Assembly (NCBI GenBank): GCA_001179505.1
Contig: CDMY01000223.1
Span: 1 to 64,000, forward strand
DNA length: 64,000 nucleotides
Source of the DNA: Vitrella brassicaformis CCMP3155
Taxonomy: Eukaryota > Protista > Chromerida
Direction of reading: 5' to 3'
Part shown: piece by piece, positions 1-64,000 of the stretch
Layout: every line of letters begins with the position of its first letter
Position numbering within the stretch: the stretch's first letter is position 1
Program-made: the position numbers and the translations under genes
Notes under the pieces: model-generated
Seen by the model: the letters and a program-made list of their open reading frames with translations, nothing else
Database searches by the model: none
What the model was told of the DNA's origin: nothing

Positions 1-910
1 CCGAGGAGCTCAAGTGCCTGTGGCTGGTGGAGCACCAGCGGTGGGACGAGGCGGCAGACGCCCTGCGATTCGCCAGCCAGTGCAGGTTCTGCCAGCTGCC
101 GGCCATCATCACGCGGGAGGACCTCCAGAGGCATCGCACCAAGCAGGTAGGTACCTGATCAAGGCGGTCCAGGCAATGAATGCACACGTGTGGCTGGATG
201 GTTATTGATTGGTCACGTGTGTACAAGCGTTTCTGGCGGAGCCCCGTGTGGTGGCGCTGTGGAAGATGTTGGGCAGGCAGGTCGACTTTGGCGAGTTGGG
301 CCGGTTCGAGCTCTTCGACGACGGCCATGGCAGCCTGCGTGCCATCAAGGACGAGGAGGCCTTCCAGATCCGCCTCTCCCCGCCCCTCCCCCCCGCCCAC
401 CGGTATCAGCAGCACAGCGACCCGCACAACCCCATTGTGGCCCACCGCATCGACGTCTACTACGGTCAAGACCATGTGCGGGACGGAGATATGATCGAGG
501 CGTCATTCTCGTCCTACCTCATGCACACCATGACGGCGCGAATGTCTGGCTCCTGTTCGCTTCACCTGATGGAACGGTCAGTGAGTGGACGTGTGGGTGG
601 ATGAGGGGTGGAGTAGCAAAATGATGATTGATATCCCTGATTGGCTGGTTCGCTGGGTGGCTGCAGCGGCGATATGATAGATGCTGGCGTGATGGCCCGG
701 CTCGACCGGTCAGTGCACCGTCCGTTTGTCGGCAATGTCGCGGGCGCCTCGGCAGTGATGGCGCTGGAGTACCCCGCCAATGTGTACCATCGGTATGTGG
801 TGATGACGCCGCTGGACCACCCCTTCGCCACAGTCTTCTGCCTCGACGAAATACCTCTTGACGATCAGGAAGGTCCGTCGGTGGGCGGGTGGATGGGCGG
901 GCGCATCTAA
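1..910 (+). CDS. Hypothetical protein, 5' end outside the window (three exons visible)
   Basis: Open frame from base 1 (PEELKCLWLVEHQRWDEAADALRF...), donor near 147, exon in ORF 209..604 (AFLAEPRVVALWKMLGRQVDFG...), final exon in ORF 641..910 ending in TAA. Codon usage looks coding. No family recognised. Confidence 0.6.
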
Positions 911-1590
911 GCTCTATTTCCGGCTCTACCTGTCTCTCCGCTTGACCGCTTGTCCGTCGGTTTGTCTGTCTGTCTGTCTCTCTGTCTGCGCGTGAGTGCA
1001 GTGCACCTGGTGACGATCACGAAAGAGCCGAAGGCGTCTGTTCCGGACGACGAGCTTCGGTTCTCGCAAATGCATCCCCAGACGACCGCAGGTCCGTACA
1101 CACAGACGAAGAGACAGACAGACAGACAGACAGGAGGGCGCGAAATGTGGTGCATACATGGACTCATGTGTCTTGCTGGCTGTGTGTGTGCAGTGGCCTC
1201 CCGGTTTTTTGGGCTCATACTAGGGGGAGACGATGAAGATGACACGAGCAGCTCGAGCGGTAGCGAGGAGGGGGAGGAGGGTGGCGGTGGTGTGTCCACA
1301 CATGACGACGGCAGCACGAGCCATGACGCGGACACCGAAAACGACGACGATGCCCCTGCCATCGCCAACACTGGTACGTACGTTACATGAGCTGCACGAG
1401 CATCCATCCATCCATTCATCCATCCATCGATCGCACGCACACACACGCGTGTATCCTGCTCCCTCCTTCACTACCTCTGGTTGTATGGATGCGTTGTTGC
1501 AGAGGATGCGCCAATGGCGGTAGAGGACAATGGCGAAGGCAAAGAGGACAGCACACACCAATGAACAACCAAGTAAGCAGTCAGGCAGGC
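907..1590 (-). CDS. Possible small single-pass membrane protein (hypothetical, start undefined)
   Basis: Minus-strand segments LVCAVLFAFAIVLYRHWRILCNNASIQPEVV (hydrophobic), a Ser/Pro-rich stretch and ENRSSSSGTDAFGSFVIVTR, separated by microsatellite-rich intron-like DNA. Confidence 0.3.
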
Positions 1591-2061
1591 AGGCAGGCCA
1601 ACACAAGATGAATGTGGGTGGGTTGTGTTGTCTTGTGTGGCCGTCTGTCGCCAGAGTGGGAGGAGCGTTGGAGCGAGCAAGCGAGGGAGCGAGCGATCAG
1701 AGCTAGCCAGCTAGCTAGCTAGCGTGTTTGTGGATATCAATCAGATTGTCTGTCTATGCATCCGCATGGATGGATGGAAGGGCCGTCACTGTCTATATGT
1801 CTGCCTGACTGCCTGCCTGCCTGCCTGCCTGCCTGTGGCATCCATCCATGCATCTTGTGTGTTTGTGTGGGCAGATACCTGTGCGTGTGTGCGTGTGTGC
1901 GCTAGTGTGTGCGTGTTGGTCAATGAATGCATGACTGTCCACCCCGCACACCCCACCGTCCACCCACGCCAAGCAACGCACCCACCCAAAGCCACAATGC
2001 ACATCACATCAATGCGCGCCAAAAATATTGCAGCCCTGAATGTAAACGACGAATCGATGAA

Positions 2062-4186
2062 ATGGAAAGGCTTTGGCAGGCGAGGCCACTGTTCAGCAGA
2101 GCGGACTCCCCAACGGCTGCCTACGCCCCCCTCTACACGGCGTCATCGCTGGAAATAGCTCCTGTGAACCGAAGGTCGCCTTCGTCGTCGTCCGACCAAT
2201 CAAGGCTCTCGCCAGTGCTGGCTGCACTGACCGTCGCCTCAGTCCTCCTTTTGTCATCGTTGGCGGCTGGCTTGCCGTTCGTCCACATGGCCCAGCCGCT
2301 AGAGGGAGAACCGCTGCGGGAAATCAGCCCCGATGAATTTGTCGAGAGGAGAGGAGCGCACCTCTACCTCGCAGGCAGGGTGTTTCGCTTTGCAGGTGCG
2401 ACCAGCTGCAGCTCCAGCAGCATCAGCAGCATGGCACACATGCATGCGCTTCTGTCGTGTCCTGTGTCTGTCTCTCTGTAGGTTGCAACATGTACTGGCT
2501 GGGGCTCGATGAGAATGTGGGCGGCATCGCCTTCCCGTCGCAGTTCCGCATCGATGACGCTCTCATGACGGCCAAGGAGATGCACCTCACAGTGGTCCGA
2601 GCACACACCATCGGCATCTCGGTGGGCAGACCAGAGTCATTCCAACCGGCCCCGGGCAGATTTGAGCACGACAACCTCAAGGCAGCTGACTACGCCATCC
2701 ACAGGGCCCGAGAGCTGGGGATTCGGCTGGTTGTGCCGCTGACGGACCGGTGGAATTACTACCATGGGGGCATCCACACGTTTGCCAACTGGCGCAACGT
2801 GACTGCTGATGCTTTCTACACGAACGATACTGTTATCGAGGTGAGATGGACAGATAATGACACCTCACGCTGGTCGCGAGCGCAGGTATTGTGCCTTCAG
2901 GACTTCAAGACGTACATCAGCGAGCTGCTCAACCATGTGAACCCCCACACAGGAATGGCGTGGAAGGACGACTCCACCATTATGTGCTGGGAGACGGGCA
3001 ATGAGCTCTCGCCCCCCGTCGCTTGGACCAACACCATCGCCCAACACATCAAAACCATCGCGCCGCGGCAGCTGGTGATGGACGGCCGATGGGGAGTGGA
3101 CGAGGGTATCTTCTCGTCTCCTCATGTGGACATCGTGAGCTCCCACTACTATGTGTATCCCTTCCTGGAGCTGTGGATGGACCTGAGGAGGGCGGCGAGA
3201 AGAGCGTCAGAGGCCGGGAAGGTGAGAGACTCGTGCACCTTCGATGAGAGGTATATCGGTGGCATGATAGCTGCTCCTCGGTTGTTCAGGTCTTTGTCGT
3301 TGGCGAGTATGACTGGATTGGCTATCCGTTTGGCGCGTCTGTTAACCTTATTCCGTTCCTTTCCCTCATCGAGCGGAGCGAAAACGTGGCCGGATCGCTC
3401 TTTTGGTATGGGAGACACCCCAATTGCTGATATCCTTGTGTCTCTCTCATATTAAAGATACATTTCTCTTTTCAATTCAGGTCATTGTTCCCCCACCGCG
3501 ATGATTCGGGATTCGTGTACCATCGTGACCACGTGCTGTCCTACACGCTCCACTACCCGGGCCCCTCTGCGTCGATGCGGCAACGCACACAGATCATCAG
3601 GCACCATGCCGCGAGAATGAGGTGAGTGTACACATGCCACGAAAACAAAACAGGCAAGGAGGATCCCACAGATGCTCTGCATTGTGACAGAGGTTTCTCG
3701 TCACCGTTGCCACACGGCGTCCCTCCCCCGCCCCACATCACGGCCGTCACATCAGACACCGTCAGGTGGTGCGGGAGTGTCGGGGCAGCCGCATATGAGG
3801 TGCAGATGAGCCTCGCCATCACCGGCCCCTGGAGGAACATCACAGCCAACGCACAGAGACAACAGGCCGAGAGACTGCGCCTCCCGCCCCTTCTCAGCAT
3901 CAGCAACTGGACAGGCTCCCCTCTGCCCCCGCCTACCGACCACTCCCTCCCCTTCCCCCAAGCACCGTTCTTCGTCAGGCTGGTGGCCGACAATGCATGG
4001 CGCAAATGGCCCGTCAGTGGCGTAGGGGCGTCTCTGTGGGCGCATCTGTGCGACACGATGAGGGCGGATGAGCAGAGGAGGGATGAGAGAGGCGAGGTGG
4101 CTTTCATGCGGGTGCGTGGGGTCAACTTGGCTGGAGTGGCGGGGGAGTGGTCTGAGCCTGCATCGATTCGATGCACAAGGGAGTGA
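2062..4186 (+). CDS. Glycoside hydrolase family 5 protein (endo-beta-1,4-mannanase-like) with N-terminal hydrophobic anchor/signal and C-terminal FN3-like beta domain
   Basis: FVERRGAHLYLAGRVFRFAG/CNMYWL, VVRAHT, GIRLVVPLTDRWNYYHGG, WKDDSTIMCWETGNEL (acid/base Glu), VSSHYY, and a spliced exon VFVVGEYDW (nucleophile Glu) then GSLFW/SLF. GT-AG introns near 2396-2481, 2841-2900, 3222-3290, 3415-3480, 3621-3689. Confidence 0.9.
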
Positions 4187-4451
4187 CGCGACTCTTCTCG
4201 TGGGACATTTGTCTCACATTGTCTTAACTGAGCAGTCATGCCCTCAAAAGTATCGAAAAATACCCAAACAAAGTCTGTGCAGGTGTTTAAGCGACTGCCT
4301 ACAACGTCTACATCGCATGATGAGAAACGGATCGAGCAATCAACCCGTCTCATCATGCGATGAAGAGGCCGCAGCCACTCGCCTCCACACACAGACACGG
4401 CACAAAACGAGACGACACGATAGGAACAAACGCTTCAGCGCCCATACACCC

Positions 4452-5513
4452 TTAGCCCAGCAGCCACCCCCGCATCCCTTCCAACCCAATCAGCCAGAAG
4501 AAGCTCGTCGGGGCGCACATCGCGCCAATCAGACCAGCCAATGCAACAGGCAGACTCCCAGGGGCGCCCTTCCGCCGCCTCCCGGCCTTCTTGACGGTGC
4601 CCCTCTTTCGGTCCTCAATCGACTCGATAACCGAAGCCATCGGCGACTCCATCTGGCTTATCTCACACGGCAGTGCCGCCCACCGCCTCAGAGCCACGCC
4701 TGCACGCCAAACAAGCCAACAACACATCCATCCATCCATCCATCCATCCGCCTTGCGTGTGTCATCCTCCGATTGGCTCACCAGTGACGGTGAGAACAAC
4801 GGCCGTCATCAGGTACCAGAATGCGCTGTTCCTCACACTGAAGTCGGCGGCCCAGTCCTTCATCAACACATCGGCATGTGCACCCGCCTTGGCCGGCGGC
4901 AACGGGCCTGCCCCAGCGGCGGATGATGACCTACCCTCACCGCCGCCTCGCCGTGCTGTCTTGATGGCTTCAGACAGCTTCTCGATGGCCTCCTTCCAGG
5001 CCGCTCTCGACAGAAGGGTCTCGCCAATGCCCTTGAGAGTCGCGAGTGTGACGGGCGGCGCGACGGATCCGAGTGGGTCCTGCAAGATTTGCAGACAGGC
5101 GTAGCGGTAGGGGACAGACAGGGCACCGAGTGCAATTTGGCCGAGGCCGGCGTAGAGAAGGGTGGTGCCCAGCGAGTGCTGCTCGGCCGCCGTCTGCTGC
5201 AGAGATCTCACGCGCTCAGACAGAATCTACAGTGGCACCAGCGGCAGTCAACAAGACTGTTTTTGATCCCTGTGCATGTGTGTGGTGTGTGTTGGGCCAG
5301 CTCCACATATACCTGATACTCTACGGCGGTGCGCAGACATTTTGCCATTGCGGCCCTGGATTCCTCACGCGCCATCTCCAGCTGACCTTCAGTGGCACCG
5401 ATGGCCTGGCCCTCGGGCACCTTTGGTGGTGCGCCGCCCGCCTTCCTTTCAGCTTCATCAATCTTTGTTCTCCGCTCGTTGAGCTTGACACGCAGGCTGG
5501 CACTCATATCCAT
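4452..5513 (-). CDS. Hypothetical membrane protein (three exons)
   Basis: Exon 1 MDMSASLRVKLNERRTK...EYQ, exon 2 ILSERVRSLQQ...FWYLMTAVVLTVT, exon 3 ...PVALAGLIGAMCAPTSFFWLIGLEGMRGWLLG*. Splice phases are compatible and several hydrophobic segments are present. Confidence 0.6.
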
Positions 5514-6283
5514 GGCGGCAACGTTGACACAAAAGCACAGAGGAGGGCACAGATCCTCCCCTCAAAGATCTGAGCTCGCAAAAGTAACAACGCAGATCGT
5601 GGATAGAATGGAGGTCCGGAGCGCTCGGCATGTCACGATGAGCGCACTGAGTAAGATCACCCATCCTTTCCAAAATTGACTGAACGAGAAGTCTAGTTGA
5701 TGACGGTGAGCACGAGTGGATGGATGCTGGCTTTGCTTTGGCTTTGCTTGACGGCCCTGTCAAGCTCGTCTTCGCATTGTTGTGTCCGTTTAGTTGCCGT
5801 TTAGTCATACCAGCAGCTGAGGCCGCTTCATCGGCGGCTGATCATAGTCCACTACAGGTGAGCGATGCAAAGGAGCGATGGAAGCAGACAACAGCGGCTG
5901 TCATGATGCATTGGCTTCTCTTCTTCTCTCCCTGGTTTCATGCAGCAGGTGCCGTCCTCCCCTGGGTTGTGTGAGGACAGGGCCGGTGTCGCAGCCAGGG
6001 AAGACACCCACCGCCGGTACGCTTTGCTGCCGACGCGTTCATGACGTGATCATCTCATCTCATTGTCGCTGTGCTTTGCCTCGTGTTTGTCCGATAGCGG
6101 CCGCCTGCATCCCTCTCTCGTGTGCAGATGAGTGGCCAGACGGGGGCGGTGGGCGAGCGGAGTACTCTGCCACGACTGTGACTGACTCGCATACCTATCC
6201 GTTTCATCGCCTGGTAAGCAAAGGCAGACCCGCTGCCATCAGACCATCATACATGTGCTTTGCCTTCAGCCTCGGTGAGGACA

Positions 6284-6355
6284 ATGATGGCGGCGCAACC
6301 TACACAGTCATCAGCTGCAGCAGCGGCACCAGCACCACATGTATGTGGGCAGCTG

Positions 6356-6386
<31 letters not shown>

Positions 6387-9260
6387 GTGTGCCATGCTTT
6401 AATGAGGTCTGCCTACGTTGTTCCTTTGTTCGTTTCACCAGGCGGCGCCATGCCGTGGGCCGTGTGGTTTCCAGGAGGGCAGTCGTGTGTGGGTGGTGAC
6501 GGAGAAGCGGGAGGAGGGCGAGCAAGAGTGGGTCAAGGCGGACGTCTACCGCATTGACGGGAGGACGGTGTACTTCCGTGAGGTGGGCGGCGGGGAGGGC
6601 TTCAAAGTCACTGTGCCGACCAAGACCATTCCACCCACAGAGCTGACGCCACACGCGGTGAGCAAATGCACGACAAGATGATTGCCTCGTTGGTCCACTT
6701 GTGTGTCCGTTGTGTGTGAGTGCAGGTGTGTGAGACGGCTTCCGTTATCTCCGGTCAGAGCCGCCCCCCAAGGAAACCCATGACGGCGGCAAGAAGGTAC
6801 ACACACGCGCCACTGCACACACAGCACACGGATGCCTCCCCTTTGTGCGGTCTGTTCGCCGTTCATCGTTGCTTCCTATCTCCCCCTGTCAGGCCGTTGA
6901 CCGTCTCGGCAATGATGAGTTGGCATCGCTGTTCAGCTTTTTGAGCCCTTGCGAGCTGTCCGCCCTCTTCCCACATCGCTCCCCCGTCCGCAACGGAGCC
7001 GTCCGGCAGCACACCCACATCACCATCGACGCATCCACCCCGGCCGAGTATCAGTTCTGGAGCAGCACGACCACACAGGACGCCTTCAAGCTCGGCAGAC
7101 GGCTGACCAGCCTGACGTCGGCTCACGTGGTGCAGCCGCACACCCATCTGGAATGGTGTCTGAACACATTGACAGCCGTCGTGGAGGGCCATGCTGCGGG
7201 CCGCCGGGCGGCGCGGGAGAGGGAGAGCTTCATCGAGTCCATCCACTTCAGCTGCCCGACCGACGTCCGTGCCGGCCACGTGTGTCCATCCCGGCCCCGG
7301 CATCCTTCTCTCCCCCTCCCCTCTCCCCGTGTCCAGCTGCCGTCCCTCAAGAGCATCACGGGCCTTCGTGAAGCCCACGGGATGCTCGAACGGGGCTGGG
7401 TGATGCCTCACCTGGAGGGCGTGACCACGGGAGGAACCTTCAGGCTGGCGACGGACGACTTCGTCCGCTTTCTGCGGCAGCTGATCAAGACGTCTCGGTC
7501 CCTGAAGCGGCTGGCCGTGGGTGGGCTTCGTCACGAGGCGACGCTCTGCGTCCTAGCGGGCATCCCTGAGGGCGGGAGGGGGGAGAGGGGGCCGCTGGCG
7601 GGGCTCGAGCACCTGTCGACGGTTCTCCTGGGACCCAGGGAGAACTTCGAAGAACTTCAGGCAAGTAGAGGAAAGGCGTCGCTGAGCTCACACATCATAG
7701 TGTTGTGTCGGTCTCCTCCTCAGAGGTTGTTGGTTTCTCTCGGCTGCAAGCAGTCCATCCGCCATCTCGGGGTTGGCAGCGCCGTGCCTTTACGGGACCT
7801 TCCACGAGGGGAGCATCATTGGCTCCATTCCCTCAAGGCCTTCGCCGAGGCAGTCGCGTCGCCCTCCGTCGACATCGAGTGCTGCCTGCCCGCTGTGGGC
7901 TGCCTCAACACATTCCTCGATCCGGCATTGCTCGACACGCCATCCCTCGCCAAGCCCCTCCAGGCCATCGCGAAGGGGGCCGGGACGATCGGCGGATTCG
8001 GTGGCCCGGAGGACGCCATCACACTGGAGGTCACGCAGGCCATCGTCGACGGCAGCAACGACGTGATGGGGCCCCTCACCAAGAGGGCGCAGCAGACGGC
8101 AGCCAGCCTCACATTCGAGAAGGTGAAGAAGGTGGCGATCTGGGCGCCGGAGGATCTGCACATCCCCGATGACGCCCCTCCCCCTTCCATCCGCGCACTC
8201 CAGCACCTGTCGCCCCAGGCATTCCCCAACGCGACACAGCTGTTTGTGGGAGCAAGACCCGTCGGTCCCCAGGGGCCCCAGGCAGCTGCGGATCTCACGA
8301 GCCGGATGCCGGCGCTCGACCACCTGACACTCACGTCTGCTGCACCTGACACCGTCGACATGCTGAGATCGATCGGCGACCGGGTGCCACGCAAGGTGCA
8401 GCTGGAGGGTTTTCACATGGGCCTTCCACCCCCCGCCCCCAATCCACTGCCCCCTGCGTCTCTGCCCCGCGTCAAGCACCTGTTGGTCATGGGCACTCAG
8501 GGCATGTCTGCGGCCAAGGCGGCGGTGGCCGGCATGAGCTCACTGGATGAGGCGATAGTGGACACGGCTGGTGTAGCAGGGTTGCTGACGGCGATGGGCG
8601 GCGGGCGGACGCTCAAGTCGCTGCAACTTACCTTTCATCCACGTAGTTTCCGCGCCCTCGAGTCTGCTGATCTGACCCACCTGCCCAAAGTTGAACGCGT
8701 GTTTGTGCCAGGTACACAACAAGTGCGTCACTCTTCTTCACATCTGTTCGCTTTCACACAGTTTTCGATCGTACCGTCTGGCCTGCTGCCGATGTCCTAG
8801 CCGGTGTGAAGGCCTTGTGCCGTCTGCGAGACCTGCAGCGGTTCGAGTTCTGCCTCCCTGAGGCATCGAAGGACCGCATCGGTGGCCCTGAAGACCCCAT
8901 CCACGCGTTGTTGGGCGAGATGCAGCAGCGCCACGGCACGACACTCGGCACATTGATGAAGAAGCACACACTAGTGCAGCAGGGGCTTCATACCCGCAGC
9001 GGTCACATCGACTATCGTCTGCTGCTCGACGCTGGCGACATCCGGCAGGTTAGTGATGTGTGTGCAGTGCTGCCTTTCCACTTGTCATGACGTATCGACT
9101 GCAGATTCTGGCGGCGGAGGCCGAGGCCCACATTGCAGGCCCCGCCACCGCCTCTCACACTACCGATGCGAATACAGGTACGCAAGCGCAAGGAAGGGCG
9201 ACCACGAATGAGTACACACCGTGGGTAAGTAAGGTATGCTTTTATCAGGTTCGTCATTAG
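6284..9260 (+). CDS. Hypothetical protein of a lineage-expanded type: F-box-like motif plus degenerate LRR-like region; 5' exons uncertain
   Basis: ORF 6845..8800 begins AVDRLGNDELASLFSFLSPCELSALFP (F-box-like) and has LxxLxL repeats (LPSLKSITGL, SLKRLAVGGL, ALDHLTLT, TLKSLQLTF). Further exons 8806-9050 and 9105-9260. Linkage of upstream exons at 6284 and 6474-6657 is tentative. Confidence 0.65.
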
Positions 9261-9746
9261 GTTCAGGCCCTGCAGCGGCATCAATATCGGCAGCAGGAGG
9301 AAGCGCGAGGCAGCTGACGAGCATGACTGATGGACAGGACAGTGATGGTGGTTTGGCGGAGATGTCGTGCAGCCGTGCGGCAGGCCATGTGGACCGCCAG
9401 CAAGAGGACAGGTAGCTAGCACATTGGGTGAGAGGGGCGAAGATGGGTGGATGGGTGGGTGAGAGAGACACTCGATGCTGTGATCCGATCCATGCGTGTC
9501 TGTCTGCGCGGTGTGGTGCATGCTTGCTTGTCTGTCAATCTTCGTGTGGGTGGAACTTCCCTTCCCATCCTGACTGAAGCTTCCTTCATGTTTGCATTCA
9601 TTCACTCACTCATAGGGCAGCCCAGCCACGAAAGTCATCATGCCATGCATTCAACCTCGCCTACTGTACACACCTGACTCACCTTCTCTTCTCCCCCACG
9701 CATTCCACCCCGCCCCCCATTCCATCCGTCCATCCCATTCACTTCA

Positions 9747-10572
9747 CTAGTTGTTGGTTCCCTTGGGGTAGCGATAGAAGATGGGCCCCGTCACGCCCTG
9801 CTGCACCGTGTTGGGGCCCATGAACACGTTGCGGTTGCCCTTGGCCCGCTCGAACCGACGGCTGACGTGCCGGCCCTCGCTGTTCTTCCAAAAGTTGGTG
9901 GCCTGGCTCCAGTCCTGCGTGTACCACCATGATGGGAACGTGCCGTAACAGATCTCGCCACGCTTCAAGCTCCTCAGCTTGAAGTAATCAACGCCGGCAT
10001 ACGCAAAGGCCACCCTGCAAAGGAGCCAGCCGAGAGAGAGGGGGGGGGGAGAGAGAGAGAGAGAGACGCGCGATGGATCAGTGCAGTGGTGTCTGTCTGT
10101 ATGCCGGGTGGGCAGGTGCTGCAGCTCACCGCATGGCCATCTTCTGCCTCTGGCATCTCGCCCGCTGCAGCCGCTCAAAGTTCTCCATCACATCGAAGGC
10201 CCTCTTACGCGGCTCATTCCCGGTGCGTATCCTGTTGCACTCCATCGGCGCCCTGACGCTCTCCTCCTCCTGCTCCACTGGCCGCACACCATCTGTCGGG
10301 TCCACCTTCCACCTGCCCTCATCCACCAGCTCGGAGGGCTCCAGGATCTTGACCAACTCCCCGGACACGCCATCCCTAACAGCAGGGGCCTCGATGGCAG
10401 CGAATGGCTGGGCGTCCGAGCGAGGGCAGTGGATCTCTTGCTTCTTTTGGTCAAGCAGCAGCGAAAGGGTCTCGAGCTGCCTGCTGGTGTGGTGAGGGAA
10501 GAGCCGCACTGCTGCTGGTGGCAGGGAGGGAGAGATCTGCGGACCAGAGTGAAGGAGGCGAGCTGCAGACAT
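9747..10572 (-). CDS. Hypothetical protein with aromatic/basic C-terminal domain
   Basis: MSAARLLHSG...RKRAFDVMENFERLQRARCQRQKMAM, intron ~10018-10127, then AFAYAGVDYFKLRSLKRGEICYGTFPSWWYTQDWSQATNFWKN...YRYPKGTNN*. Confidence 0.65.
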
Positions 10573-10796
10573 TGAAAGGGCGGGAGAGGCAGGCGAAGCA
10601 GAGCAACGTCGAAAAAGCATTGCCGCGGGGAAAATGTGACTGCAAAGATTCTGTGCTCGCAGCTTCGATTAACGACGCCACCGGCCCTAACTCATAAGGC
10701 TGGGGACGGGCGAGGCAGACGAGGCGTGATGTCCTCTGCTTTTGGGCCCTTTTTAGAGAATCAGGCGGATCGATTTCAACTCAAAGCTGGACAACG

Positions 10797-11771
10797 ATGG
10801 TGCCTGTAGCGGTTCCTGCAGGCGATGGCCCGTCAGAACACGGCCCTCCTTCTGAGGCAGCAAGCATCCCTCCCGCATCTATTGCAGTCCCAAGCAGTGC
10901 CCAGAAGAATGTCGGGACGGCAGATGGGGCGGCAGGCCGGCCGCCGGGACCACCATCATCTCCATCTGCATCTTCATCGATGGCTGCCAAGGGTGTGGAG
11001 AAGGAGGTGGAAGTGAGTGGGGTTCAGAGTCGGTTGCGAGTCTACGAAACGGAGGAAGACCCGCCTGACGGCATGTCCGATCTTGAGGTCACCACACACC
11101 GATGCACCAAGGCCCTATACATCATGCCTACCTTGTGGCGTGTGAGTGTGTGTGTTTAGGTGGATGTGTACGAGACGATCAAGACGATTCGCGACCCCGA
11201 GTTTCCCTACACCTTGGGCCAGCTGCGCGTCATCACCCCCGACGGCGTGCAGGTGCACGAGAAGCCCGGCCTCACCCCACTCATCACCGTCACCTTCAGA
11301 CCCACCGTCGCCCACTGTGCTATGGCGCAACAAATCGGTACGCTCGGCCCGGGGCCGATGGATGTGGGGCCTGTCTGTCTGTGGAAGAGCAGGTGTGTGT
11401 GTGCAGGTTTGTGTATCCGGTCGAAGCTGGAGAGAGAGTTTGGACATGACAGGTGAGGGAGGGAGTGGAGTGGAAAGGCGAGGCACCCATGGCGCGACGA
11501 GCAATGTGTGTGCCGTGTCTGTCGTCGGTCAGGTACAAGATCGACATCTTCGTTGCAGAGGGCTCCCACAACGACAGCGCTGGCATCACCAAACAGATCA
11601 ACGTAAGGACCAACGCCCACCTTCTCTCGCTCTGTGGGCTCACTGTGAGTGTTGCTGGCTGTGTGTGTGTGTGTGTGTGTTGGATGTCAGGACAAGGAGC
11701 GCGTGTCGGCTGCCCTGGAGAATCCCATGATTGTCAAGATGGTCCGGGCGGCCATCGAAGACCCCTACTGA
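10797..11771 (+). CDS. CIA2: MIP18/FAM96 family cytosolic Fe-S assembly protein (CIA2-like, DUF59)
   Basis: DVYETIKTIRDPEFPYTLGQLRVI, ITVTFRPTVAHCAMAQQIG/LCIRSKL, YKIDIFVAEGSHND...KQIN/DKERVSAALENP. These are the diagnostic family motifs, including the conserved Cys. Confidence 0.93.
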
Positions 11772-12290
11772 CTGGCTGACCGATAGCGGGCCAGCCGTGT
11801 GCGTGGAGCGAGGGATGATTTGATTGGTTAACGGCCAGAGCTGGTTTTTTGAGGGGGACATACATGGACATTTCATGCAGGCAGGCAGGCATGTAGGCAG
11901 GCGAGCTGTTTTTGGGTGGCGATTGTGGCGCCTTGCCTGCCATATTGGGTTGCATTGAGTTGAGTTGAGTGAGAGGGGTGCTGAGCTGTGCTGGGAGGGA
12001 GGGAGGCCCAGTGTAGTGTACATCACGGGGGGATGTCTGTGGGGCATTGCATTGATCACCGACGGATGGATGGATGGATGGATGTACATGCCATGCCGGT
12101 CGGGTCGGCTGGTGGAGAAGAGATGAGACACACTGCGGCGCACGTGTGTGTGGATTTGCAGTAAAGGGTTGGTTGGCTGGTTGGTTGGTCGAGCGTCACA
12201 CATGCACACACATACATTCATTCATTCATTCAATGCAGGGTCTGCCAAGGTCTCTTCCCTACTCGCGCAGGACCGTCTAATGTCGTTCGT

Positions 12291-15200
12291 TCATCCATAA
12301 TGATTCTCGTGCTCACGGTACTGCTTCCTGATGACACCAGTAGGCACAGAGAGAGAGACGAGGAGGAGATGAGCATCCCTGTCTCTGTGCTGTGTGGATT
12401 GTTCCTTCTCTGCGTCATACTTCTTTTCTTCCTCGACGAGTGCCCTCTCGTACTGCCACACGGTCATGCCCTTGGCCCACTCAGGCCGCTCGTCCTCATC
12501 ATCATTCTCGTCCTCCTCGTTGCGACGACGCTTCTTCCCACCATCTGCCATGAGATCTGACGTCCACACAAACACACAGACAACGGCTCTTGGCGTGAGT
12601 GTCGTGGGTCCATCTCAAGAGTGCTCTCTGATCGCACCTCTCTTCCGCTTCTTGGAGCCGTTGCCGTCTCTGTCGAGGCTCTTGTATCCGTGGTTGATGG
12701 TCTGTCGGCATGCCGTTCTGAAGGGGAAGAAGTCGGTCAGAGACGACTGCACCAGGGGCGTCTTCGGGCCACGACTGACAACACACACAGACGGACACAG
12801 ACAAATCGGTGAGTGTCCGGTATATGGTGCTTTTGTGTGTCGCTTACACGCGTCTGAAGTACTTGGTGATCTTGGGAGTGGTCGTGGCTGCCGAGCTGGC
12901 CGTCGGCAGCGTCCTGCAGTAGCAGGCAATGAAGCGATGTTGCACTCGTCGTGTCGTGTGTGCCAGTGCATTGGATCGCTCCGAAGTATGCTGCACAGAC
13001 AATACAATACAGAAAGAGACAGACACACAGACAGACAGACACACAGACACACACACAGAGAGAGAGAGAGAGACAACAGATAGGGAGAGCATGGCAGGCA
13101 GTTCGTGTCTAGCTGTCGCCCAACCTGGCCTCTGTAAATAATTTGGAGAGGGCCTGGTGGCGAGTGGGTGTGATGGGCTTGCCGAACACCTTGTTGTATG
13201 GCAGCGGCTTGCCGCACAGATGATCGTTGATGTCCTTCTCCGTGTAGCCCTCCATGCCGTCATACTCGTCACCCTCACCGCTCTCTATCTCTACCTCCAC
13301 CCCTCTCTCCCTCAGTTGCTGCCTCTCGTTGGCCTTGCTCTCGGCGATGGCCTGCCGCTCCTCATACCACTGCTGCTCGATCTGCTCTTCGTTGTCCCAC
13401 ATGTCGACATCGAAGCGGGCGTCGCCACCCCTAATGTCCATCTGCCACAGCTGGCGGTTCCACACATAGCGACGGCTAAACGGCAACACCTGCACAATGA
13501 CGGCATCAATACAGCCGATCAAGGGGACGGAGATGGCCTTCCGTGTTGGTGTACCCACCTGTTGGTGTCGGTCTACGGGTACGGTCTGGTCGTTCGTCGT
13601 GCGATCCATCACCCCCAGCACGCTGATCTCGGAGTGCTTGGTCTGCTCGTGGCGGTTGCCGTCATCGTAGTGGGTCTCGGGGTCATCGCGGTCCCACTGC
13701 TCGTCCAGCAGACTCGCACCGCCAAACAGAATGACATCACTGGACACACAACCGAAGCCATTCATCTCTGTCTGCGTTGCGGGTGCGTAGCCGTGAATGT
13801 GTACTCACCTGCCCGTCCACACGGCAGCTGCACACGCTGCAGGGGGCGGCTCGTAGGGCTTGTAGGGCGTCTCGGGAGCGGGCCGTGGGGTCGTGCCGGC
13901 GGGTGGGGCTGTGCCACACATCTTCTGAGGCCGCGTGGCGAATGCCGGCTTGCTGAATCGGCCCGTGGTGATGTCGAAGATGAGGGTCTTCATGCCTCCG
14001 AACCTGGCTCCGAAATCAGCGTAGTTGGCGTAGGGCAAGTTGATGACGATCTTGTCACCTGCAAGTAAACACAGAGGCCCACACAAAAAAAGGCCAGCAT
14101 CTCTTACTCCGCCGGACTGCCTGCCTGCCTGCCTGCCACTGACCTGCCAGCACAGCTGTGTGGCGAGCAAAGTCGCATCGGTGGCCCTCCGCCGACGCCA
14201 AGTATGAGCGAAGTGCATCTGACGACAACACAACACGACAACCTGCGCTACGATGGCCAACACATGGACGACAGTTTGTGCTGACTGACTGACCATCAAC
14301 CAGCGGGAAAGTGCCCCTCGAGACCCACGGCAGACAGCTGAATATGATCCACCTGCAAGCAATGAAGATATATAAAGGCACTTCCATAGACGCCACGGAG
14401 GACACGCGATGCATCAGACGGATGACTCACGTCTTGCCTTCTCCGTCAAAGATGTTCAGCCGCGGTGGCGACGCGAAGCCCATCGGCATGAAACGCTCTG
14501 AAGGTCCGTACTCGCTGTCAAACTCGTCATCGTCAAAGTCAGAGTCAATCTCATGGTCCCACTCTGCAGGCACGCAATCACACACACGACGCCAGCACTG
14601 TCAATTCGATCGACATTTTGTCCTGCCTGCCTTACCCTCTCCGCCGATAATGAAGACATAGCGGTCCTTGACGAGGGTGGCCGTGTGGTTCAGACGGGCT
14701 GTCGGACGGGGGCCGCTCACATTGTCATCGCTGACACGGACACACAGACAGACAGACAGACAGACAGCCAAGATGAGAGCGGTCGTGGCGGCGAATGGGG
14801 GTGGGGGTCTCTCACCTGTTGTTGAATGACCAGGTCGCCACGTCGACGATGATCGAGGAACTCAACGCTTCGCTGGCCGAACCAGAAAACGCTGAAGGGG
14901 TCGTGCCGGTGCTGTCAGGCCCCAGCCACCGTACCCGTATGTGTTTTTGCCACCGATGATGAAGATGTAGCCATGTGGGTGAGCGGATGACCGAATGGGC
15001 ACACACGTCGACGTGAAGAAGCGACTGTAGCCACAGACGCAGGAAGGAGTGAGTCGGCGGACATATCAAGATGCAGCCTGGACACACACACTCCATCTAT
15101 CCACTTCGGCTTACCGATTCAGTGGCGGTGTGCTCTTCTTCTCCTCGCCCCTCAGCTCCGCCTTGCTCAGCCACTGGTGCTGATACGTGGCACCCGCACC

Positions 15201-16272
15201 ACCCTCCTCGCGATTGATCTCCAGCACACCCCAGGGGTTGTCGGTGTCGCTGCCTCTCGGCCCACCAGCCGCAAAGTAGCGTTTTGGCCACTCAGGTTGG
15301 GTGTGTGGTGCGCGGAGGGGAGGTGCGATGTTGAGAGGTGTGAGGGTGAGGGCATCTGATGGGCGGGGAGCGACGCCATCGACGCGACACCTCTTCCACT
15401 CGTACTTGCCGCCCGACACGAGGGAGGCCAACGACACACTGGGAGGGAGGGAGGCAAAGAGCAAGAAGTCGGCATCCATAAGTGGATACGCGTGTAGCTT
15501 TCGCCTACCGCCAGAGTTTTTTGGAGAGGCGGTTCTCGCCCTTGCCTCCAACCACCCCACCTGAGGGACACACCGACACAGGGGCATCAATCAGGTGCCT
15601 GACTGACTAAGTAGGGCTTCGTCCTTCTCTCAGTGTCCTCACTTACCGAACACATACAGACTAGGGCCAGCAATGAAGATGCTCGAGCGGCTGCGCTTCA
15701 TCCCATCTCTCGGCTTGATGCACTTGGCATGGCCCCACCGCAGCTCACTCACCTCGGCGTTGGCACCGAAGTCCTCGACGACTCTGCTGCGGCGATAGGC
15801 CTCGCGGTAGTCCCCCTCGGGCAGAGGCACGTACGCGGAGGGGTTGCTGACCGACTCACGGGGGAAGTGGGCGGAACTGCTGATGAGTCGAATGTTGCCC
15901 TTGCCCCTCTTGCCGAACGAGCGATGGTACTGCAACACATTGGAATGGTTGGGCGCAGCTGTAATGGCGTGTTCGTGTGTGCCTACCTGCAGCCGCCAGA
16001 TGGCCGACGAGGGGTCGGGATCCACCAGGGCCTTCAACTCCTTACACACTGCACACACAAACCATCCACAAGATCGGCAGATCAACTCATGGACTATCTG
16101 CAGCGTGGCGTGCGGCTTCTCTCCATCATGCAGCCTCCCCCTCCCTCCTGTGTGTTGTGCTGTCCTGTGCTGCGTTTCTGTTCTGTTCACCTCTCTCGAG
16201 GATGAAGAGGTCGCGTCCGTCGACGTATGGAAGCGCATACGGGACAGCTTCGCTCAGCGACGTGGCCGCCAT
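12291..16272 (-). CDS. F-box/kelch-repeat protein with C-terminal PIP box and basic NLS-like tail (paralog 1)
   Basis: Spliced N-terminus MAATSLSEAVPYALPYVDGRDLFILER/VCKELKALVDPDPSSAIW (F-box). Kelch-like blades SSIFIAGPSLYVFGK, YIFIIGG, RLNHTATLVKDRYVFIIGG, RHTAVLAGDKIVI, AAAVWTG..VILFGG. QSSLTDFF at 12726-12749. Tail exons KKRKR/DLMADGGKKRRR... to stop at 12291. Confidence 0.82.
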
Positions 16273-16429
16273 CTTGAACACACTCCAGCGAGTACACGAT
16301 GTTTTTCGGCGACCACTGCGAGCTTGAACGCAAGAGGGGGTCGTTCTTGGGGGAGAGGCAAGATCCAGACCAGGTGGACGGACACCAACCTCCCGCCATT
16401 CCAACTATCGCAAAAACTGGGAACGAACG

Positions 16430-17354
16430 ATGCTCAGCGGGCCTCTGGCACTCCAATGTCTATCAGGGATCTATCTGCCAATTTCTATCATGGCCTTCCT
16501 ATGTGATCCCCATCTGCCATTACTCCAACGACCAGCCCTGGTCACACGGCAACAGTTCCGCTTCCCAGCAATGCTTTCGCACAGGAGGGAAGGCATCGAG
16601 CCATTCCCAAAGCCGCCGCCCTCTGTTCTGTCAGCTTCTGATGGTCGGGGATGCAGGCGGTACCATCTCGGGTTGCTTTCTGTTGCTTTGGGCTCCCTCA
16701 TGCTGCCGGCGTGTGGTGCAGAAGCTGCTGCCGACTCATCAGCAGTCCTGCCCGAAGAGTTCCAGCGCCTCAACTCGGATCTGAACCGGCTCACTCGGCA
16801 GCTTGAGAGCAATGACCCGATGGACGTGCCCCTGCTCATTACGAGGACGATTCCTCTGCAGCGGTTCAGGGATGCGGCCGACGCAGCTGCAAAAACGGCA
16901 CTGGGCTCTGTCGACGGGATGGACTCACAAGAGTTGGCATACAAGGCGGACAAGGTGAGAACAAGTCACACCTAACGAGGGTCTTGCTGCCTGTTTTGTG
17001 TCATGCATGGCTGGGTTGCTGGCTGCGTTAATGTGTGCAGACGATTACCAAGATCAAAACTGACCTGGGTCTGCTGATGAAGAAGGCCGAGAAGGTCAGG
17101 GGCGATGTGGTGGTGGGGCCGCAGCGGCTGGCATCGTTGAGAGACCCGCTATTGAGAATCGAATACGATATAAGGTTAGGCACGGAGATGCGCATTACCC
17201 CACCTGCTTTGACCAACACAGCCGCTCACATGACGTCTTGCGTTTTGCCTGCAGGACACTGGAAGGCGTGTATGTCCCGAATGGCATTGCAAACCCGGCG
17301 CTTCGGAAGCCGATCTTCTCCATATGTGAAAGTGGATTCCTTGTCTGTGAGTGA
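16430..17354 (+). CDS. Probable plastid thylakoid-lumen protein (multipartite targeting, helical mature domain)
   Basis: Hydrophobic leader ending IMAF, Arg/Ser/Pro-rich transit-like region, then RRYHLGLLSVALGSLMLPACGAEA (twin-Arg, hydrophobic core, AxA site). Exons 16430-16953, 17041-17174, 17256-17354. Confidence 0.62.
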
Positions 17355-17780
17355 AGAAGCTCCGTGAGTAAGGGGAGGGGGCCACACACGGCAGGGCGAG
17401 CAGACGATTGTATCAACGTTTTGCTGCAGAGGGGATGGGGCATGGGTGAATGGACATGACATGTGGTGTTGTCGTCGATTTTGCTGTTTGTGGGGAAGAC
17501 AAGCTTGAGACAGGCACACCGTATGGCAGCTGCATGCCATCGTGTAGAATAGATCTTTCTCTCGGAAAGAGCTGCTGGCATCTGAAGCCTGTTCTTCACT
17601 CGTCATGGCCGTCAGACTCGCCTTGTCCGTCCTGTCTCACACATCAGTAGATCGTCGATCTACGACGCTATCTTGAGCTTTTTTCGTTCCGAATCGCATC
17701 TCCGTGGATCTATCTGTCTGTCCATTTGTCTGTCTGTTAACTCGAGTGGCTGACCAACGGACGCATCAACCACATCAATC

Positions 17781-19441
17781 ATGCCCCTGGTGAAGGTGGA
17801 CAGTCCGAATGTCGAGTACAGCGGTGAGCACATCACGTCCCACTACGACTACAGCACGGTGGAGGTGCGGGAGGACAGCGGCCACAAGATCTGCACCCCT
17901 TCCACGCGGCGATTCACCATCCGCACCGAGCGGCACGTGCCCAAGACGGGCCTGCTGATGGTCGGCCTGGGCGGCAACAACGGCACCACCGTCCTTGGAG
18001 GTAGTACACCAGCACACACACGGCATGGCACGCCACGCCATGCATGTGATCTTTGACCTCTGTGTGTGTTGCGTCTTGGTTGCATTGCAGGCATTTTAGC
18101 GAACAAGTACGGTATGACATGGGAGACCAAGGAGGGCACCCAATGCGCCAACTACCTGGGCAGCCTCACCCAGTCGTCGACGGTGCGGCTGGGGACCGAC
18201 GCCCTCAAGGGGACCGACGTGTACGTGCCGATGAGCGACCTGCTGCCGATGGTGCACCCCAACGACGTGGTCGTGGGCGGCTGGGACATCAGCGGCACCA
18301 ACATGGGCGACGCCATGAGGCGTGCCAAGGTGCTCGATGTGAGCCTGCAGCTGCAGCTCTACCCCCACATGAAGGACATGGTGCCCATGCCGGGCGTCTA
18401 CTTCAAGAACTTCATCGCCAGCAACCAGGAGGCTAGGGCAGACAACGTCCTCCGCGGCACCAAGATGGAGCAGATGGAGCAGGTGCGGCAGCAGATCCGC
18501 CAATTCAGGGCCGCCACAGGGGTGGACAAGGTGATTGTGCTGTGGACGGCCAACACGGAGAGGTATGCCAGTGTCGGGCAGGGGCTCAACGACACGGCCG
18601 CCAACCTCATGGCGGCCATCGAGAGGGGCGATGACGAGATCTCCCCTTCAACCATCTACTGCGTGGTCAGTGAGTCAGCTACCCACCCTCCCCCACACAC
18701 CTCTCTGCTCTCCATGTCTGTCTGTCCATCTGTCATGCAGGCGTCGATACTGGAGGGGTGCAGCTACATCAACGGCTCGCCTCAGAACACGTTCGTGCCC
18801 GGCGTGTTGGAGCTGGCGACGCAGCACGACACCTTCATCGCCGGCGACGACTTCAAGTCTGGCCAGACCAAGATGAAGTCGGTGCTGGTGGACTTCCTGG
18901 TGTCTGCGGGCATCAAGCCCACCTCCATCGTCAGCTACAACCACCTCGGCAACAACGACGGATACAACCTCTCCAGCCCACAACAATTCAGGTGGGTGCG
19001 GCGGGAGCACCTGTCGGCATGCAAACCAAACGCCCCCATGTATGGTGTGGTGTGGTGTGGGGTATCGATGGATCGGTCAGGTCGAAGGAGATCTCCAAGA
19101 GCAACGTGGTGGACGACATGGTGGCGTCCAACCGTCTGCTGTACCAGGAGGACGAGAAGCCCGACCACTGTGTGGTCATCAAGTACATCCCCTACGTCGG
19201 CGACAGCAAGCGCGCCATGGACGAGTACACCTCCGAGATCTTCATGGGCGGCCACAACACCATCGTCATGCACAACACGTGCGAGGACTCGCTCCTCGCC
19301 GCGCCGCTCATCATCGACCTGGTCGTCCTCTGCGAGCTGGCAGAGCGCATCCGCATCATGGACCACACACACAAGACGCCAAAATACGAAAAGGTGAGGC
19401 GGCGACACGAGGGAGGGGCCCTCTGCAGCGTATGCATCCTG

Positions 19442-19472
<31 letters not shown>

Positions 19473-19941
19473 CAGATGCATGTTGTGCTGTCGTTGTTGA
19501 GTTACCTGACGAAGGCGCCCATCGTTCCCCCCAACACGCCTGTCGTCAACGCCCTCTTCAAGCAGCGCGACTGCATCATCAACATCATGCGCGCATGCGT
19601 GGGACTCCCCCCCGACAACCACATGCTGCTGGTTAGTCCCTCCCTCCCACACTACCCACACCCACACTGACACATGGAATCCATGTGGATGAGTGAGTGT
19701 GTGTGGGTGATACGTGTGACTGACTGCTCAGGAGCACAAGTTGAAGACGGCGGGGTCGTGTCAGCGGTTGCTCGCCACGCCGCCGACGCAGCCCACGACG
19801 CCCGGCATCGACCAGACGCCGCCATCATTCGCCAAGACGGATCTGCTGCCCGCCACCATGGTGCCCGCCGCCGACGCCGTCGACATGCACAGCAAGACCA
19901 TCACCACCCAATTCAACAACAGGGACGCAGAGGCGGCCTGA
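17781..19941 (+). CDS. INO1: myo-inositol-1-phosphate synthase
   Basis: [142 protein letters not shown]. Confidence 0.98.
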
Positions 19942-22001
19942 CGGATGGATGGATGGACCGCACTTACATACAGAGAGGGGAGGGGTATGTGGAGGCATGG
20001 ATGGGATGGGTGCACGTGGGTGGGACTGTTTTGCCAAAAGGGTGAGTGTGGGGGCTGGGCCGGGGAGAGGTGCGGTGCCTGAGATTGGGGAGCCGTCTGT
20101 GTGTGCCAAGGGAAGATGCATATCATCCTTCCGTCACTGGCTGACACATGACATGCACCCACCCCACCCGGGTACCATTGCGATACTGTCTGTATCTGTG
20201 TGTCTATCAGTCTAATTGGTCGATCCATCATCGCACCTGCTGATGGACCGATGACGCGGCAACAGCGGGAGGGAGGGAGGGAGGGATGGATGTGGACTTT
20301 TGAGGGCTCACTCGGTTATATTGCATGCCTAGCATGCCTAGCATTCGGATCAGCGTGTATACGCGTGAATACACATGTACGGCCATGCAGGGACACGAAG
20401 CCACCCCACACGACACATCTCTACGGACCGACCTGACCCGTCACCTTCGTTCGACTGTCCATGTATGTAAAGTTTTGAACTCACTCTCTCTCTCCCTTCT
20501 TACCCAATTCAATTGGACGCACTGACTTGACTTCTTGTTCGTTCCTTCTGTCCTTATCTGAATGACAAAGTGTGTTTTTGCGTTTTGGTTCCCATTTTTC
20601 TCTGACACGCGCAAACGTATACAAATATCACACAGCAGCGGCTGTCGGTAATATTGGTTTAAGTGTGGGGTCGGTGGGCGGGGCGGGTGGGGTTTGTTTG
20701 TTTGTTTGTAGGCAGGGGCGCCCTTTCGTTTCGTTTGTGTGTGTAGCTAGCATGATCTGAAGAGAGTGTACAGTAGACAGCGTCTGTGTGCAGACAGTAG
20801 CTGTGTGGGTCCCTCATTCCGTCATCTTCTTCACCCATCGCCGCTTTTTTCCTCACCCAATCCCATCCGTTTCTCTCAGCGATGGATGGATGGATGGACA
20901 CCTTCCTGTCATCTATCTATCTGTCACGGGTTGTTTTGACATTCTGCCCCTGCGAATGAATTTCTGTGTCGAATGCCTGTCTGTCGGTCTGTCTGTCTGC
21001 CTGCCGTAAGTCTGCCTTAATGGTGCATGAGTGCATCCATCCGTGCGACCAACAAGTACCGTATCAGTCTGTGTCCATCTGCCTCTTCCACACTTGCTCA
21101 ACGCCTACCTGGTAGACGCACTGATGTGCGTCAGCGAGTGAGTCCATCTGCCTGTCTGTCTGCCTGTCTGTCTGTGTGTGTCTGTGTGTGTGTGGCAGCA
21201 CCCGTATGAGGAGTCGACACCCAGCCAGGGTACCAGCCCCTGGTTGTCGCTAGCAGCTGGAGGGAGGGAGGGAGGGAGGGAGTGAGGGGACGGAGAGGAC
21301 AGTGTCTTTGTGTGGTGATGGGGGGACAGACAGGAACTAGAGGTTGCTCGTCTCATCGCGTCGCAGCTCGTTTGTAAGTTTCAGTGCCGTCTGATGGGTG
21401 GTCTCGTGTGTGAGGTGTTTCTCGCACACCGAACCGGCAGGCATGTCAGCTGTTGCGTCACATTGCAGCAGCGACCTCCCTGCCGGATGGCTGTGCTAGC
21501 AACACACACACACACGCTTGCCCTTTGCGGGGCTGATCGATCGATCGACGAATGACGAATGGAATGAACGGCGCCACGAGCACACCAATGATGCGCATGG
21601 GAGAGTTGTGGGGTGGGGGGCAGAAAGATGGCAGGGACAGATAGGGGATAGAGATGGCCCATTCCATTCATTCCACCGCACTCCATCCACTGCACTGAAT
21701 GAATGCATTGAGCGGCACTGCACGCCTTGTTGGCACGGTCGCTCCATGGACACGCCATGCATACCGCCACACAACGAACCTTCATATCTATCATACATGG
21801 TCTTTCCATGTTCGTGTGAGCATTCGTGTCGTATATCATATGCGTGCAACGTAACACACGTGTGCAATGCAAGACACAAGGCGCAAGACAAGACACATAG
21901 CTAGGGTGTGGTGTGAGTGAGGACCTAACCTAAGTATGCCAACAACCAGACACAAGAGACACAGACATCCTACCCTCCCTCCTCCTCTCCTCCTTTGTCT
22001 G

Positions 22002-23951
22002 TCACACCTGCGCCTCCACGTCCATCATCTTTTTGTTGTGTCTCGCCTCCATCTCGGCTATCAAATCAGCAGCTGTCGGTGTGGGCCCAGCACTGGCAGT
22101 TGACGGCAGGGACAGCGAGTCCAGCACGGGGCCTCTCGTCTGACACACGGGGGGCAAATCCTGCAAATGACCTGCACAGACCCAACCCTCTCATCGCGGA
22201 CCATTCCATGCGTGTGTGTCTCCCTGGGTCTTCTTCACCCACCTGTGGCTCTCGCTACGTGTCTGTACTCCTGCGCCACTGCACACGGGCAGCACAAGAG
22301 CACCACACACGCATCCTGCACACAGTCACTCGACGGAAGGCTGTACTTCCTGGACGACAGACAGATACACACCACACCCATCGCGGGGTACCCCATTCCC
22401 CCNNNNNNNNNNNNNNNNNNNNNNNNNNNNNNNNNNNNNNNNNNNNNNNNNNNNNNNNNNNNNNNNNNNNNNNNNNNNNNNNNNNNNNNNNNNNNNNNNN
22501 NNNNNNNNNNNNNNNNNNNNNNNNNNNNNNNNNNNNNNNNNNNNNNNNNNNNNNNNNNNNNNNNNNNNNNNNNNNNNNNNNNNNNNNNNNNNNNNNNNNN
22601 NNNNNNNNNNNNNNNNNNNNNNNNNNNNNNNNNNNNNNNNNNNNNNNNNNNNNNNNNNNNNNNNNNNNNNNNNNNNNNNNNNNNNNNNNNNNNNNNNNNN
22701 NNCCCCCCCCCCCCCCACACAACACACAGGTGTGTACCTTCGAATGCGGAGCCTGAAATACCACATGGCCGCCAGAAACACCACGGCCGTCAGCACCGTG
22801 CCCACTTCAAATAACAGGAATATCCAGTCGTCCCGATACCGATGCAGCTCCCCCAGCAGTACCGGGGGACTCCTGTCTCTGATCTTCATCTTCCTGGCCC
22901 ACTCGGGCAGCTTCGCCATCTCTTCCGTGACGTCGGCCCCCTCTGCAGTAGCGACCCTCAGCTGCAGGTATTTCTCGAGCGTCTTATACTGACCACCAAC
23001 CATATATGGCGAGAGACACACAATGGGGAAGAGAAAGGAGTCTTGGTGCTTGTGCCGGTGTGTTTGGTGGCTGGCTGCATACTTACGTGCCAGAGGATGT
23101 AGACTCGCTGCGTGTCTTGGAGGGCCGCCTCCAGCGGCCCGCCCGAGTGCACCTTGACAACATCAATGCTGTTGTCCTGACAGACAGGGAGACAGACAGA
23201 CAGACACTGTCTGCCTACAACCAAAGCTAAGCAGCCCGGCCCTGGCCTGTCTACTTAACCATGAGGAATGCGTTGAGGTTGGGGTATTTGGTGGTGTTGT
23301 AGACCACCTGTCCGACACCCACCGCCCACTGTGCGGCATACAGCCCCACGAACAGCATGCAGCCAAGGCCGATGTTCAGGAGCTTGGCGCGGTGTAGAGT
23401 GATAACCTTGATGACCCAGCCGCCACACGGCATCAACAGAATCAACAGAAACACCACAAGACAGCTCGTGAGGTCGCGCAGACACCTGTGTCAGTGACAC
23501 CAATGGCATGCATCGCAGCCGAGGAACAGTGCGTCGATGTCTGTTTGTCTGTGTGTCTGTCTCCTGTGCTGTCTGTGCTGTCTGTCTGTCTCACCCGAAG
23601 AGGGAGTCTGACCACCGGCCGGACCACGCCTGCACATCGCCTTCAAAGTGGTAACCACACGACGGGCACGCTGCATTATATCGCAGTCATGCGAAGGCAC
23701 ACACACGTGAGTGCCATGGATGCCGTTTGCAATGGACACCGGTGCGATGGTTGATGAAGGGAGGCTGTTGCACAGCAGCATGCTCACCTGGGCCCGCGTT
23801 GAGGACTCTGGCGCTCTGCATTGATTGGGCCTACAATCCTCCAGCCTTGCCTCCAGCTCTGCCGATCTGCGAGCTTATAACCATTCGAAGGAAGATGTGG
23901 GGATCGCAACCTTTGGCATCGTTGCGTGTGGCCCAAGGGTGATGCGTTCAT
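22002..23951 (-). CDS. PLAC8-family Cys-rich membrane protein with a large insertion; 5' end approximate
   Basis: Spliced AWSGRWSDSLFG/CLRDLTSCLVVFLLILLMPC (N-half of PLAC8), and WYFRLRIRR/KYSLPSSDCVQDACVVLLCCPCAVAQEYRHV (C-half with CCPC..QE motif). Several TM segments between. The assembly gap falls in an intron. Confidence 0.78.
22403..22701. other. Assembly gap (299 N) flanked by poly-C tracts
   Basis: Run of N. C-homopolymer on both sides. The PLAC8 reading frame continues across it (RIRR|KYSL), so it probably lies within one intron. Confidence 0.97.
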
Positions 23952-24769
23952 CGTCCGTCAGTGATGTGTGTGTAGAGTCCCAATCGCAACCACACAGCGG
24001 ACAATCGATCGATCGATCAATCCACACGCCGCCGGACATGTCCAAACAACACCCCAACACAAACAGAGCGTCACGCTCAAGGGAAGGCAGTCAGTCCACA
24101 CACACACACACACACACACACACAGCCGTTACGATCGATCACAGCCAGGCAGCCAGGCAGGCAGGCAGGCATGAGGTGGAGTGATGCACGCACATGCAGG
24201 CGAAAAGGTGCGAGAGAGTGCGAGGGTGTGTGAGTGTGCAGGCAGGAAAGGAGAGAGAGAGAGAGAGATACGATCGATGTGGATGGATGGCGAGCAGCAA
24301 TTACTTCCCCTCCTGTGTGTTGGTGTGTGTGTGTGCCCTTGCCCATTCACGCATGCAATGTGTACACCCCACCACCGCCACACACCACAGCACACCACAC
24401 CCAGCCGCCCAATCGCCCGGAGACGGAAGCCCGACAAGATGCCTCACGTCACGCGGGCGAGTGAAGCGCTTTAAAACCCCCTGGACATACCACCCCCGAA
24501 AAAGTCACAACCAGATCAGGCCACGCAGACGGAACTCATGTTTGCCAAAGAGGCATGCACCAGCCCGCTCTGCCTGGCCGCCTGACTGTGTGGCAGCTTG
24601 CGACAACACAAAATAGAAGAGAACGAACGCCTTGACTTAGGCCTGAAAACCAACACGCACGCACACAGACGGAGAGAGGACATCCATCCATCCATCCATA
24701 TGAGAGGGAGAGAGGCCGTGTGTGTGTGTGCTCACCGTGCTGGAAGGAACAATAGGGTTGTTGGATCGA

Positions 24770-27110
24770 TCATCGGCCGCGAGGCCCGCCCCGGGCCCCC
24801 CGCATTCCTCCTCTGTCCGCCCCTGCACCCCGGCCACGTCTGCCGGCATCGCCACGGCCAGCAGGCGGGCCGCCACCACGCCACCCACCACGCCCGCCGC
24901 CACGGTGGCCCGGCGAGTGGCTTGCCGGACTTCCCTCCCCTCCCCGGCCCCTCCCCGACGGCAAACCGCGCCCCTTCTCCCGATCGAAGTCGCGCCACGT
25001 CAGTCGACCGAATGGCGAGAGTACCGCCGCATACGGCGACGACGGCCCGGTCGGCTTGCCCTCAGCCCCCCGCTGATGATACGGGGTCTGGCCCTTGCTG
25101 CGGGCCTCGAGGCGCAGGAAGGCCTCGGCGGTGGTGATGGAGTCCATCTTGATGAATACGAAGGTGGGCGGCGAGAAGTGGGGGTTTGGGTTGGCCATGC
25201 GGCTGGCTGCGGGGCGCTCGATCTCCAACACCTTGCCGTTGGGGATGTGGTACTTGATGGCTTCGTTGAGTCGCTTCAGAAGTTTGTCGCAGTCCTTCTC
25301 GCTCAGCGTGTCGATGTCGTCGGGCGTGTCCGAGCAGAAGAGCCACTGGGAGGGCTCAATGGACCCCTGCAGCACCATAGGGGCCGCTCCGATGCCGGCA
25401 CCGTTGCGGAACACCTGCTGCGGCCGCTCGCGACCGTGGCCGTGGCCGTGGGGATGGCCCCCCGCCCCTCCCCCTCCCCCCTGATGGCCGGATCCAGCAC
25501 CATTCTGAAGGACAAACAGGCAGAGAAAGGTCATGAGATAGATAGATGGTGGGGCTTGTGGGGGTCGGTCTGTGCGTGTTGTGTGTCACCTGGGCTGGCT
25601 GTGCCTGGTGCTGGGGGCGTGGGTGTCGGGCCCGCGCCATCGAAACGCCTGGAAAGACAACAAGAACCGACAGACAGCCACGGTGGTCACGCGGGCAAGT
25701 GGATGTGAGTCCCCCGCCCCCCTCTGTCGCGCAATTGTGTGTCGCCTTACTTTCTTGGAGAGTTGGACCGGTGTTGTTGAGTGTGACCAGCGGGGCCGTG
25801 GCGACAACGGCACCCCCTGCACCTGACGACACATATAGTCACGCACATGTCATGCACGGCCATGGATGCGTCCTTGCTCTTTCCCTCTCTCCCTGCCCGC
25901 CTGCCTGCCTGCTTGCCTGCCTGGCTGGCTGGCTGGCTGGCCGTGCCTCCCACCTTCCCGCTTACGTGGCTGAACGACGACGGGCGGGCGGCCCACAACA
26001 ACACCGACCTGGTTGGCTCCAGCAGCCTCGTCAGCCCCGTTAGTCGCATCCTGGCCCTCGCCTCCATCGCCATCCGCCGCCCCGTTCTCCTCCCCCTCAA
26101 ACTCCCCGTCCTCGTCTGTCTCATCCTCATCCTCGTCATGCACCTCTTCGTCATTGTTGTCGGCGGGCGCCTCGGGGACCTCAGGCACCGGGGCAGCAGG
26201 GGTGGCCATGTCAGCCACCTGCTGCACAGGATCGCCCGCCGGCTGCTGGTGCGGGTCAGCAACTACTTGGCCATCGTGGCCTCCCTCCTGAGGGGCGGGC
26301 TGCTGTGGCTGCTGTGGCTGCTGTTGTGCCTGCTGCTGCTCGGGCTGCTGCTGTGGCTGCTGTGGCTGCTGCTGCTGCTCGGGCGATGGCGCGTTGTTGC
26401 CGCCACTCCCCCCGCTGCCGCCACTGCCGTTGCTGCCGTCTGAGGAGAGGGGCTCGAGAGGCGAGGACATGTTGCTGCTCCCGTTGGTGTTCTGCTGGCC
26501 GACCGACGTGGAGCGGATGCTGGTAGGGCCCAGGGGGAAACGAGGGCCGAATGCATGGCCGCCATAGTTGGGTGGGGCAAGGCCGCCCGCGGGCAAGGCC
26601 GGGTGCATGCCCCTATCGCGGAACTCCCCAGTGTCCTTGCTGACGAGAATGACGCAGCCCCCGTCCTCGACCGTGGGGACAAATGCCAACACAAACACGC
26701 GCTTGGCGGCCCAGAGGTGCCCGCTCAGCTGCAGGTGCATGCCCTCGACGCTCAGGCACCATCTGCCGGCCTCCCGGAAGACCGCCAACTGGAGGCCGTA
26801 CATGCGGGAGTGCTTGAAGCGCGTCTCGTAGGCCTCGTAGACGCGGCGGATGTCAGCTATGCCGCGGGCCTCGTGCACCTCGCCACCGACGTCGGTCAAA
26901 CGCATCTCAGAACCTGTTGGCAACAGACAGACAACACACAGACAACACAACACGGAATGGTGGGCCGATGCATCCCGCAGAGGCAGTCTCGCAGCTGTGC
27001 CGCTCACCAGGGTGGTAGAAGATCTCTGCGCAGGTCTCTGGCGCCTCGGACATGGTCTCCAGGAAGTGAGTAATCCAGGAGGCGATCAGGTTTTCGTACG
27101 TCAAGGCCAT
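24770..27110 (-). CDS. G3BP/Rasputin-like RNA-binding protein (NTF2-like + acidic/Gln-rich IDR + RRM-like + RGG tail)
   Basis: LIASWITHFLETMSEAPETCAEIFYHP/GSEMRLTD...EARGIADIRRVY...RVFVLA (NTF2-like). Poly-Q and DEDEDE acidic tract. QWLFCSDTP...TFVFIKMDSITTAEAFL (RNP2/RNP1-like). C-terminal GRGRGG/RGGWRGG/RGARGGPRGR repeats. Confidence 0.72.
26300..26390 (-). repeat. Coding (CAG/CAC/CCG) repeat encoding a poly-Q/QP tract
   Basis: EQQQQPQQPQQQPEQQQAQQQPQQPQQP in ORF 25850..27007. Confidence 0.85.
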
Positions 27111-27512
27111 GGCGCCCTCAACAACGCGATAGAGGTCTCAGACCTCTCCCTGCTGCTCCCGGGCAGAGGGGCGGGAAGACGACAAGGAATCCCTCTATTC
27201 TGTGGCTGTGCACACACAGGGCAGGCCAACAGACAGGAATGCGCACAGGAACTTGCTCCCGAGGGCGTGAAAGGTGACGTGGCGTGGCATCATACCCGAA
27301 CCAAAAATGAAAGAGAAAGACGACAGCCTAACTGTCCTCAGGACGGCCAACGTGATGATGAGCCAAAGGAAGGGCGCAGGGGAGCCATCAGACCGTCGTT
27401 TCAGCTCGCAAAGGGGCGAGCTTTTTTTTCGAGGGCGTTCGTTCGAAAGGGCCGGGAAGGGGACAATGCTTGAGGAGTGCTTGCGGCTAGTGGGAGCGAG
27501 CAGCGTCCAGGA

Positions 27513-30507
27513 ATGGTGCCATCTCAGCTCCTGAGTCATCTCTTCAGCATCTGCAGGATGCGCAAGTCCGCAATCCACACCGGCAAGTCGGGCGCCGACC
27601 CAGCGCACCGCATCATCGAGTCAACAGTCGACAAGCGCACCGGATCTCCCACACAGGCACACTCCTTCTTCGGCTCCTTCATCGACGCCCTCAGCGGCCA
27701 GCGGCACAACAGGGCGGTCGAGCACGAGCAGCAGGAGTCGTTGCTGGAGGAGTTTGTCAACATCGGCGAGAGGGCCAAGGCGGCCGACCACCGGGGGGAC
27801 GTTGCACAGGCCAGGCTGCTGTACCAGCAGGCTCTCGAGAAGGCGCGGCAGCTGCCCGCCTGCTACCCGCGGAAGGAGTCGGTGGACGAGGTGGTGCAGC
27901 GCTTTCGCCAGCGGCTGCGGGAGCTCACCACATCAAGTAGGACGGAGGGAGAATGAATGGGCGTTTGATGTCCTGACGCTGTGCTGTTTGGCCTGCCTGT
28001 GTCTGTGTCTGTGTAGGTCCTTCGTCTGCCCCTCCATATGCGACATCTCAGTCAGCAGGTGTGGCCCAGCGACGCAGGTCGGTCGCTGCGGGCGGGGCGG
28101 GGCGGGGAGCCGCCACACGACCCCCTGCTGCTGCCGGGGCGGGGGCAGCGGCACAACAGGTGAGTCCTCTCACAGGAACGGACCGATCAGCTTGCAATCT
28201 GTATGTGTGTGTGTGCGCGCGCGCGTGTGTGTGTGGTACGTCAGGTTGACGAGATGGAGCGTAAGATAGAGGAGAACATCATGGAGAGCACGGGCCATGT
28301 CGCATGGGACGATATCGGTGAGAAGACAAGACGACAGACAGTACACACGCGCGCACACACACGCGCCGACACACACACGGTGTACTTGGTGTGCCTTGTC
28401 TTGTGTTGTGGGTGTGCTGTGTGTGTCAGTTGGTTTGGATTTGGCAAAGAGTGTGTTGATGGAGACGATTGTGCTGCCGACACTCAACCCATCCGTATTC
28501 ACTGGACTCAGGACACCACCAAAGGGTCAGTGCAGCGCCACGAACGACAGATGCATGGATGGAGGCATTGACCGACCGACCGACCGACCGACCAGCCGGC
28601 CGGCCAGCTGAGCACCTCTGTGTGCCCTGTGTGTGTGTATGTCTCAGGTGTGCTATTGTTTGGCCCTCCGGGTAATGGTAAGACGTTCATCGCCAGGGCG
28701 GTCGCGTCGCAGTGCAGGGTAAGATCATATTCGTCCCACACACACTGGCATGGACGACAGACAGACACCATTTGTGCCGTCTGTCTGTCTGTGTGTGTGT
28801 GTGTGTGTGGCACACAGGCGACGTTTTTCACGGTCTCAGCCTCCTCCCTCACCTCCAGATGGGTGAGAAGGAGAGAGAGGCACACACCGCACTGCAGCGA
28901 TGGTGAGACGTCGCACTGGTCTGTCTGTTTGGTTGTGTCTGTCTGATGTGTGTGTGGATCAGTTTGGTGAGGGCGAGAAGCTTGTCCGTGCTCTGTTTGC
29001 TGTCGCCAGGAAGCGACAGCCATCGGTACAAGGCAGGCACACTCACACATGACTGGCAAGGCGGGGCGGGCAATCCAATCCCCTGAGTGTCCTGTCCTTG
29101 GTGTGTGTTGTCAGGTGGTGTTTATCGACGAGGTGGACTCCCTGCTGTCAGCCAGATCGCAGAGTGAGTGTGGTTACCACACACACAGACACAGATACAC
29201 ACACACACAGACACAGACACACACAACACCACCCCGTGTGATGTCCGATATTGTCTGCAGACGAGCATGACGCGATGCGGAGGCTCAAGACAGAATTCCT
29301 GGTGTGTAGGCTGGCACTGATTGACTGACATGCAAACGCATCCAAATAAGGGAACTGTCTGTCTGACTGTCTGTCTTTTCCTCGGTGGTGTGTGCATCAG
29401 ATAGCTTTTGACGGCGTGACGTCGTCCAAGCAGGACCGAATCCTCGTCCTGGGTCAGGGAGGGAGTGTGTCAACATCGGCAGCAAGCAACCAACACACTG
29501 CCATCTCACTCTGGTGGCGCTTGTGTGTCCTTCCTTAATTCAGGCGCCACCAACCGCCCCATGGACCTGGACGAGGCAGCACTCAGGCGATTTGTAAGCC
29601 ACACATACACACACAGCCGAGAGACACGACACACAAACAAGCCAGACAGACGGACAGACGGGAGACTGTGTGTGGGTCTTTGCTTGTTCTCATCAGCCGA
29701 AGCGGATCTTCATTCCTCTGCCGGAGCCTGGTGAGACACACGCGTCACATCGATCCCTGGGTGGCGCGACATCCATGTGTGGTGTTCCTGTCCGTTGGTG
29801 TGCGTCAGCGACCCGGAAGGCGCTGATTATGAAGCTGCTGGGCAAGAACAAACACGACCTCAAGGGACGGGCGCTCGACAGACTCGTGGCCGACACTGAC
29901 GGTAGGCATGCAAACAACGCAACGCAGCCACACACGCACGCGTGTTAACAACACGTCGGCTTCGGTTTCTGTGTTGGTTCCTTCAGGTTACTCTGCGAGC
30001 GACCTGACGGCCCTGTGCTCGGAGGCATCACTCGGCCCCATAAGGTTCGGCGGCCGGCTTTGCTTTGCATGTCGCTGCATTAAGTCTATCTATCTGCCGC
30101 TATCTGCTGTCTGTCTGTCTGTGTCAGGGAGTACTCGAGCGACCCGGCAGCACTCGCACGGATCAGGCCAGAGCAGGTGAGCTGAGCGAGCTGGATAAAG
30201 GATAACGACAGACAACACGAGATGCCACTCACTGTATCAGCCATCCACTCCACTTACTGCCGCTCTCTGTGTGTCGCTGATGGACGTCTTGCCTGCAGCT
30301 GCGCGCCATAAAGTACTACGACTTCGAGTCCGCCCTGCAGATGATCAGGCCGTCCGTCTCCAAGGTCAGTCGAGTCTCACATACCTGTGAACCGAGCCCA
30401 CATATCTACCTCTGGCCCCTGCTGACTGCGTTTCTTTGTGTCTTCAGGATGCCCTCGACCAGCTTGTTCGGTGGAACGAGCACTTTGGCGCATACAGTCC
30501 CGGATGA
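27513..30507 (+). CDS. SPAST: Spastin-like microtubule-severing AAA ATPase with N-terminal MIT-like helical domain
   Basis: [49 protein letters not shown] (Walker A), [20 protein letters not shown] (Walker B), [50 protein letters not shown]...WNEHFGA. About 14 exons. Fidgetin-like identity is not fully excluded. Confidence 0.85.
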
Positions 30508-31056
30508 CGATGACATGCGCACCGCGTCCATGGTGCCTGCCTATGTCGGTGCTGTGTCTGGGAGCGGGTCGATCTGGTGGAGGGCACATGAATGCAGGGG
30601 AATGTGTGTTTCTGCATGCCTTGGCTGTCGGTCGGCCGATTGCTGCTGCCGGGCCACCCCCGGGTGGGCTGCCGTGTGGGGATGGGCGGTTGGCTGGTTT
30701 GTCGGTTGGCGGCGTATTTGTGTAAGAGTGCCTGCCTTGTACAAACTGGACAGACAGACAGACAGACAGACAGAGGGTGGGGGCGTGGCGTTGGTTCATA
30801 AGTGAGTGAAGATGGTTTGGGAGACAGACAGACAGATGTCATGGCATTAGGACAGCAGACAGGAATGTCACTCCATAAATTATCAGATGCACTCACTCAC
30901 CGCACGCATCTCGGTTCCACAAAAGGAGTCCGACTCATGACTGGATGGATGGACAAACACTCCAGCGATTGATAAGACACCCACACCCACACCAACAAAC
31001 ACACACACACACACACGCTAGTCTACAGCGGCCCTCACAACACCATCATTATGATC

Positions 31057-34000
31057 TCAGCTGGAATATAAATCTGACACTCGCGTCTCCACCCTGTCGC
31101 CCTGCAAACCACCGCACCCCACCCAATGAACCGATCAACCGAATCAATCAATCAATCTCCCGCATTCTCTCTCTCTTCCTCTCTGTCTGTCTCACCACAA
31201 TGCGTGACACAAACTGCTCGGGCACTGGCAGCTCCACCTACACACACACGCACACACACACACGGCCAACCAACCCACCTCAATCAAGCACAAGTAAGTG
31301 CATGCCCATCCTGTGGGGGTGTGGGTTCTCTCATCTGTTCACTGACCAGGTCTAGGTCGTCATGTCCCTCTTTGGGGAAGGACACGGTCATTTCGCTGCT
31401 CTTGGAACTCACAATCTCCACAGCCTTGGACGCACGGGACATGTACAGCTGGCCACACCAAACAAACCCATGATGGACGGACGTCAGCCATGCAGACAGA
31501 CACGTGACTCGCGAGCCAAGATTGGATTGGATTGGAGGGAGGCTTACATGGACGCCGGTGCATTTGTCGATGGCAACCGAGGGAACCCTGGCAGGCAGAC
31601 AGACAAAGAGAAAGACAGACAGACAGACAGAGAGGCAAGGAGGCCGTGTGTGCGCAGTGTGCGTGGAGATGTGAGTGAGTGTGTCTGTCTGTGTCGGTGG
31701 TACCTACCTGCCCATGACTTGTATGTTGACATTTTCTGAGTTGACCACCTCCGCCACGGAGATGGCATCCTGACACACACACACACACACAGCTCACAGT
31801 TCCGTCCGATACGCATTAACACCCGCACGCCACGCCAGGCGCCCATGCCCACCTGTATGACGACGCTAGTGCGTTTGCACCGATCTGCAAACGCACGGAC
31901 AACACGATTCCCGTACGCCATCAGAACAGCCAGCCCTCCTGCCAGGTGTCTGTCTGCCTGTCTTGCCTACCGATTGAGATGCTCTTGACCTTGCCCTTGA
32001 CCTGCACACACACCACACACATATAAACACACGCACACGCAGAAGTGGTCTTCTCCACTGCCCATTGCCCATTGCCAGCCGGTCGGTCGTGTGTGTGCCC
32101 ACCTGTATGGTGCTCTTGTGACAGTTTGCGATGTAGACGGACTGCTTCATGGTCGCCTCATCCAACACAAACACGCCGGGGAAGTCAATGTAATTCTCCT
32201 GCACAGGGAACAAACAAAGAAACGCGGAGGATACTGCTACTAGCAGAAGAGACGGCGTGGTGGTGTGTGTCCTGCTGACCACGATCCAGTTCTCACGCTC
32301 GATCTCACACCGTGTAGGCTTGATAGGCCTGGCATCCGCCTTGCCGCCATTGGCCGCTGGTAGACAGATGGAACAGAACGCTCACACTTACTAGTTCGTC
32401 ACGCACCCCCAGTGCCATCCTCCTCCTCCTCCTCTCTGGCTGACCTGTCTGTCCGACATCCTTTGCCTCCTTGGCCGGCACCACAGCCTTCCTGTCAGTG
32501 CGGTTCTTGGTCTTCATGTCATCAGTCACGTGGCGCAAACCTGACACACATACAAACACCCGAACCAGCCTCTCTTTCTTTCTCTCGTCCCGCCTTCGCC
32601 CACCAGTGGTGCTGAAGGTCTTGAGCTCTCCCAGGACAGCTGTCAGACCACCACCACCACCACCACCTCCGGGAGCCTTGGGCTGCTCCACAGGCACTAT
32701 CTTGGGCGGCGTCTGCCTGGGTGGTGGGGGGCGGGGCGGGGCGGCCTTGCCGGGCCTCGCTGGGGGGGCAGTGGAGGGAGCCAGGGATGGTGCTGGTGTA
32801 GGTGGTGGGACGGCCACGCCCCCTGTCGGCTTGGCTTTGTCGAGGGGGTGGTTCTGGAAGTAGCGGACGGGGTCGCTGCCCTGGGGGTTCCACGTCAGAC
32901 CTGACGGATGGAAGGAGCAGAAACGATCTGGCGAAGTGGGTGGGGTTTGGTCGGGTCGGCTGGTGGGTTGATGTGGGTGTGGCTGGGCTAGATACCCATG
33001 TAGGTACCTACCTGTTTTGTAATATTCGCTGAGGAATGCCTTGAGTGCATTGAGGCCGCCCTTGACGCCCTTGACCCACGATGACTGGGCATCCTGCCTG
33101 AGCAGATGAGAACGAATAAATAGCAGTGACCGAAGGAATGCAATACGTCTGTTGTGGATGTGTGGTGGTTTACTTGAGCTTGAGCACTTTATTGCCGTGG
33201 AAGTCTGCAGTCTCGATGCACATCTGCACGTGATCGCCGGGGGCCTGCACGACAGTCATAACAGCACAAGCAAACAAAGACGATGACCATCCAGTGGCCC
33301 CCCGCCATCTGCATCTGTGCTGCTGTGCCGTTTGTTGGTGCGTACCGGTGTCCATATGCAGGTGAAGACGTTGAATGCCTCAGCGACAAACTTCTGGTGG
33401 GGGAAGTAGTCGCTGCGGTTGTCACACCGAGAGGCCAGATCCTTGCCCACACCTGACAATTATGCGTCAAATAAAGAGATTGTGTCTGGTCTGGATGTGG
33501 TGCCGTGCCCATTTTGTGTGTCCATCTCTTCTCTCACTGATGAAAGGCTGGAAGATGCCCTGAATTTCATCGTCTTTGGGCTTGCGGCAGACGAGGGCGC
33601 CCTCGAACACAGCACCAAGATACCCAAACCCTCGCACCAACGCGGCGGTCTGCCCACAAACACAACGCAACAAACCAGACCAAACACACCTCCCGCGCAA
33701 GTGTCCTCTGCTCCCCTCCTGTGGCTACTCACCCCCTCCTTGACGTCCTTGATGCCCGTGGCCTCTGCCAGCGCCCCCAGCAGCAATATGCTCTCCTCCA
33801 CCATCTGTCGGTATGCCGCCACCTTCCTGTCGGTGTAGCCCTGTCGGCCGGCCGTGGGGCCGGCCGGAGGGGAGAGGGCGGCGAGGGCGGGTGAGGGTGA
33901 GGGCGTGGCGGGGTCTGGGGAGGCCGAGAGTGCGGGTGAAGCTTCAGGGATGATGGCCTGGAAGGACAGCCCGTTGTCGTTGTCCTTGTCAGGTGGGCAC

Positions 34001-35266
34001 ATCTGGAAGTAGAGGAGGGGGTCCATGCCGGTCTTGTTCCAAGACACACCTGACACATACCGATGCCCATACACCCATGTACGGCGAGACGACCAACACA
34101 AGGGGATGCACGCCCAAAAAGTGTATGCGACCGCACCTGTCTTGAAGTGCGCAATGGCCCATTTCTTGAGATCCAGAAGCACGCCTTCCACGGCCTTCAC
34201 CCACGCCGTCTGTGTGGGGTCTCTGATGACACAGGCATCAGTGACACACACACGATGACAGGCCTCCCCTCGACGTGTGCTGTGCGGTCTCACTCACTTG
34301 AGCTTCAGGATCTTGATGCTGTGGAAGTTGGCCGCCTCGTAGAAGGTCTGGATGTGCTCAGAGGGATTCTATCGTACCGTGGCACCCAACACACCACACC
34401 ACACCACACCACACAGCAATCAATATGCACACGTGACTGAAGTAGATCTGCTCCTGACATACCGGTGACCACACGAAGGACAGTGCACTGAGGGCCTCGC
34501 CGACGACCTTCTGGTGCAGGTCCAGGGGGCCGTGTTCGAACGCCTTCACCTCACGGGCAGCTTCTGACACCCATCACACGCATGGCATGGCATGGTAGCC
34601 ACGCAGCCAAGGGAGATCGATCAGTGTCGTGTGCATACCGATGAATGGTGCGAAGATGATGCCCTTCTTGTCTTCGGGGTCGTGGCACGTCGCCACACCC
34701 ACCAGCAGGGCGCGCAGCATGGCGATATGCCGGCAGTAAATGTCACTCTGCACACCCACCACAACACCACCACAATGCAACACTCGTCTGCCTCACCCAC
34801 ACTGCACTCAACTCACCAGTTTGCTCAGTTGGTCGCCCACGGCGCTGGCCTTGCCCTCGATGTCGGGCAGCCACCGCCCCTTGAGCTCGTCAAACTCCTT
34901 GACGAAATCCGGCAGCTCACCCGTGGCCGACGGCCGGTGATGCACAGACGGCAAAGGCGAGGGCGCCATCGATGTCGTGAGGATCCCCGCACTCTGGCCG
35001 GGCGCACGTGACTCACTCACCGTCGCTGCTGCGTTTGACTCGGCCCGCAGGAGGGCCGGGCTGGGTGCGTCCCGAACCACAGACTGCCAGAAGGGACACA
35101 AACAGATCGGATGAATGGGTGAGGCCCGTCATTGTGCTGTGTTTGTGGTGTGTGCGTGTGTGCGTTTCCGTACGTCTCTGTATGCCTCGAGTGACCGGGC
35201 GATGCCTTCGAGCCGCCCGACGACATCCTGCAGGTCTTGCAACTGAGATGTCTTCTCCGGCTCCAT
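31057..35266 (-). CDS. CAP: Adenylyl cyclase-associated protein (CAP/Srv2) with oligomerisation coil, two tandem N-terminal helical domains, Pro-rich region, WH2 and CARP domain
   Basis: MEPEKTSQLQDLQDVVGRLEGIARSLE; HFD1 ...HQKVVGEALSALSFV...EAANFHSIKILK...WVKA...HFKTGVSWNKTG; HFD2 ...HQKFVAEAFNVFTW...ETADFHGNKVLK...WVKG...YYKTGLTWNPQG; PPPPPRQTPP; LTAVLGELK..TGLRHVTDDMKTKNR; SVYIANC, VKGKVKSISI, IVSSKSSEMTV, PVPEQF. Confidence 0.92.
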
Positions 35267-35541
35267 CGTGCGCACAAACAATCAGCTTGCTGGTCGCTGC
35301 TTCTCACAGGCGGTTGAGAGGCAGTTGACGGTCCGCTGCTGAAGCCTCAAGGGAGGAATCCGAAAGGTGCCGAAAAAAAGATGCCGTGACGAAGAGGCCG
35401 ATTTGACTACAGATCTGCGGCGGATCTGAGGCACTTAACACGGCCGCTGTTTCGGGGGGAAGCAAAGGCCGCTGCACCACACCGCATTTGCGAGCTTGGA
35501 TGAGGAACTGTTTGGTGAGTGTTGTCTGAGTGTGTGTGAGG

Positions 35542-38500
35542 ATGGCGGCTACACCGCAGCACCTGTATGACGTCATGTGGTACTCATCCGCTTTCCTCGA
35601 CCTGCCCGAACTCCTCAAGCTCGAGACAGGTGATCCCCACGAGCAAAGCAGCAAGGAGGAGGGTGGTGCACGGTGGAGAAAGGCCAGGAGGGCACACTGC
35701 TGAAGGCCCATGAATTGATCTGCCGCTCTTGTGGATGGTTTGTGTGCCGGGCAGTTTGCAAGCAGATCAGAGCCCTGCTGCACCCCAAGAACTCATCAGG
35801 CGTCTGGCAGCTACAGGTACCTGTGGCTGCACACGCGAGCACGGGCGCCTTGTACAGCCCCACACACATCCGTCCTTCGTTGATGCGTCCGTCCGTCTTT
35901 GTCTGTGAGGGCAGTATCGGCGCTCCTTCGGCAAGAAGACCAACATCAGACTCATCCAAGGCAGCGCCCACCACCCCCGCCCCTCACCGACAGCCGCAAA
36001 CGCTTCCAAGTACACCCCTCTGCCTGAGGAATCCTACCGCGGTGCCCTTCGTCGAGGCACAGCGCTCAAGAACTTCGCTGTCAACCCATCTTTGGGTGAG
36101 CTGCGGTGGGGCCAGGCCAAGTGTGTGAATCCGAGGGATGAGATGAAGCGCAGCCGATCGAGCATCTTCGTCCTGCGCGGATATCTGTATGTGTTCGGTA
36201 AGTGCGGTAAGTAACCAACCACCATGCCTTATTCCCTTTTGCCGTACTGGCTGGCTGGCTTGTTTGTTACTGACTGCTATGGATCGTTTGTTTGTCTGTT
36301 TGGTCAACTATTAAATCAGGTGGTGTGGTTGGCGGCAGAGATGAGCACAAGAGCTACAAAACCGACCTATGGCGGTAAGTATGGGTACATGAAACACGCA
36401 ATCACAGGCACTCACTATCTTTCTACCCATGCCTTGATTGACAGTTTGTCGTTGCTGTCCCTGCTCTGCACCGGCAAGTACAAGTGGCAGCAGTGTGTGG
36501 TCGACGGCACCCCGCCCGCATCGTCCGACTCCCTCACCCTCACATCCATCAACCTCGAATCGCCCCTCCCAACGCACACCGCCCGGCCACCGTGGCCACG
36601 ACGCTTCTTTGCAGTGGGCGGGCCGACCGGCCCTCGTGATATGCGAGACAGGGACGACCTCTGGGGTGTGTTGGAGATCGATCGCAAGACCGGTGGAGAT
36701 GAGCACGGTGGCAGCGTGCTGCAGTATCGGTGGTTGAGCAAGCGAGAGCTGCAGGAGGGCCAGCAGGAGGTCACCAAAAAACGACGAGTCTCTGCGCTCC
36801 ATCGGTGGGCGAAAGGACGCAGAGAGCGGGAGAGAACGAAAGTGCGTCTGTGTTGGTTGATTGCAGTCGCTTCTTCACGGAGAACTTTCGACGCCACTTC
36901 ACGTGTACGTTTGTGCCCATCCGGTCGTTGGCACACCCCAAGGGCTACATCTTCATCTTCGGCGGCAAAAGCAACACGACTGAGTGGGGCAGAGCAGCCA
37001 GTTGACCGACATAACGACGCATGCTATTCCCGTGTTGTCTGCTCCTCAGCGAAGCGTTGGATTCCTCGATCATCGTCGACGTGGCGACCTGGTCGTTCGA
37101 CGACAAGTGAGAGCCTTCCATTCCCATTCCCCGCCACGACCACTCTCATATTGTCTGTCTGCCTGTCTGTCCGTGTCAGCGACGAGTAAGAAGCTCTCCC
37201 ATTCGCCACCACAGCTGACCTTTGTCACCTTGTCTGTCTGTCTGTCTGTCTGTGCGTGTCAGGGATCATGAGTTGTTCGACCTCCACCCGACAGCCCGTC
37301 TGAACCACACGGCCACCCTCGTCAAAGACCGCTATGTCTTCATTATCGGCGGAGAAGGCAAGCTCAACCAATAGATGTGGTGTGTTCTCGTGCCAGCTGG
37401 AGTCAGACAGCGCCCCTTTTGGTTGTATACATGTATGGTGCAGAGTGGCACCTCGGGGACGGTGAGGATTTTTGGAACGGCGAGCCGCGTTTCGTACCTG
37501 CCCGTTTCGTGCAGCCTCCAAGGCTGGACATATTCGACGGAAATACCAAAAAGTTCGCCTCACCACATCGCTGGTTATGACACTGCCTCTTTGCCGTGCT
37601 GTGTGTGACAGGTGGATTCGATTCGATCGCCTCCCATGGACTGCCCGCGGCACCAACCCGAGTGTCGATGGTCAGTGACACTACCGGCTCACACGCAGAT
37701 GCAATACACCTGATTTTCTTCTGGTCAGCGGCTGTCGGGCCCTACCTGCGGGGTGTGGACAAACGGCATCTCGAGCACCGATGTGACTTCGCCCGCCACA
37801 CAGCTGTGCTGGCAGGTCAGTGGCAGGCAGGCAGGCAGGCAGGCTGGCGGAGTAGGAGAGGCTGGCACTTTTGTGTGTGTGGGCCTCTGTGTTGACTTGC
37901 AGGTGACAAGATCGTCATCAACTTGCCCTACGCCCACCACGAGGAGGCCGACCTCGGAGTGTTGGGGGGCCTCAAGACCATCACCTTCGACACCAAGACT
38001 GGCCGATTCAGCAAGCCGGCATTCGCCACACGGCCTCAGAAGATGTCCGCCACAGCCCCACCCCCCGGCACGACCCCGCATCCGACGCCAAGCCGCCCCT
38101 ACAAGCCCTACGAGCCGCCGCCTGCAGCGTGTGCAGCTGCCGTGTGGACGGGCAGGTGGGTGGGTGCTGTATGCTGTATGCAAAGACGGACATGGTGACA
38201 CTCCCGTCCATCCATGTCTTCGTTGGTTGCAGTGAGTTGATTCTGTACGGCGGTGGGAGTCTGCTGGATGAGGCGTGGAGGAAGGGCGACTTCGACCTAG
38301 AGTACGACAACGACGCCCGGCATGACCAGAAGAAGCACTCCGAGGTCAGTGTGCTGGGCGTGATGGATCGCAAAAGGACCAAAGACCAGATTGTACCCGT
38401 AGATCGATGCCAGGAGGAGGTACAGACACACAGGAGAGCATCTCCATCCCCTCGATCGGCTGCGTCGTTGTGCATTCATGTGTGCAGGTGTTGCCGTTCA

Positions 38501-39336
38501 GCCGTCGCTATGTGTGGAACCGCCAGCTGTGGCAGATGGACACGAGCGGAGATGATGCTCGCTTCGATGTCGACATGTGGGATGACGAAGAGCAGATCGA
38601 GCAGCAGTGGTATGAGGAGCGGCAGGCCATCGCCGAGAGCAAAGCCAAGGAGAGGCAGCAGCTGAGGGAGAGGGGGGTGGAGGTAGAGATAGAGAGCGGT
38701 GAGGGTGACGAGTGTGACGACATGGAGGGCTACACGTAGGAGGACATCAACGATCATCTGTGGGGCAAGCCACTGCCATACAACAAGGTCTTCGGCAAAC
38801 CCATCACACCCACGCGCCACCAGGCCCTCCCCAAATTCTTCACTGTTACGGGGTAGGGCGAGAAGAAAAAAGACGCCGTCTGTCTAGCTCTCGGTGTGTC
38901 ATGCATGTGTGTGTGTGTGTAGTGTATTGTCTGTGCAGCATACTTCGCAGCGACCCCATGCACTGGTGCCCACGACACGTCCACATCGAGCCAACAGGAG
39001 ACAAGACGCCCATCATTGTCTGCTTGCTGCCCCTCTTCTCCACTGCAGGACGCTGCCGAAGGATGACTCGCGGGCCAACGCCACACAGACCAAAATCACC
39101 ACATTCTTCCCGCCACCGTAGGGGCCAACCACACACCCAGACAGGCAGCTCACAGAGATCCATCCATCCATGCCTGTCTGTCTGTCTGTCTGTCTGGGTG
39201 CCTCGCCTCGTTCAGCCGTGTGAAGCCGCTTCTGGTGCAGTTATCGCTGACGGCGTTCTTCCCCCTGACGTCGGCGTGCCGCCAGACCATCAACTACGGA
39301 TACAGAGGCACCAAGAGAAAGAGATCCGATCGATGA
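35542..39336 (+). pseudogene. F-box/kelch/PIP-box paralog 2 with in-frame TAG (pseudogene or truncated allele)
   Basis: MAATPQHLYDVMWYSSAFLDLPELLKLET/VCKQIRALL (F-box); kelch blades as in paralogs 1 and 3; MEGYT-TAG-EDINDHL at 38737-38739 where the paralogs read MEGYTEK; downstream QLSLTAFF (39238-39261) and KRKR intact. Confidence 0.72.
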
Positions 39337-39794
39337 GTGAGGCGAAAACAGAGCTAGAGCTACCATTGACGGGAGAGAGGGAGGATGATTGCTGTGTGAT
39401 GTGATGTGATGTGCATGCCCTCCCTGATGCAGATCAGCGCAGCAGTGCGGGTGGGGTGGTCACCATCGCAGCCAGCCAAGGGCTTGTAAATAGTAGCTAT
39501 CCTTGGGTGTTGACGCCAGTGGGTGTGTGCGTGTGATCTGAACGGTTTTGACACAGTTCAGCGTGTGTGTATTTGTTGTCAATGGGTTGCGTGTCTATTG
39601 GTATGCCACACGGCTCACTGATTGGCCAGGTTGAACCGTGGCTGAAACGTCCTCCGCCTACAAGAGCGCGCTCACTGCCAACAGCTGCAGCAGCCAGCAT
39701 CTGTCGGTCACACGCAAGGCGGGGGGACTCTCCCACTCTCTTGAGTTGCGAGCTCAAATGAGATCGTTGCTCAACAAAAAAGCGCTTGGAAGAG

Positions 39795-41955
39795 ATGCTG
39801 CGGCTTGTGTGCATTGCCATATGGGTGGTGCATGCCTATGCCAAGCCGCACGGCCCGTCGGTCATCCCGCCTGAGAATCCAGGTGAGCCCCGTGACTTCA
39901 AAAAAGCACTCTTGAATGGATGGTGATGCGTGCCGCTGTAGATGACCCTGTTTATCTGCATCCGGGGCACTCGAAGTCTGTGCTGGTCATCGGCGGCGGC
40001 CTTGCCGGCCTCTCGGCAGCACTCGAGCTGGCAGAGAGGGGTGTCCGTGTGGTCCTGAAGGAGGTCGATGAATACGTCGGCGGCCGCGTCAAAGCCAGGC
40101 GCACTATCCCGAGGCATCATGGTGATTCAGATGAGCCGGGCTGGTTCAACGGGACGGTGTCGGTCGAGCATGGCTTCCATGCCTGGTTCAAGAACTATTA
40201 TCAGATGAAGGTGAGCGGAGCGCGAAAGCCAGCCGCGTGTCGTGTTTGAATGGATCCATGCTCACTGCAGGACGTCCGTGACAGGTTAGGAGTGTCCCAT
40301 CTCTACCGGCCGTGGCCGGCTGTCCACTATCGATTCAGACACTACAAGCCTGAAGTCATACACAGCGAGGTGCAAACACCAGAGGGCACGACGACGAGCG
40401 TTGTGAGTGCCTGTCATTGTCTTTGTGTGTTTATTGACGAAGGGCCCGTATCCGCTCAATCTGCTCCGCATCGTTCGCGAGAGCCCCAACCTGTCGGTGC
40501 TCGATGCCGTCAGGTCGCTTGGGAGCATCAAGGAGCTGGCATTCTTTGACTACACTACCGTCTTCAACAGGTGGGGACGGCAGATAAAATTGACGAGCCG
40601 CGCACTTGGTGTATGTGTGGATTTGTATGCTGTGCAGGCTTGATAATGTGACATTCGAGCAGTGGGCCAAGTCGGTGTCCATTTTGAAGAGGTTCTACGA
40701 CATCATCTTCGCCCCGTCCCTCAGTGTGACGCTGAACGAGCGCGGGACGCTGTCGGCGGCAGAGATGCTCACATACCAGCAGCTGTACTTCCTCTCTGAC
40801 CCTCATGCAAGCGACCGAGAGGTCAGCCACAATCACGCACAGACATAACCCGACTGCCCATCATTGCAGCTGCTGTGTCGGTCCTCTCTGTCTGCAGGTG
40901 GCCACAGCCGACTACGGGACTGCTCTACTCAATCCTTGGGTTGACCGCCTGCGGTCCCTCGGCGCCCAGGTCATCACCAATGCGTCCGTCGATGCTCTCG
41001 ATGTCACGCTTGACCAACACAGTGGCGAACTGCGCGCAGCTGGAAGCGTCGATGTGGGTGGCGGCCACTATGATGGCGTGGTGATTGCTGCTGACCTGAA
41101 GGCCGTGCAGAGGATACTCAAGCGGACGGTCGAACACACGCAGAAGGATACGGCAGCGAGCCAAGCAAGTGAGACTGACATGAGTGCGCCGCATCACCAG
41201 CCGACAATCACGGAACCAATGTGTGTGCCTTGTCTCCGTGACTCCATTCATTCATTGTTCACTCAGTCCTCTCCCGTCTGTCAGCCCTGAGCGACCGCGT
41301 GAATGCCCTCCCCATCGCCCCCCCATACAAAGTCATCCGCGTGTGGCTCGACCAACCTCTCAATGCCGACCGGCCCGACATCATGGAGACGCCTGACTGG
41401 TCGCCCGTCAACCTCGTGGCGCAGTACCACATGCTGGAGGATGACGCCAGTGAGTGGGCGAAGCGGACCGGCGGGGCTGTGGTGGAGTTCCACTGCTACA
41501 CCTGGACACGGCCAGACACGAGAGATGAGGAGGTGTGGGGGGTCATCCGACCAACGGTCGTCATGATCCTCCCAGAAGTAGAAGAGCGGTCCATCCGCGT
41601 TGTCGGCTACCACGTCGAGAGCCACCACAACTTCCCCTCTTTCAGCAGGGGCACCAACGCCGCCCGACCAAACTTCGATACGCCCCTCCAGCAGGCAAAC
41701 ATCACCAACCTCGCCTTTGCGGGCGACTGGCTGCGGCCCACATACCCATCTGCTCTGATGGAGAGGGCAGTGTCGACCGGTCGTCAGGCGGCCAACCTGT
41801 TGCTGAAGCGATTTGGTGTGCAGCAGGTGCCTTTGGTCGTGCCACCGACGAACGGGCCGGGGCTGCCGTTTGGTGCTGGTGTTGATGGTGGTAACACGAA
41901 AGGGGAGAGGGGAGGTAGGGGTACTGGTGGTGACGAGGCGTTGATTCATGCTTAG
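39795..41955 (+). CDS. FAD-dependent oxidoreductase, CrtU/isorenieratene-synthase-like, with N-terminal signal peptide
   Basis: MLRLVCIAIWVVHAYA leader; VLVIGGGLAGLSAALELAERGVRVVLKE..YVGGR; EHGFHAWFKNYY; LSAAEML; APPYKVIRVWLDQP; ASEWAKRTGGAVVEFHCY; LAFAGDW..YPSALMERAVSTGRQAANLLL..GV. About 7 exons. Resemblance to actinobacterial CrtU is from recalled motifs. Confidence 0.8.
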
Positions 41956-42295
41956 TGGGGGCTGGAGCTCTCGGCGCTCATTTGTGTGTGAATCGATGTG
42001 TAGTGTGAGATTGCTTATGTGTCTGTGTTGTCTCTTCCTTGTCCTCCTTGTACCTATGTATGGATGTGTGTGTGCGTGCATGGATTGTTTTTCCTGCACC
42101 CACCCACTGGGGGAGGACAGCGGCCCAAGGCCGCCTATGTGTGTGTGCGGCCGCCTATGAGTGTGTGCAGTGTGGATAGCTACAGCCGGACATCAACACA
42201 TGTATGTATGTATGTACGTCATCATTCATGTGTAAAGTAAGGAATATGTCTCGTATATGTTTATGGGCTACAGTATGCCGCGGAAACCAGAAACC

Positions 42296-43440
42296 GGGAT
42301 CAATTGTCAGTCGTTTGAATCGTTTACATTTACATGTAGAACCGTGAACCGGAATCAATTGTCTGTCTCAAATGACTGACATTTGATTTCCTGTCGATTG
42401 GACTAGGGTAAGTCAGGTGAAACGGTGTTGCCTGTGTGCGAACGTCCGGCAATCAAGTGCCGCCAAGAAACCACACCTTCTTCATCAACACACCCCGCAC
42501 CTTCCTCTGCATCTCACGCCGTCACCACTTCCCCTATGGTTGGTTGCTGAGGCATGGCGGGGGCACCAGACCGTACCGAGGAGGAGATCCGGTGCGGCTG
42601 GAAGCATGAGTCCATTTCCCTTGAGGCCGCGCTCAAACAGGGTCTGGAGCACTGGCTCACGGTGAGCCTGAGGAAGCCTGCCATGCGCCACTACAACGCC
42701 ACAGCTGTCAACACGGACAAGACCTACCATGCAAACGCCTACGTCGGCAACACTGGACAGGTCAGTCCGCCATGCAGCAGCCGCACATGGGTATGCCAAA
42801 CAGATCGGGTGCGCGTGACGTGTGTGCAGCACGGAGTGACCATCATGGACGGCAAGGGCTTACGGGCACTCCTCCTCCTCAAGAAGGGCAAGCGGGGCTG
42901 GCGCTGGGACGACTCGAGCGTCGCCCGTCACATCTGGCCCCTCATGCAGCGGACCTACGGGCACGCCAAGCCACGCGACGTAAGCCAAGGATGGAACTGC
43001 GCATGTGTCAGCTCATGTATCAGTTTCTGTGCCAGTATGGATACTGCCCCACGTGCGGCGGCCACACACCTGTGCCCAAGCTCGAACCCAAGAGTGCCCA
43101 GACCGGGCAGGAATGAGACCATCTTCCTGCCTTGGGGCGCTGTCACGTAGACAGCACATAGCCGGCGCCCCCTAGAGATAGAAGGATGATGAGCGTTAGC
43201 AGCTGTGGATGGATCTGCCTAGGCGTCCATTGTGGCTTCTTTGCGTTCCGACTTCTAGCTACAGTCAGCAGCTTTTCGGGCGTAGATGTCATCCCGGGGT
43301 CTCACTTCATGTTGTCGATACTGGATGGTTACCCTAGTCCAATTGACAGCTAATCAAATGTCAGTCATTTGATTTTGAGTTAATGACAGGAGGAAGCGGT
43401 TCTCTAAATGTAAACGATTCAAACGACTGGCATTGATCCC
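42296..43440. mobile_element. Candidate non-autonomous DNA transposon with ~115 bp imperfect terminal inverted repeats
   Basis: 42296-42411 is the reverse complement of 43329-43440, with exact blocks 42308-42332/43405-43429 (25 bp), 42368-42388/43352-43372 (21 bp) and 42397-42411/43329-43343 (15 bp). AT-rich against a GC-rich background. No target-site duplication seen. Confidence 0.72.
42554..43116 (+). CDS. Hypothetical ~150 aa protein inside the inverted-repeat element, with C-terminal CxxCxxH
   Basis: Exon 1 MAGAPDRTEEEIRCGWKH...GNTGQ; intron ~42761-42829; exon 2 HGVTIMDGKG...HAKPRD; intron ~42980-43023; exon 3 FLCQYGYCPTCGGHTPVPKLEPKSAQTGQE*. Both introns are phase 0 GT-AG. Confidence 0.68.
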
Positions 43441-43638
43441 TACTTTTCCTGGGATGCAGGGCTGGCCGCGCTCCCCTCCCCCCAGTTGCCTGGCAAGGCG
43501 ATGTGTCCGGATGGGGGCAGGCAATACCGACCTACCCATTCATGTCAGTCGATGTCCGTGTGTTGCGTGGGCTGTTGCATGTGCATGTGGACATATATCG
43601 CATTCATTCATCTCCATCAATGTCTGATTATCGATCAT

Positions 43639-45990
43639 TCAGCATACGTATGCATATGGGGGATATCTCTCTGTACACACATACACGCGCACGCACACGA
43701 CACTCCTGCTGGGGCCTGCATGGATCTCTCCCACTTCACTGGGGCTCTTCGGCAGTGGCTGTGCCGCCTCCACCCTGCACTGCTGACACCGACACACCAG
43801 CAGCGGTGTCGTGTGCGCCCTCATCGACACCCGCCACCCCAACCTCTCCCGTCTGTTGTCTCTCCTGTCCACCCGGCCCCTCCTCCCTGTCTGCCTGCCC
43901 CTGCTCTTCGACCACCGGCGGCAGGCCCGCTCTGTTGTCGTCTTCGTGCTCTATCGTGGCGTAGATGCGCGCGGTGATCTCGAACTGCGACTCCTCGTCT
44001 ATGTCGGTCCACTCGCTGTCCTCAACCATCACCACCCCCACCCCTCCAGCCCCACCGCGAGGCACAGCACCGTCACCCGAAGCGGCCACTGGGGGTGAGT
44101 TCTCGATGGTCATTGAAGGCGCCACCCGTGGCACCGCGTGCACGTGAGCTGTCACCTTGCCCTTCTCCGCCAGTAGGCGGAAGGGCGAAAGGCCGCCGCT
44201 TGCTGCCTTGGTGGGCCGCATGGATCGTCTGCTTGTCTTGGTGGCCTTGTGTATGTGTGTGGCGAGGGGGACGGTTGGGCGAGAGGTTCGCCGCCGCAAC
44301 GGGACGGGCGGCTTAGGGGAGGCGGGCAGGGGGGTGGGGCGGGGGGACGGGTGGGGGTCGAGCCTGGCGAGCAGCGCTTTTCGCTTCCTCTGCAGTGTGG
44401 CGAGAGCGTCGAAGGTCGTCGCTGCCTCATCTGCAGCATACATACACAGGCACAGCATATGGCATGTGTCATCTGCAGTGGCTGCTGCCGTCACCAACCT
44501 GTTTTGGCCGTGCGGTCGATCTCTACGGTCTCGAAGCAGTGCGCCCAGTCGCTCACCGAGAAATGCATCCACTGAGACGTACACACAGCCTGACGAGAAA
44601 CCAAGACACACATGCACACGCCACCTCCGAGACACCACGCAACGAGGGCAAGCCAGTGGACAGCTGAGCTGAGTGACCAGTTTGGCATCTGGGTCTAGTG
44701 AAGGGTCCGCCGCTTTGTGGATGGCCTCGAGCGCAGGGCTGGACCGCTGCTGCAGAGTCCACGCGATGCTGACACAGAAACAACAGAAAGAGGAACGAGG
44801 AACCGGGTGAGTGACAATGCCCGTGTGGTCATCAAGGTGCAGTCAATGCGTACGCGACGAGGGCATCGAGGTCGATTTCCATGCCAGTGGCCTTGAGGCT
44901 CCTCATCGGCATGCCACGACGCACCACATCACACACCTGACATGACATGACAGGCACACGGAGCAGAGGTGATGCACGGCCGTCAGCGTGAAGCGTGTCT
45001 GACGCACCTTGGGTATGACGCCTGCGAGTTTGGGGTTGCCCGACACATCCAGGTGCAGCAGCGGGCCACACGTGCGGGGAATGCGATCCAGCAGACGCTG
45101 ATGACAGACAGGGACATCGACTCGACACACAGATTGGGTCTGAAGATGGTCTATAAACGGGTACCTACCTTGAGAAGCCGCCGAATCAACTCGCTATCAA
45201 CTAAGCCGTTATTGCGCTGCCCATAATCCACACACACACGAATGAGGAAGATGCACAAACAGCGTCTCTGATGTATGGGTGCTTCAGTCCCGTGCTCACC
45301 AGCGACAATCGCGTCAGCCGCGGCAGGCCATTCATCAACACAGGAAGCAACACTGCAACACGCATACGGACCGATACCCCAATCACAGCGCGCCACCTGG
45401 CCACACCCCTCTGCCTTTCTTCGTTGATCAATCACCTTCTAGCCCTCGGTCGTCAAGTGAGCACCCGCCCAGCGCCAGAGCCTGCAACTTGGCGCATCCC
45501 GCATCCATGCGGCCGGGCGATGACATGCTGTCGCCACCCAGTATCTTGGCCAGGGCCTCCACACCGCCCACGGTGCCGCGACCGGACTGGTAACCCAGAT
45601 GGATGCCTGAAGAGCAGAAACAAGGACGCAACTAAACAACATGTGTGGCTGCTTGGTGGAGTCACCTGATAGGTCGAGGCTCAGCAGGCATGGCGGCCGC
45701 TTGCTACGAGGGGAGACCGTCATGTGTGTGCCTAGCGAACTGATGAAGCATCAGGCAACACGTCGCTCGTCGTCATGATACAGGCAGGAAGTTGAGTGAG
45801 AGGCTGACCTGAGGAAGTGGAGAATGGCCGTGCTGTCCTCCACCAGGCTCTTCTTGTTGCGCACCCTCAGCGTGCGGGCGAGCGATGCCTTCTTGGTATC
45901 GCCTGCACCAACAGATGCATGCCAACGTGCATAAGTACCAATATGCGAGTGTGCATTCACCGCATATCTTTTCACCTGGCGAGGACTCAT
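43639..45990 (-). CDS. Leucine-rich-repeat protein with low-complexity C-terminal region; boundaries approximate
   Basis: LLSLDLSG, KLQALALGGCSLDDRGLE, PLLHLDVSGNPKL, MRSLKATGM on successive minus-strand exons (RNI-like LRRs). Confidence 0.62.
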
Positions 45991-46683
45991 GGGAGGCCGT
46001 CAACGAGATCTGCGTCAAGGGAATAGGCTGCACAGACACACACACGCCCATACGCACAAATGTGTGCATGTATTCCTTCCTGAACAGCTATCTTACCAGC
46101 TTCAGAACCTCACACACGGGATCCAAGGCGCGAACCTCCAACAAATCTGTCATCAGTCAGTGAGATGCAAACAATGAATGAATGAATGAATGCAGAACTG
46201 TCGAGCTTAACTTACCGACTTCCAGTTGCAGTTCCTTTTTCTCCAGGCCAGCGACAACCTCAGGCAGCGGCTGCAGCGACAGTACTCCGCAGATGCGAAC
46301 ATACTGCCCGGCGGCTCTCGGCACTCGTCGGCTGCCGGCCACTCGGACGCGGCCTCCGGAGGCCGTCTGCCTCGCCTTGCCGGAATGCTTGGATGAGCCA
46401 GAGACCTTCATCTTCACGTTTCAGCTATTCCACACCTTCATCTTGACGTCAGCTATTCCATGATTGCTACTGGCGCGAGCTTGCAAGCCTTCGCGACCAT
46501 CTGCAACACACGTGCACCGTCACCCACGTGACAGTGCACTCAGCAACGCAGAGCGCGTCAAGATCTCGGCGCCGGCTCGCCGAATCCCTTCCCCCACGCA
46601 CCCCCAAATCGCCCAGCCTCCCCCTCTCCCTCCCTCCATCCCAGTCCCCCTCTCTCGCCTCCTGGCCATCTCAGCCCACCAAG

Positions 46684-48940
46684 ATGCCCTTTGTCGAGGC
46701 CATCTTCGCTGTCGGCGCCGCCTTGGCCACCAAAGCGGCAGTGACGGCCGGTGGGGCCACGGCTGTCACGACGGCAGGCAGCGCTGTCACGGCGGCACCG
46801 GGGCTGGGGCTCATGTGCTTCGAGATGGCCACCATCTTCGTCGCCGGTGTGGTGACCATCCTGTGGCCAAAGGAGGAGACGACAGCCGCCAGTGAGCTCG
46901 CCATTGTCGGCCGCCCCTCTCTCTCGTCACCACAACCGCCCCGCCAGCCGCATCAGGGCCAACAAGGCGCGCATCACGGCCATCTACCCTCTATCAGGGT
47001 GAGAAGGAAGGGAAAGAGACGTCCGATGGGCCAAAATGAAAAGATCTGTATCGCATGGCGTTGAATTCATGATTGATCTCTCTCTTTCTGGTGTGTCTGT
47101 GCCTTCAGAATCTGCTGGTCAGCTCCCCTCCAAGCCAGATCGCCCGGGCGACCTTCGTCGTCATCGTCGTCATCGCCAGCGGCCGTTCCACACTCGGCCA
47201 CGGGCGACTGGTTTGGAGAATCATGCTGTCGGGGGCCGGCAGACTCCTGCTGCTGCTGAAGCAGCGGATGGCAGGGCAGGGGGAGACACGGTCCGTCATC
47301 GACATGACGGATGAGGCCGGACGACAAGCAGCTCGCCAGGTACACAAAGGCGTGATACGGGAGTGAGAAAGACGTGTATACGAGCTGTGTGTTGTGGTGG
47401 ATGGATTGATGGATTGCTGTAGATGCTGGCCCACCTGCATGCCATCCGTGCCGCCTCTGCTGCTACTGCTGCTGCTGCCCAGCCTGCTGAAGCTGCTGGA
47501 GAGCGCCGACGTGCCCTCCCTTCTGGGTACGAGACGATGTCGACGGTAAGCAACCAATGAGACGGATTCAGGCCTTTCAATCGATATCTTCGTGTCTGTG
47601 TGTAGGCTGAGACGTTCGGCGAGCGGAGCCCGGCGGCAGCATGTGCTATCTCCCCCACACCAGTAAGCAACCAACCAAGCAAAGAGAAAAATGCCTCCGT
47701 TGTGCCTCATCTTATTCTCATTGCTTTCCTTTTTATTCAGGCCCTCTGCATGTCCGCCAGTGCCCGCCCAGCCTTCAGCCTGCGCCCCGACGTGCTGCAC
47801 CGCCCCCTGCACCGCTTCTTCGACACCGCGGCACTGCGGGCATCTCTGCCCTCCGTGGTCCAGCCCAACTGGGCGACCACGCCAACAGAGGCCATCTTCG
47901 GCCGTGCGCTGTCGCTGAAGACCGGCAGCTGCGGGCGTGTGGCCCGTTGCAAGGAGCACTCACCGGGTATGGAGGACGTGTTCTTTGCGGACGCGTCCAC
48001 CAGCTCGGTGGCCATGTTCGACGGCGTCGGTGGGTTCTTCATTACCTACGGCGTCTCGTCATGGTTCGTCGCCAAGTCTTTGGCGACGGAGTGCTCCCTG
48101 GAGGCCCAGGCCGTCACCGCCAACGGGAGGGGGGTCTTCTATGGCGGGGAGGGCCTTCCCCGAAACCGGGCGGAGGCCATCATTCTGGGCGGCTGGCAGC
48201 TGGCGTCTCGCTGCGGGCGTGTGGGCGGCACAACGGCAGTTGTGGTGGCGCTGAGTGAGGAGGCGGAAGGGTCCATCTGCGCTAACATCCCCAACTTTGG
48301 CGACTCGGGCGCTATGGTGCTCCGTCGCCCCTCATCTCGGCAAGGGCTTGTGGAGATCCACCGGACGGCCCCTATGGTGGATCCCACCGAGCCCAACCGC
48401 CCCCTGGCCATGCTCCCACTGGCCACCAGCAGCAACGGCACGCCCACCCCCACCCCAACAGCTGACCAGCTGAAGACGCAGCAGACCATCAGCGTCGCCA
48501 GCGTGCCCGTCCGAGACAAGGACTGCATCGTGGTCTTCTCGGACGGGCTGAGCGACAACCTCTCCCCCACCACCATCGCACAAGTGCTGTCTCCCTTCGG
48601 CCCCACCAAGGACGCCAACGCGGCTGCCACGGCGCTGGTCGATGCTGCTGCCCGCGCAGCACACGACCCCAACAGCCGCACTCCCCATGGGGAGAGCAGA
48701 GGGCGGTCCGGAGGCAAGGACGACGATATCAGTGCATGTGTGGGGTGGGTGGTTGTCGATTACCCCTTCCTGCAGCAGAGGGAGAGGGGCGACGAGATGG
48801 GGGGAGATGAGCCGGTGGGTGAGGGGAGTGAGGCTGCAGACAGTGGGGGAGAGAGGGATGGGAATGGTGAGGGTGAGGGTGAGGGTGAGGGTCAGTCGAG
48901 GAGGCAGCGGTGGGCGGACATGTGTGAGGAGGGTGTGTGA
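46684..48940 (+). CDS. PTC7-type PP2C protein phosphatase with long hydrophobic N-terminal extension
   Basis: Catalytic exon 47741-48940: MEDVFF, AMFDGVGG, GGTTAVV, NFGDSG, VFSDGLSDNL, GGKDDDIS. Upstream exons 46684-46999, 47109-47339, 47423-47545, 47607-47662 join in phase 0, but that linkage is less certain than the catalytic domain. Confidence 0.8.
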
Positions 48941-49231
48941 GATTAGGACAGGTGGGCGGATTTCTCGGTGACTGACTGACTAATTGCACTTCGTGTGCGT
49001 CAGTCAGTGTGCATTTGTGGACTGACTGCATTTGTTTGTGTCGTGAGGGTCAGCCAACTCATAATAACCGTTCATTGGATCAATCCCATGTGCACATGAC
49101 ATGCATCACTGCATAAGAGTCAGCCACACAGATGCAGATGGATGAAGCAGCCCCGCCCATCTGTGTGAGTATGCACATGGCCATCCATCCATCCATCCAT
49201 CCACCGACACACAGTCAGTCATCCCCCACCC

Positions 49232-52003
49232 TTATCTGATCTGTGGCCCCATGCCCCATGAATCGACCACATCAGTCTCGCGGTCCTCAACCACCTGCTG
49301 CAGAGGCTTCGGCAGCGTCATGTACAGCTGCGCCGAATGCCTGCATGTCACACCACACACACATGACGCATCACACGACACAACACACATGTGATAGGTG
49401 TGAGTTCCTCCGTCTGTCTGTCTGTCAGGCTGGCCCTTCCTCACTCACCGTTTGGCAAAGTAGATGAGTAGGGCGATGGCTTCGAAGAGGTTGCGGTTGC
49501 CCGGGGCGAGGGGCCAGGGCCGCGTGGTGGTTACCACCTCATAGCGGAGGGCGGGCAATGGGAAGCCCACCTGGTCCTCCAACTGACGCATATACAACAC
49601 ACGCGACCTGCACACAACACACAACACAAGCAAGGAGCGATCGTCAAGGCACATTTGTGTCCATCTCCCTCCCCTGCCTCACTCACCCAGCGCCACCCAG
49701 GCCCGTCCGTGTGAGAAACCCACTGCCATCCCCCGTCTGTGCGTATGCGCCCTCGCCACCACTCCCCCACCCCCATGTGGCCGACATGCCCGGCGGCTGC
49801 CCACTGCCAGCGGTGGCGGCCGCGGGCTGCACCGCACGCCAATTCTGACCTGAGAGAGCACCAGAGAGGCACACACAGAGGAAGATTGGATGATTCATGC
49901 ATGTGTCGGTCGGCTTGGTGTGCGTGTGGGAATGGGTGATGGAATGGGTCAACTGGCGTGTTGTGTTACCTACCTGTCGCCTGATGCACATGTGCCTGCA
50001 GGAAGTTGGTGTACGTGTTGAGCAAACGCAGCAGCACGTTCTCGAGGATGTGCGAGTCGGTGGGGTAGCTCTCAGCCTCCCGATAGTCGTGCTTGTAGTG
50101 CCTGAGAAAGAAAGAAGCTCAAGACATACAACACAAATGCATACCCCTGTTGGTGTGTAGCAGGTGCCTCCCTCGTGGGTCGCCCCACTGATTCACTCAC
50201 TTGACGAATCCATAGTCGGCGAACAGTCGCAGGCGCCGCAGCACATAGAGGCGGAGATCGGCTGGGTAGGACGGCGGGCGCAGGAACGACTCGATCACCT
50301 GACGCGTGTCCCACATATTCTGACCAGCCAGTAAGTATCAACACACACACATTCACATTGTCGGGCGTCGTCAATGGATCGTTTGTGTGTGTGTGTGTCA
50401 CCATCCATCCATCCATCCATCTCCCATCTCACTGACCTTGAGCTGAACAGCCTCGAGATGGTTGAGGAGGTGTGGGGGCAGGCTCTTGCTCTGGATTGGC
50501 ACGAGATTGGGGTCCGTCAGGCTGCCCGAGGCCCCGTCATAGTGCACGGACAGAGACTGCAGGCAGTGGGCAGACAGACAGGGAGTGGGGAGTGTATTCG
50601 CCCGCGAGCAGACTGTAGTTGGTTCTTACTTCGTATGAAAGGCGCGCGCCGAGTTTGCTGAGTGCCGACGTGAGCATCTGGTCCGACATCTGCAGATGAG
50701 CAACGTAGCCACGCAGCCACACCTGATTGAACGACACCATCACACACACACACATACAGATGGATGATGACACACACGACGACATCTTTCTCACCCACCC
50801 CGCCCCCCCACACACCTGCAGCCACTCCTGCAATTTACTGAGCCACTGGTCCATGACGGCCCTCCCCCCAACATGCTGGTAGGTCGACTCCCAGGGCGAC
50901 TCACCATCCCTCGCCCTCCCCGCCGCCTGCTGGAACCCCACACCGCCCCCACCACCACCCTCTCCATGGGAGCTCTCCGCCGGCCACCGGCTCGGGCGAA
51001 AAGCATAGTCTTTGTCGCGATACGAGGGCATCGGCACCTGACTGAGGGCCTGCAGGGTCCGCTCGTATGAGGAGATGCCGCCCGCGGATGCAGACGGCTG
51101 CCGGCCGTAGGATGGCGGCATGTTCGTGAATGGGGCGCCGGGGTATGAGGGGGGCTGGGAGAATGGTGTGTAGAAGGGCTGGAAGGGCGAGTGGGGCGGC
51201 CTGCCGACGGGGGGGTGGTGTGTGAATGGGCTATAGAAGGGCTGGTAGGGTGAGTAGGGGCTGGTGCCGAAAGGTCCGGGCTGCGAGTAGGCCGCCGCCA
51301 CGGGGGGAGGCGTAACTGAACAAGGCAAACAACGCACACAGAAAGCCAGACAGACAGACAGACAGACAGACAGATGGATGGATGGAAGGGGCATTGCACT
51401 GCAGGCATGCACACCCGCAACACACATACATGCAGACCCTCCCGTCCGTCCACTCCACTCACCACTGAAGCGATCACCGACGAGGTCATACAGCTCTCCA
51501 GGCCGGACAGTGATGGGCTCACGCGCAGCCATGCCCGCCTGACTGGCATACGCCGGCTGTGCGGCGGCTGCAGCTGTCTCACGCTGCTTCACCGCCTCAC
51601 TCTCGGCCGCAGCCCGGTCCTCCCGCCATCTGGACAGAAACTGCCCCGCGGACACCAGGAGGGTGAAGACCACCACACCGCCGAGGGGGACTGACCACCC
51701 GGCATGGTAGAGAAAGGCTATGATCAGCCGAATGCAGGCCAGGAGCAGCTGAATGCTCCACTTGGCGAGTGTCGCATTGCCGGCGAGGAGCAGGACGACA
51801 GCAGCGATAAAGGTGAGAAGGTTGGGGATAGATGGCAGCAGCCGCTTGACGGATGCGCGCTCCTCGGTCTTCCTCTGCTGCCGTGCTTGAGCCTCTTGGG
51901 AAGTGAAGATGCGGAGGGGCGATGGCGGCTTGGTCTGTGCCGAGAAAGACGGCGTCACGTAAGGGCTACAGTATAATGCGCGAGGAGGCGGAGTAGTGCT
52001 CAT
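49232..52003 (-). CDS. TMEM209/Pom34-like nuclear-envelope membrane protein
   Basis: Two N-terminal TM segments (NLLTFIAAVVLLLAG; WSVPLGGVVVFTLLVSA), Ser/Pro/Tyr-rich middle, then MDQWLSKLQEWL, YVLRRLRLFADYG, PTDSHILENVL, LAPGNRNLFEAIALLIYFAK. These match recalled TMEM209 C-terminal motifs (YVFERIKEL, PTDSAII, KGRNNMFHTLLMFL). Confidence 0.72.
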
Positions 52004-52103
52004 GTCGTCTGAGCTCCACAACCACGACTTGCGTTCAAGCTCGCAGTGATCGCCGAACCATATCGCGAAAAATCGTGCATTCGCTGCGGAGAGTGTGTTT
52101 AAG

Positions 52104-55100
52104 ATGGCGGCCACGTCGCTGAGTTCGGTTGTCCCGTATGCGCTTCCATACGTCGACGGACGCGACCTCTTCATCCTCGATACAGGTGAACAGAACAGAA
52201 ACGCAGCACAGGACAGCACACCACACAGGAGGGAGAGGGAGGCTGTATGATGGAGAGAAGCCGCACACCACGCCGCAGATATTCCATGAATTGATCTGCC
52301 GCTCTTGTGGATGGTTTGTGTGTGTGCCAGTGTGTAAGGACTTGAAGGCCCTGGTGGATCCCGATCCCTCGTCGGCCATCTGGCGGCTGCAGGTAGGCAC
52401 ACACGGACACGCCATTACAGCTGCGCCCACCGATCCCAATGTGTTGCAGTATCATCGCTCGTTCGGCAAGAGGGGCAAGGGCAACGTTCGCCTCATCAGC
52501 AGTTCCGCCCACTTCCCCCGTGAGTCGGTCCGCAACCCCTCCGCGTACGTGCCTCTGCCCGAGGGGGACTACCGCAGGGCCTATCGCCGCAGCAGAGTCG
52601 TCGAGGACTTCGGTGCCAACGCCGAGGTGAGTCAGCTGCGGTGGGGCCAGGCCAAGTGCGTGAAGCCAAGGAACTCGATGAAGCGTAGCCGCTCGAGCAT
52701 CTTCATTGCTGGCCCTAGTTTGTATGTGTTCGGTAAGTGAGGACAGTGAGAGAAGGAGGAAGCCCGAGTCAGGCACCTGATTGATGCCCCTGTGTCGGTG
52801 TGCAGGTGGGGTGGTCGGCGGCAAACGCGAGAAACCCAGCTTCAAGACCGACCTCTGGCGGTAGCTGAAAACCACATACACTTATAGATCCCGAGCGCTT
52901 GCTCTTTGCCTCCCTCCCTCAGTGTGTCGTTGGCCTCCCTCGTGCCGGGCGGCAAGTACGAGTGGCAGAGGTGTCACGTCGATGGCGTCGCTCCCCGCCC
53001 ATCAGATGCCCTCATCCTCATCCCCGTCAACATCGCCCCTCCTCCCCTCAACGCACCCCCCACCCAACCCGAGTGGCCGAAGCGCTACTTTGTGGCTGGT
53101 GGGCGGAGCGGCAGCGACACCGACAGCCTCTGGGGAGTGCTGGAGATCAATCGCGAGGAGGGTGTCGATAGTGCAAAGTATCGACACCAGTGGCTGAGCA
53201 AGAGCGAGCTGAGAGGCGCGGAGAAGAAGAGCACACCGCCACTCAATCGGTAAGCCAAGTGAGAGAGAGAGAGAGACAGAGAGATAGCCCATGCTGCATA
53301 TCTGCCGACTCACTCCTTCCTGTGTCTGTGGTTGGCTGCAGTCGCTACTTCACGTGTACGTTTGTGCCCATTCGGTCGTCGGCTCACCCCAAGGGCTACA
53401 TCTTCATCTTCGGCGGCATGGACAGCACAACCGGGTAGGGCACTTGGGGCCTGACAGCACCCACACGACCCCTTCAGTGTTTTCTGGTTCGGTCAGCGAA
53501 GCGTTGAATTCCTCGATCATCGTCGACGTGGCGACCTGATCATTCAACGACAAGTGAGAGACCCCCAACCCCATTCGCCGCCACGACCGCTCTCATCTTG
53601 TATGTCTGCCTGTCTGCCTGTGTGTCCGTGTCAGCGATGGCAATGTGGGCGGCCTTCGCCCGACAGCCCGTCTGAACCACACGGCCACTCTCGTCAAGGA
53701 CCGCTATGTCTTCATTATCGGCGGAGAGGGTAAGGCAGGCAGGACAAAATGTCGATCACACTGGCCATGCTGGCGTCGTGTGTGTGATTGCGTGCCTGCA
53801 GAGTGGGACCATGAGATTGACTCTGACTTTGACGAGAGCGATGACGAGTTTGACAGCGGGTACGGACCTTCACAGCACTTCGACCCGGTGGGCTTCGTGT
53901 CGCCACCGCGGCTGAGCATCTTTGACGGAGAAAGCAAGACGTGAGTGATCCGTCTGATGCATCGCGTGTCCGCCGTGACGTGCAGGGGAATGCCTGTACG
54001 TATTTTCCTGTCCTGCAGGTGGATCGAATTAAGCCGTCTGCCGTGGGTCGCAATGGGCACTTTCCCGCTGGTTGACGGTCAGTCAGTCAGCACAGACAGC
54101 CATCCGTGTGTTGGCCATCGTAGCGCAGGTTGTCGTGTTGTGTTGTCGTCAGATGCACTTCGCTCATACTTGGCGTCGGTGGAGGGCCACCGGTGCGACT
54201 TTGCTCGCCACACAGCTGTGCTGGCAGGTCAGTGGCAGGCAGGCAGTCCGGCGGAGTAAGAGAGGCTGGCACTTTTGTGTGTGTGGGCCTCTGTGTTTGC
54301 ATGCAGGTGACAAGATCGTCATCATGGTGCCCTACGCCAACTACGGGGGGGTCGGTCGCTACGGAGGCATGAAGACCCTCACCTTCGACATCACCACGGG
54401 CCGATTCAGCAAGCCGGCATTCGCCACACGGCCTCAGAAGATGTCCACCGCACCCCCACCCCCCGGGATGACCCCGCATCCTACGCCAAGCCGCTCCTAC
54501 AAGCCCTACGAGCCGCCGCCAGCAGCGTGTGCAGCTGCCGTGTGGACGGGCAGGTGAGTACACATTCACGACCACGTACACTCAGCGCAGGCAACGATGA
54601 ATGGCTTCGGTTGTGTGTTCAGTGAGTTGATTCTGTACGGCGGCGCGAGTCTGCTGGACGAGGAGTGGGACGAAGGTGACCCCGAGACCCACTACGATGA
54701 GGACGATTACCGCCACGACCAGACCAAGCACTCCGAGATCAGCGTGCTGGGGGTCATGGATCGCGCGACGAACGACCAGACCGTACCCGTAGACCGACAC
54801 CAACAGGTGGGTACACCAACACGGAAGGCCATCTCCGTCCCCTCGATCGGCTCCATTGATGCCGTGGCTGTGCAGGTGATGCCGTTTAGCCGTCGCTATG
54901 TGTGGAACCGGCAGCTGTGGCAGATGGACGTCATCCCGCCCTCCAGATGGGACGACCATGACCTGATCGAGAAGCGGTGGTATGAGGGGCGGCAGCGGGC
55001 CAGGGGCGCCAGGGCCGCGGAGAGAGAGCAACTGAGGCAGAGGGGCGTCGAGATCGAGTGTGACGGTGATGAGTATGACGGCATGGAGGGCTACACGGAG

Positions 55101-55615
55101 AAAGAGATCGACGATCATTTGGCCGGCAAGCCGCTGCCGTGCAACAAGGTGTTCGGCAAGCCCATCACACCCACTCGCCACCAGGCCCTCTCCAAATTCT
55201 TTCCTGTGACCGGGTACGCCACTGTCTAGCCATCTGACATGCCCGCTCTGTCTGTCTGTCTGTGTATCTGTCGTGCAGTATCCTTCACAGCGATCCAGTG
55301 CATTGGTACGTAAGACCAACGAGGCGCAGACGAAGGGTCCAGACCGATTCACTGCTCGTCTCTGCAGGACGCTGCCGACGGGCAACTCGAGAGCTGTGAC
55401 CACTCCCAAGATCACCAAATACTTCAAGCGCGTGTGAGCGACACTCAAAGCGTCGCACACGGCACCAACACCGGGACACTCTCACCGGTTGGTTGTGTCT
55501 GTGTCTGTGTGTCAGTCGTGGCCCCAAGCCGCCTCTGGTGCAGTCGTCTCTGACCGACTTCTTCCCCTTCAGAACGGCATGCCGACAGACCATCAACCAC
55601 GGATACAGGAGCTAG
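52104..55615 (+). CDS. F-box/kelch-repeat protein with C-terminal PIP box (paralog 3)
   Basis: MAATSLSSVVPYALPYVDGRDLFILDT/VCKDLKALVDPDPSSAIW; kelch blades YIFIFGG, RLNHTATLVKDRYVFIIGG, RHTAVLAGDKIVI, WTG/SELILYGG; QSSLTDFF at 55541-55564; ends GYRS* with no basic tail. Exons and many introns are close to the reverse complement of 12700-16300. Confidence 0.82.
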
Positions 55616-55878
55616 TTCAGACGGCGGTGTTACGAAGGCCATTGATTGTGGGTGGACGTGATAGATGCGTGGACTTTGACAGCGATGGCTGCTGTCTGCT
55701 CAACGGTTATCTATCGCAAACCACACACCACAGACCAGCAGTCAGCCAGCCACAGATGCATCACCCTATGTATGCAACCAGAAGGGAAATGACAAGCACA
55801 GACACGCACACAGCATGCACACACGACACGCGAATCAAAACCGCCCCATCGGAACACAACAGAGACGCGCCAAAGCCA

Positions 55879-58471
55879 TCACGGCTCTCCCCCAGCAATG
55901 CCATCTCTCTCTCTGCTGGCCGCCCAGGCGTTGAAGCACATCCTCACTCTCCGTGAGCTCATCTTGCCAAGGTTGGCCTTGACCAGCCGCTCCCTCATCT
56001 CGTTCTTGACTCGCCGCCTTCTGGCATACACATAGAGAGCCTTGAAGGGCAGCGACCGGAGGCTGTACGAGTAGTTAAGCCACTTCTCCAAAGACAGCTG
56101 CACCAGCAGGAACTCACGGTGGGCCACCTGCGATGGCGGACCGACATGGCAGGCAGAACAACACAACATCGATCACTTGACACACGAATGCACCCGGCCA
56201 TTGACCCATCGATGTCTCTCTCTCTCCTGTGTGTGGTAGCCAGCTACCGCTTTGAGTTGTGGGAAGAGGCGCCTCAGCATCTGGCTGTCCCACTTGCGCC
56301 TGAACTGTCGCGCGTTTTGCCTCTGCTTGATGAACAGCGACCAGCAGAGGAATGCCTTCTCTTTCAGCTCGCGGGAGTCGGGCGTCTCGCGCAGGAGGAC
56401 CCTGCTGGAGTGGAGGCGGTGCCAGGCAGTGAAGTGATACTTGAGACGCATCAGGCGGTTCTTGGCGCTGAAAACAAACAGACAGACAGACAGGCAGGCA
56501 GAGAGACACGAGCTGATGAAGGTGAGACACGGCCGCGGTGGGTGCCACTGGGTGGATCATGTGTGTGTGACCCACCTGACTAGGTGTGCGCTCATCCTGA
56601 TCAGCTTGTGACGGGCACTCATCTGCGAAACAAGCGAAAGGAACGAGACTGATGAACTGATGCATCACTCTCGTGTCTCTGTGGTGGTGGATGTGTGTGC
56701 AGGTGGGACATGAGTAGGTACCGGTTTGAAGAGCTGAATGGATGGGTTTGCATAGTTGGCAAGTTTGTCGATGGGCGTGATGATGCCCTTCCGGCCCTTG
56801 AACTCCGTCACACGAGTCCGGAGGCCCAAACCTGCCGCATACCAGCACACCCACAGCAGCAGATCCACCAGGTGACTGAATGGATGGACACCTACCTTGT
56901 CGATTGGTTCTTACGTACTTTTGCTGTATATCTTGAGCGTGGTGAAGACCCGCCGTCTGACGGCGTTCTCCCTCCTCTCGACGAACTTTGCGTACGCCAC
57001 ATACACACGGGGGTCGCGGAAAGAAGACATGCACTCCTCCTTCCACGCCTGCACACATACTCATGTCAGTCAACATGGGTCCATCCACCCACTCACAGCT
57101 GGCTGACCTTGAAGCACTTCTGCAGCGCCCTGTTGCAGCATATTTGGTGCCACCTCCGGATGGCCTCGTCCTGCTCGTTACGGCACCGCAGCCATTCCAT
57201 CACACAGTGACCGAAAGACACCAGGTGCCGCCGCCGATACCTGGCCAGCGCCTCCTTCATCCGGCGGTACTTCCGCTGAGCCACACGCGCCCGGAGGGTG
57301 GCGACGACCTTGAGTGCGGCGAAGACACGTCTCCGGTACTCAGAAGAGCCGTCGTCGAAGTCCATGGAAAAGACGCGCTGAAGGCGGTTGACCACTCTAT
57401 CCATCCGCTGCACGCTCAGCTGCATGCATCATTGAAGCACAGAGAGGGGAAAGACAACGAGGGGTCGGTCGGTCGGCCATTCTGCAGTCGTGTGTGATTG
57501 ATTAGTCGCCCTGGCTCGCCCACCTGTGCAAGTTTGGATCTGGGTGTCATTCCTCCGCCCTCACCAGACGAGAGGTTCTGGACCGACCCCTCCAGCTGCT
57601 GCAGACGCGTCAGAATCCCTTCCATCTCCCTTGACATCGTCGCGAGGGCCTCTGGATCGTTGCCTGTGTAGGTGACGAAGGGCGCGAACGACACCTTGGC
57701 CGGCTGTGGTGGTGCCTTGTCAGCGGTGTCAGTGCGCATTGCGCCATCGAGTGGGACGGGTCTGAGCAGGGCGCCGCGGGAGCGTGTGTGGGATGACTTA
57801 GGGGTGAGGCGGGGGAGGGAGGGGAAGGACGAGTGATGGTGCCCACCGCGGTAGCGGGCAACACTGCACACATCCATAGGAAGACAAGAACACCAAGGCG
57901 GGGCAGATGGCAGGCAGAGGGGACTCGGTGTCGTCTCTCTCTCTCACCTGGCCGTGGGAGAAGACGTTTGCATGGCAGCCCTGGATCTCCGAACGGCCAC
58001 CATTCTGTCCCCCTCCCCCTCATTCTCCTCCTCAATGGCCGTCAGAAAGGTGTGCTGCGACAGCTCTGTAGACCGACCGCCATCCAGCGACATCTCCAGG
58101 GGCGTGGTCCTCGAAGCCGCCGAAGCCGCAGACTCCATCAGTGACGTCCTGGACCGCCACACACTGTGCGTGACGCCATGCAAGGTCGGAACTGACGATG
58201 ACCGCTGGGCGTCGCCAAGAGAAAGGCTCTGCGATTCGTGTGAAGTGGGGGACTGGGGCTTTGAGGATGAGAGCATCATGGGGCCGGGCGACTGGAGTCT
58301 CTCGATGCCTCGTTCGACGATGGTGGCCTCGACGGACGGCCGCCTATGGCGAATGTCGTCCTTGAGCCGTTGTCCGCCGCTGGAAGTGTGGAGGGAGGGG
58401 AGGGAGAGGTGTTTGTCGTCCAGGCCCAGGCCGGCCCGCAGATGCTGCCGCTGCTTCAGCATTGCAGCCAT
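55879..58471 (-). CDS. Helical protein with Sfi1-like (centrin-binding-type) Trp/basic repeats and disordered N-terminus
   Basis: Repeating motifs FGHCVMEWL, AIRRWH..RALQKCF, YHFTAWH, EKAFLCW..F, SLEKW, RMCFNAW spread over many minus-strand exons. Family assignment is by pattern only. Confidence 0.5.
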
Positions 58472-58724
58472 GACCGAAATCGATGGAAATCGATGGATTT
58501 TTCTGAGACTTTCTCTGTGGCTAAGCTAGCAGGCGATCGTCTCGAGTCCCGTCATACTGTCAGCACCGCAATGCTCCACGAGCACGAAGTCCAGCCGCAG
58601 GGTGCACAGAATGATCAATCACAGGACAGTCTATACGTGGAGTGTGTGTCCAGCAAAAGGCCAATCCAGATCTGTACAACGATACAATACCGGCCATCTA
58701 AAGGACCGACGCGCATTGGTCTCC

Positions 58725-59826
58725 CTATCTCTGTCTGGCTATCGCCAGGCCGCCCTCTTCCCTCTCCAGCTGCACACCGAACACCTCAGCAAAGCTGTCC
58801 ATCAGCAGTCCAGCCACCCGCTCAGTCGTCACCCCGTCCCTCACGCACTCCCGCACGGACCCCACCGGCCGGTCGCTGATGCCGCACGGCACAATGCGTT
58901 CAAAGTGGGCCATGTTGGGGTCCACGTTGAGCGCCACACCGTGCATCGTCACCCACTTGCGCACCCTCACACCGATGGCAGCCACCTTGCGGCCCTCCAC
59001 CCACACGCCCGTCAGCCCCTCGATTCGCTCGCCTTCGACGCCCAGCCGCTCAAGGGTGCGGATGATGACCTCCTCGAGAGACCGCAGGTACCAGTGGAGG
59101 TCCTGCTTGTGGTGCCGGAGGTCCACAATGGGGTAGAGCACCAGCTGTCCAGGGCCGTGGTAGGTCACCTCACCGCCACGCTCAGTGCGGAAGACAGGGA
59201 TTGGGTCGTCGTCTGTGTCGTTGCCTGCACAGCACAGCCACCAACAATGACTGACATGAAAGGCCTCCTGCCGCCCATATCCTACCCTGTGCACTCTGAG
59301 TGACTCACTCACCTGTAGCGAGTATGTTGTGTTCGGTGCTGGCAGTGCCCAGCGTGAAGACAGGGGGGTGCTGCAGCAAGATGGCCATGTCACGCCGAGT
59401 GCAGCCATCGGCCGCCAGCTCATCCACCATTGCGTCCATCAGCCGGTGTTGCAGGTCCCAGCTCGCCTCGTACGGCACCGTCTCGTTCCACATGTCGTAA
59501 AAGGCACAGTGGCGGACCTCTGTGAGGCCACCATGCAGAGCAGCAGGCGCCTCCCTGACCGACGAAGCTGCTGCCGCAACAGCCGGATTCATCCGCAATG
59601 GGTTCCGTCGCATGCGGCGAAAGGCATGGCTGTCGATACGAGAGGACGGCGATGGCTCGTTGAGCAGCGAAGGTGGGATGCATCTCTCGCGGCAGAGGCC
59701 AAGGATGAAGGCGGTGGCGTAACGAGGCACTATCAGGAAGCAGAGAAGAGCGGCGAGGGGGGCAAATGGAAGCCTGGTACCTCCGCATGTTCTCGAGGCG
59801 CTCTCGTTGGTGGCCCGATGAGTCAT
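58725..59826 (-). CDS. lipB: Lipoyl(octanoyl) transferase LipB, probably plastid-targeted
   Basis: [84 protein letters not shown]. Leader [18 protein letters not shown] resembles a signal peptide followed by Phe. Confidence 0.95.
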
Positions 59827-60259
59827 TGCGCCAGGAGAGGTGACTTCATCTCGTCAAACAAGACCGAAAGATCCATGTGAGAGCCAGTCTTCAGTGCCTC
59901 AGAATGCCATCTGCCAGGCATCACTTGACACTCGGAAAGGAGGAACGTTCGCTTCGTGGCTGGCCTCTTCGAGCTCGCATAGCTCGCGTGGGGTTTCGGC
60001 GCTTTCTCTTTCCGCGGAGCTTCTAAGCGTACCCGCCCGGGCCCAAGTACCTCACCTGAGTCGCTTCGACACCCACTCGGGCAAAAAGCCAGCTCCAGCA
60101 ACAAGTAAGTCAAGGCAGGCGCACCGACACAGAGCAGCGTGCATGCGAAGGGAAGAGGGAGGAGCAGCCGCATGGCAGAACAGCTGCCCTTCGTGGCGGT
60201 GCATTCTCGCACTCCTCCCTCCTTTTCTCGTCCCGTGATGCGATGCGTTGGGCTGCAGG

Positions 60260-62054
60260 ATGTTGGCTCTCATCGACAATCTCCAGTATGGAGCCTTCCG
60301 TGTTGGGACGCTGATGGTGGCGCTGACCACGGTGGCGTTCTACGGCATGTACTGGGGCATTAGCCCCAGCGGCGAGCTCTACAGCGTCTTCAAGACACCT
60401 CTCGAGGAGGGGGCTCTCGACACGGCCGACGAGCGGGACAAGTACGACGCACTCAGCAACAAAGCCGTCGAGGCCTTCGACATGGTCAGCCAGATAGGGG
60501 CGAGAGACATGACACATACTCCTCTGGCCCACGGATGCATCTGTGTGTGTGCTGGTGCGCTATGTGCTGGTGTGATGTGATGTGATGTGATGTGTGTGCA
60601 TTAGGGTGTGATTGGGTTCCCCATCATCCTGTCGCTGTGTCTCATCGGCAACTTCTTCATGCTCGGCTTCCCAGTAAGGAGCATCACTCACACCGCTGCG
60701 CACACGCACGCAAGCTGCTGACACACTCGTACGTATTTGTATGTTTGTGTGTGTGTGCGTTAGATCAAGCTCCGTTCGGACGGCCTGTTCCAGATCCAGT
60801 GGCGCCTGTTCCGCTTCGGCGTCATCATGCTCCAGTTCGCCACCACATTCCACCTCGTCTCCACTGCCGTCCTGGTAACCACAGTCTCACACACACAACA
60901 CAACCCCCTCATAGACACAGACACACACGCATACACGCCCACATGTGCACGTGTGTGGTCTGTCCGTCCGTCCGTCGACCAGCTGAGCGCCTGGATCGCT
61001 GGTTCGTTCTACGCGAACGGCCCCGAGGCGACCCGCCTGGCGTTTCTGCAGAGCGGCGTGCTGACGATGATGGAGACCATCGGTGCGCAGCTGACGATCG
61101 TGTACGCCTTCCTCTACGGCCCGGCCTACCTGCTGCTCGAGTACTACCACAGGGAGGAGTGCAGCGGCGGATACTGCGTCTCCTGGACTCTCGGCGTCAC
61201 CTGGCCTCTCGTAGGCCTCTTCGGTGAGGGGGCGGGGGTGGGGGTGGGGGTGTGTGTGTGGATGGGGGGGGATGGTGTTGTGTGTGACATGTGTGTGACG
61301 TGTGTGTGTATGTGATGTGTGTGTGGTACAGGTCTGATCATCAACTTCCTGCACAGCGTGCTCAACAACGATGTGGCGCTGATTGTGACCGGTTCCCTCT
61401 ACACGGTCCTCTACCTCACCGCCATCATCTGCCAGACCATCTTCGCCTTCAACTACGGTATGCTATGCACACCTCCATTGCACGCTTGTGGGCAGGGTGG
61501 GGTATTCACACACACATACGCCACGCCCATCCCTCTCTGTCTGTCTGTCTGGGTGTGTGCAGAGGTTCCAGCCAACTACTACATGTCCAAGGATTCCCCG
61601 GAGGAGCAGCTCGAGGTGACCAACCTGACTGAATGCCCTCGTCCTTACCCACATCCATCCATCCATCCATCCACCATGGCTCCTCTCATTGTGCTGGTGT
61701 GTTGGTGTGGTCGTGTGTGGTGTGCAGGCTGCTGGTGCTGCCGACGCCGCTAAGCGCGGTTTCGGTGCCAAGTTGCTGGCTGGCCAAGGTGGCGCGCAGG
61801 TGTCGACCAGCCCCTTCTACGCCACCTACCCCTACCCTGCGGGCGCCGGCACCGCCGGATACTCCTACGAAATGTACGCTGCCTGCCACAGACACACACA
61901 ACACATGCACACCACAGCATCACATCACACCACTTGTGAGTTGAGTTGTTTTCCTCTCTCTCTGTGTGTGTGCAGGGTGGCCCAGCAGCCCCCCGCTGCG
62001 CGCTCCGTGCCGACTCAGGCGCAGGGCGGCACGACCACGGCTGCTGCCGTCTAG
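60260..62054 (+). CDS. Divergent GAPM-like (glideosome-associated, multi-membrane-span) pellicle protein
   Basis: About six TM helices. IGNFFMLGFP...FRFGVIMLQFATTFHLVS; AFLYGPAYLLLEYYHREE (cf. recalled GAPM YGAAFFYMEAYHDEG); IICQTIFAFNYE (cf. CATVWAFSFE); Tyr/Pro-rich tail. Confidence 0.68.
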
Positions 62055-63313
62055 ATCAACACACCACACCACACACCACACCACACACCACACACCACAC
62101 ACCACACACACAGACAGACTGCATACGTACCGTACACCCCAGGGTATGTAATCATGTGTGTACAGGGAGGGAGAGAGAAGCGCGTGTGCGTGCGTGTGCG
62201 CGGTTTAGTGCCAGTGGTCTGGATGGATGGATGCCTCCTGTCTGGATGCCAATCTGTCTGCCTGTCTGTCTGCCTGCCTGCCTGGATGGCTGGATGGATG
62301 GATGGATGTGCTGCTGTGGTTTGTCCTTGTGTCGTGGGTTGGTTCGTATGTGCATAGCGAGTGGGTGGGTGTGGAGGGTCTAATGGCATCGTCTGATATG
62401 CCGTGATCGATGGATGGATGGATGGCCAGGCAGGCAGGCACTTTCCGATAGCCGCTCTCGAGATATCGGTGCACCAACACACAACACAACAGTTGAGAGC
62501 AGACAGACATAGCGCCCGGTTTTCCAGTGCTCGGGCGATGCGCAGGCAGGCAGGCAACACTCCCTCTCTCTCTCACCCCCTCTCTCCCCCTGAGCCTTGT
62601 GGATACTCCCAACTAATCGAGCCTGCGGATGCTAGCAAACCAGATAGCAAATGAAATGCGTAGATGGCTGGCTGAGTGTGCGACGGTCACGTGCTGCGTG
62701 TACAGAGGGATGGATGGATGGGTGGATGAACAAGCAAGGCAAGTGACTGGCTGGCCGGTTTTCGTTCCGTTCCGTCGGGCGGTGTGTGTTGTGTTGCGAC
62801 GTTCCTTTTATCTACACGGCTTTTCTTTTCGTGTGCTGTGATGGTCTGTGTGTCGTGACTGGAGGGAGCACTGCAGCTGCGTTGCCAGGCGCTTCGTGAT
62901 CCTTCTGTGGCATTGCACTCCAATGCCACAGAAGGCTCGCAGCGCGTCAGGTAATGCCGCTGCGGTGCCTACACACACGACGCGGCAAACAAATGTGATA
63001 ATGCATGGCATGGATGGGCACGCACACCCACCGCTCCCCCATCCCCTCCCCCTCTGTATACACACCGATGGTTGGATGGATGTGTGGACGTCCGGGTGTC
63101 CGCGGCTGGATGTGATGTGTGGGAAGGAGACTCACGCGGGGCGGGACAGAGACATTCGAATGAAAAGGAATCGGATCGAATCCTCAGTATGGAAGATCAT
63201 TGATTTGTCTGTCGATCGATGAACACACTCATTCATAGCAGTCAGTCCACACAACAATCCCTCCCCTCATCCACCCCTCCCTCCCCCCCCGCCAGGCCAT
63301 CCATTCCATCAGT

Positions 63314-64000
63314 TCATTCCGCCTTGAGCCCATCGAACATCATAATCTCCCTCCTCACGGGCAGATCAGGATGCTCCAGCCGCAGGTGGCCCTTCGGCTC
63401 CCCGCTGTCTCCCACAAGAGCCGTCTTGGCCCGCATGTCCCGTGTCCCGTGGCCGAAGGAGAAGGTGGGGTTGGTGCGGTTCTTCGACTTGACCTGCCGC
63501 CCAAGACACGACCGGGGGTCGCCCGTGTCCAGGAAAGTGTCGTTCTGCGGCGCCCTCTCGCCGAAGCGGTTGTCCTTTGGGAAGGAGTGAATCGGCAAGG
63601 TCTGCCTGCCGGACTCTGCCTGGTGGCCGACGGACGAGACGAGGGGGTAGCTGCCGGGGCCCACTGCTGACGGCGTCTGGACTATCGCCCCCAACACTGG
63701 CGTCTTGAGGCCGAATGACGAGGCGCGGATAGAGCGGCGAATCTTCAGGATGTCCGGATGATACCCGGCAGGGCCTGCGGGAAAGAAGAGACAGACGGCG
63801 TGGTTCCGTTGTGGATGATTTGGTGTGTGTGAGCTGACAGACCGGGTGAAGTCTGTCCATAGAGTGCGGCCGGGTGTGACTTGACGATGGTCGCATCACG
63901 GTTGTTGAATCGGGTGCCGGTTCCGAAGGGCGGCGGGTGCACGCCCTTGAACTTGAAGCTCTGGCTGTCTGGCACGATGCCCATCAGGTCGGTGGTCGAT
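63314..64000 (-). CDS. SHIPPO/ODF3-like repeat protein (3' part; 5' end outside the window)
   Basis: QTSP/GPAGYHP, VGPGSYP, HSFPKDNRF, TFSFGHGTR, PPFGTGTRF motifs typical of PGP-type microtubule-binding repeats. Stop at 63314. Confidence 0.65.

What the first reader, a model, noticed from the sequence alone, without database searches (positions are those of the whole stretch)
12291..55615. Family of F-box + kelch proteins carrying a C-terminal PCNA-interacting PIP box (three paralogs)
Seen: three dispersed genes (12291-16272 minus, 35542-39336 plus, 52104-55615 plus) share an N-terminal F-box, about five recognisable kelch blades, an acidic/charged coil and a terminal exon encoding QSSLTDFF, QLSLTAFF or QSSLTDFF. 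Established: Qxx[LIM]xxFF is the canonical PIP box, and TD at positions 5-6 raises PCNA affinity as in p21/Cdt1; F-box+kelch proteins are SCF substrate adaptors. The Q, L and FF positions are kept even in the most diverged copy, and paralogs 1 and 2 add KRKR-type NLS motifs. Inference: an SCF E3 adaptor tethered directly to the replication clamp, i.e. a replication- or repair-coupled ubiquitination module. I do not know this architecture from model eukaryotes.
Basis: partly seen in the sequence, partly recalled or inferred. Interest (0 to 1): 0.82.

Follow-up and report, generated by a model that had tools for sequence, protein, structure and literature searches.

The report
Kelch F-box-like genes with PIP-box tails
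Three copies of a gene family found only in the alga Vitrella brassicaformis encode kelch-propeller, F-box-like proteins whose tails carry up to three motifs resembling docking sites for the DNA replication clamp PCNA. Clamp binding is untested, and two of the three copies carry premature stop codons.

Summary
The three paralogs exist at the stated coordinates. The window is Vitrella brassicaformis CCMP3155, not human. A 16-exon model with GT-AG splice sites at nearly every junction fits all three copies. For copy 1 it equals the public protein P0005 over 758 residues. Pfam confirms the kelch repeats above threshold. The F-box is only sub-threshold, though the weak hits are consistent.

QSSLTDFF, QLSLTAFF and QSSLTDFF are in frame. 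Two further PIP-like motifs lie upstream of them in every copy: [H/L]QA[L/I/M]xxFF and xxx[I/T]Tx[F/Y]F.

Caveats:
- Copy 3 has an in-frame TGA in a kelch exon.
- Copy 2 has an in-frame TAG 26 codons before the first motif, and an independent transcript also ends there.
- In copy 1 the motif lies about 85 residues from the C-terminus, so it is not terminal.

The family has 8 loci, all in Vitrella. Seven of 8 keep at least one canonical PIP box, and all such motifs fall in the tail. dN/dS is 0.45-0.64.

Best reading: a lineage-specific, partly decaying family of probable SCF receptors that dock on PCNA. This is analogous to Cdt2 (CRL4 receptor with a C-terminal PIP box) and FBH1 (F-box protein with a PIP box). 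Neither Skp1 nor PCNA binding was tested. It is a new variant of a known kind, of moderate interest.

The parts
12291..16272 (-). Copy 1 (public protein P0005, 827 aa). It is the only copy in the window with an uninterrupted reading frame.
   Evidence: My 16-exon model equals P0005 over 758 residues. The ATG is at 16272 and the stop at 12291-12293.
15987..16272 (-). Copy 1 exons 1-2 (16191-16272, 15987-16048), encoding the F-box-like N-terminus.
   Evidence: Pfam F-box-like E=0.097 and F-box E=0.18, both sub-threshold. A family profile's best PDB hit is the FBXW11 F-box, E=0.04. UniRef names P0005 'F-box domain-containing protein'.
13559..15929 (-). Copy 1 exons 3-13, encoding the kelch propeller (about six GG/W blades) with an acidic insert.
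   Evidence: In family members, Kelch_6 scores 33 bits (cut-off 25.3), Kelch_4 30-33 bits (cut-off 21.6) and PF24681 63 bits (cut-off 50).
13136..13159 (-). Copy 1 motif 1, HQALSKLF. This copy has LF where the others have FF.
12856..12879 (-). Copy 1 motif 2, TPKITKYF (PIP-like, without Q).
12726..12749 (-). Copy 1 motif 3, QSSLTDFF (canonical PIP consensus). It is residues 734-741 of 827.
12639..12653 (-). Copy 1 KKRKR basic cluster. A second cluster, KKRRR, lies in the next exon.
35542..39336 (+). Copy 2. It has the same 16-exon structure, and no public protein model was found for it.
   Evidence: It is absent.
38737..38739 (+). Copy 2 in-frame TAG in exon 14, 26 codons before motif 1.
   Evidence: The MMETSP transcript ORF P0001 ends at the same ...CDDMEGYT.
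38818..38841 (+). Copy 2 motif 1, HQALPKFF.
39086..39109 (+). Copy 2 motif 2, QTKITTFF (canonical PIP consensus).
39238..39261 (+). Copy 2 motif 3, QLSLTAFF. TKRKRSDR-stop follows at 39310-39336.
52104..55615 (+). Copy 3 (public protein P0003, 743 aa, annotated with exon 7 skipped).
53537..53539 (+). Copy 3 in-frame TGA in the 57-nt kelch exon 7 (53497-53553). Copies 1 and 2 have TGG here.
   Evidence: The exon is included in the mRNA of another paralog.
55179..55202 (+). Copy 3 motif 1, HQALSKFF.
55280..55306 (+). Copy 3 mini-exon, ILHSDPVHW. It is present in P0003 and most paralogs. Copy 1 has no GT donor at the position aligned to the copy 3 mini-exon donor, and P0005 skips the mini-exon.
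55402..55425 (+). Copy 3 motif 2, TPKITKYF.
55541..55564 (+). Copy 3 motif 3, QSSLTDFF. The stop follows 16 codons later.
22403..22702 (.). Assembly gap flanked by poly-C. It lies outside all three genes.

Best explanation
These are three members of an eight-locus gene family found only in Vitrella brassicaformis. Each gene encodes four parts in order:
- a short F-box-like N-terminus;
- a kelch beta-propeller of about six blades, with an acidic insert;
- a charged helix;
- a basic, proline/threonine-rich tail carrying up to three PIP-like motifs, followed by a KRKR-type basic cluster.

Proposed mechanism (inferred, not shown):
1. The N-terminus binds Skp1, so the protein serves as an SCF (CRL1) substrate receptor.
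2. The basic cluster takes it into the nucleus.
3. One or more tail motifs insert into the hydrophobic pocket of DNA-loaded PCNA.
4. The kelch propeller then presents a substrate for ubiquitination on chromatin during replication or repair.

The design parallels Cdt2 in CRL4.

The family is turning over. In this window only copy 1 is intact. Copy 2 is truncated before the tail. Copy 3 needs exon skipping to keep its frame.
For: - One 16-exon model fits all three copies, with GT-AG at nearly every junction, and equals P0005 for copy 1.
- A spliced RNA-seq contig of another paralog joins the three motif exons in one frame.
- Kelch repeats score above Pfam cut-offs.
- For the N-terminus, F-box families are the best Pfam hit in 4 of 5 members, though sub-threshold. 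The family profile's top PDB hit is the FBXW11 F-box, aligned in register on the LD..L...VCKEW core.
- In motif 3, Q, L and FF are invariant while the other positions vary (QSSLTDFF, QLSLTAFF, QSSLTAFF, QSSLGGFF).
- Motifs 1 and 2 are present in 8 of 8 loci. Seven of 8 loci keep at least one strict Q..[LIM]..[FY][FY] match.
- All such motifs lie in the tail and none in the other ~680 residues. Chance gives 1.5% per protein.
- Tail dN/dS is 0.27-0.37 in the older comparisons, below the 0.45-0.46 gene-wide average for those same pairs.
- A cullin-RING receptor with a beta-propeller and a C-terminal PIP box is an experimentally shown design: Cdt2, PMC6312923.
Against: - No binding was tested.
- The F-box match is below every curated threshold, and one member (P0003) gives no hit at all.
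- The structure models were too poor to use: pLDDT 34.6 and 57.5, with no Foldseek hits.
- Motif 3 is removed by a 36-nt in-frame deletion in two loci and is degenerate in a third.
- Motif 1 has Q at position 2, not position 1. Motif 2 lacks Q in half the loci.
- Conservation after motif 3 (ACRQTINHGY) extends beyond a simple PIP box, which could mean a different partner.
- Two of the three window copies and the L005 locus have broken frames.
- Overall dN/dS is 0.45-0.64.
- No orthologue was found outside Vitrella.
Confidence: 0.45

Rival explanations
1. The tail motifs are short linear motifs for another partner, not PCNA. Candidates are an Mlh1-type site (MIP box, R-S-K-[Y/F]-F), a Rev1-type FF site, or a Vitrella-specific partner. 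The match to the PIP consensus would then be a look-alike.
For: - Motif 1 reads [L/I]SKFF in 5 of 8 loci (LSKLF in copy 1). This fits the S-K-F-F core of the MIP box as I recall it from the literature; that is a recollection, not a test.
- Its invariant Q-A sits one residue out of PIP register.
- The block ACRQTINHGY after motif 3 is as conserved as the motif itself.
- PIP, RIR and MIP motifs are known to overlap (my own knowledge).
Against: - Motif 3 and, in four loci, motif 2 fit the strict PIP consensus, with variation confined to the non-contact positions.
- FF is followed by proline in motif 3 and sometimes in motif 1. That disfavours the helix a Rev1-type site needs (inference).
- A following basic cluster is typical of PIP-box tails such as those of FEN1 and p21 (my own knowledge).
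Confidence: 0.25
2. The motif is a PIP degron. On this view the proteins are not ligase adaptors working on PCNA. They are substrates destroyed on PCNA by CRL4-Cdt2 in S phase, as FBH1 is.
For: - Copies 1 and 3 have T-D at positions 5-6 (QSSLTDFF), and LTDFFPFR resembles the Set8/Cdt1 degron context (my own knowledge).
- FBH1, an F-box protein, is regulated in exactly this way (PMC3711418).
Against: - The basic residue required at +4 is absent: +3 is R and +4 is T.
- TD is replaced by TA or GG in copy 2, P0007 and the L005 paralog.
- It was not checked whether Vitrella has Cdt2.
Confidence: 0.1
3. The family is largely non-functional. On this view it is a recently amplified, decaying set of gene copies. 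The motifs are inherited by descent and gene conversion rather than kept by selection.
For: - Three of eight loci have premature stops or broken frames.
- Copies 1 and 3 are 88.5% identical in exons and 85.5% in introns, with dN/dS 0.64.
- Mismatches show no clear codon periodicity.
- There is evidence of exchange between paralogs. An identical 36-nt deletion is shared by non-sister loci. dS drops locally between copies 1 and 2.
Against: - Five loci keep long open frames across 16 or more exons at 41-76% protein identity.
- dN/dS is below 1 everywhere and lowest in the tail for the older comparisons.
- The genes are transcribed and correctly spliced.
- Motif 1 and its NKVFG flank are the best-conserved part of the tail, even in the most diverged member.
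Confidence: 0.2

Closest known systems
Cdt2 (DTL), substrate receptor of CRL4-Cdt2
   Same: It is a cullin-RING substrate receptor built on a beta-propeller. A PIP box near its C-terminus docks the ligase directly on PCNA. The consensus used there, [KMQ]xx[ILMV]xx[FY][FY], also covers some non-Q PIP boxes, though not TPKITKYF, whose first residue is T (PMC6312923).
   Different: Cdt2 has a WD40 propeller and joins CUL4 through DDB1. The Vitrella proteins have a kelch propeller and an F-box-like N-terminus, implying CUL1/Skp1. They carry up to three motifs rather than one. No sequence homology was detected.
FBH1 (F-box DNA helicase 1)
   Same: It is an F-box protein that binds PCNA through PCNA-interaction motifs and acts at replication forks (PMC3711418).
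   Different: The body of FBH1 is a UvrD-type helicase, not a kelch propeller. Its PIP also acts as a degron for CRL4-Cdt2.
F-box/kelch-repeat proteins (plant FBK family, human FBXO42)
   Same: They have an N-terminal F-box followed by a kelch propeller. The precomputed family hits for the Vitrella proteins include the FBX42 beta-propeller model PF13415. The plant families also show birth-and-death evolution with many pseudogenes (my own knowledge).
   Different: I know of no PIP-box tail in these families, and the literature search found none. No close sequence relative was found outside Vitrella.
TRAIP (RING E3 with a C-terminal PIP box) and SCF-Dia2 (F-box protein tethered to the replisome)
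   Same: Both are E3 ligases held at replication forks by a dedicated docking element (my own knowledge, not checked here).
   Different: TRAIP is a RING ligase. Dia2 docks through a TPR domain on Mrc1/Ctf4, not through a PIP box on PCNA.

Membership tests
Kelch-repeat beta-propeller | Match to kelch profile HMMs above the curated threshold | tested here: met
   P0003 (copy 3): Kelch_6 33.0 bits (cut-off 25.3) and Kelch_4 30.4 bits (cut-off 21.6). P0004: PF24681 63.1 bits (cut-off 50).
Kelch-repeat beta-propeller | Closed propeller of 5-7 blades | tested here: inconclusive
   About six GG...W blade signatures can be read in the model. The AlphaFold2 model was too poor to count blades (pLDDT 34.6).
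F-box proteins (SCF substrate receptors) | Match to the F-box profiles PF00646/PF12937 above threshold | tested here: inconclusive
   Pfam scores are 12-15 bits against cut-offs of 20.5-24.3. E is 0.026-0.18 in 4 of 5 members, and P0003 gives no hit. The profile against PDB has the FBXW11 F-box as top hit, E=0.04. A 75-residue model shows three helices at pLDDT 57.5 but gives no Foldseek match. UniRef labels P0005 and P0006 as F-box.
F-box proteins (SCF substrate receptors) | Binds Skp1 | not testable with these tools
   No complex prediction or experiment is available here.
PIP-box PCNA clients | Consensus Q-x-x-[I/L/M]-x-x-[F/Y]-[F/Y] | tested here: met
   Motif 3 fits in all three window copies, and motif 2 also fits in copy 2. 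Seven of 8 family loci have at least one strict match.
PIP-box PCNA clients | Contact positions conserved among relatives while the other positions vary | tested here: met
   Positions 1, 4, 7 and 8 are invariant in the five loci that have motif 3, while 2, 5 and 6 vary. However, the motif is deleted or degenerate in 3 of 8 loci.
PIP-box PCNA clients | Motif lies in an accessible, disordered terminal region | tested here: inconclusive
   The tail is rich in P, T, K and R and has low pLDDT, but the whole model has low confidence. In copy 1 the motif is 86 residues from the C-terminus.
PIP-box PCNA clients | Direct, FF-dependent binding to PCNA | not testable with these tools
   Only single-chain structure prediction is offered.
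PIP degron (CRL4-Cdt2 substrates) | T-D at positions 5-6 plus a basic residue at +4 after the box | tested here: not met
   TD is present only in copies 1 and 3. +4 is T, with R at +3. Copy 2 and P0007 have TA.
MIP box (Mlh1 partners) | R-S-K-[Y/F]-F (consensus recalled from the literature) | tested here: inconclusive
   Motif 1 has S-K-F-F in 5 of 8 loci but L or I in place of R.
Intact protein-coding gene | Uninterrupted reading frame through all conserved exons | tested here: not met
   This is met for copy 1. It is not met for copy 2 (TAG at 38737-38739) or copy 3 (TGA at 53537-53539).

The most novel reading that the evidence does not exclude
The tail is a trivalent PCNA clamp-binder, with one motif per PCNA protomer. 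It parks a rapidly diversifying set of SCF kelch receptors on the replication clamp. The birth-and-death evolution of the family would then reflect an arms race, for example the destruction of viral or transposon replication proteins at forks. That would be a replication-coupled, innate-immunity-like ubiquitin system in a free-living relative of apicomplexan parasites.
Probability: 0.06. Interest if true: 0.8.

Novelty: new variant of a known kind. Interest (0 to 1): 0.45.

Why it matters
If the tail binds PCNA and the N-terminus binds Skp1, this would be the first kelch-type SCF receptor docked directly on the replication clamp. It would be a CRL1 counterpart of CRL4-Cdt2. That would show that tethering a cullin-RING ligase to PCNA through a PIP box arose more than once.

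Vitrella is a free-living photosynthetic relative of apicomplexan parasites. Its replication-coupled proteolysis is unstudied, so the family offers a defined, testable entry point.

The finding is limited in three ways. The family is confined to one species. It is partly decaying. Every functional step is inferred from sequence motifs.

Tried and rejected
- **Pfam on single-exon ORF pieces.** This gave almost nothing, because the domains are split by introns.
- **Codon-position periodicity of mismatches.** It did not reveal exons. The high dN/dS later explained why.
- **AlphaFold2 on full-length P0005 with the 9-row family alignment.** Mean pLDDT was 34.6, which is unusable.
- **AlphaFold2 on the 75-residue N-terminus.** It gave three helices at pLDDT 57.5. 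Foldseek against PDB returned no match, so the F-box fold is not confirmed structurally.
- **Word search with an exon-sized query.** It found only a chimeric MMETSP transcript ORF and a fragment. P0001 is a mosaic of copy 2, P0006 and copy 1, each segment 100% identical. It supports transcription and splicing but is not a real isoform.
- **My first model skipped the mini-exon ILHSDPVHW.** The annotation and the L006 mRNA show it is real in most paralogs, although copy 1 skips it.
- **Spliced proteins could not be submitted.** They have no reference, so I used the public proteins P0003 and P0005 instead. Copy 2 was therefore analysed only in scripts, with X at its stop.
- **Not run (search caps reached).** I did not run separate large-database searches with the kelch domain alone or the F-box alone. 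Absence of relatives is therefore shown for the C-terminal module (exhaustive HMMER) and for full-length word searches. It is not shown for remote kelch kin.
- **Considered and rejected.** TGA read as tryptophan: TGA in frame stops the copy 2 reading frame, and nothing else suggests a variant code. Human origin: P0003 and P0005 are Vitrella proteins.
Full report
**Origin of the window.** Two proteins in the public collection are identical to products of this window. Both are labelled Vitrella brassicaformis CCMP3155 (assembly GCA_001179505.1, a 162,318-bp contig). P0003 corresponds to copy 3 and P0005 to copy 1. G+C is about 59%. Introns are short and almost all GT-AG, often with (TGTC)n tracts before the acceptor.

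**The assembly gap.** The only run of N is 22403-22702. It is bounded by poly-C on both sides. It lies about 6 kb beyond the 5' end of copy 1 (16334) and 12.8 kb before copy 2 (35542). No family member crosses it, so continuity or frame across the gap has no bearing on the finding.

**Checking the observation.** blastn of copy 3 against the window finds exactly three copies:
- 12678-16334 on the minus strand, 83.7% identical over 3.7 kb;
- 35708-39305 on the plus strand, 67-81% identical in four pieces;
- copy 3 itself.

Homology starts about 76 bp before the ATG and ends at the stop codon of copy 3.

I built a 16-exon model for copy 3 by hand from the three-way alignment and projected it onto the other two copies.
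- Every junction in copies 1 and 3 is AG...GT. In copy 2 four junction dinucleotides read otherwise through the alignment (CG, GC, GA, TT).
- All three copies translate in the same frames from end to end.
- For copy 1 the model is identical to P0005 over all 758 modelled residues.

The eight-residue motifs lie where stated and are in frame with the upstream exons.

**Three corrections to the observation.**
1. Copy 3 carries TGA at 53537-53539 in the 57-nt kelch exon 7, where copies 1 and 2 have TGG. The public model P0003 avoids it by skipping the exon, which preserves the frame. The exon is included in the mRNA of another paralog.
2. Copy 2 carries TAG at 38737-38739 in exon 14, 26 codons before the first tail motif. 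An MMETSP transcript ORF (P0001) ends on the same copy-2-specific residues, so this is not an assembly error. No public protein model for copy 2 turned up.
3. In copy 1 the motif exon is not terminal. P0005 continues for 86 more residues through further exons to 12291.

**Domains.**
- Kelch is confirmed. In P0003, Kelch_6 scores 33.0 bits (cut-off 25.3) and Kelch_4 scores 30.4 bits (cut-off 21.6). In P0004, PF24681 scores 63.1 bits (cut-off 50). About six GG...W blades can be read in the sequence.
- The F-box is only probable.
  - The N-terminal 70 residues of four of five members hit Pfam F-box-like or F-box at E=0.026-0.18. That is 12-15 bits, well below the cut-offs, and P0003 gives no hit.
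  - A profile of the five N-termini has the F-box of FBXW11 as its best PDB match (E=0.04), aligned on YLD..L...VCKEW. Beta-TrCP1 appears lower in the list.
  - UniRef calls P0005 and P0006 'F-box domain-containing protein'.
  - The structure predictions did not help.

**The tail.** An alignment of the tails of all eight loci shows three PIP-like motifs, not one.

| Motif | Sequences seen | Loci with it |
|---|---|---|
| 1 | HQALSKFF, HQAISKFF, LQAITKFF, LQAMDEFF; HQALSKLF in copy 1 | 8 of 8 |
| 2 | TPKITKYF, QTKITTFF, TPMITSFF, QAEITDFL; HTKTTTFF in one locus | 8 of 8 |

- Motif 1 is preceded by an invariant KVFG.
- In motif 3, Q, L and FF are invariant and the other positions vary.
- A 36-nt in-frame deletion removes motif 3 in the loci of P0006 and P0008. 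It is degenerate in P0004.
- Those two deletion-bearing loci still have a canonical box in motif 2, so 7 of 8 loci keep at least one strict Q..[LIM]..[FY][FY] match.
- In six full-length proteins every h..[FY]F motif lies in the last ~70-110 residues, and none lies in the remaining ~680.
- Only 1.5% of shuffles of P0005 give a strict PIP match. Only 0.14% of shuffles of its tail give two relaxed motifs.
- A KRKR-type cluster follows the motif in copies 1 and 2 and in P0006 and P0007 (P0008 has KIKR). Copy 3 stops before it.

**RNA evidence.**
- L006 is a Logan assembly of run ERR558152. It matches the L005 paralog in 18 blocks, 14 at 100% and 4 at 98-99.7% identity, with the introns removed, so it is a spliced mRNA.
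- Its last ORF joins motif 1, the mini-exon, motif 2 and motif 3 in one frame. This is direct evidence that the motif exons are spliced together in a family member.
- The upstream part of that mRNA is broken into several ORFs, so that locus looks degenerate.
- P0001 confirms the exon 13/14 splice (...HQQ|VLPF...). It is, however, a chimera of copy 2, P0006 and copy 1 segments.
- I found no transcript covering the tail of copies 1-3 themselves.

**Family size and evolution.**
- An exhaustive HMMER search of 1.84 billion representatives with the C-terminal profile returned only three proteins. Two of them were confirmed as Vitrella proteins in the word searches; the third, P0004, likewise.
- Two word searches with full-length queries found only the seven annotated Vitrella members plus generic bacterial kelch proteins.
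- With unannotated copy 2 the family has eight loci on six contigs.
- dN/dS is 0.64 for copies 1 and 3, and 0.45-0.46 against copy 2. The tail is lowest in the older comparisons, at 0.27-0.37.
- For copies 1 and 3, exon identity is 88.5% and intron identity 85.5%.
- The tree groups (P0008, P0004) against the rest, with P0006 sister to P0007. Yet P0006 shares the identical 36-nt deletion with P0008.
- dS also drops locally between copies 1 and 2, to 0.22 against 0.55 overall. Both observations point to sequence exchange among paralogs.
- Three of eight loci have broken frames. This is birth-and-death evolution under weak purifying selection.

**Interpretation.** The best-supported reading (confidence 0.45) is a lineage-specific family of kelch-propeller, probably F-box, receptors whose basic tail docks on PCNA.
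- Shown: the gene structure, the kelch repeats, the motif pattern and its conservation, transcription and splicing, and the restriction to Vitrella.
- Inferred: Skp1 binding, nuclear import, PCNA binding and any ubiquitination.

Rivals, in order of confidence:
- The motifs serve another FF-binding partner such as Mlh1 or Rev1. Motif 1 contains S-K-F-F, which I recall as the core of the MIP box.
- The family is largely decaying.
- The box is a PIP degron. The required basic residue at +4 is absent and TD is not conserved.

**Comparison with what is known.**
- The literature search found no F-box/kelch protein with a PIP box and nothing on these Vitrella genes.
- The design principle is established. 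Cdt2, a beta-propeller receptor of CRL4, has a C-terminal PIP box that is necessary and sufficient for PCNA binding (PMC6312923). FBH1 is an F-box protein regulated through PCNA-interaction motifs (PMC3711418).
- The finding is therefore a new variant of a known kind rather than a new category.

**Verdict.**
- It remains untested, rests on a sub-threshold F-box, and concerns a single-species, partly decaying family.
- Interest is moderate (0.45).

Noticed in passing
window 18066-19394 (+): A long open exon encodes myo-inositol-1-phosphate synthase (Pfam NAD_binding_5 E=7.8e-97 and Inos-1-P_synth E=1e-12). It lies between copy 1 and the assembly gap.
   Followed up: no
window 47702-48937 (+): A 412-codon ORF gives a weak, sub-threshold PP2C phosphatase match (E=0.0012, 19 bits against a cut-off of 20.3).
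   Followed up: no
window 22394-22402 and 22703-22716: The assembly gap is bounded by poly-C on both sides, so a long homopolymer C tract probably caused it.
   Followed up: partly
window 13125-13489 (-) versus 38488-38852 (+): Exon 14 (the charged helix) of copies 1 and 2 is far more alike (dN 0.04, dS 0.22) than the rest of those genes (dS 0.55). This suggests gene conversion between dispersed paralogs.
   Followed up: partly
L001:6560-6790 and L002:6020-6260: An identical 36-nt in-frame deletion removes TDFFPFRTACRQ-equivalent codons in the loci of P0006 and P0008. These loci are not sisters in the protein tree, so the tail seems to have been exchanged between paralogs.
   Followed up: partly
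L006:1-3358 (Logan ERR558152) versus L005:3318-8025: This is a fully spliced 18-exon mRNA of another family member. Its reading frame is broken into five ORFs, and the public annotation splits the locus into three genes (458, 127 and 166 aa). It may be a transcribed pseudogene or may use alternative splice sites.
   Followed up: partly
P0001 (MMETSP Transcript_34582): This de novo transcript is a mosaic. Residues 21-60 and 261-287 are 100% copy 2, residues 61-180 are 100% P0006, and residues 181-260 are 100% copy 1. It is probably an assembler chimera across paralogs.
   Followed up: yes
window 55248-55275, 53602-53630, 37180-37260 and other intron 3' ends: Introns of all three copies carry (TGTC)n / (TG)n tracts just upstream of the acceptor. 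These appear to serve as the polypyrimidine tract.
   Followed up: no
window 50537-52402 (-) and other ORFs of 600 codons or more: Very long ORFs without any Pfam match overlap copy 3's 5' end on the opposite strand. They are probably spurious ORFs of G+C-rich DNA.
   Followed up: partly
L003:2006-2895 (-) and L002:117-2805 (-): The genes next to the family members on other contigs include a weak PCNP-like gene and a polyubiquitin/Rad60-SLD gene. No shared neighbourhood among the loci was evident.
   Followed up: no

Follow-up and report, generated by a model that had tools for sequence, protein, structure and literature searches.

A gene of the chromerid alga Vitrella brassicaformis CCMP3155 raises a simple question: what does a relative of the bacterial aromatic-carotenoid synthases do in a eukaryote, behind what looks like an export signal? 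Enzymes of the CrtU/CruE type are beta-carotene desaturase/methyltransferases that produce phi- or chi-rings, and aromatic carotenoids and their fossil derivatives serve as markers for sulfidic, sunlit water. The gene lies on the + strand at positions 39795..41955 of the window, by which we mean the whole stretch of DNA analysed (64,000 nucleotides of contig CDMY01000223.1). Literature searches returned nothing relevant on a eukaryotic CrtU-like enzyme or on the exported clade described below.

Gene structure and transcripts

The locus is a genuine, transcribed nuclear gene of V. brassicaformis. Its coding sequence runs from the ATG at 39795 to the TAG at 41953-41955 in seven exons, which join into 1728 nt without an internal stop and encode 575 amino acids; a longer N-terminus in exon 1 is excluded by an in-frame TGA at 39759. 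The multiple spliceosomal introns proposed by a first-pass annotation of the window are real, as six of them (59-98 nt, GT..AG) interrupt the coding sequence and all six are absent from the transcript contigs of three studies (four runs). Transcripts of the gene from several studies differ from the genome by zero letters. The gene is single-copy in the 72.7-Mb, 1064-contig genome.

Exon 1 (39795..39882, supported by contigs) encodes a predicted signal peptide (codons 1-16, 39795..39842; recognized from its sequence, its Kyte-Doolittle profile and the leaders of homologues) and the start of the conserved mature N-terminus (…SVIPPENP). It is followed by intron 1 (39883..39941; 59 nt, GT..AG, phase 1; contig joint 39880>39940, cut +2) and by exon 2 (39942..40210), which according to Pfam and the motif table carries the Rossmann FAD-binding GxGxxG (VLVIGGGLAGLSAALELAERG) and the EHGFHAWFKNYY motif. 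Introns 2 (40211..40270, 60 nt), 3 (40370..40442, 73 nt), 4 (40571..40637, 67 nt) and 5 (40822..40897, 76 nt) were all placed by transcript contigs. Between them lie exon 3 (40271..40369), defined by contigs and the spliced translation, exon 4 (40443..40570) with a GPYPLNLL…SPNLS motif common to the exported clade, and exon 5 (40638..40821) with the SAAEML…YFLS motif. Exon 6 (40898..41168) spans the site where a Rieske domain is inserted in Chlorobiales and cyanobacterial relatives; none is present here. Beyond intron 6 (41169..41266, 98 nt; contig joint 41168>41267), exon 7 (41267..41955, including the stop TAG) encodes APPYKVIRVWLDQP, GGAVVEFHCY, GDW…PSALMERAVSTGRQAAN and the clade-specific VQQVPL…GPGL, as well as a 29-residue Gly-rich C-terminal tail found in the Vitrella protein alone and absent from its relatives in the eukaryotic clade. 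A reading from sequence alone would use the AG at 41283-84; the transcripts start this last exon earlier, at 41267, and so lengthen the protein by six residues.

The 5′ leader, about 521 nt in full, contains a further intron (39337..39432; 96 nt, GT..AG), which is spliced out in contigs from each of the four runs and kept in one short X1 contig. Its second part (39433..39794) is covered by an X7 contig unbroken from upstream of 39300 to 42257. Four ATGs lie in the leader; the upstream ATG at 39758 is out of frame and overlaps the start codon. The 3′ UTR (41956..42257) is about 300 nt long, with one contig extending to 42298.

Relatives and phylogeny

All motifs quoted in the first-pass annotation were recovered in + strand frames, where the translation contains MLRLVCIAIWVVHAYA, GGGLAG, GFHAWFKNYY, APPYKVIRVWLDQP, WAKRTGGAVVEFHCY and ALMERAVSTGRQAANLLL. 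Pfam recognized generic families only, NAD_binding_8 in exon 2 (E = 5e-11) and Amino_oxidase (PF01593) in exon 7 (E = 1.5e-7). NCBIfam held no model for the family of the Vitrella protein, its best match being a weak one to HpnE; a sequence search of the PDB with exon 7 gave no match, and a protein-atlas feature search returned generic amine-oxidase clusters only. An alignment motif table showed that the CrtU-type signature motifs present in the Vitrella protein are absent from HpnE and ZDS sequences.

Searches were run with single exons, and the joined 575-residue model was used for alignment and trees. Against 1.84 billion representatives, exon 7 by itself matched relatives at E = 5.7e-60, far outside chance expectation, and an exhaustive search gathered about 385 of them. 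The closest are eukaryotic, several annotated 'carotenoid phi-ring synthase(-like)', and come from echinoderms (starfish), hemichordates (acorn worms), a chiton, rotifers, fungi and the amoeba Acrasis; farther off are an isorenieratene synthase from actinobacteria and proteins of Chlorobiales and cyanobacteria. In species-representative bacterial genomes the relatives among the matches listed, from cyanobacteria, Chlorobiaceae and a Bacteroidetes MAG, were 28-34% identical.

We placed these sequences in maximum-likelihood trees with HpnE- and ZDS-annotated sequences as the outgroup, PDS being compared by structure and family scan only. The CrtU/CruE superfamily separated from the outgroup with support of 100/100 in both the quick and the careful tree, and the Vitrella gene fell inside the superfamily, as expected of a CrtU-type protein. 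In the careful tree it belonged to a clade of exported proteins (support 100/100, stem 0.99) within which the eukaryotes were grouped at 100/100, nested among bacterial sequences. The sister of the exported clade was the cyanobacterial and Chlorobiales type (99/99). Like the rest of the exported clade, the Vitrella protein has the C-terminal V-(R/Q)-Q-x-x-(L/M)…G-P-G, a length in the range of about 520-575 residues and no inserted domain. By alignment and phylogeny, then, the Vitrella protein is a member of a previously undescribed, predicted exported, Rieske-less clade of the CrtU/CruE superfamily.

The eukaryotic members of the clade (100/100, 40-53% identical to the Vitrella protein) comprise proteins that RefSeq names 'carotenoid phi-ring synthase-like' (from echinoderms, hemichordates and a chiton), the 'carotenoid phi-ring synthase' of Acrasis kona, and proteins without a name from Brachionus, Saitoella and Quaeritorhiza; the phi-ring names are automatic annotation. 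They share with Vitrella a leader, an I-x-P-x-N-P-x-D-P motif, GxGxxG and the C-terminal GPG, although the Vitrella leader is short and looks cleavable, whereas several animal copies have long leaders resembling signal anchors. An old horizontal acquisition had been suggested for the gene. Nesting of the eukaryotes among bacteria fits an old bacterial origin, but the acquisition is not specific to chromerids, as the animal, fungal and Acrasis copies show. Since the AU test allows the animals to be monophyletic (p = 0.22), Vitrella may be either nested within them or their sister, and we name no donor.

The sister type resembles the Vitrella protein in its amine-oxidase fold, in the motifs EHGFH..F..YY, WA..GGSV.E.H.Y and GDW…LME.AV.(T/S)G, and in an export-type N-terminal signal, which is Tat-like in the Chlorobiales and cyanobacterial proteins and of the Sec type in Vitrella. 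It differs in a Rieske [2Fe-2S] domain inserted mid-fold (residues ~320-404 of 620-655), lacks the N-terminal I-x-P-x-N-P-x-D-P and C-terminal GPG of the exported clade, and is about 30% identical to Vitrella. Rieske PF00355 was detected in proteins P0037, P0053 and P0049 and is listed for P0200 by precomputed domains; the domain was found neither in any Vitrella exon nor in P0181 and P0169.

Actinobacterial CrtU, the type of Streptomyces, Brevibacterium and Mycobacterium, to which the gene had been likened, is a more distant relation. The proposed parallels do occur in a fetched actinobacterial isorenieratene synthase (annotated in Actinopolyspora), where GFHAFFRQYYNL, APPFLVSRLWLDRP, GGSVLELHGY and ALMERAATTG match Vitrella motifs, and this enzyme too belongs to the superfamily and lacks a Rieske domain. 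Unlike the Vitrella protein, however, it has no signal peptide, branches at the opposite end of the superfamily tree and is about 26-37% identical. The Vitrella signal peptide and the separate clade formed by the actinobacterial sequences reject an identity with actinobacterial CrtU; the nearest bacterial kin are instead Tat-exported proteins, followed by the Rieske-containing Chlorobiales/cyanobacterial type.

Export signal and targeting

The leader of the Vitrella protein reads as a canonical signal peptide, with an n-region MLR, an h-region LVCIAIWVV and a c-region HAYA, alanine at -3 and -1, and a 9-residue Kyte-Doolittle maximum of 3.2. Sequence rules and the alignment predict its cleavage after AYA, at 16 residues, and a location of the protein in the secretory pathway. 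Every eukaryotic homologue has an equivalent leader, a Sec signal peptide or signal anchor being seen in 30 rows of the eukaryotic clade, and most bacterial members of the exported clade carry an RRxFL Tat motif and/or a lipobox. Counts of N-glycosylation sequons and cysteines did not separate eukaryotic from bacterial members of this clade.

The suspicion that this cleavable-looking leader comes without a plastid transit peptide was borne out. The signal peptide directly precedes the conserved mature N-terminus I-x-P-x-N-P-x-D-P..L, itself followed by GxGxxG, and therefore leaves no room for a transit peptide. The 25 residues behind it are conserved in animals and fungi, are net negative and carry E, D and D, so that the basic, hydroxylated, acid-poor and non-conserved transit peptide of bipartite plastid targeting is not found in this protein. 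As a control, the phytoene desaturase of the same genome has about 170 residues before its GxGxxG, compared with 46 in the CrtU-like protein, and its long bipartite plastid presequence consists of a signal peptide and a Ser/Thr/Arg-rich stretch, with more than 100 extra residues. As judged from its predicted targeting, the Vitrella gene would lie outside the plastid pigment pathway.

Fold and proposed function

A structure model was made for P0181, the closest full-length homologue (53% identical to the Vitrella protein), which stems from a transcript contig (65% GC, JGI sample 3300017497) that lacks a dinoflagellate spliced leader. The model (pLDDT 94.6) matched PDS, PPO and MAO folds. Its best match in the PDB over about 500 columns was plant-type phytoene desaturase, from rice (5MOG; E = 1e-29, TM 0.75/0.84), which surpassed amino-acid, protoporphyrinogen and monoamine oxidases by eight orders of magnitude. 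Its entry title and family name describe 5MOG as an FAD-dependent enzyme that desaturates a lipophilic carotenoid precursor; it is only 20% identical, and the ZDS-annotated relatives of PDS, with HpnE, form the outgroup of our trees.

Carotenoid links exist for four neighbouring clades, through source annotation, host taxon or a lycopene-cyclase fusion, the annotation and taxon ties being those of the Actinopolyspora isorenieratene synthase, Chlorobiales and cyanobacteria. Gene neighbourhoods of five bacterial members of the exported clade contained no carotenoid genes and no shared context; one showed a TetR-MMPL-enzyme-P450 arrangement.

We propose that the Vitrella protein, as a representative of the exported CrtU/CruE-related clade, is probably a membrane-facing FAD desaturase of the secretory pathway, acting on a lipophilic substrate that would most likely be a carotenoid end ring. 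It would enter the ER, shed its 16-residue leader and act extracellularly or in the endomembrane lumen instead of the plastid stroma. As its relatives do, it would dock on a membrane, from which a long lipophilic substrate would enter a phytoene-desaturase-like tunnel beside the flavin and be stripped of hydrogens, most probably at a carotenoid end ring. Because the protein lacks the built-in Rieske centre of the sister clade, the reduced flavin would need to hand its electrons to O2 or a quinone. The ring may come out fully aromatic, as it does with CrtU/CruE, or only partly desaturated; alternatively, the product may be a lipid other than a carotenoid.

Alternative readings

The long stem (0.99) and the Rieske loss allow for a change of substrate or chemistry. 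The protein could be a flavin oxidase, secreted or lumenal, whose substrate is not a carotenoid (another isoprenoid lipid, a sterol, quinone or polyene, or even an amine) and which releases at the cell surface either H2O2 or a lipid that it has modified. Besides the long stem and the lost electron-transfer domain, such a change would suit the bacterial neighbourhoods devoid of carotenoid genes, including that with TetR, MMPL and P450, the presence of the gene in hosts unable to make carotenoids, and a predicted secretory location away from the plastid. The exported clade, however, is nested among carotenoid-linked clades and not basal to them, its substrate-domain motifs are conserved with CrtU, and phytoene desaturase is a far better match to the predicted structure than any amine oxidase. 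In addition, dietary carotenoids are abundant in the animal hosts, which are known to modify them (PMC3093257). We regard the change of substrate as unlikely, though worth keeping in view.

The protein might, conversely, be a working aromatic-carotenoid synthase that aromatizes the beta-rings of beta-carotene or a xanthophyll to give phi- or chi-rings, in which case Vitrella and the animal carriers would contain overlooked aryl carotenoids. Vitrella carotenoids are located in the four-membrane plastid; the protein has an ER signal alone and no transit peptide to reach them, which speaks against action on a carotenoid ring, the reading we favour, as well as against a working synthase. The latter is also weakened by the missing Rieske domain, present in every member of the sister clade, and by the long stem branch of the exported clade. 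Moreover, animal aryl carotenoids have been reported from sponges only and not from the groups carrying the gene (PMC3093257), and a paper on Chromera and Vitrella compartments describes a limited pigment set, with no aryl carotenoid named (PMC6668581). We therefore consider a working synthase doubtful, even though all CrtU-type motifs are retained, the predicted fold is phytoene-desaturase-like and the sister Chlorobiales/cyanobacterial type belongs to groups known for aromatic rings (PMC7395447). Nor is an export signal in itself an argument against carotenoid chemistry, as Tat-like signals occur in the sister clade too.

A plastid carotenoid enzyme, that is, a CruE obtained by endosymbiotic gene transfer from the cyanobacterial ancestor of the plastid, is very improbable. 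Vitrella is photosynthetic and the sister clade includes cyanobacterial CruE-like proteins, but a tree that forces the Vitrella sequence together with cyanobacterial ones is worse by 172.8 log-likelihood units, and the AU test rejects descent from cyanobacteria (p = 1.7e-8). Animals, fungi and Acrasis supply the closest relatives, the Rieske domain is missing, and so is the transit peptide, in contrast to the phytoene desaturase of the same genome.

Finally, bacterial or animal contamination of the assembly, or a dead gene, is hardly conceivable: the only hints of it are the scattered distribution and the many animal sequences around the gene in the tree, and it is refuted by the removal of six spliceosomal introns in transcripts of several studies, alongside an intact reading frame, at least 64 kb of eukaryotic sequence with introns on the surrounding contig, and a best relative just 53% identical.

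Discussion

The secretory-pathway desaturase that we favour bears on where aryl pigments may come from. Cyanobacterial aromatic carotenoids have already forced a re-reading of fossil records (PMC7395447). A bolder and rather improbable extension of our proposal is that a carotenoid ring desaturase derived from the aromatic-carotenoid synthases exists in eukaryotes, among them animals of several phyla and a chromerid alga, and that it works in a lumen or after secretion, where it would turn dietary or endogenous beta-ring carotenoids into aryl or otherwise ring-desaturated ones. If this were true, aryl-isoprenoid biomarkers and animal aryl carotenoids need not always be bacterial. The eukaryotic branch of the enzyme family offers a concrete gene with which a eukaryotic source of aryl pigments can be tested. 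Alternatively, the gene may stand for a still unknown step in the remodelling of dietary carotenoids by animals. The export signals, Tat in bacteria and Sec in eukaryotes of the exported clade and Tat-like in the Chlorobiales/cyanobacterial type, raise the question of whether ring aromatization may take place on the outer face of the membrane.

A spliced gene for a 575-residue protein

On the forward strand the gene runs from an ATG at 39795, with a TGA upstream in the same frame at 39759, to a TAG at 41953-41955, and translation of 39795-41955 recovered all peptides quoted in the first-pass annotation. We compared contigs from four public transcript runs (three studies) with positions 39300-42300 of the window. 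The sampled-word shares, 0.56-0.72, were consistent with spliced RNA, and the contigs had no letter differences from the window. Contigs of all four runs lacked the same six GT..AG coding introns (39883-39941, 40211-40270, 40370-40442, 40571-40637, 40822-40897 and 41169-41266, all on the forward strand), bearing out the multiple spliceosomal introns read from the DNA. The last exon begins at 41267, 18 bases before the AG that a reading from sequence alone would favour. Joined, the seven exons make 1728 nt, encoding 575 amino acids with no internal stops; the gene is present in one copy in the genome (72.7 Mb, 1064 contigs).

Contigs of all four runs also skip a leader intron (39337-39432, forward strand). 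In the contig of one run, X7, it lies within a leader of ~521 nt (approximately 39178-39794) that carries four upstream ATGs, the last of which, at 39758, is out of frame with the start codon that it overlaps. Contigs of other runs are interrupted between ~39600 and ~39800; a neighbouring transcript fused by the assembler may instead account for the long leader.

An exported clade within the CrtU/CruE superfamily

The protein matches NAD_binding_8 and Amino_oxidase in Pfam and nothing else, and HpnE weakly in NCBIfam; a sequence search of solved structures gave no match. We report the structure predicted for P0181, a protist transcript product and the closest full-length homolog, from a 62-row alignment (pLDDT 94.6, pTM 0.94). 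The best solved match of this P0181 model was rice phytoene desaturase (5MOG; E = 1e-29, TM 0.75/0.84), followed by amino-acid, protoporphyrinogen and monoamine oxidases (~1e-21).

An exhaustive HMMER search, with the last exon as query, yielded only 385 representative proteins (E ≤ 0.001); the best match was 52% identical. Cluster look-ups and a profile search served to name them. The close set, scoring 600-800 bits against the profile, comprises echinoderms and hemichordates (Asterias, Holothuria, Amphiura, Antedon, Saccoglossus, Ptychodera, Glandiceps), the chiton Liolophura, the rotifer Brachionus, the fungi Saitoella and Quaeritorhiza, Acrasis kona, and bacterial proteins from metagenomes. 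Because the animal genes are found on scaffolds tens of megabases long, they are host genes. Amphiura (P0170/P0173) and Antedon (P0175/P0178) each carry two diverged paralogs, indicating that the family was retained and duplicated within echinoderms. One bacterial member, P0006 (L004, 10001-11599), shows good alignment at both ends, but ~140 residues following the Rossmann motif are scrambled, which looks like a frameshift pair in a metagenomic contig. Members of the distant set, ~30-37% identical over the last exon, include an actinobacterial (Actinopolyspora) isorenieratene synthase, 640-residue Chlorobiales proteins and ~650-residue cyanobacterial proteins; among the matches listed, this Chlorobiales/cyanobacterial type occurs in named genomes of Chlorobiaceae and many cyanobacteria.

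The joined 575-residue protein was used for alignment and for two trees, a quick one of 92 rows and a careful one of 60 rows (LG+C20 PMSF), which agree; comparisons with CrtU and CruE were made with annotated close relatives of the characterised enzymes. Both trees place the Vitrella protein inside the CrtU/CruE superfamily, which is separated at 100/100 from an outgroup of HpnE- and ZDS-annotated sequences, and the CrtU motifs cited in the first-pass annotation proved common to the superfamily and missing from HpnE/ZDS. The close set is a single clade (100/100) on a long stem (0.99), within which all eukaryotic sequences form one clade (100/100) nested among bacterial members. Vitrella falls with animals in a 13-row group (97/91), adjoining P0181 (53% identity). 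Grouping it with cyanobacterial sequences was rejected (AU p = 1.7e-8). Animal monophyly without Vitrella was not rejected (AU p = 0.22), and we therefore name no donor. Sister to the whole exported clade is the cyanobacterial and Chlorobiales type (99/99); CrtU of actinobacteria and of myxobacteria branches farther out, as does a group including lycopene-cyclase-domain fusions. Three natural fusions of that domain to a CrtU-like desaturase, of Deltaproteobacteria type (P0040, P0085, P0208; 738-747 residues), share a well-supported clade with unfused 500-residue proteins.

A leader shared across the clade

In the Vitrella leader, the n-region is basic, the hydrophobic core spans nine residues and A-x-A precedes the cleavage site, as expected of the cleavable signal first proposed. 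The following 25 residues align with the animal and fungal mature N-terminus and include three acidic residues, so they cannot be a transit peptide, in agreement with the earlier reading. The missing Phe at +1 is itself uninformative, since its absence is frequent among Vitrella plastid proteins (PMC6668581). In phytoene desaturase, taken as a control from the same genome, a signal peptide and a Ser/Thr/Arg-rich stretch, ~170 residues altogether, precede the GxGxxG. Its presequence, coded by exon 1 (minus strand, 2271 to ~1500 of L088, G000:C179:54671-57970), runs from signal peptide through an acidic and then the Ser/Thr/Arg-rich stretch to the FAD motif, and is a possible reference for bipartite presequences in this genome.

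Every member of the eukaryotic clade begins with a hydrophobic leader, followed directly by a conserved I-x-P-x-N-P-x-D-P..L and then GxGxxG; in several animal copies the leader is long enough for a signal anchor. Bacterial members, whose identity was confirmed by contig context, start with a twin-arginine RRxFL motif, many with a lipobox cysteine. The predicted export signal is thus characteristic of the clade. Unexpectedly, Tat-like motifs also start sister-clade proteins of Chlorobiales and cyanobacteria (RRxFL in P0037, P0053, P0055, P0050, P0049 and P0200), which suggests that the periplasmic or lumenal membrane face may be where these phototrophs aromatise carotenoid rings.

Possible function of the Rieske-less enzyme

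In the sister type a Rieske [2Fe-2S] domain is inserted mid-way in the amine-oxidase fold (P0037, P0053 and P0049 by domain scan, P0200 by precomputed domains). This defining feature was not found by domain scan in the exported clade, Vitrella included. Lacking the Rieske centre, the enzyme would need O2 or a quinone to re-oxidise its flavin.

The results show a flavoprotein of the carotenoid ring desaturase family, with a predicted fold like that of phytoene desaturase and a signal for the secretory pathway. Imported into the ER and relieved of its leader, it would act on a lipophilic substrate from the lumenal or outer membrane face. Judged by phylogenetic bracketing, the substrate is most probably a carotenoid end ring, and we tentatively favour a carotenoid ring of some kind. 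A non-carotenoid substrate seems unlikely. Less likely still is a classical aromatic-carotenoid synthase with true aryl products, given the missing Rieske domain, the long stem, the distance from the plastid, five bacterial neighbourhoods devoid of carotenoid genes, and animal carriers outside the known aryl-carotenoid sources, which among animals are only sponges (PMC3093257).

At one bacterial locus of the exported clade (L002, 7841-12938), an MMPL transporter, the clade's oxidoreductase and a cytochrome P450 lie in a row on the same strand, with a divergent TetR regulator upstream; together they may form a small unit for modifying and exporting lipids.

Many eukaryotic close-set proteins are auto-named 'carotenoid phi-ring synthase-like', and the animal copies already have automatic labels in databases; our literature searches found no published study of the exported clade. 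The Vitrella protein is kin to CrtU and CruE and would work like them, but it carries a signal peptide, unlike the cytoplasmic, signal-less actinobacterial CrtU, and lacks the Rieske domain of the Chlorobiales/cyanobacterial type. It is best filed in a new exported, Rieske-less variant of the CrtU/CruE kind.
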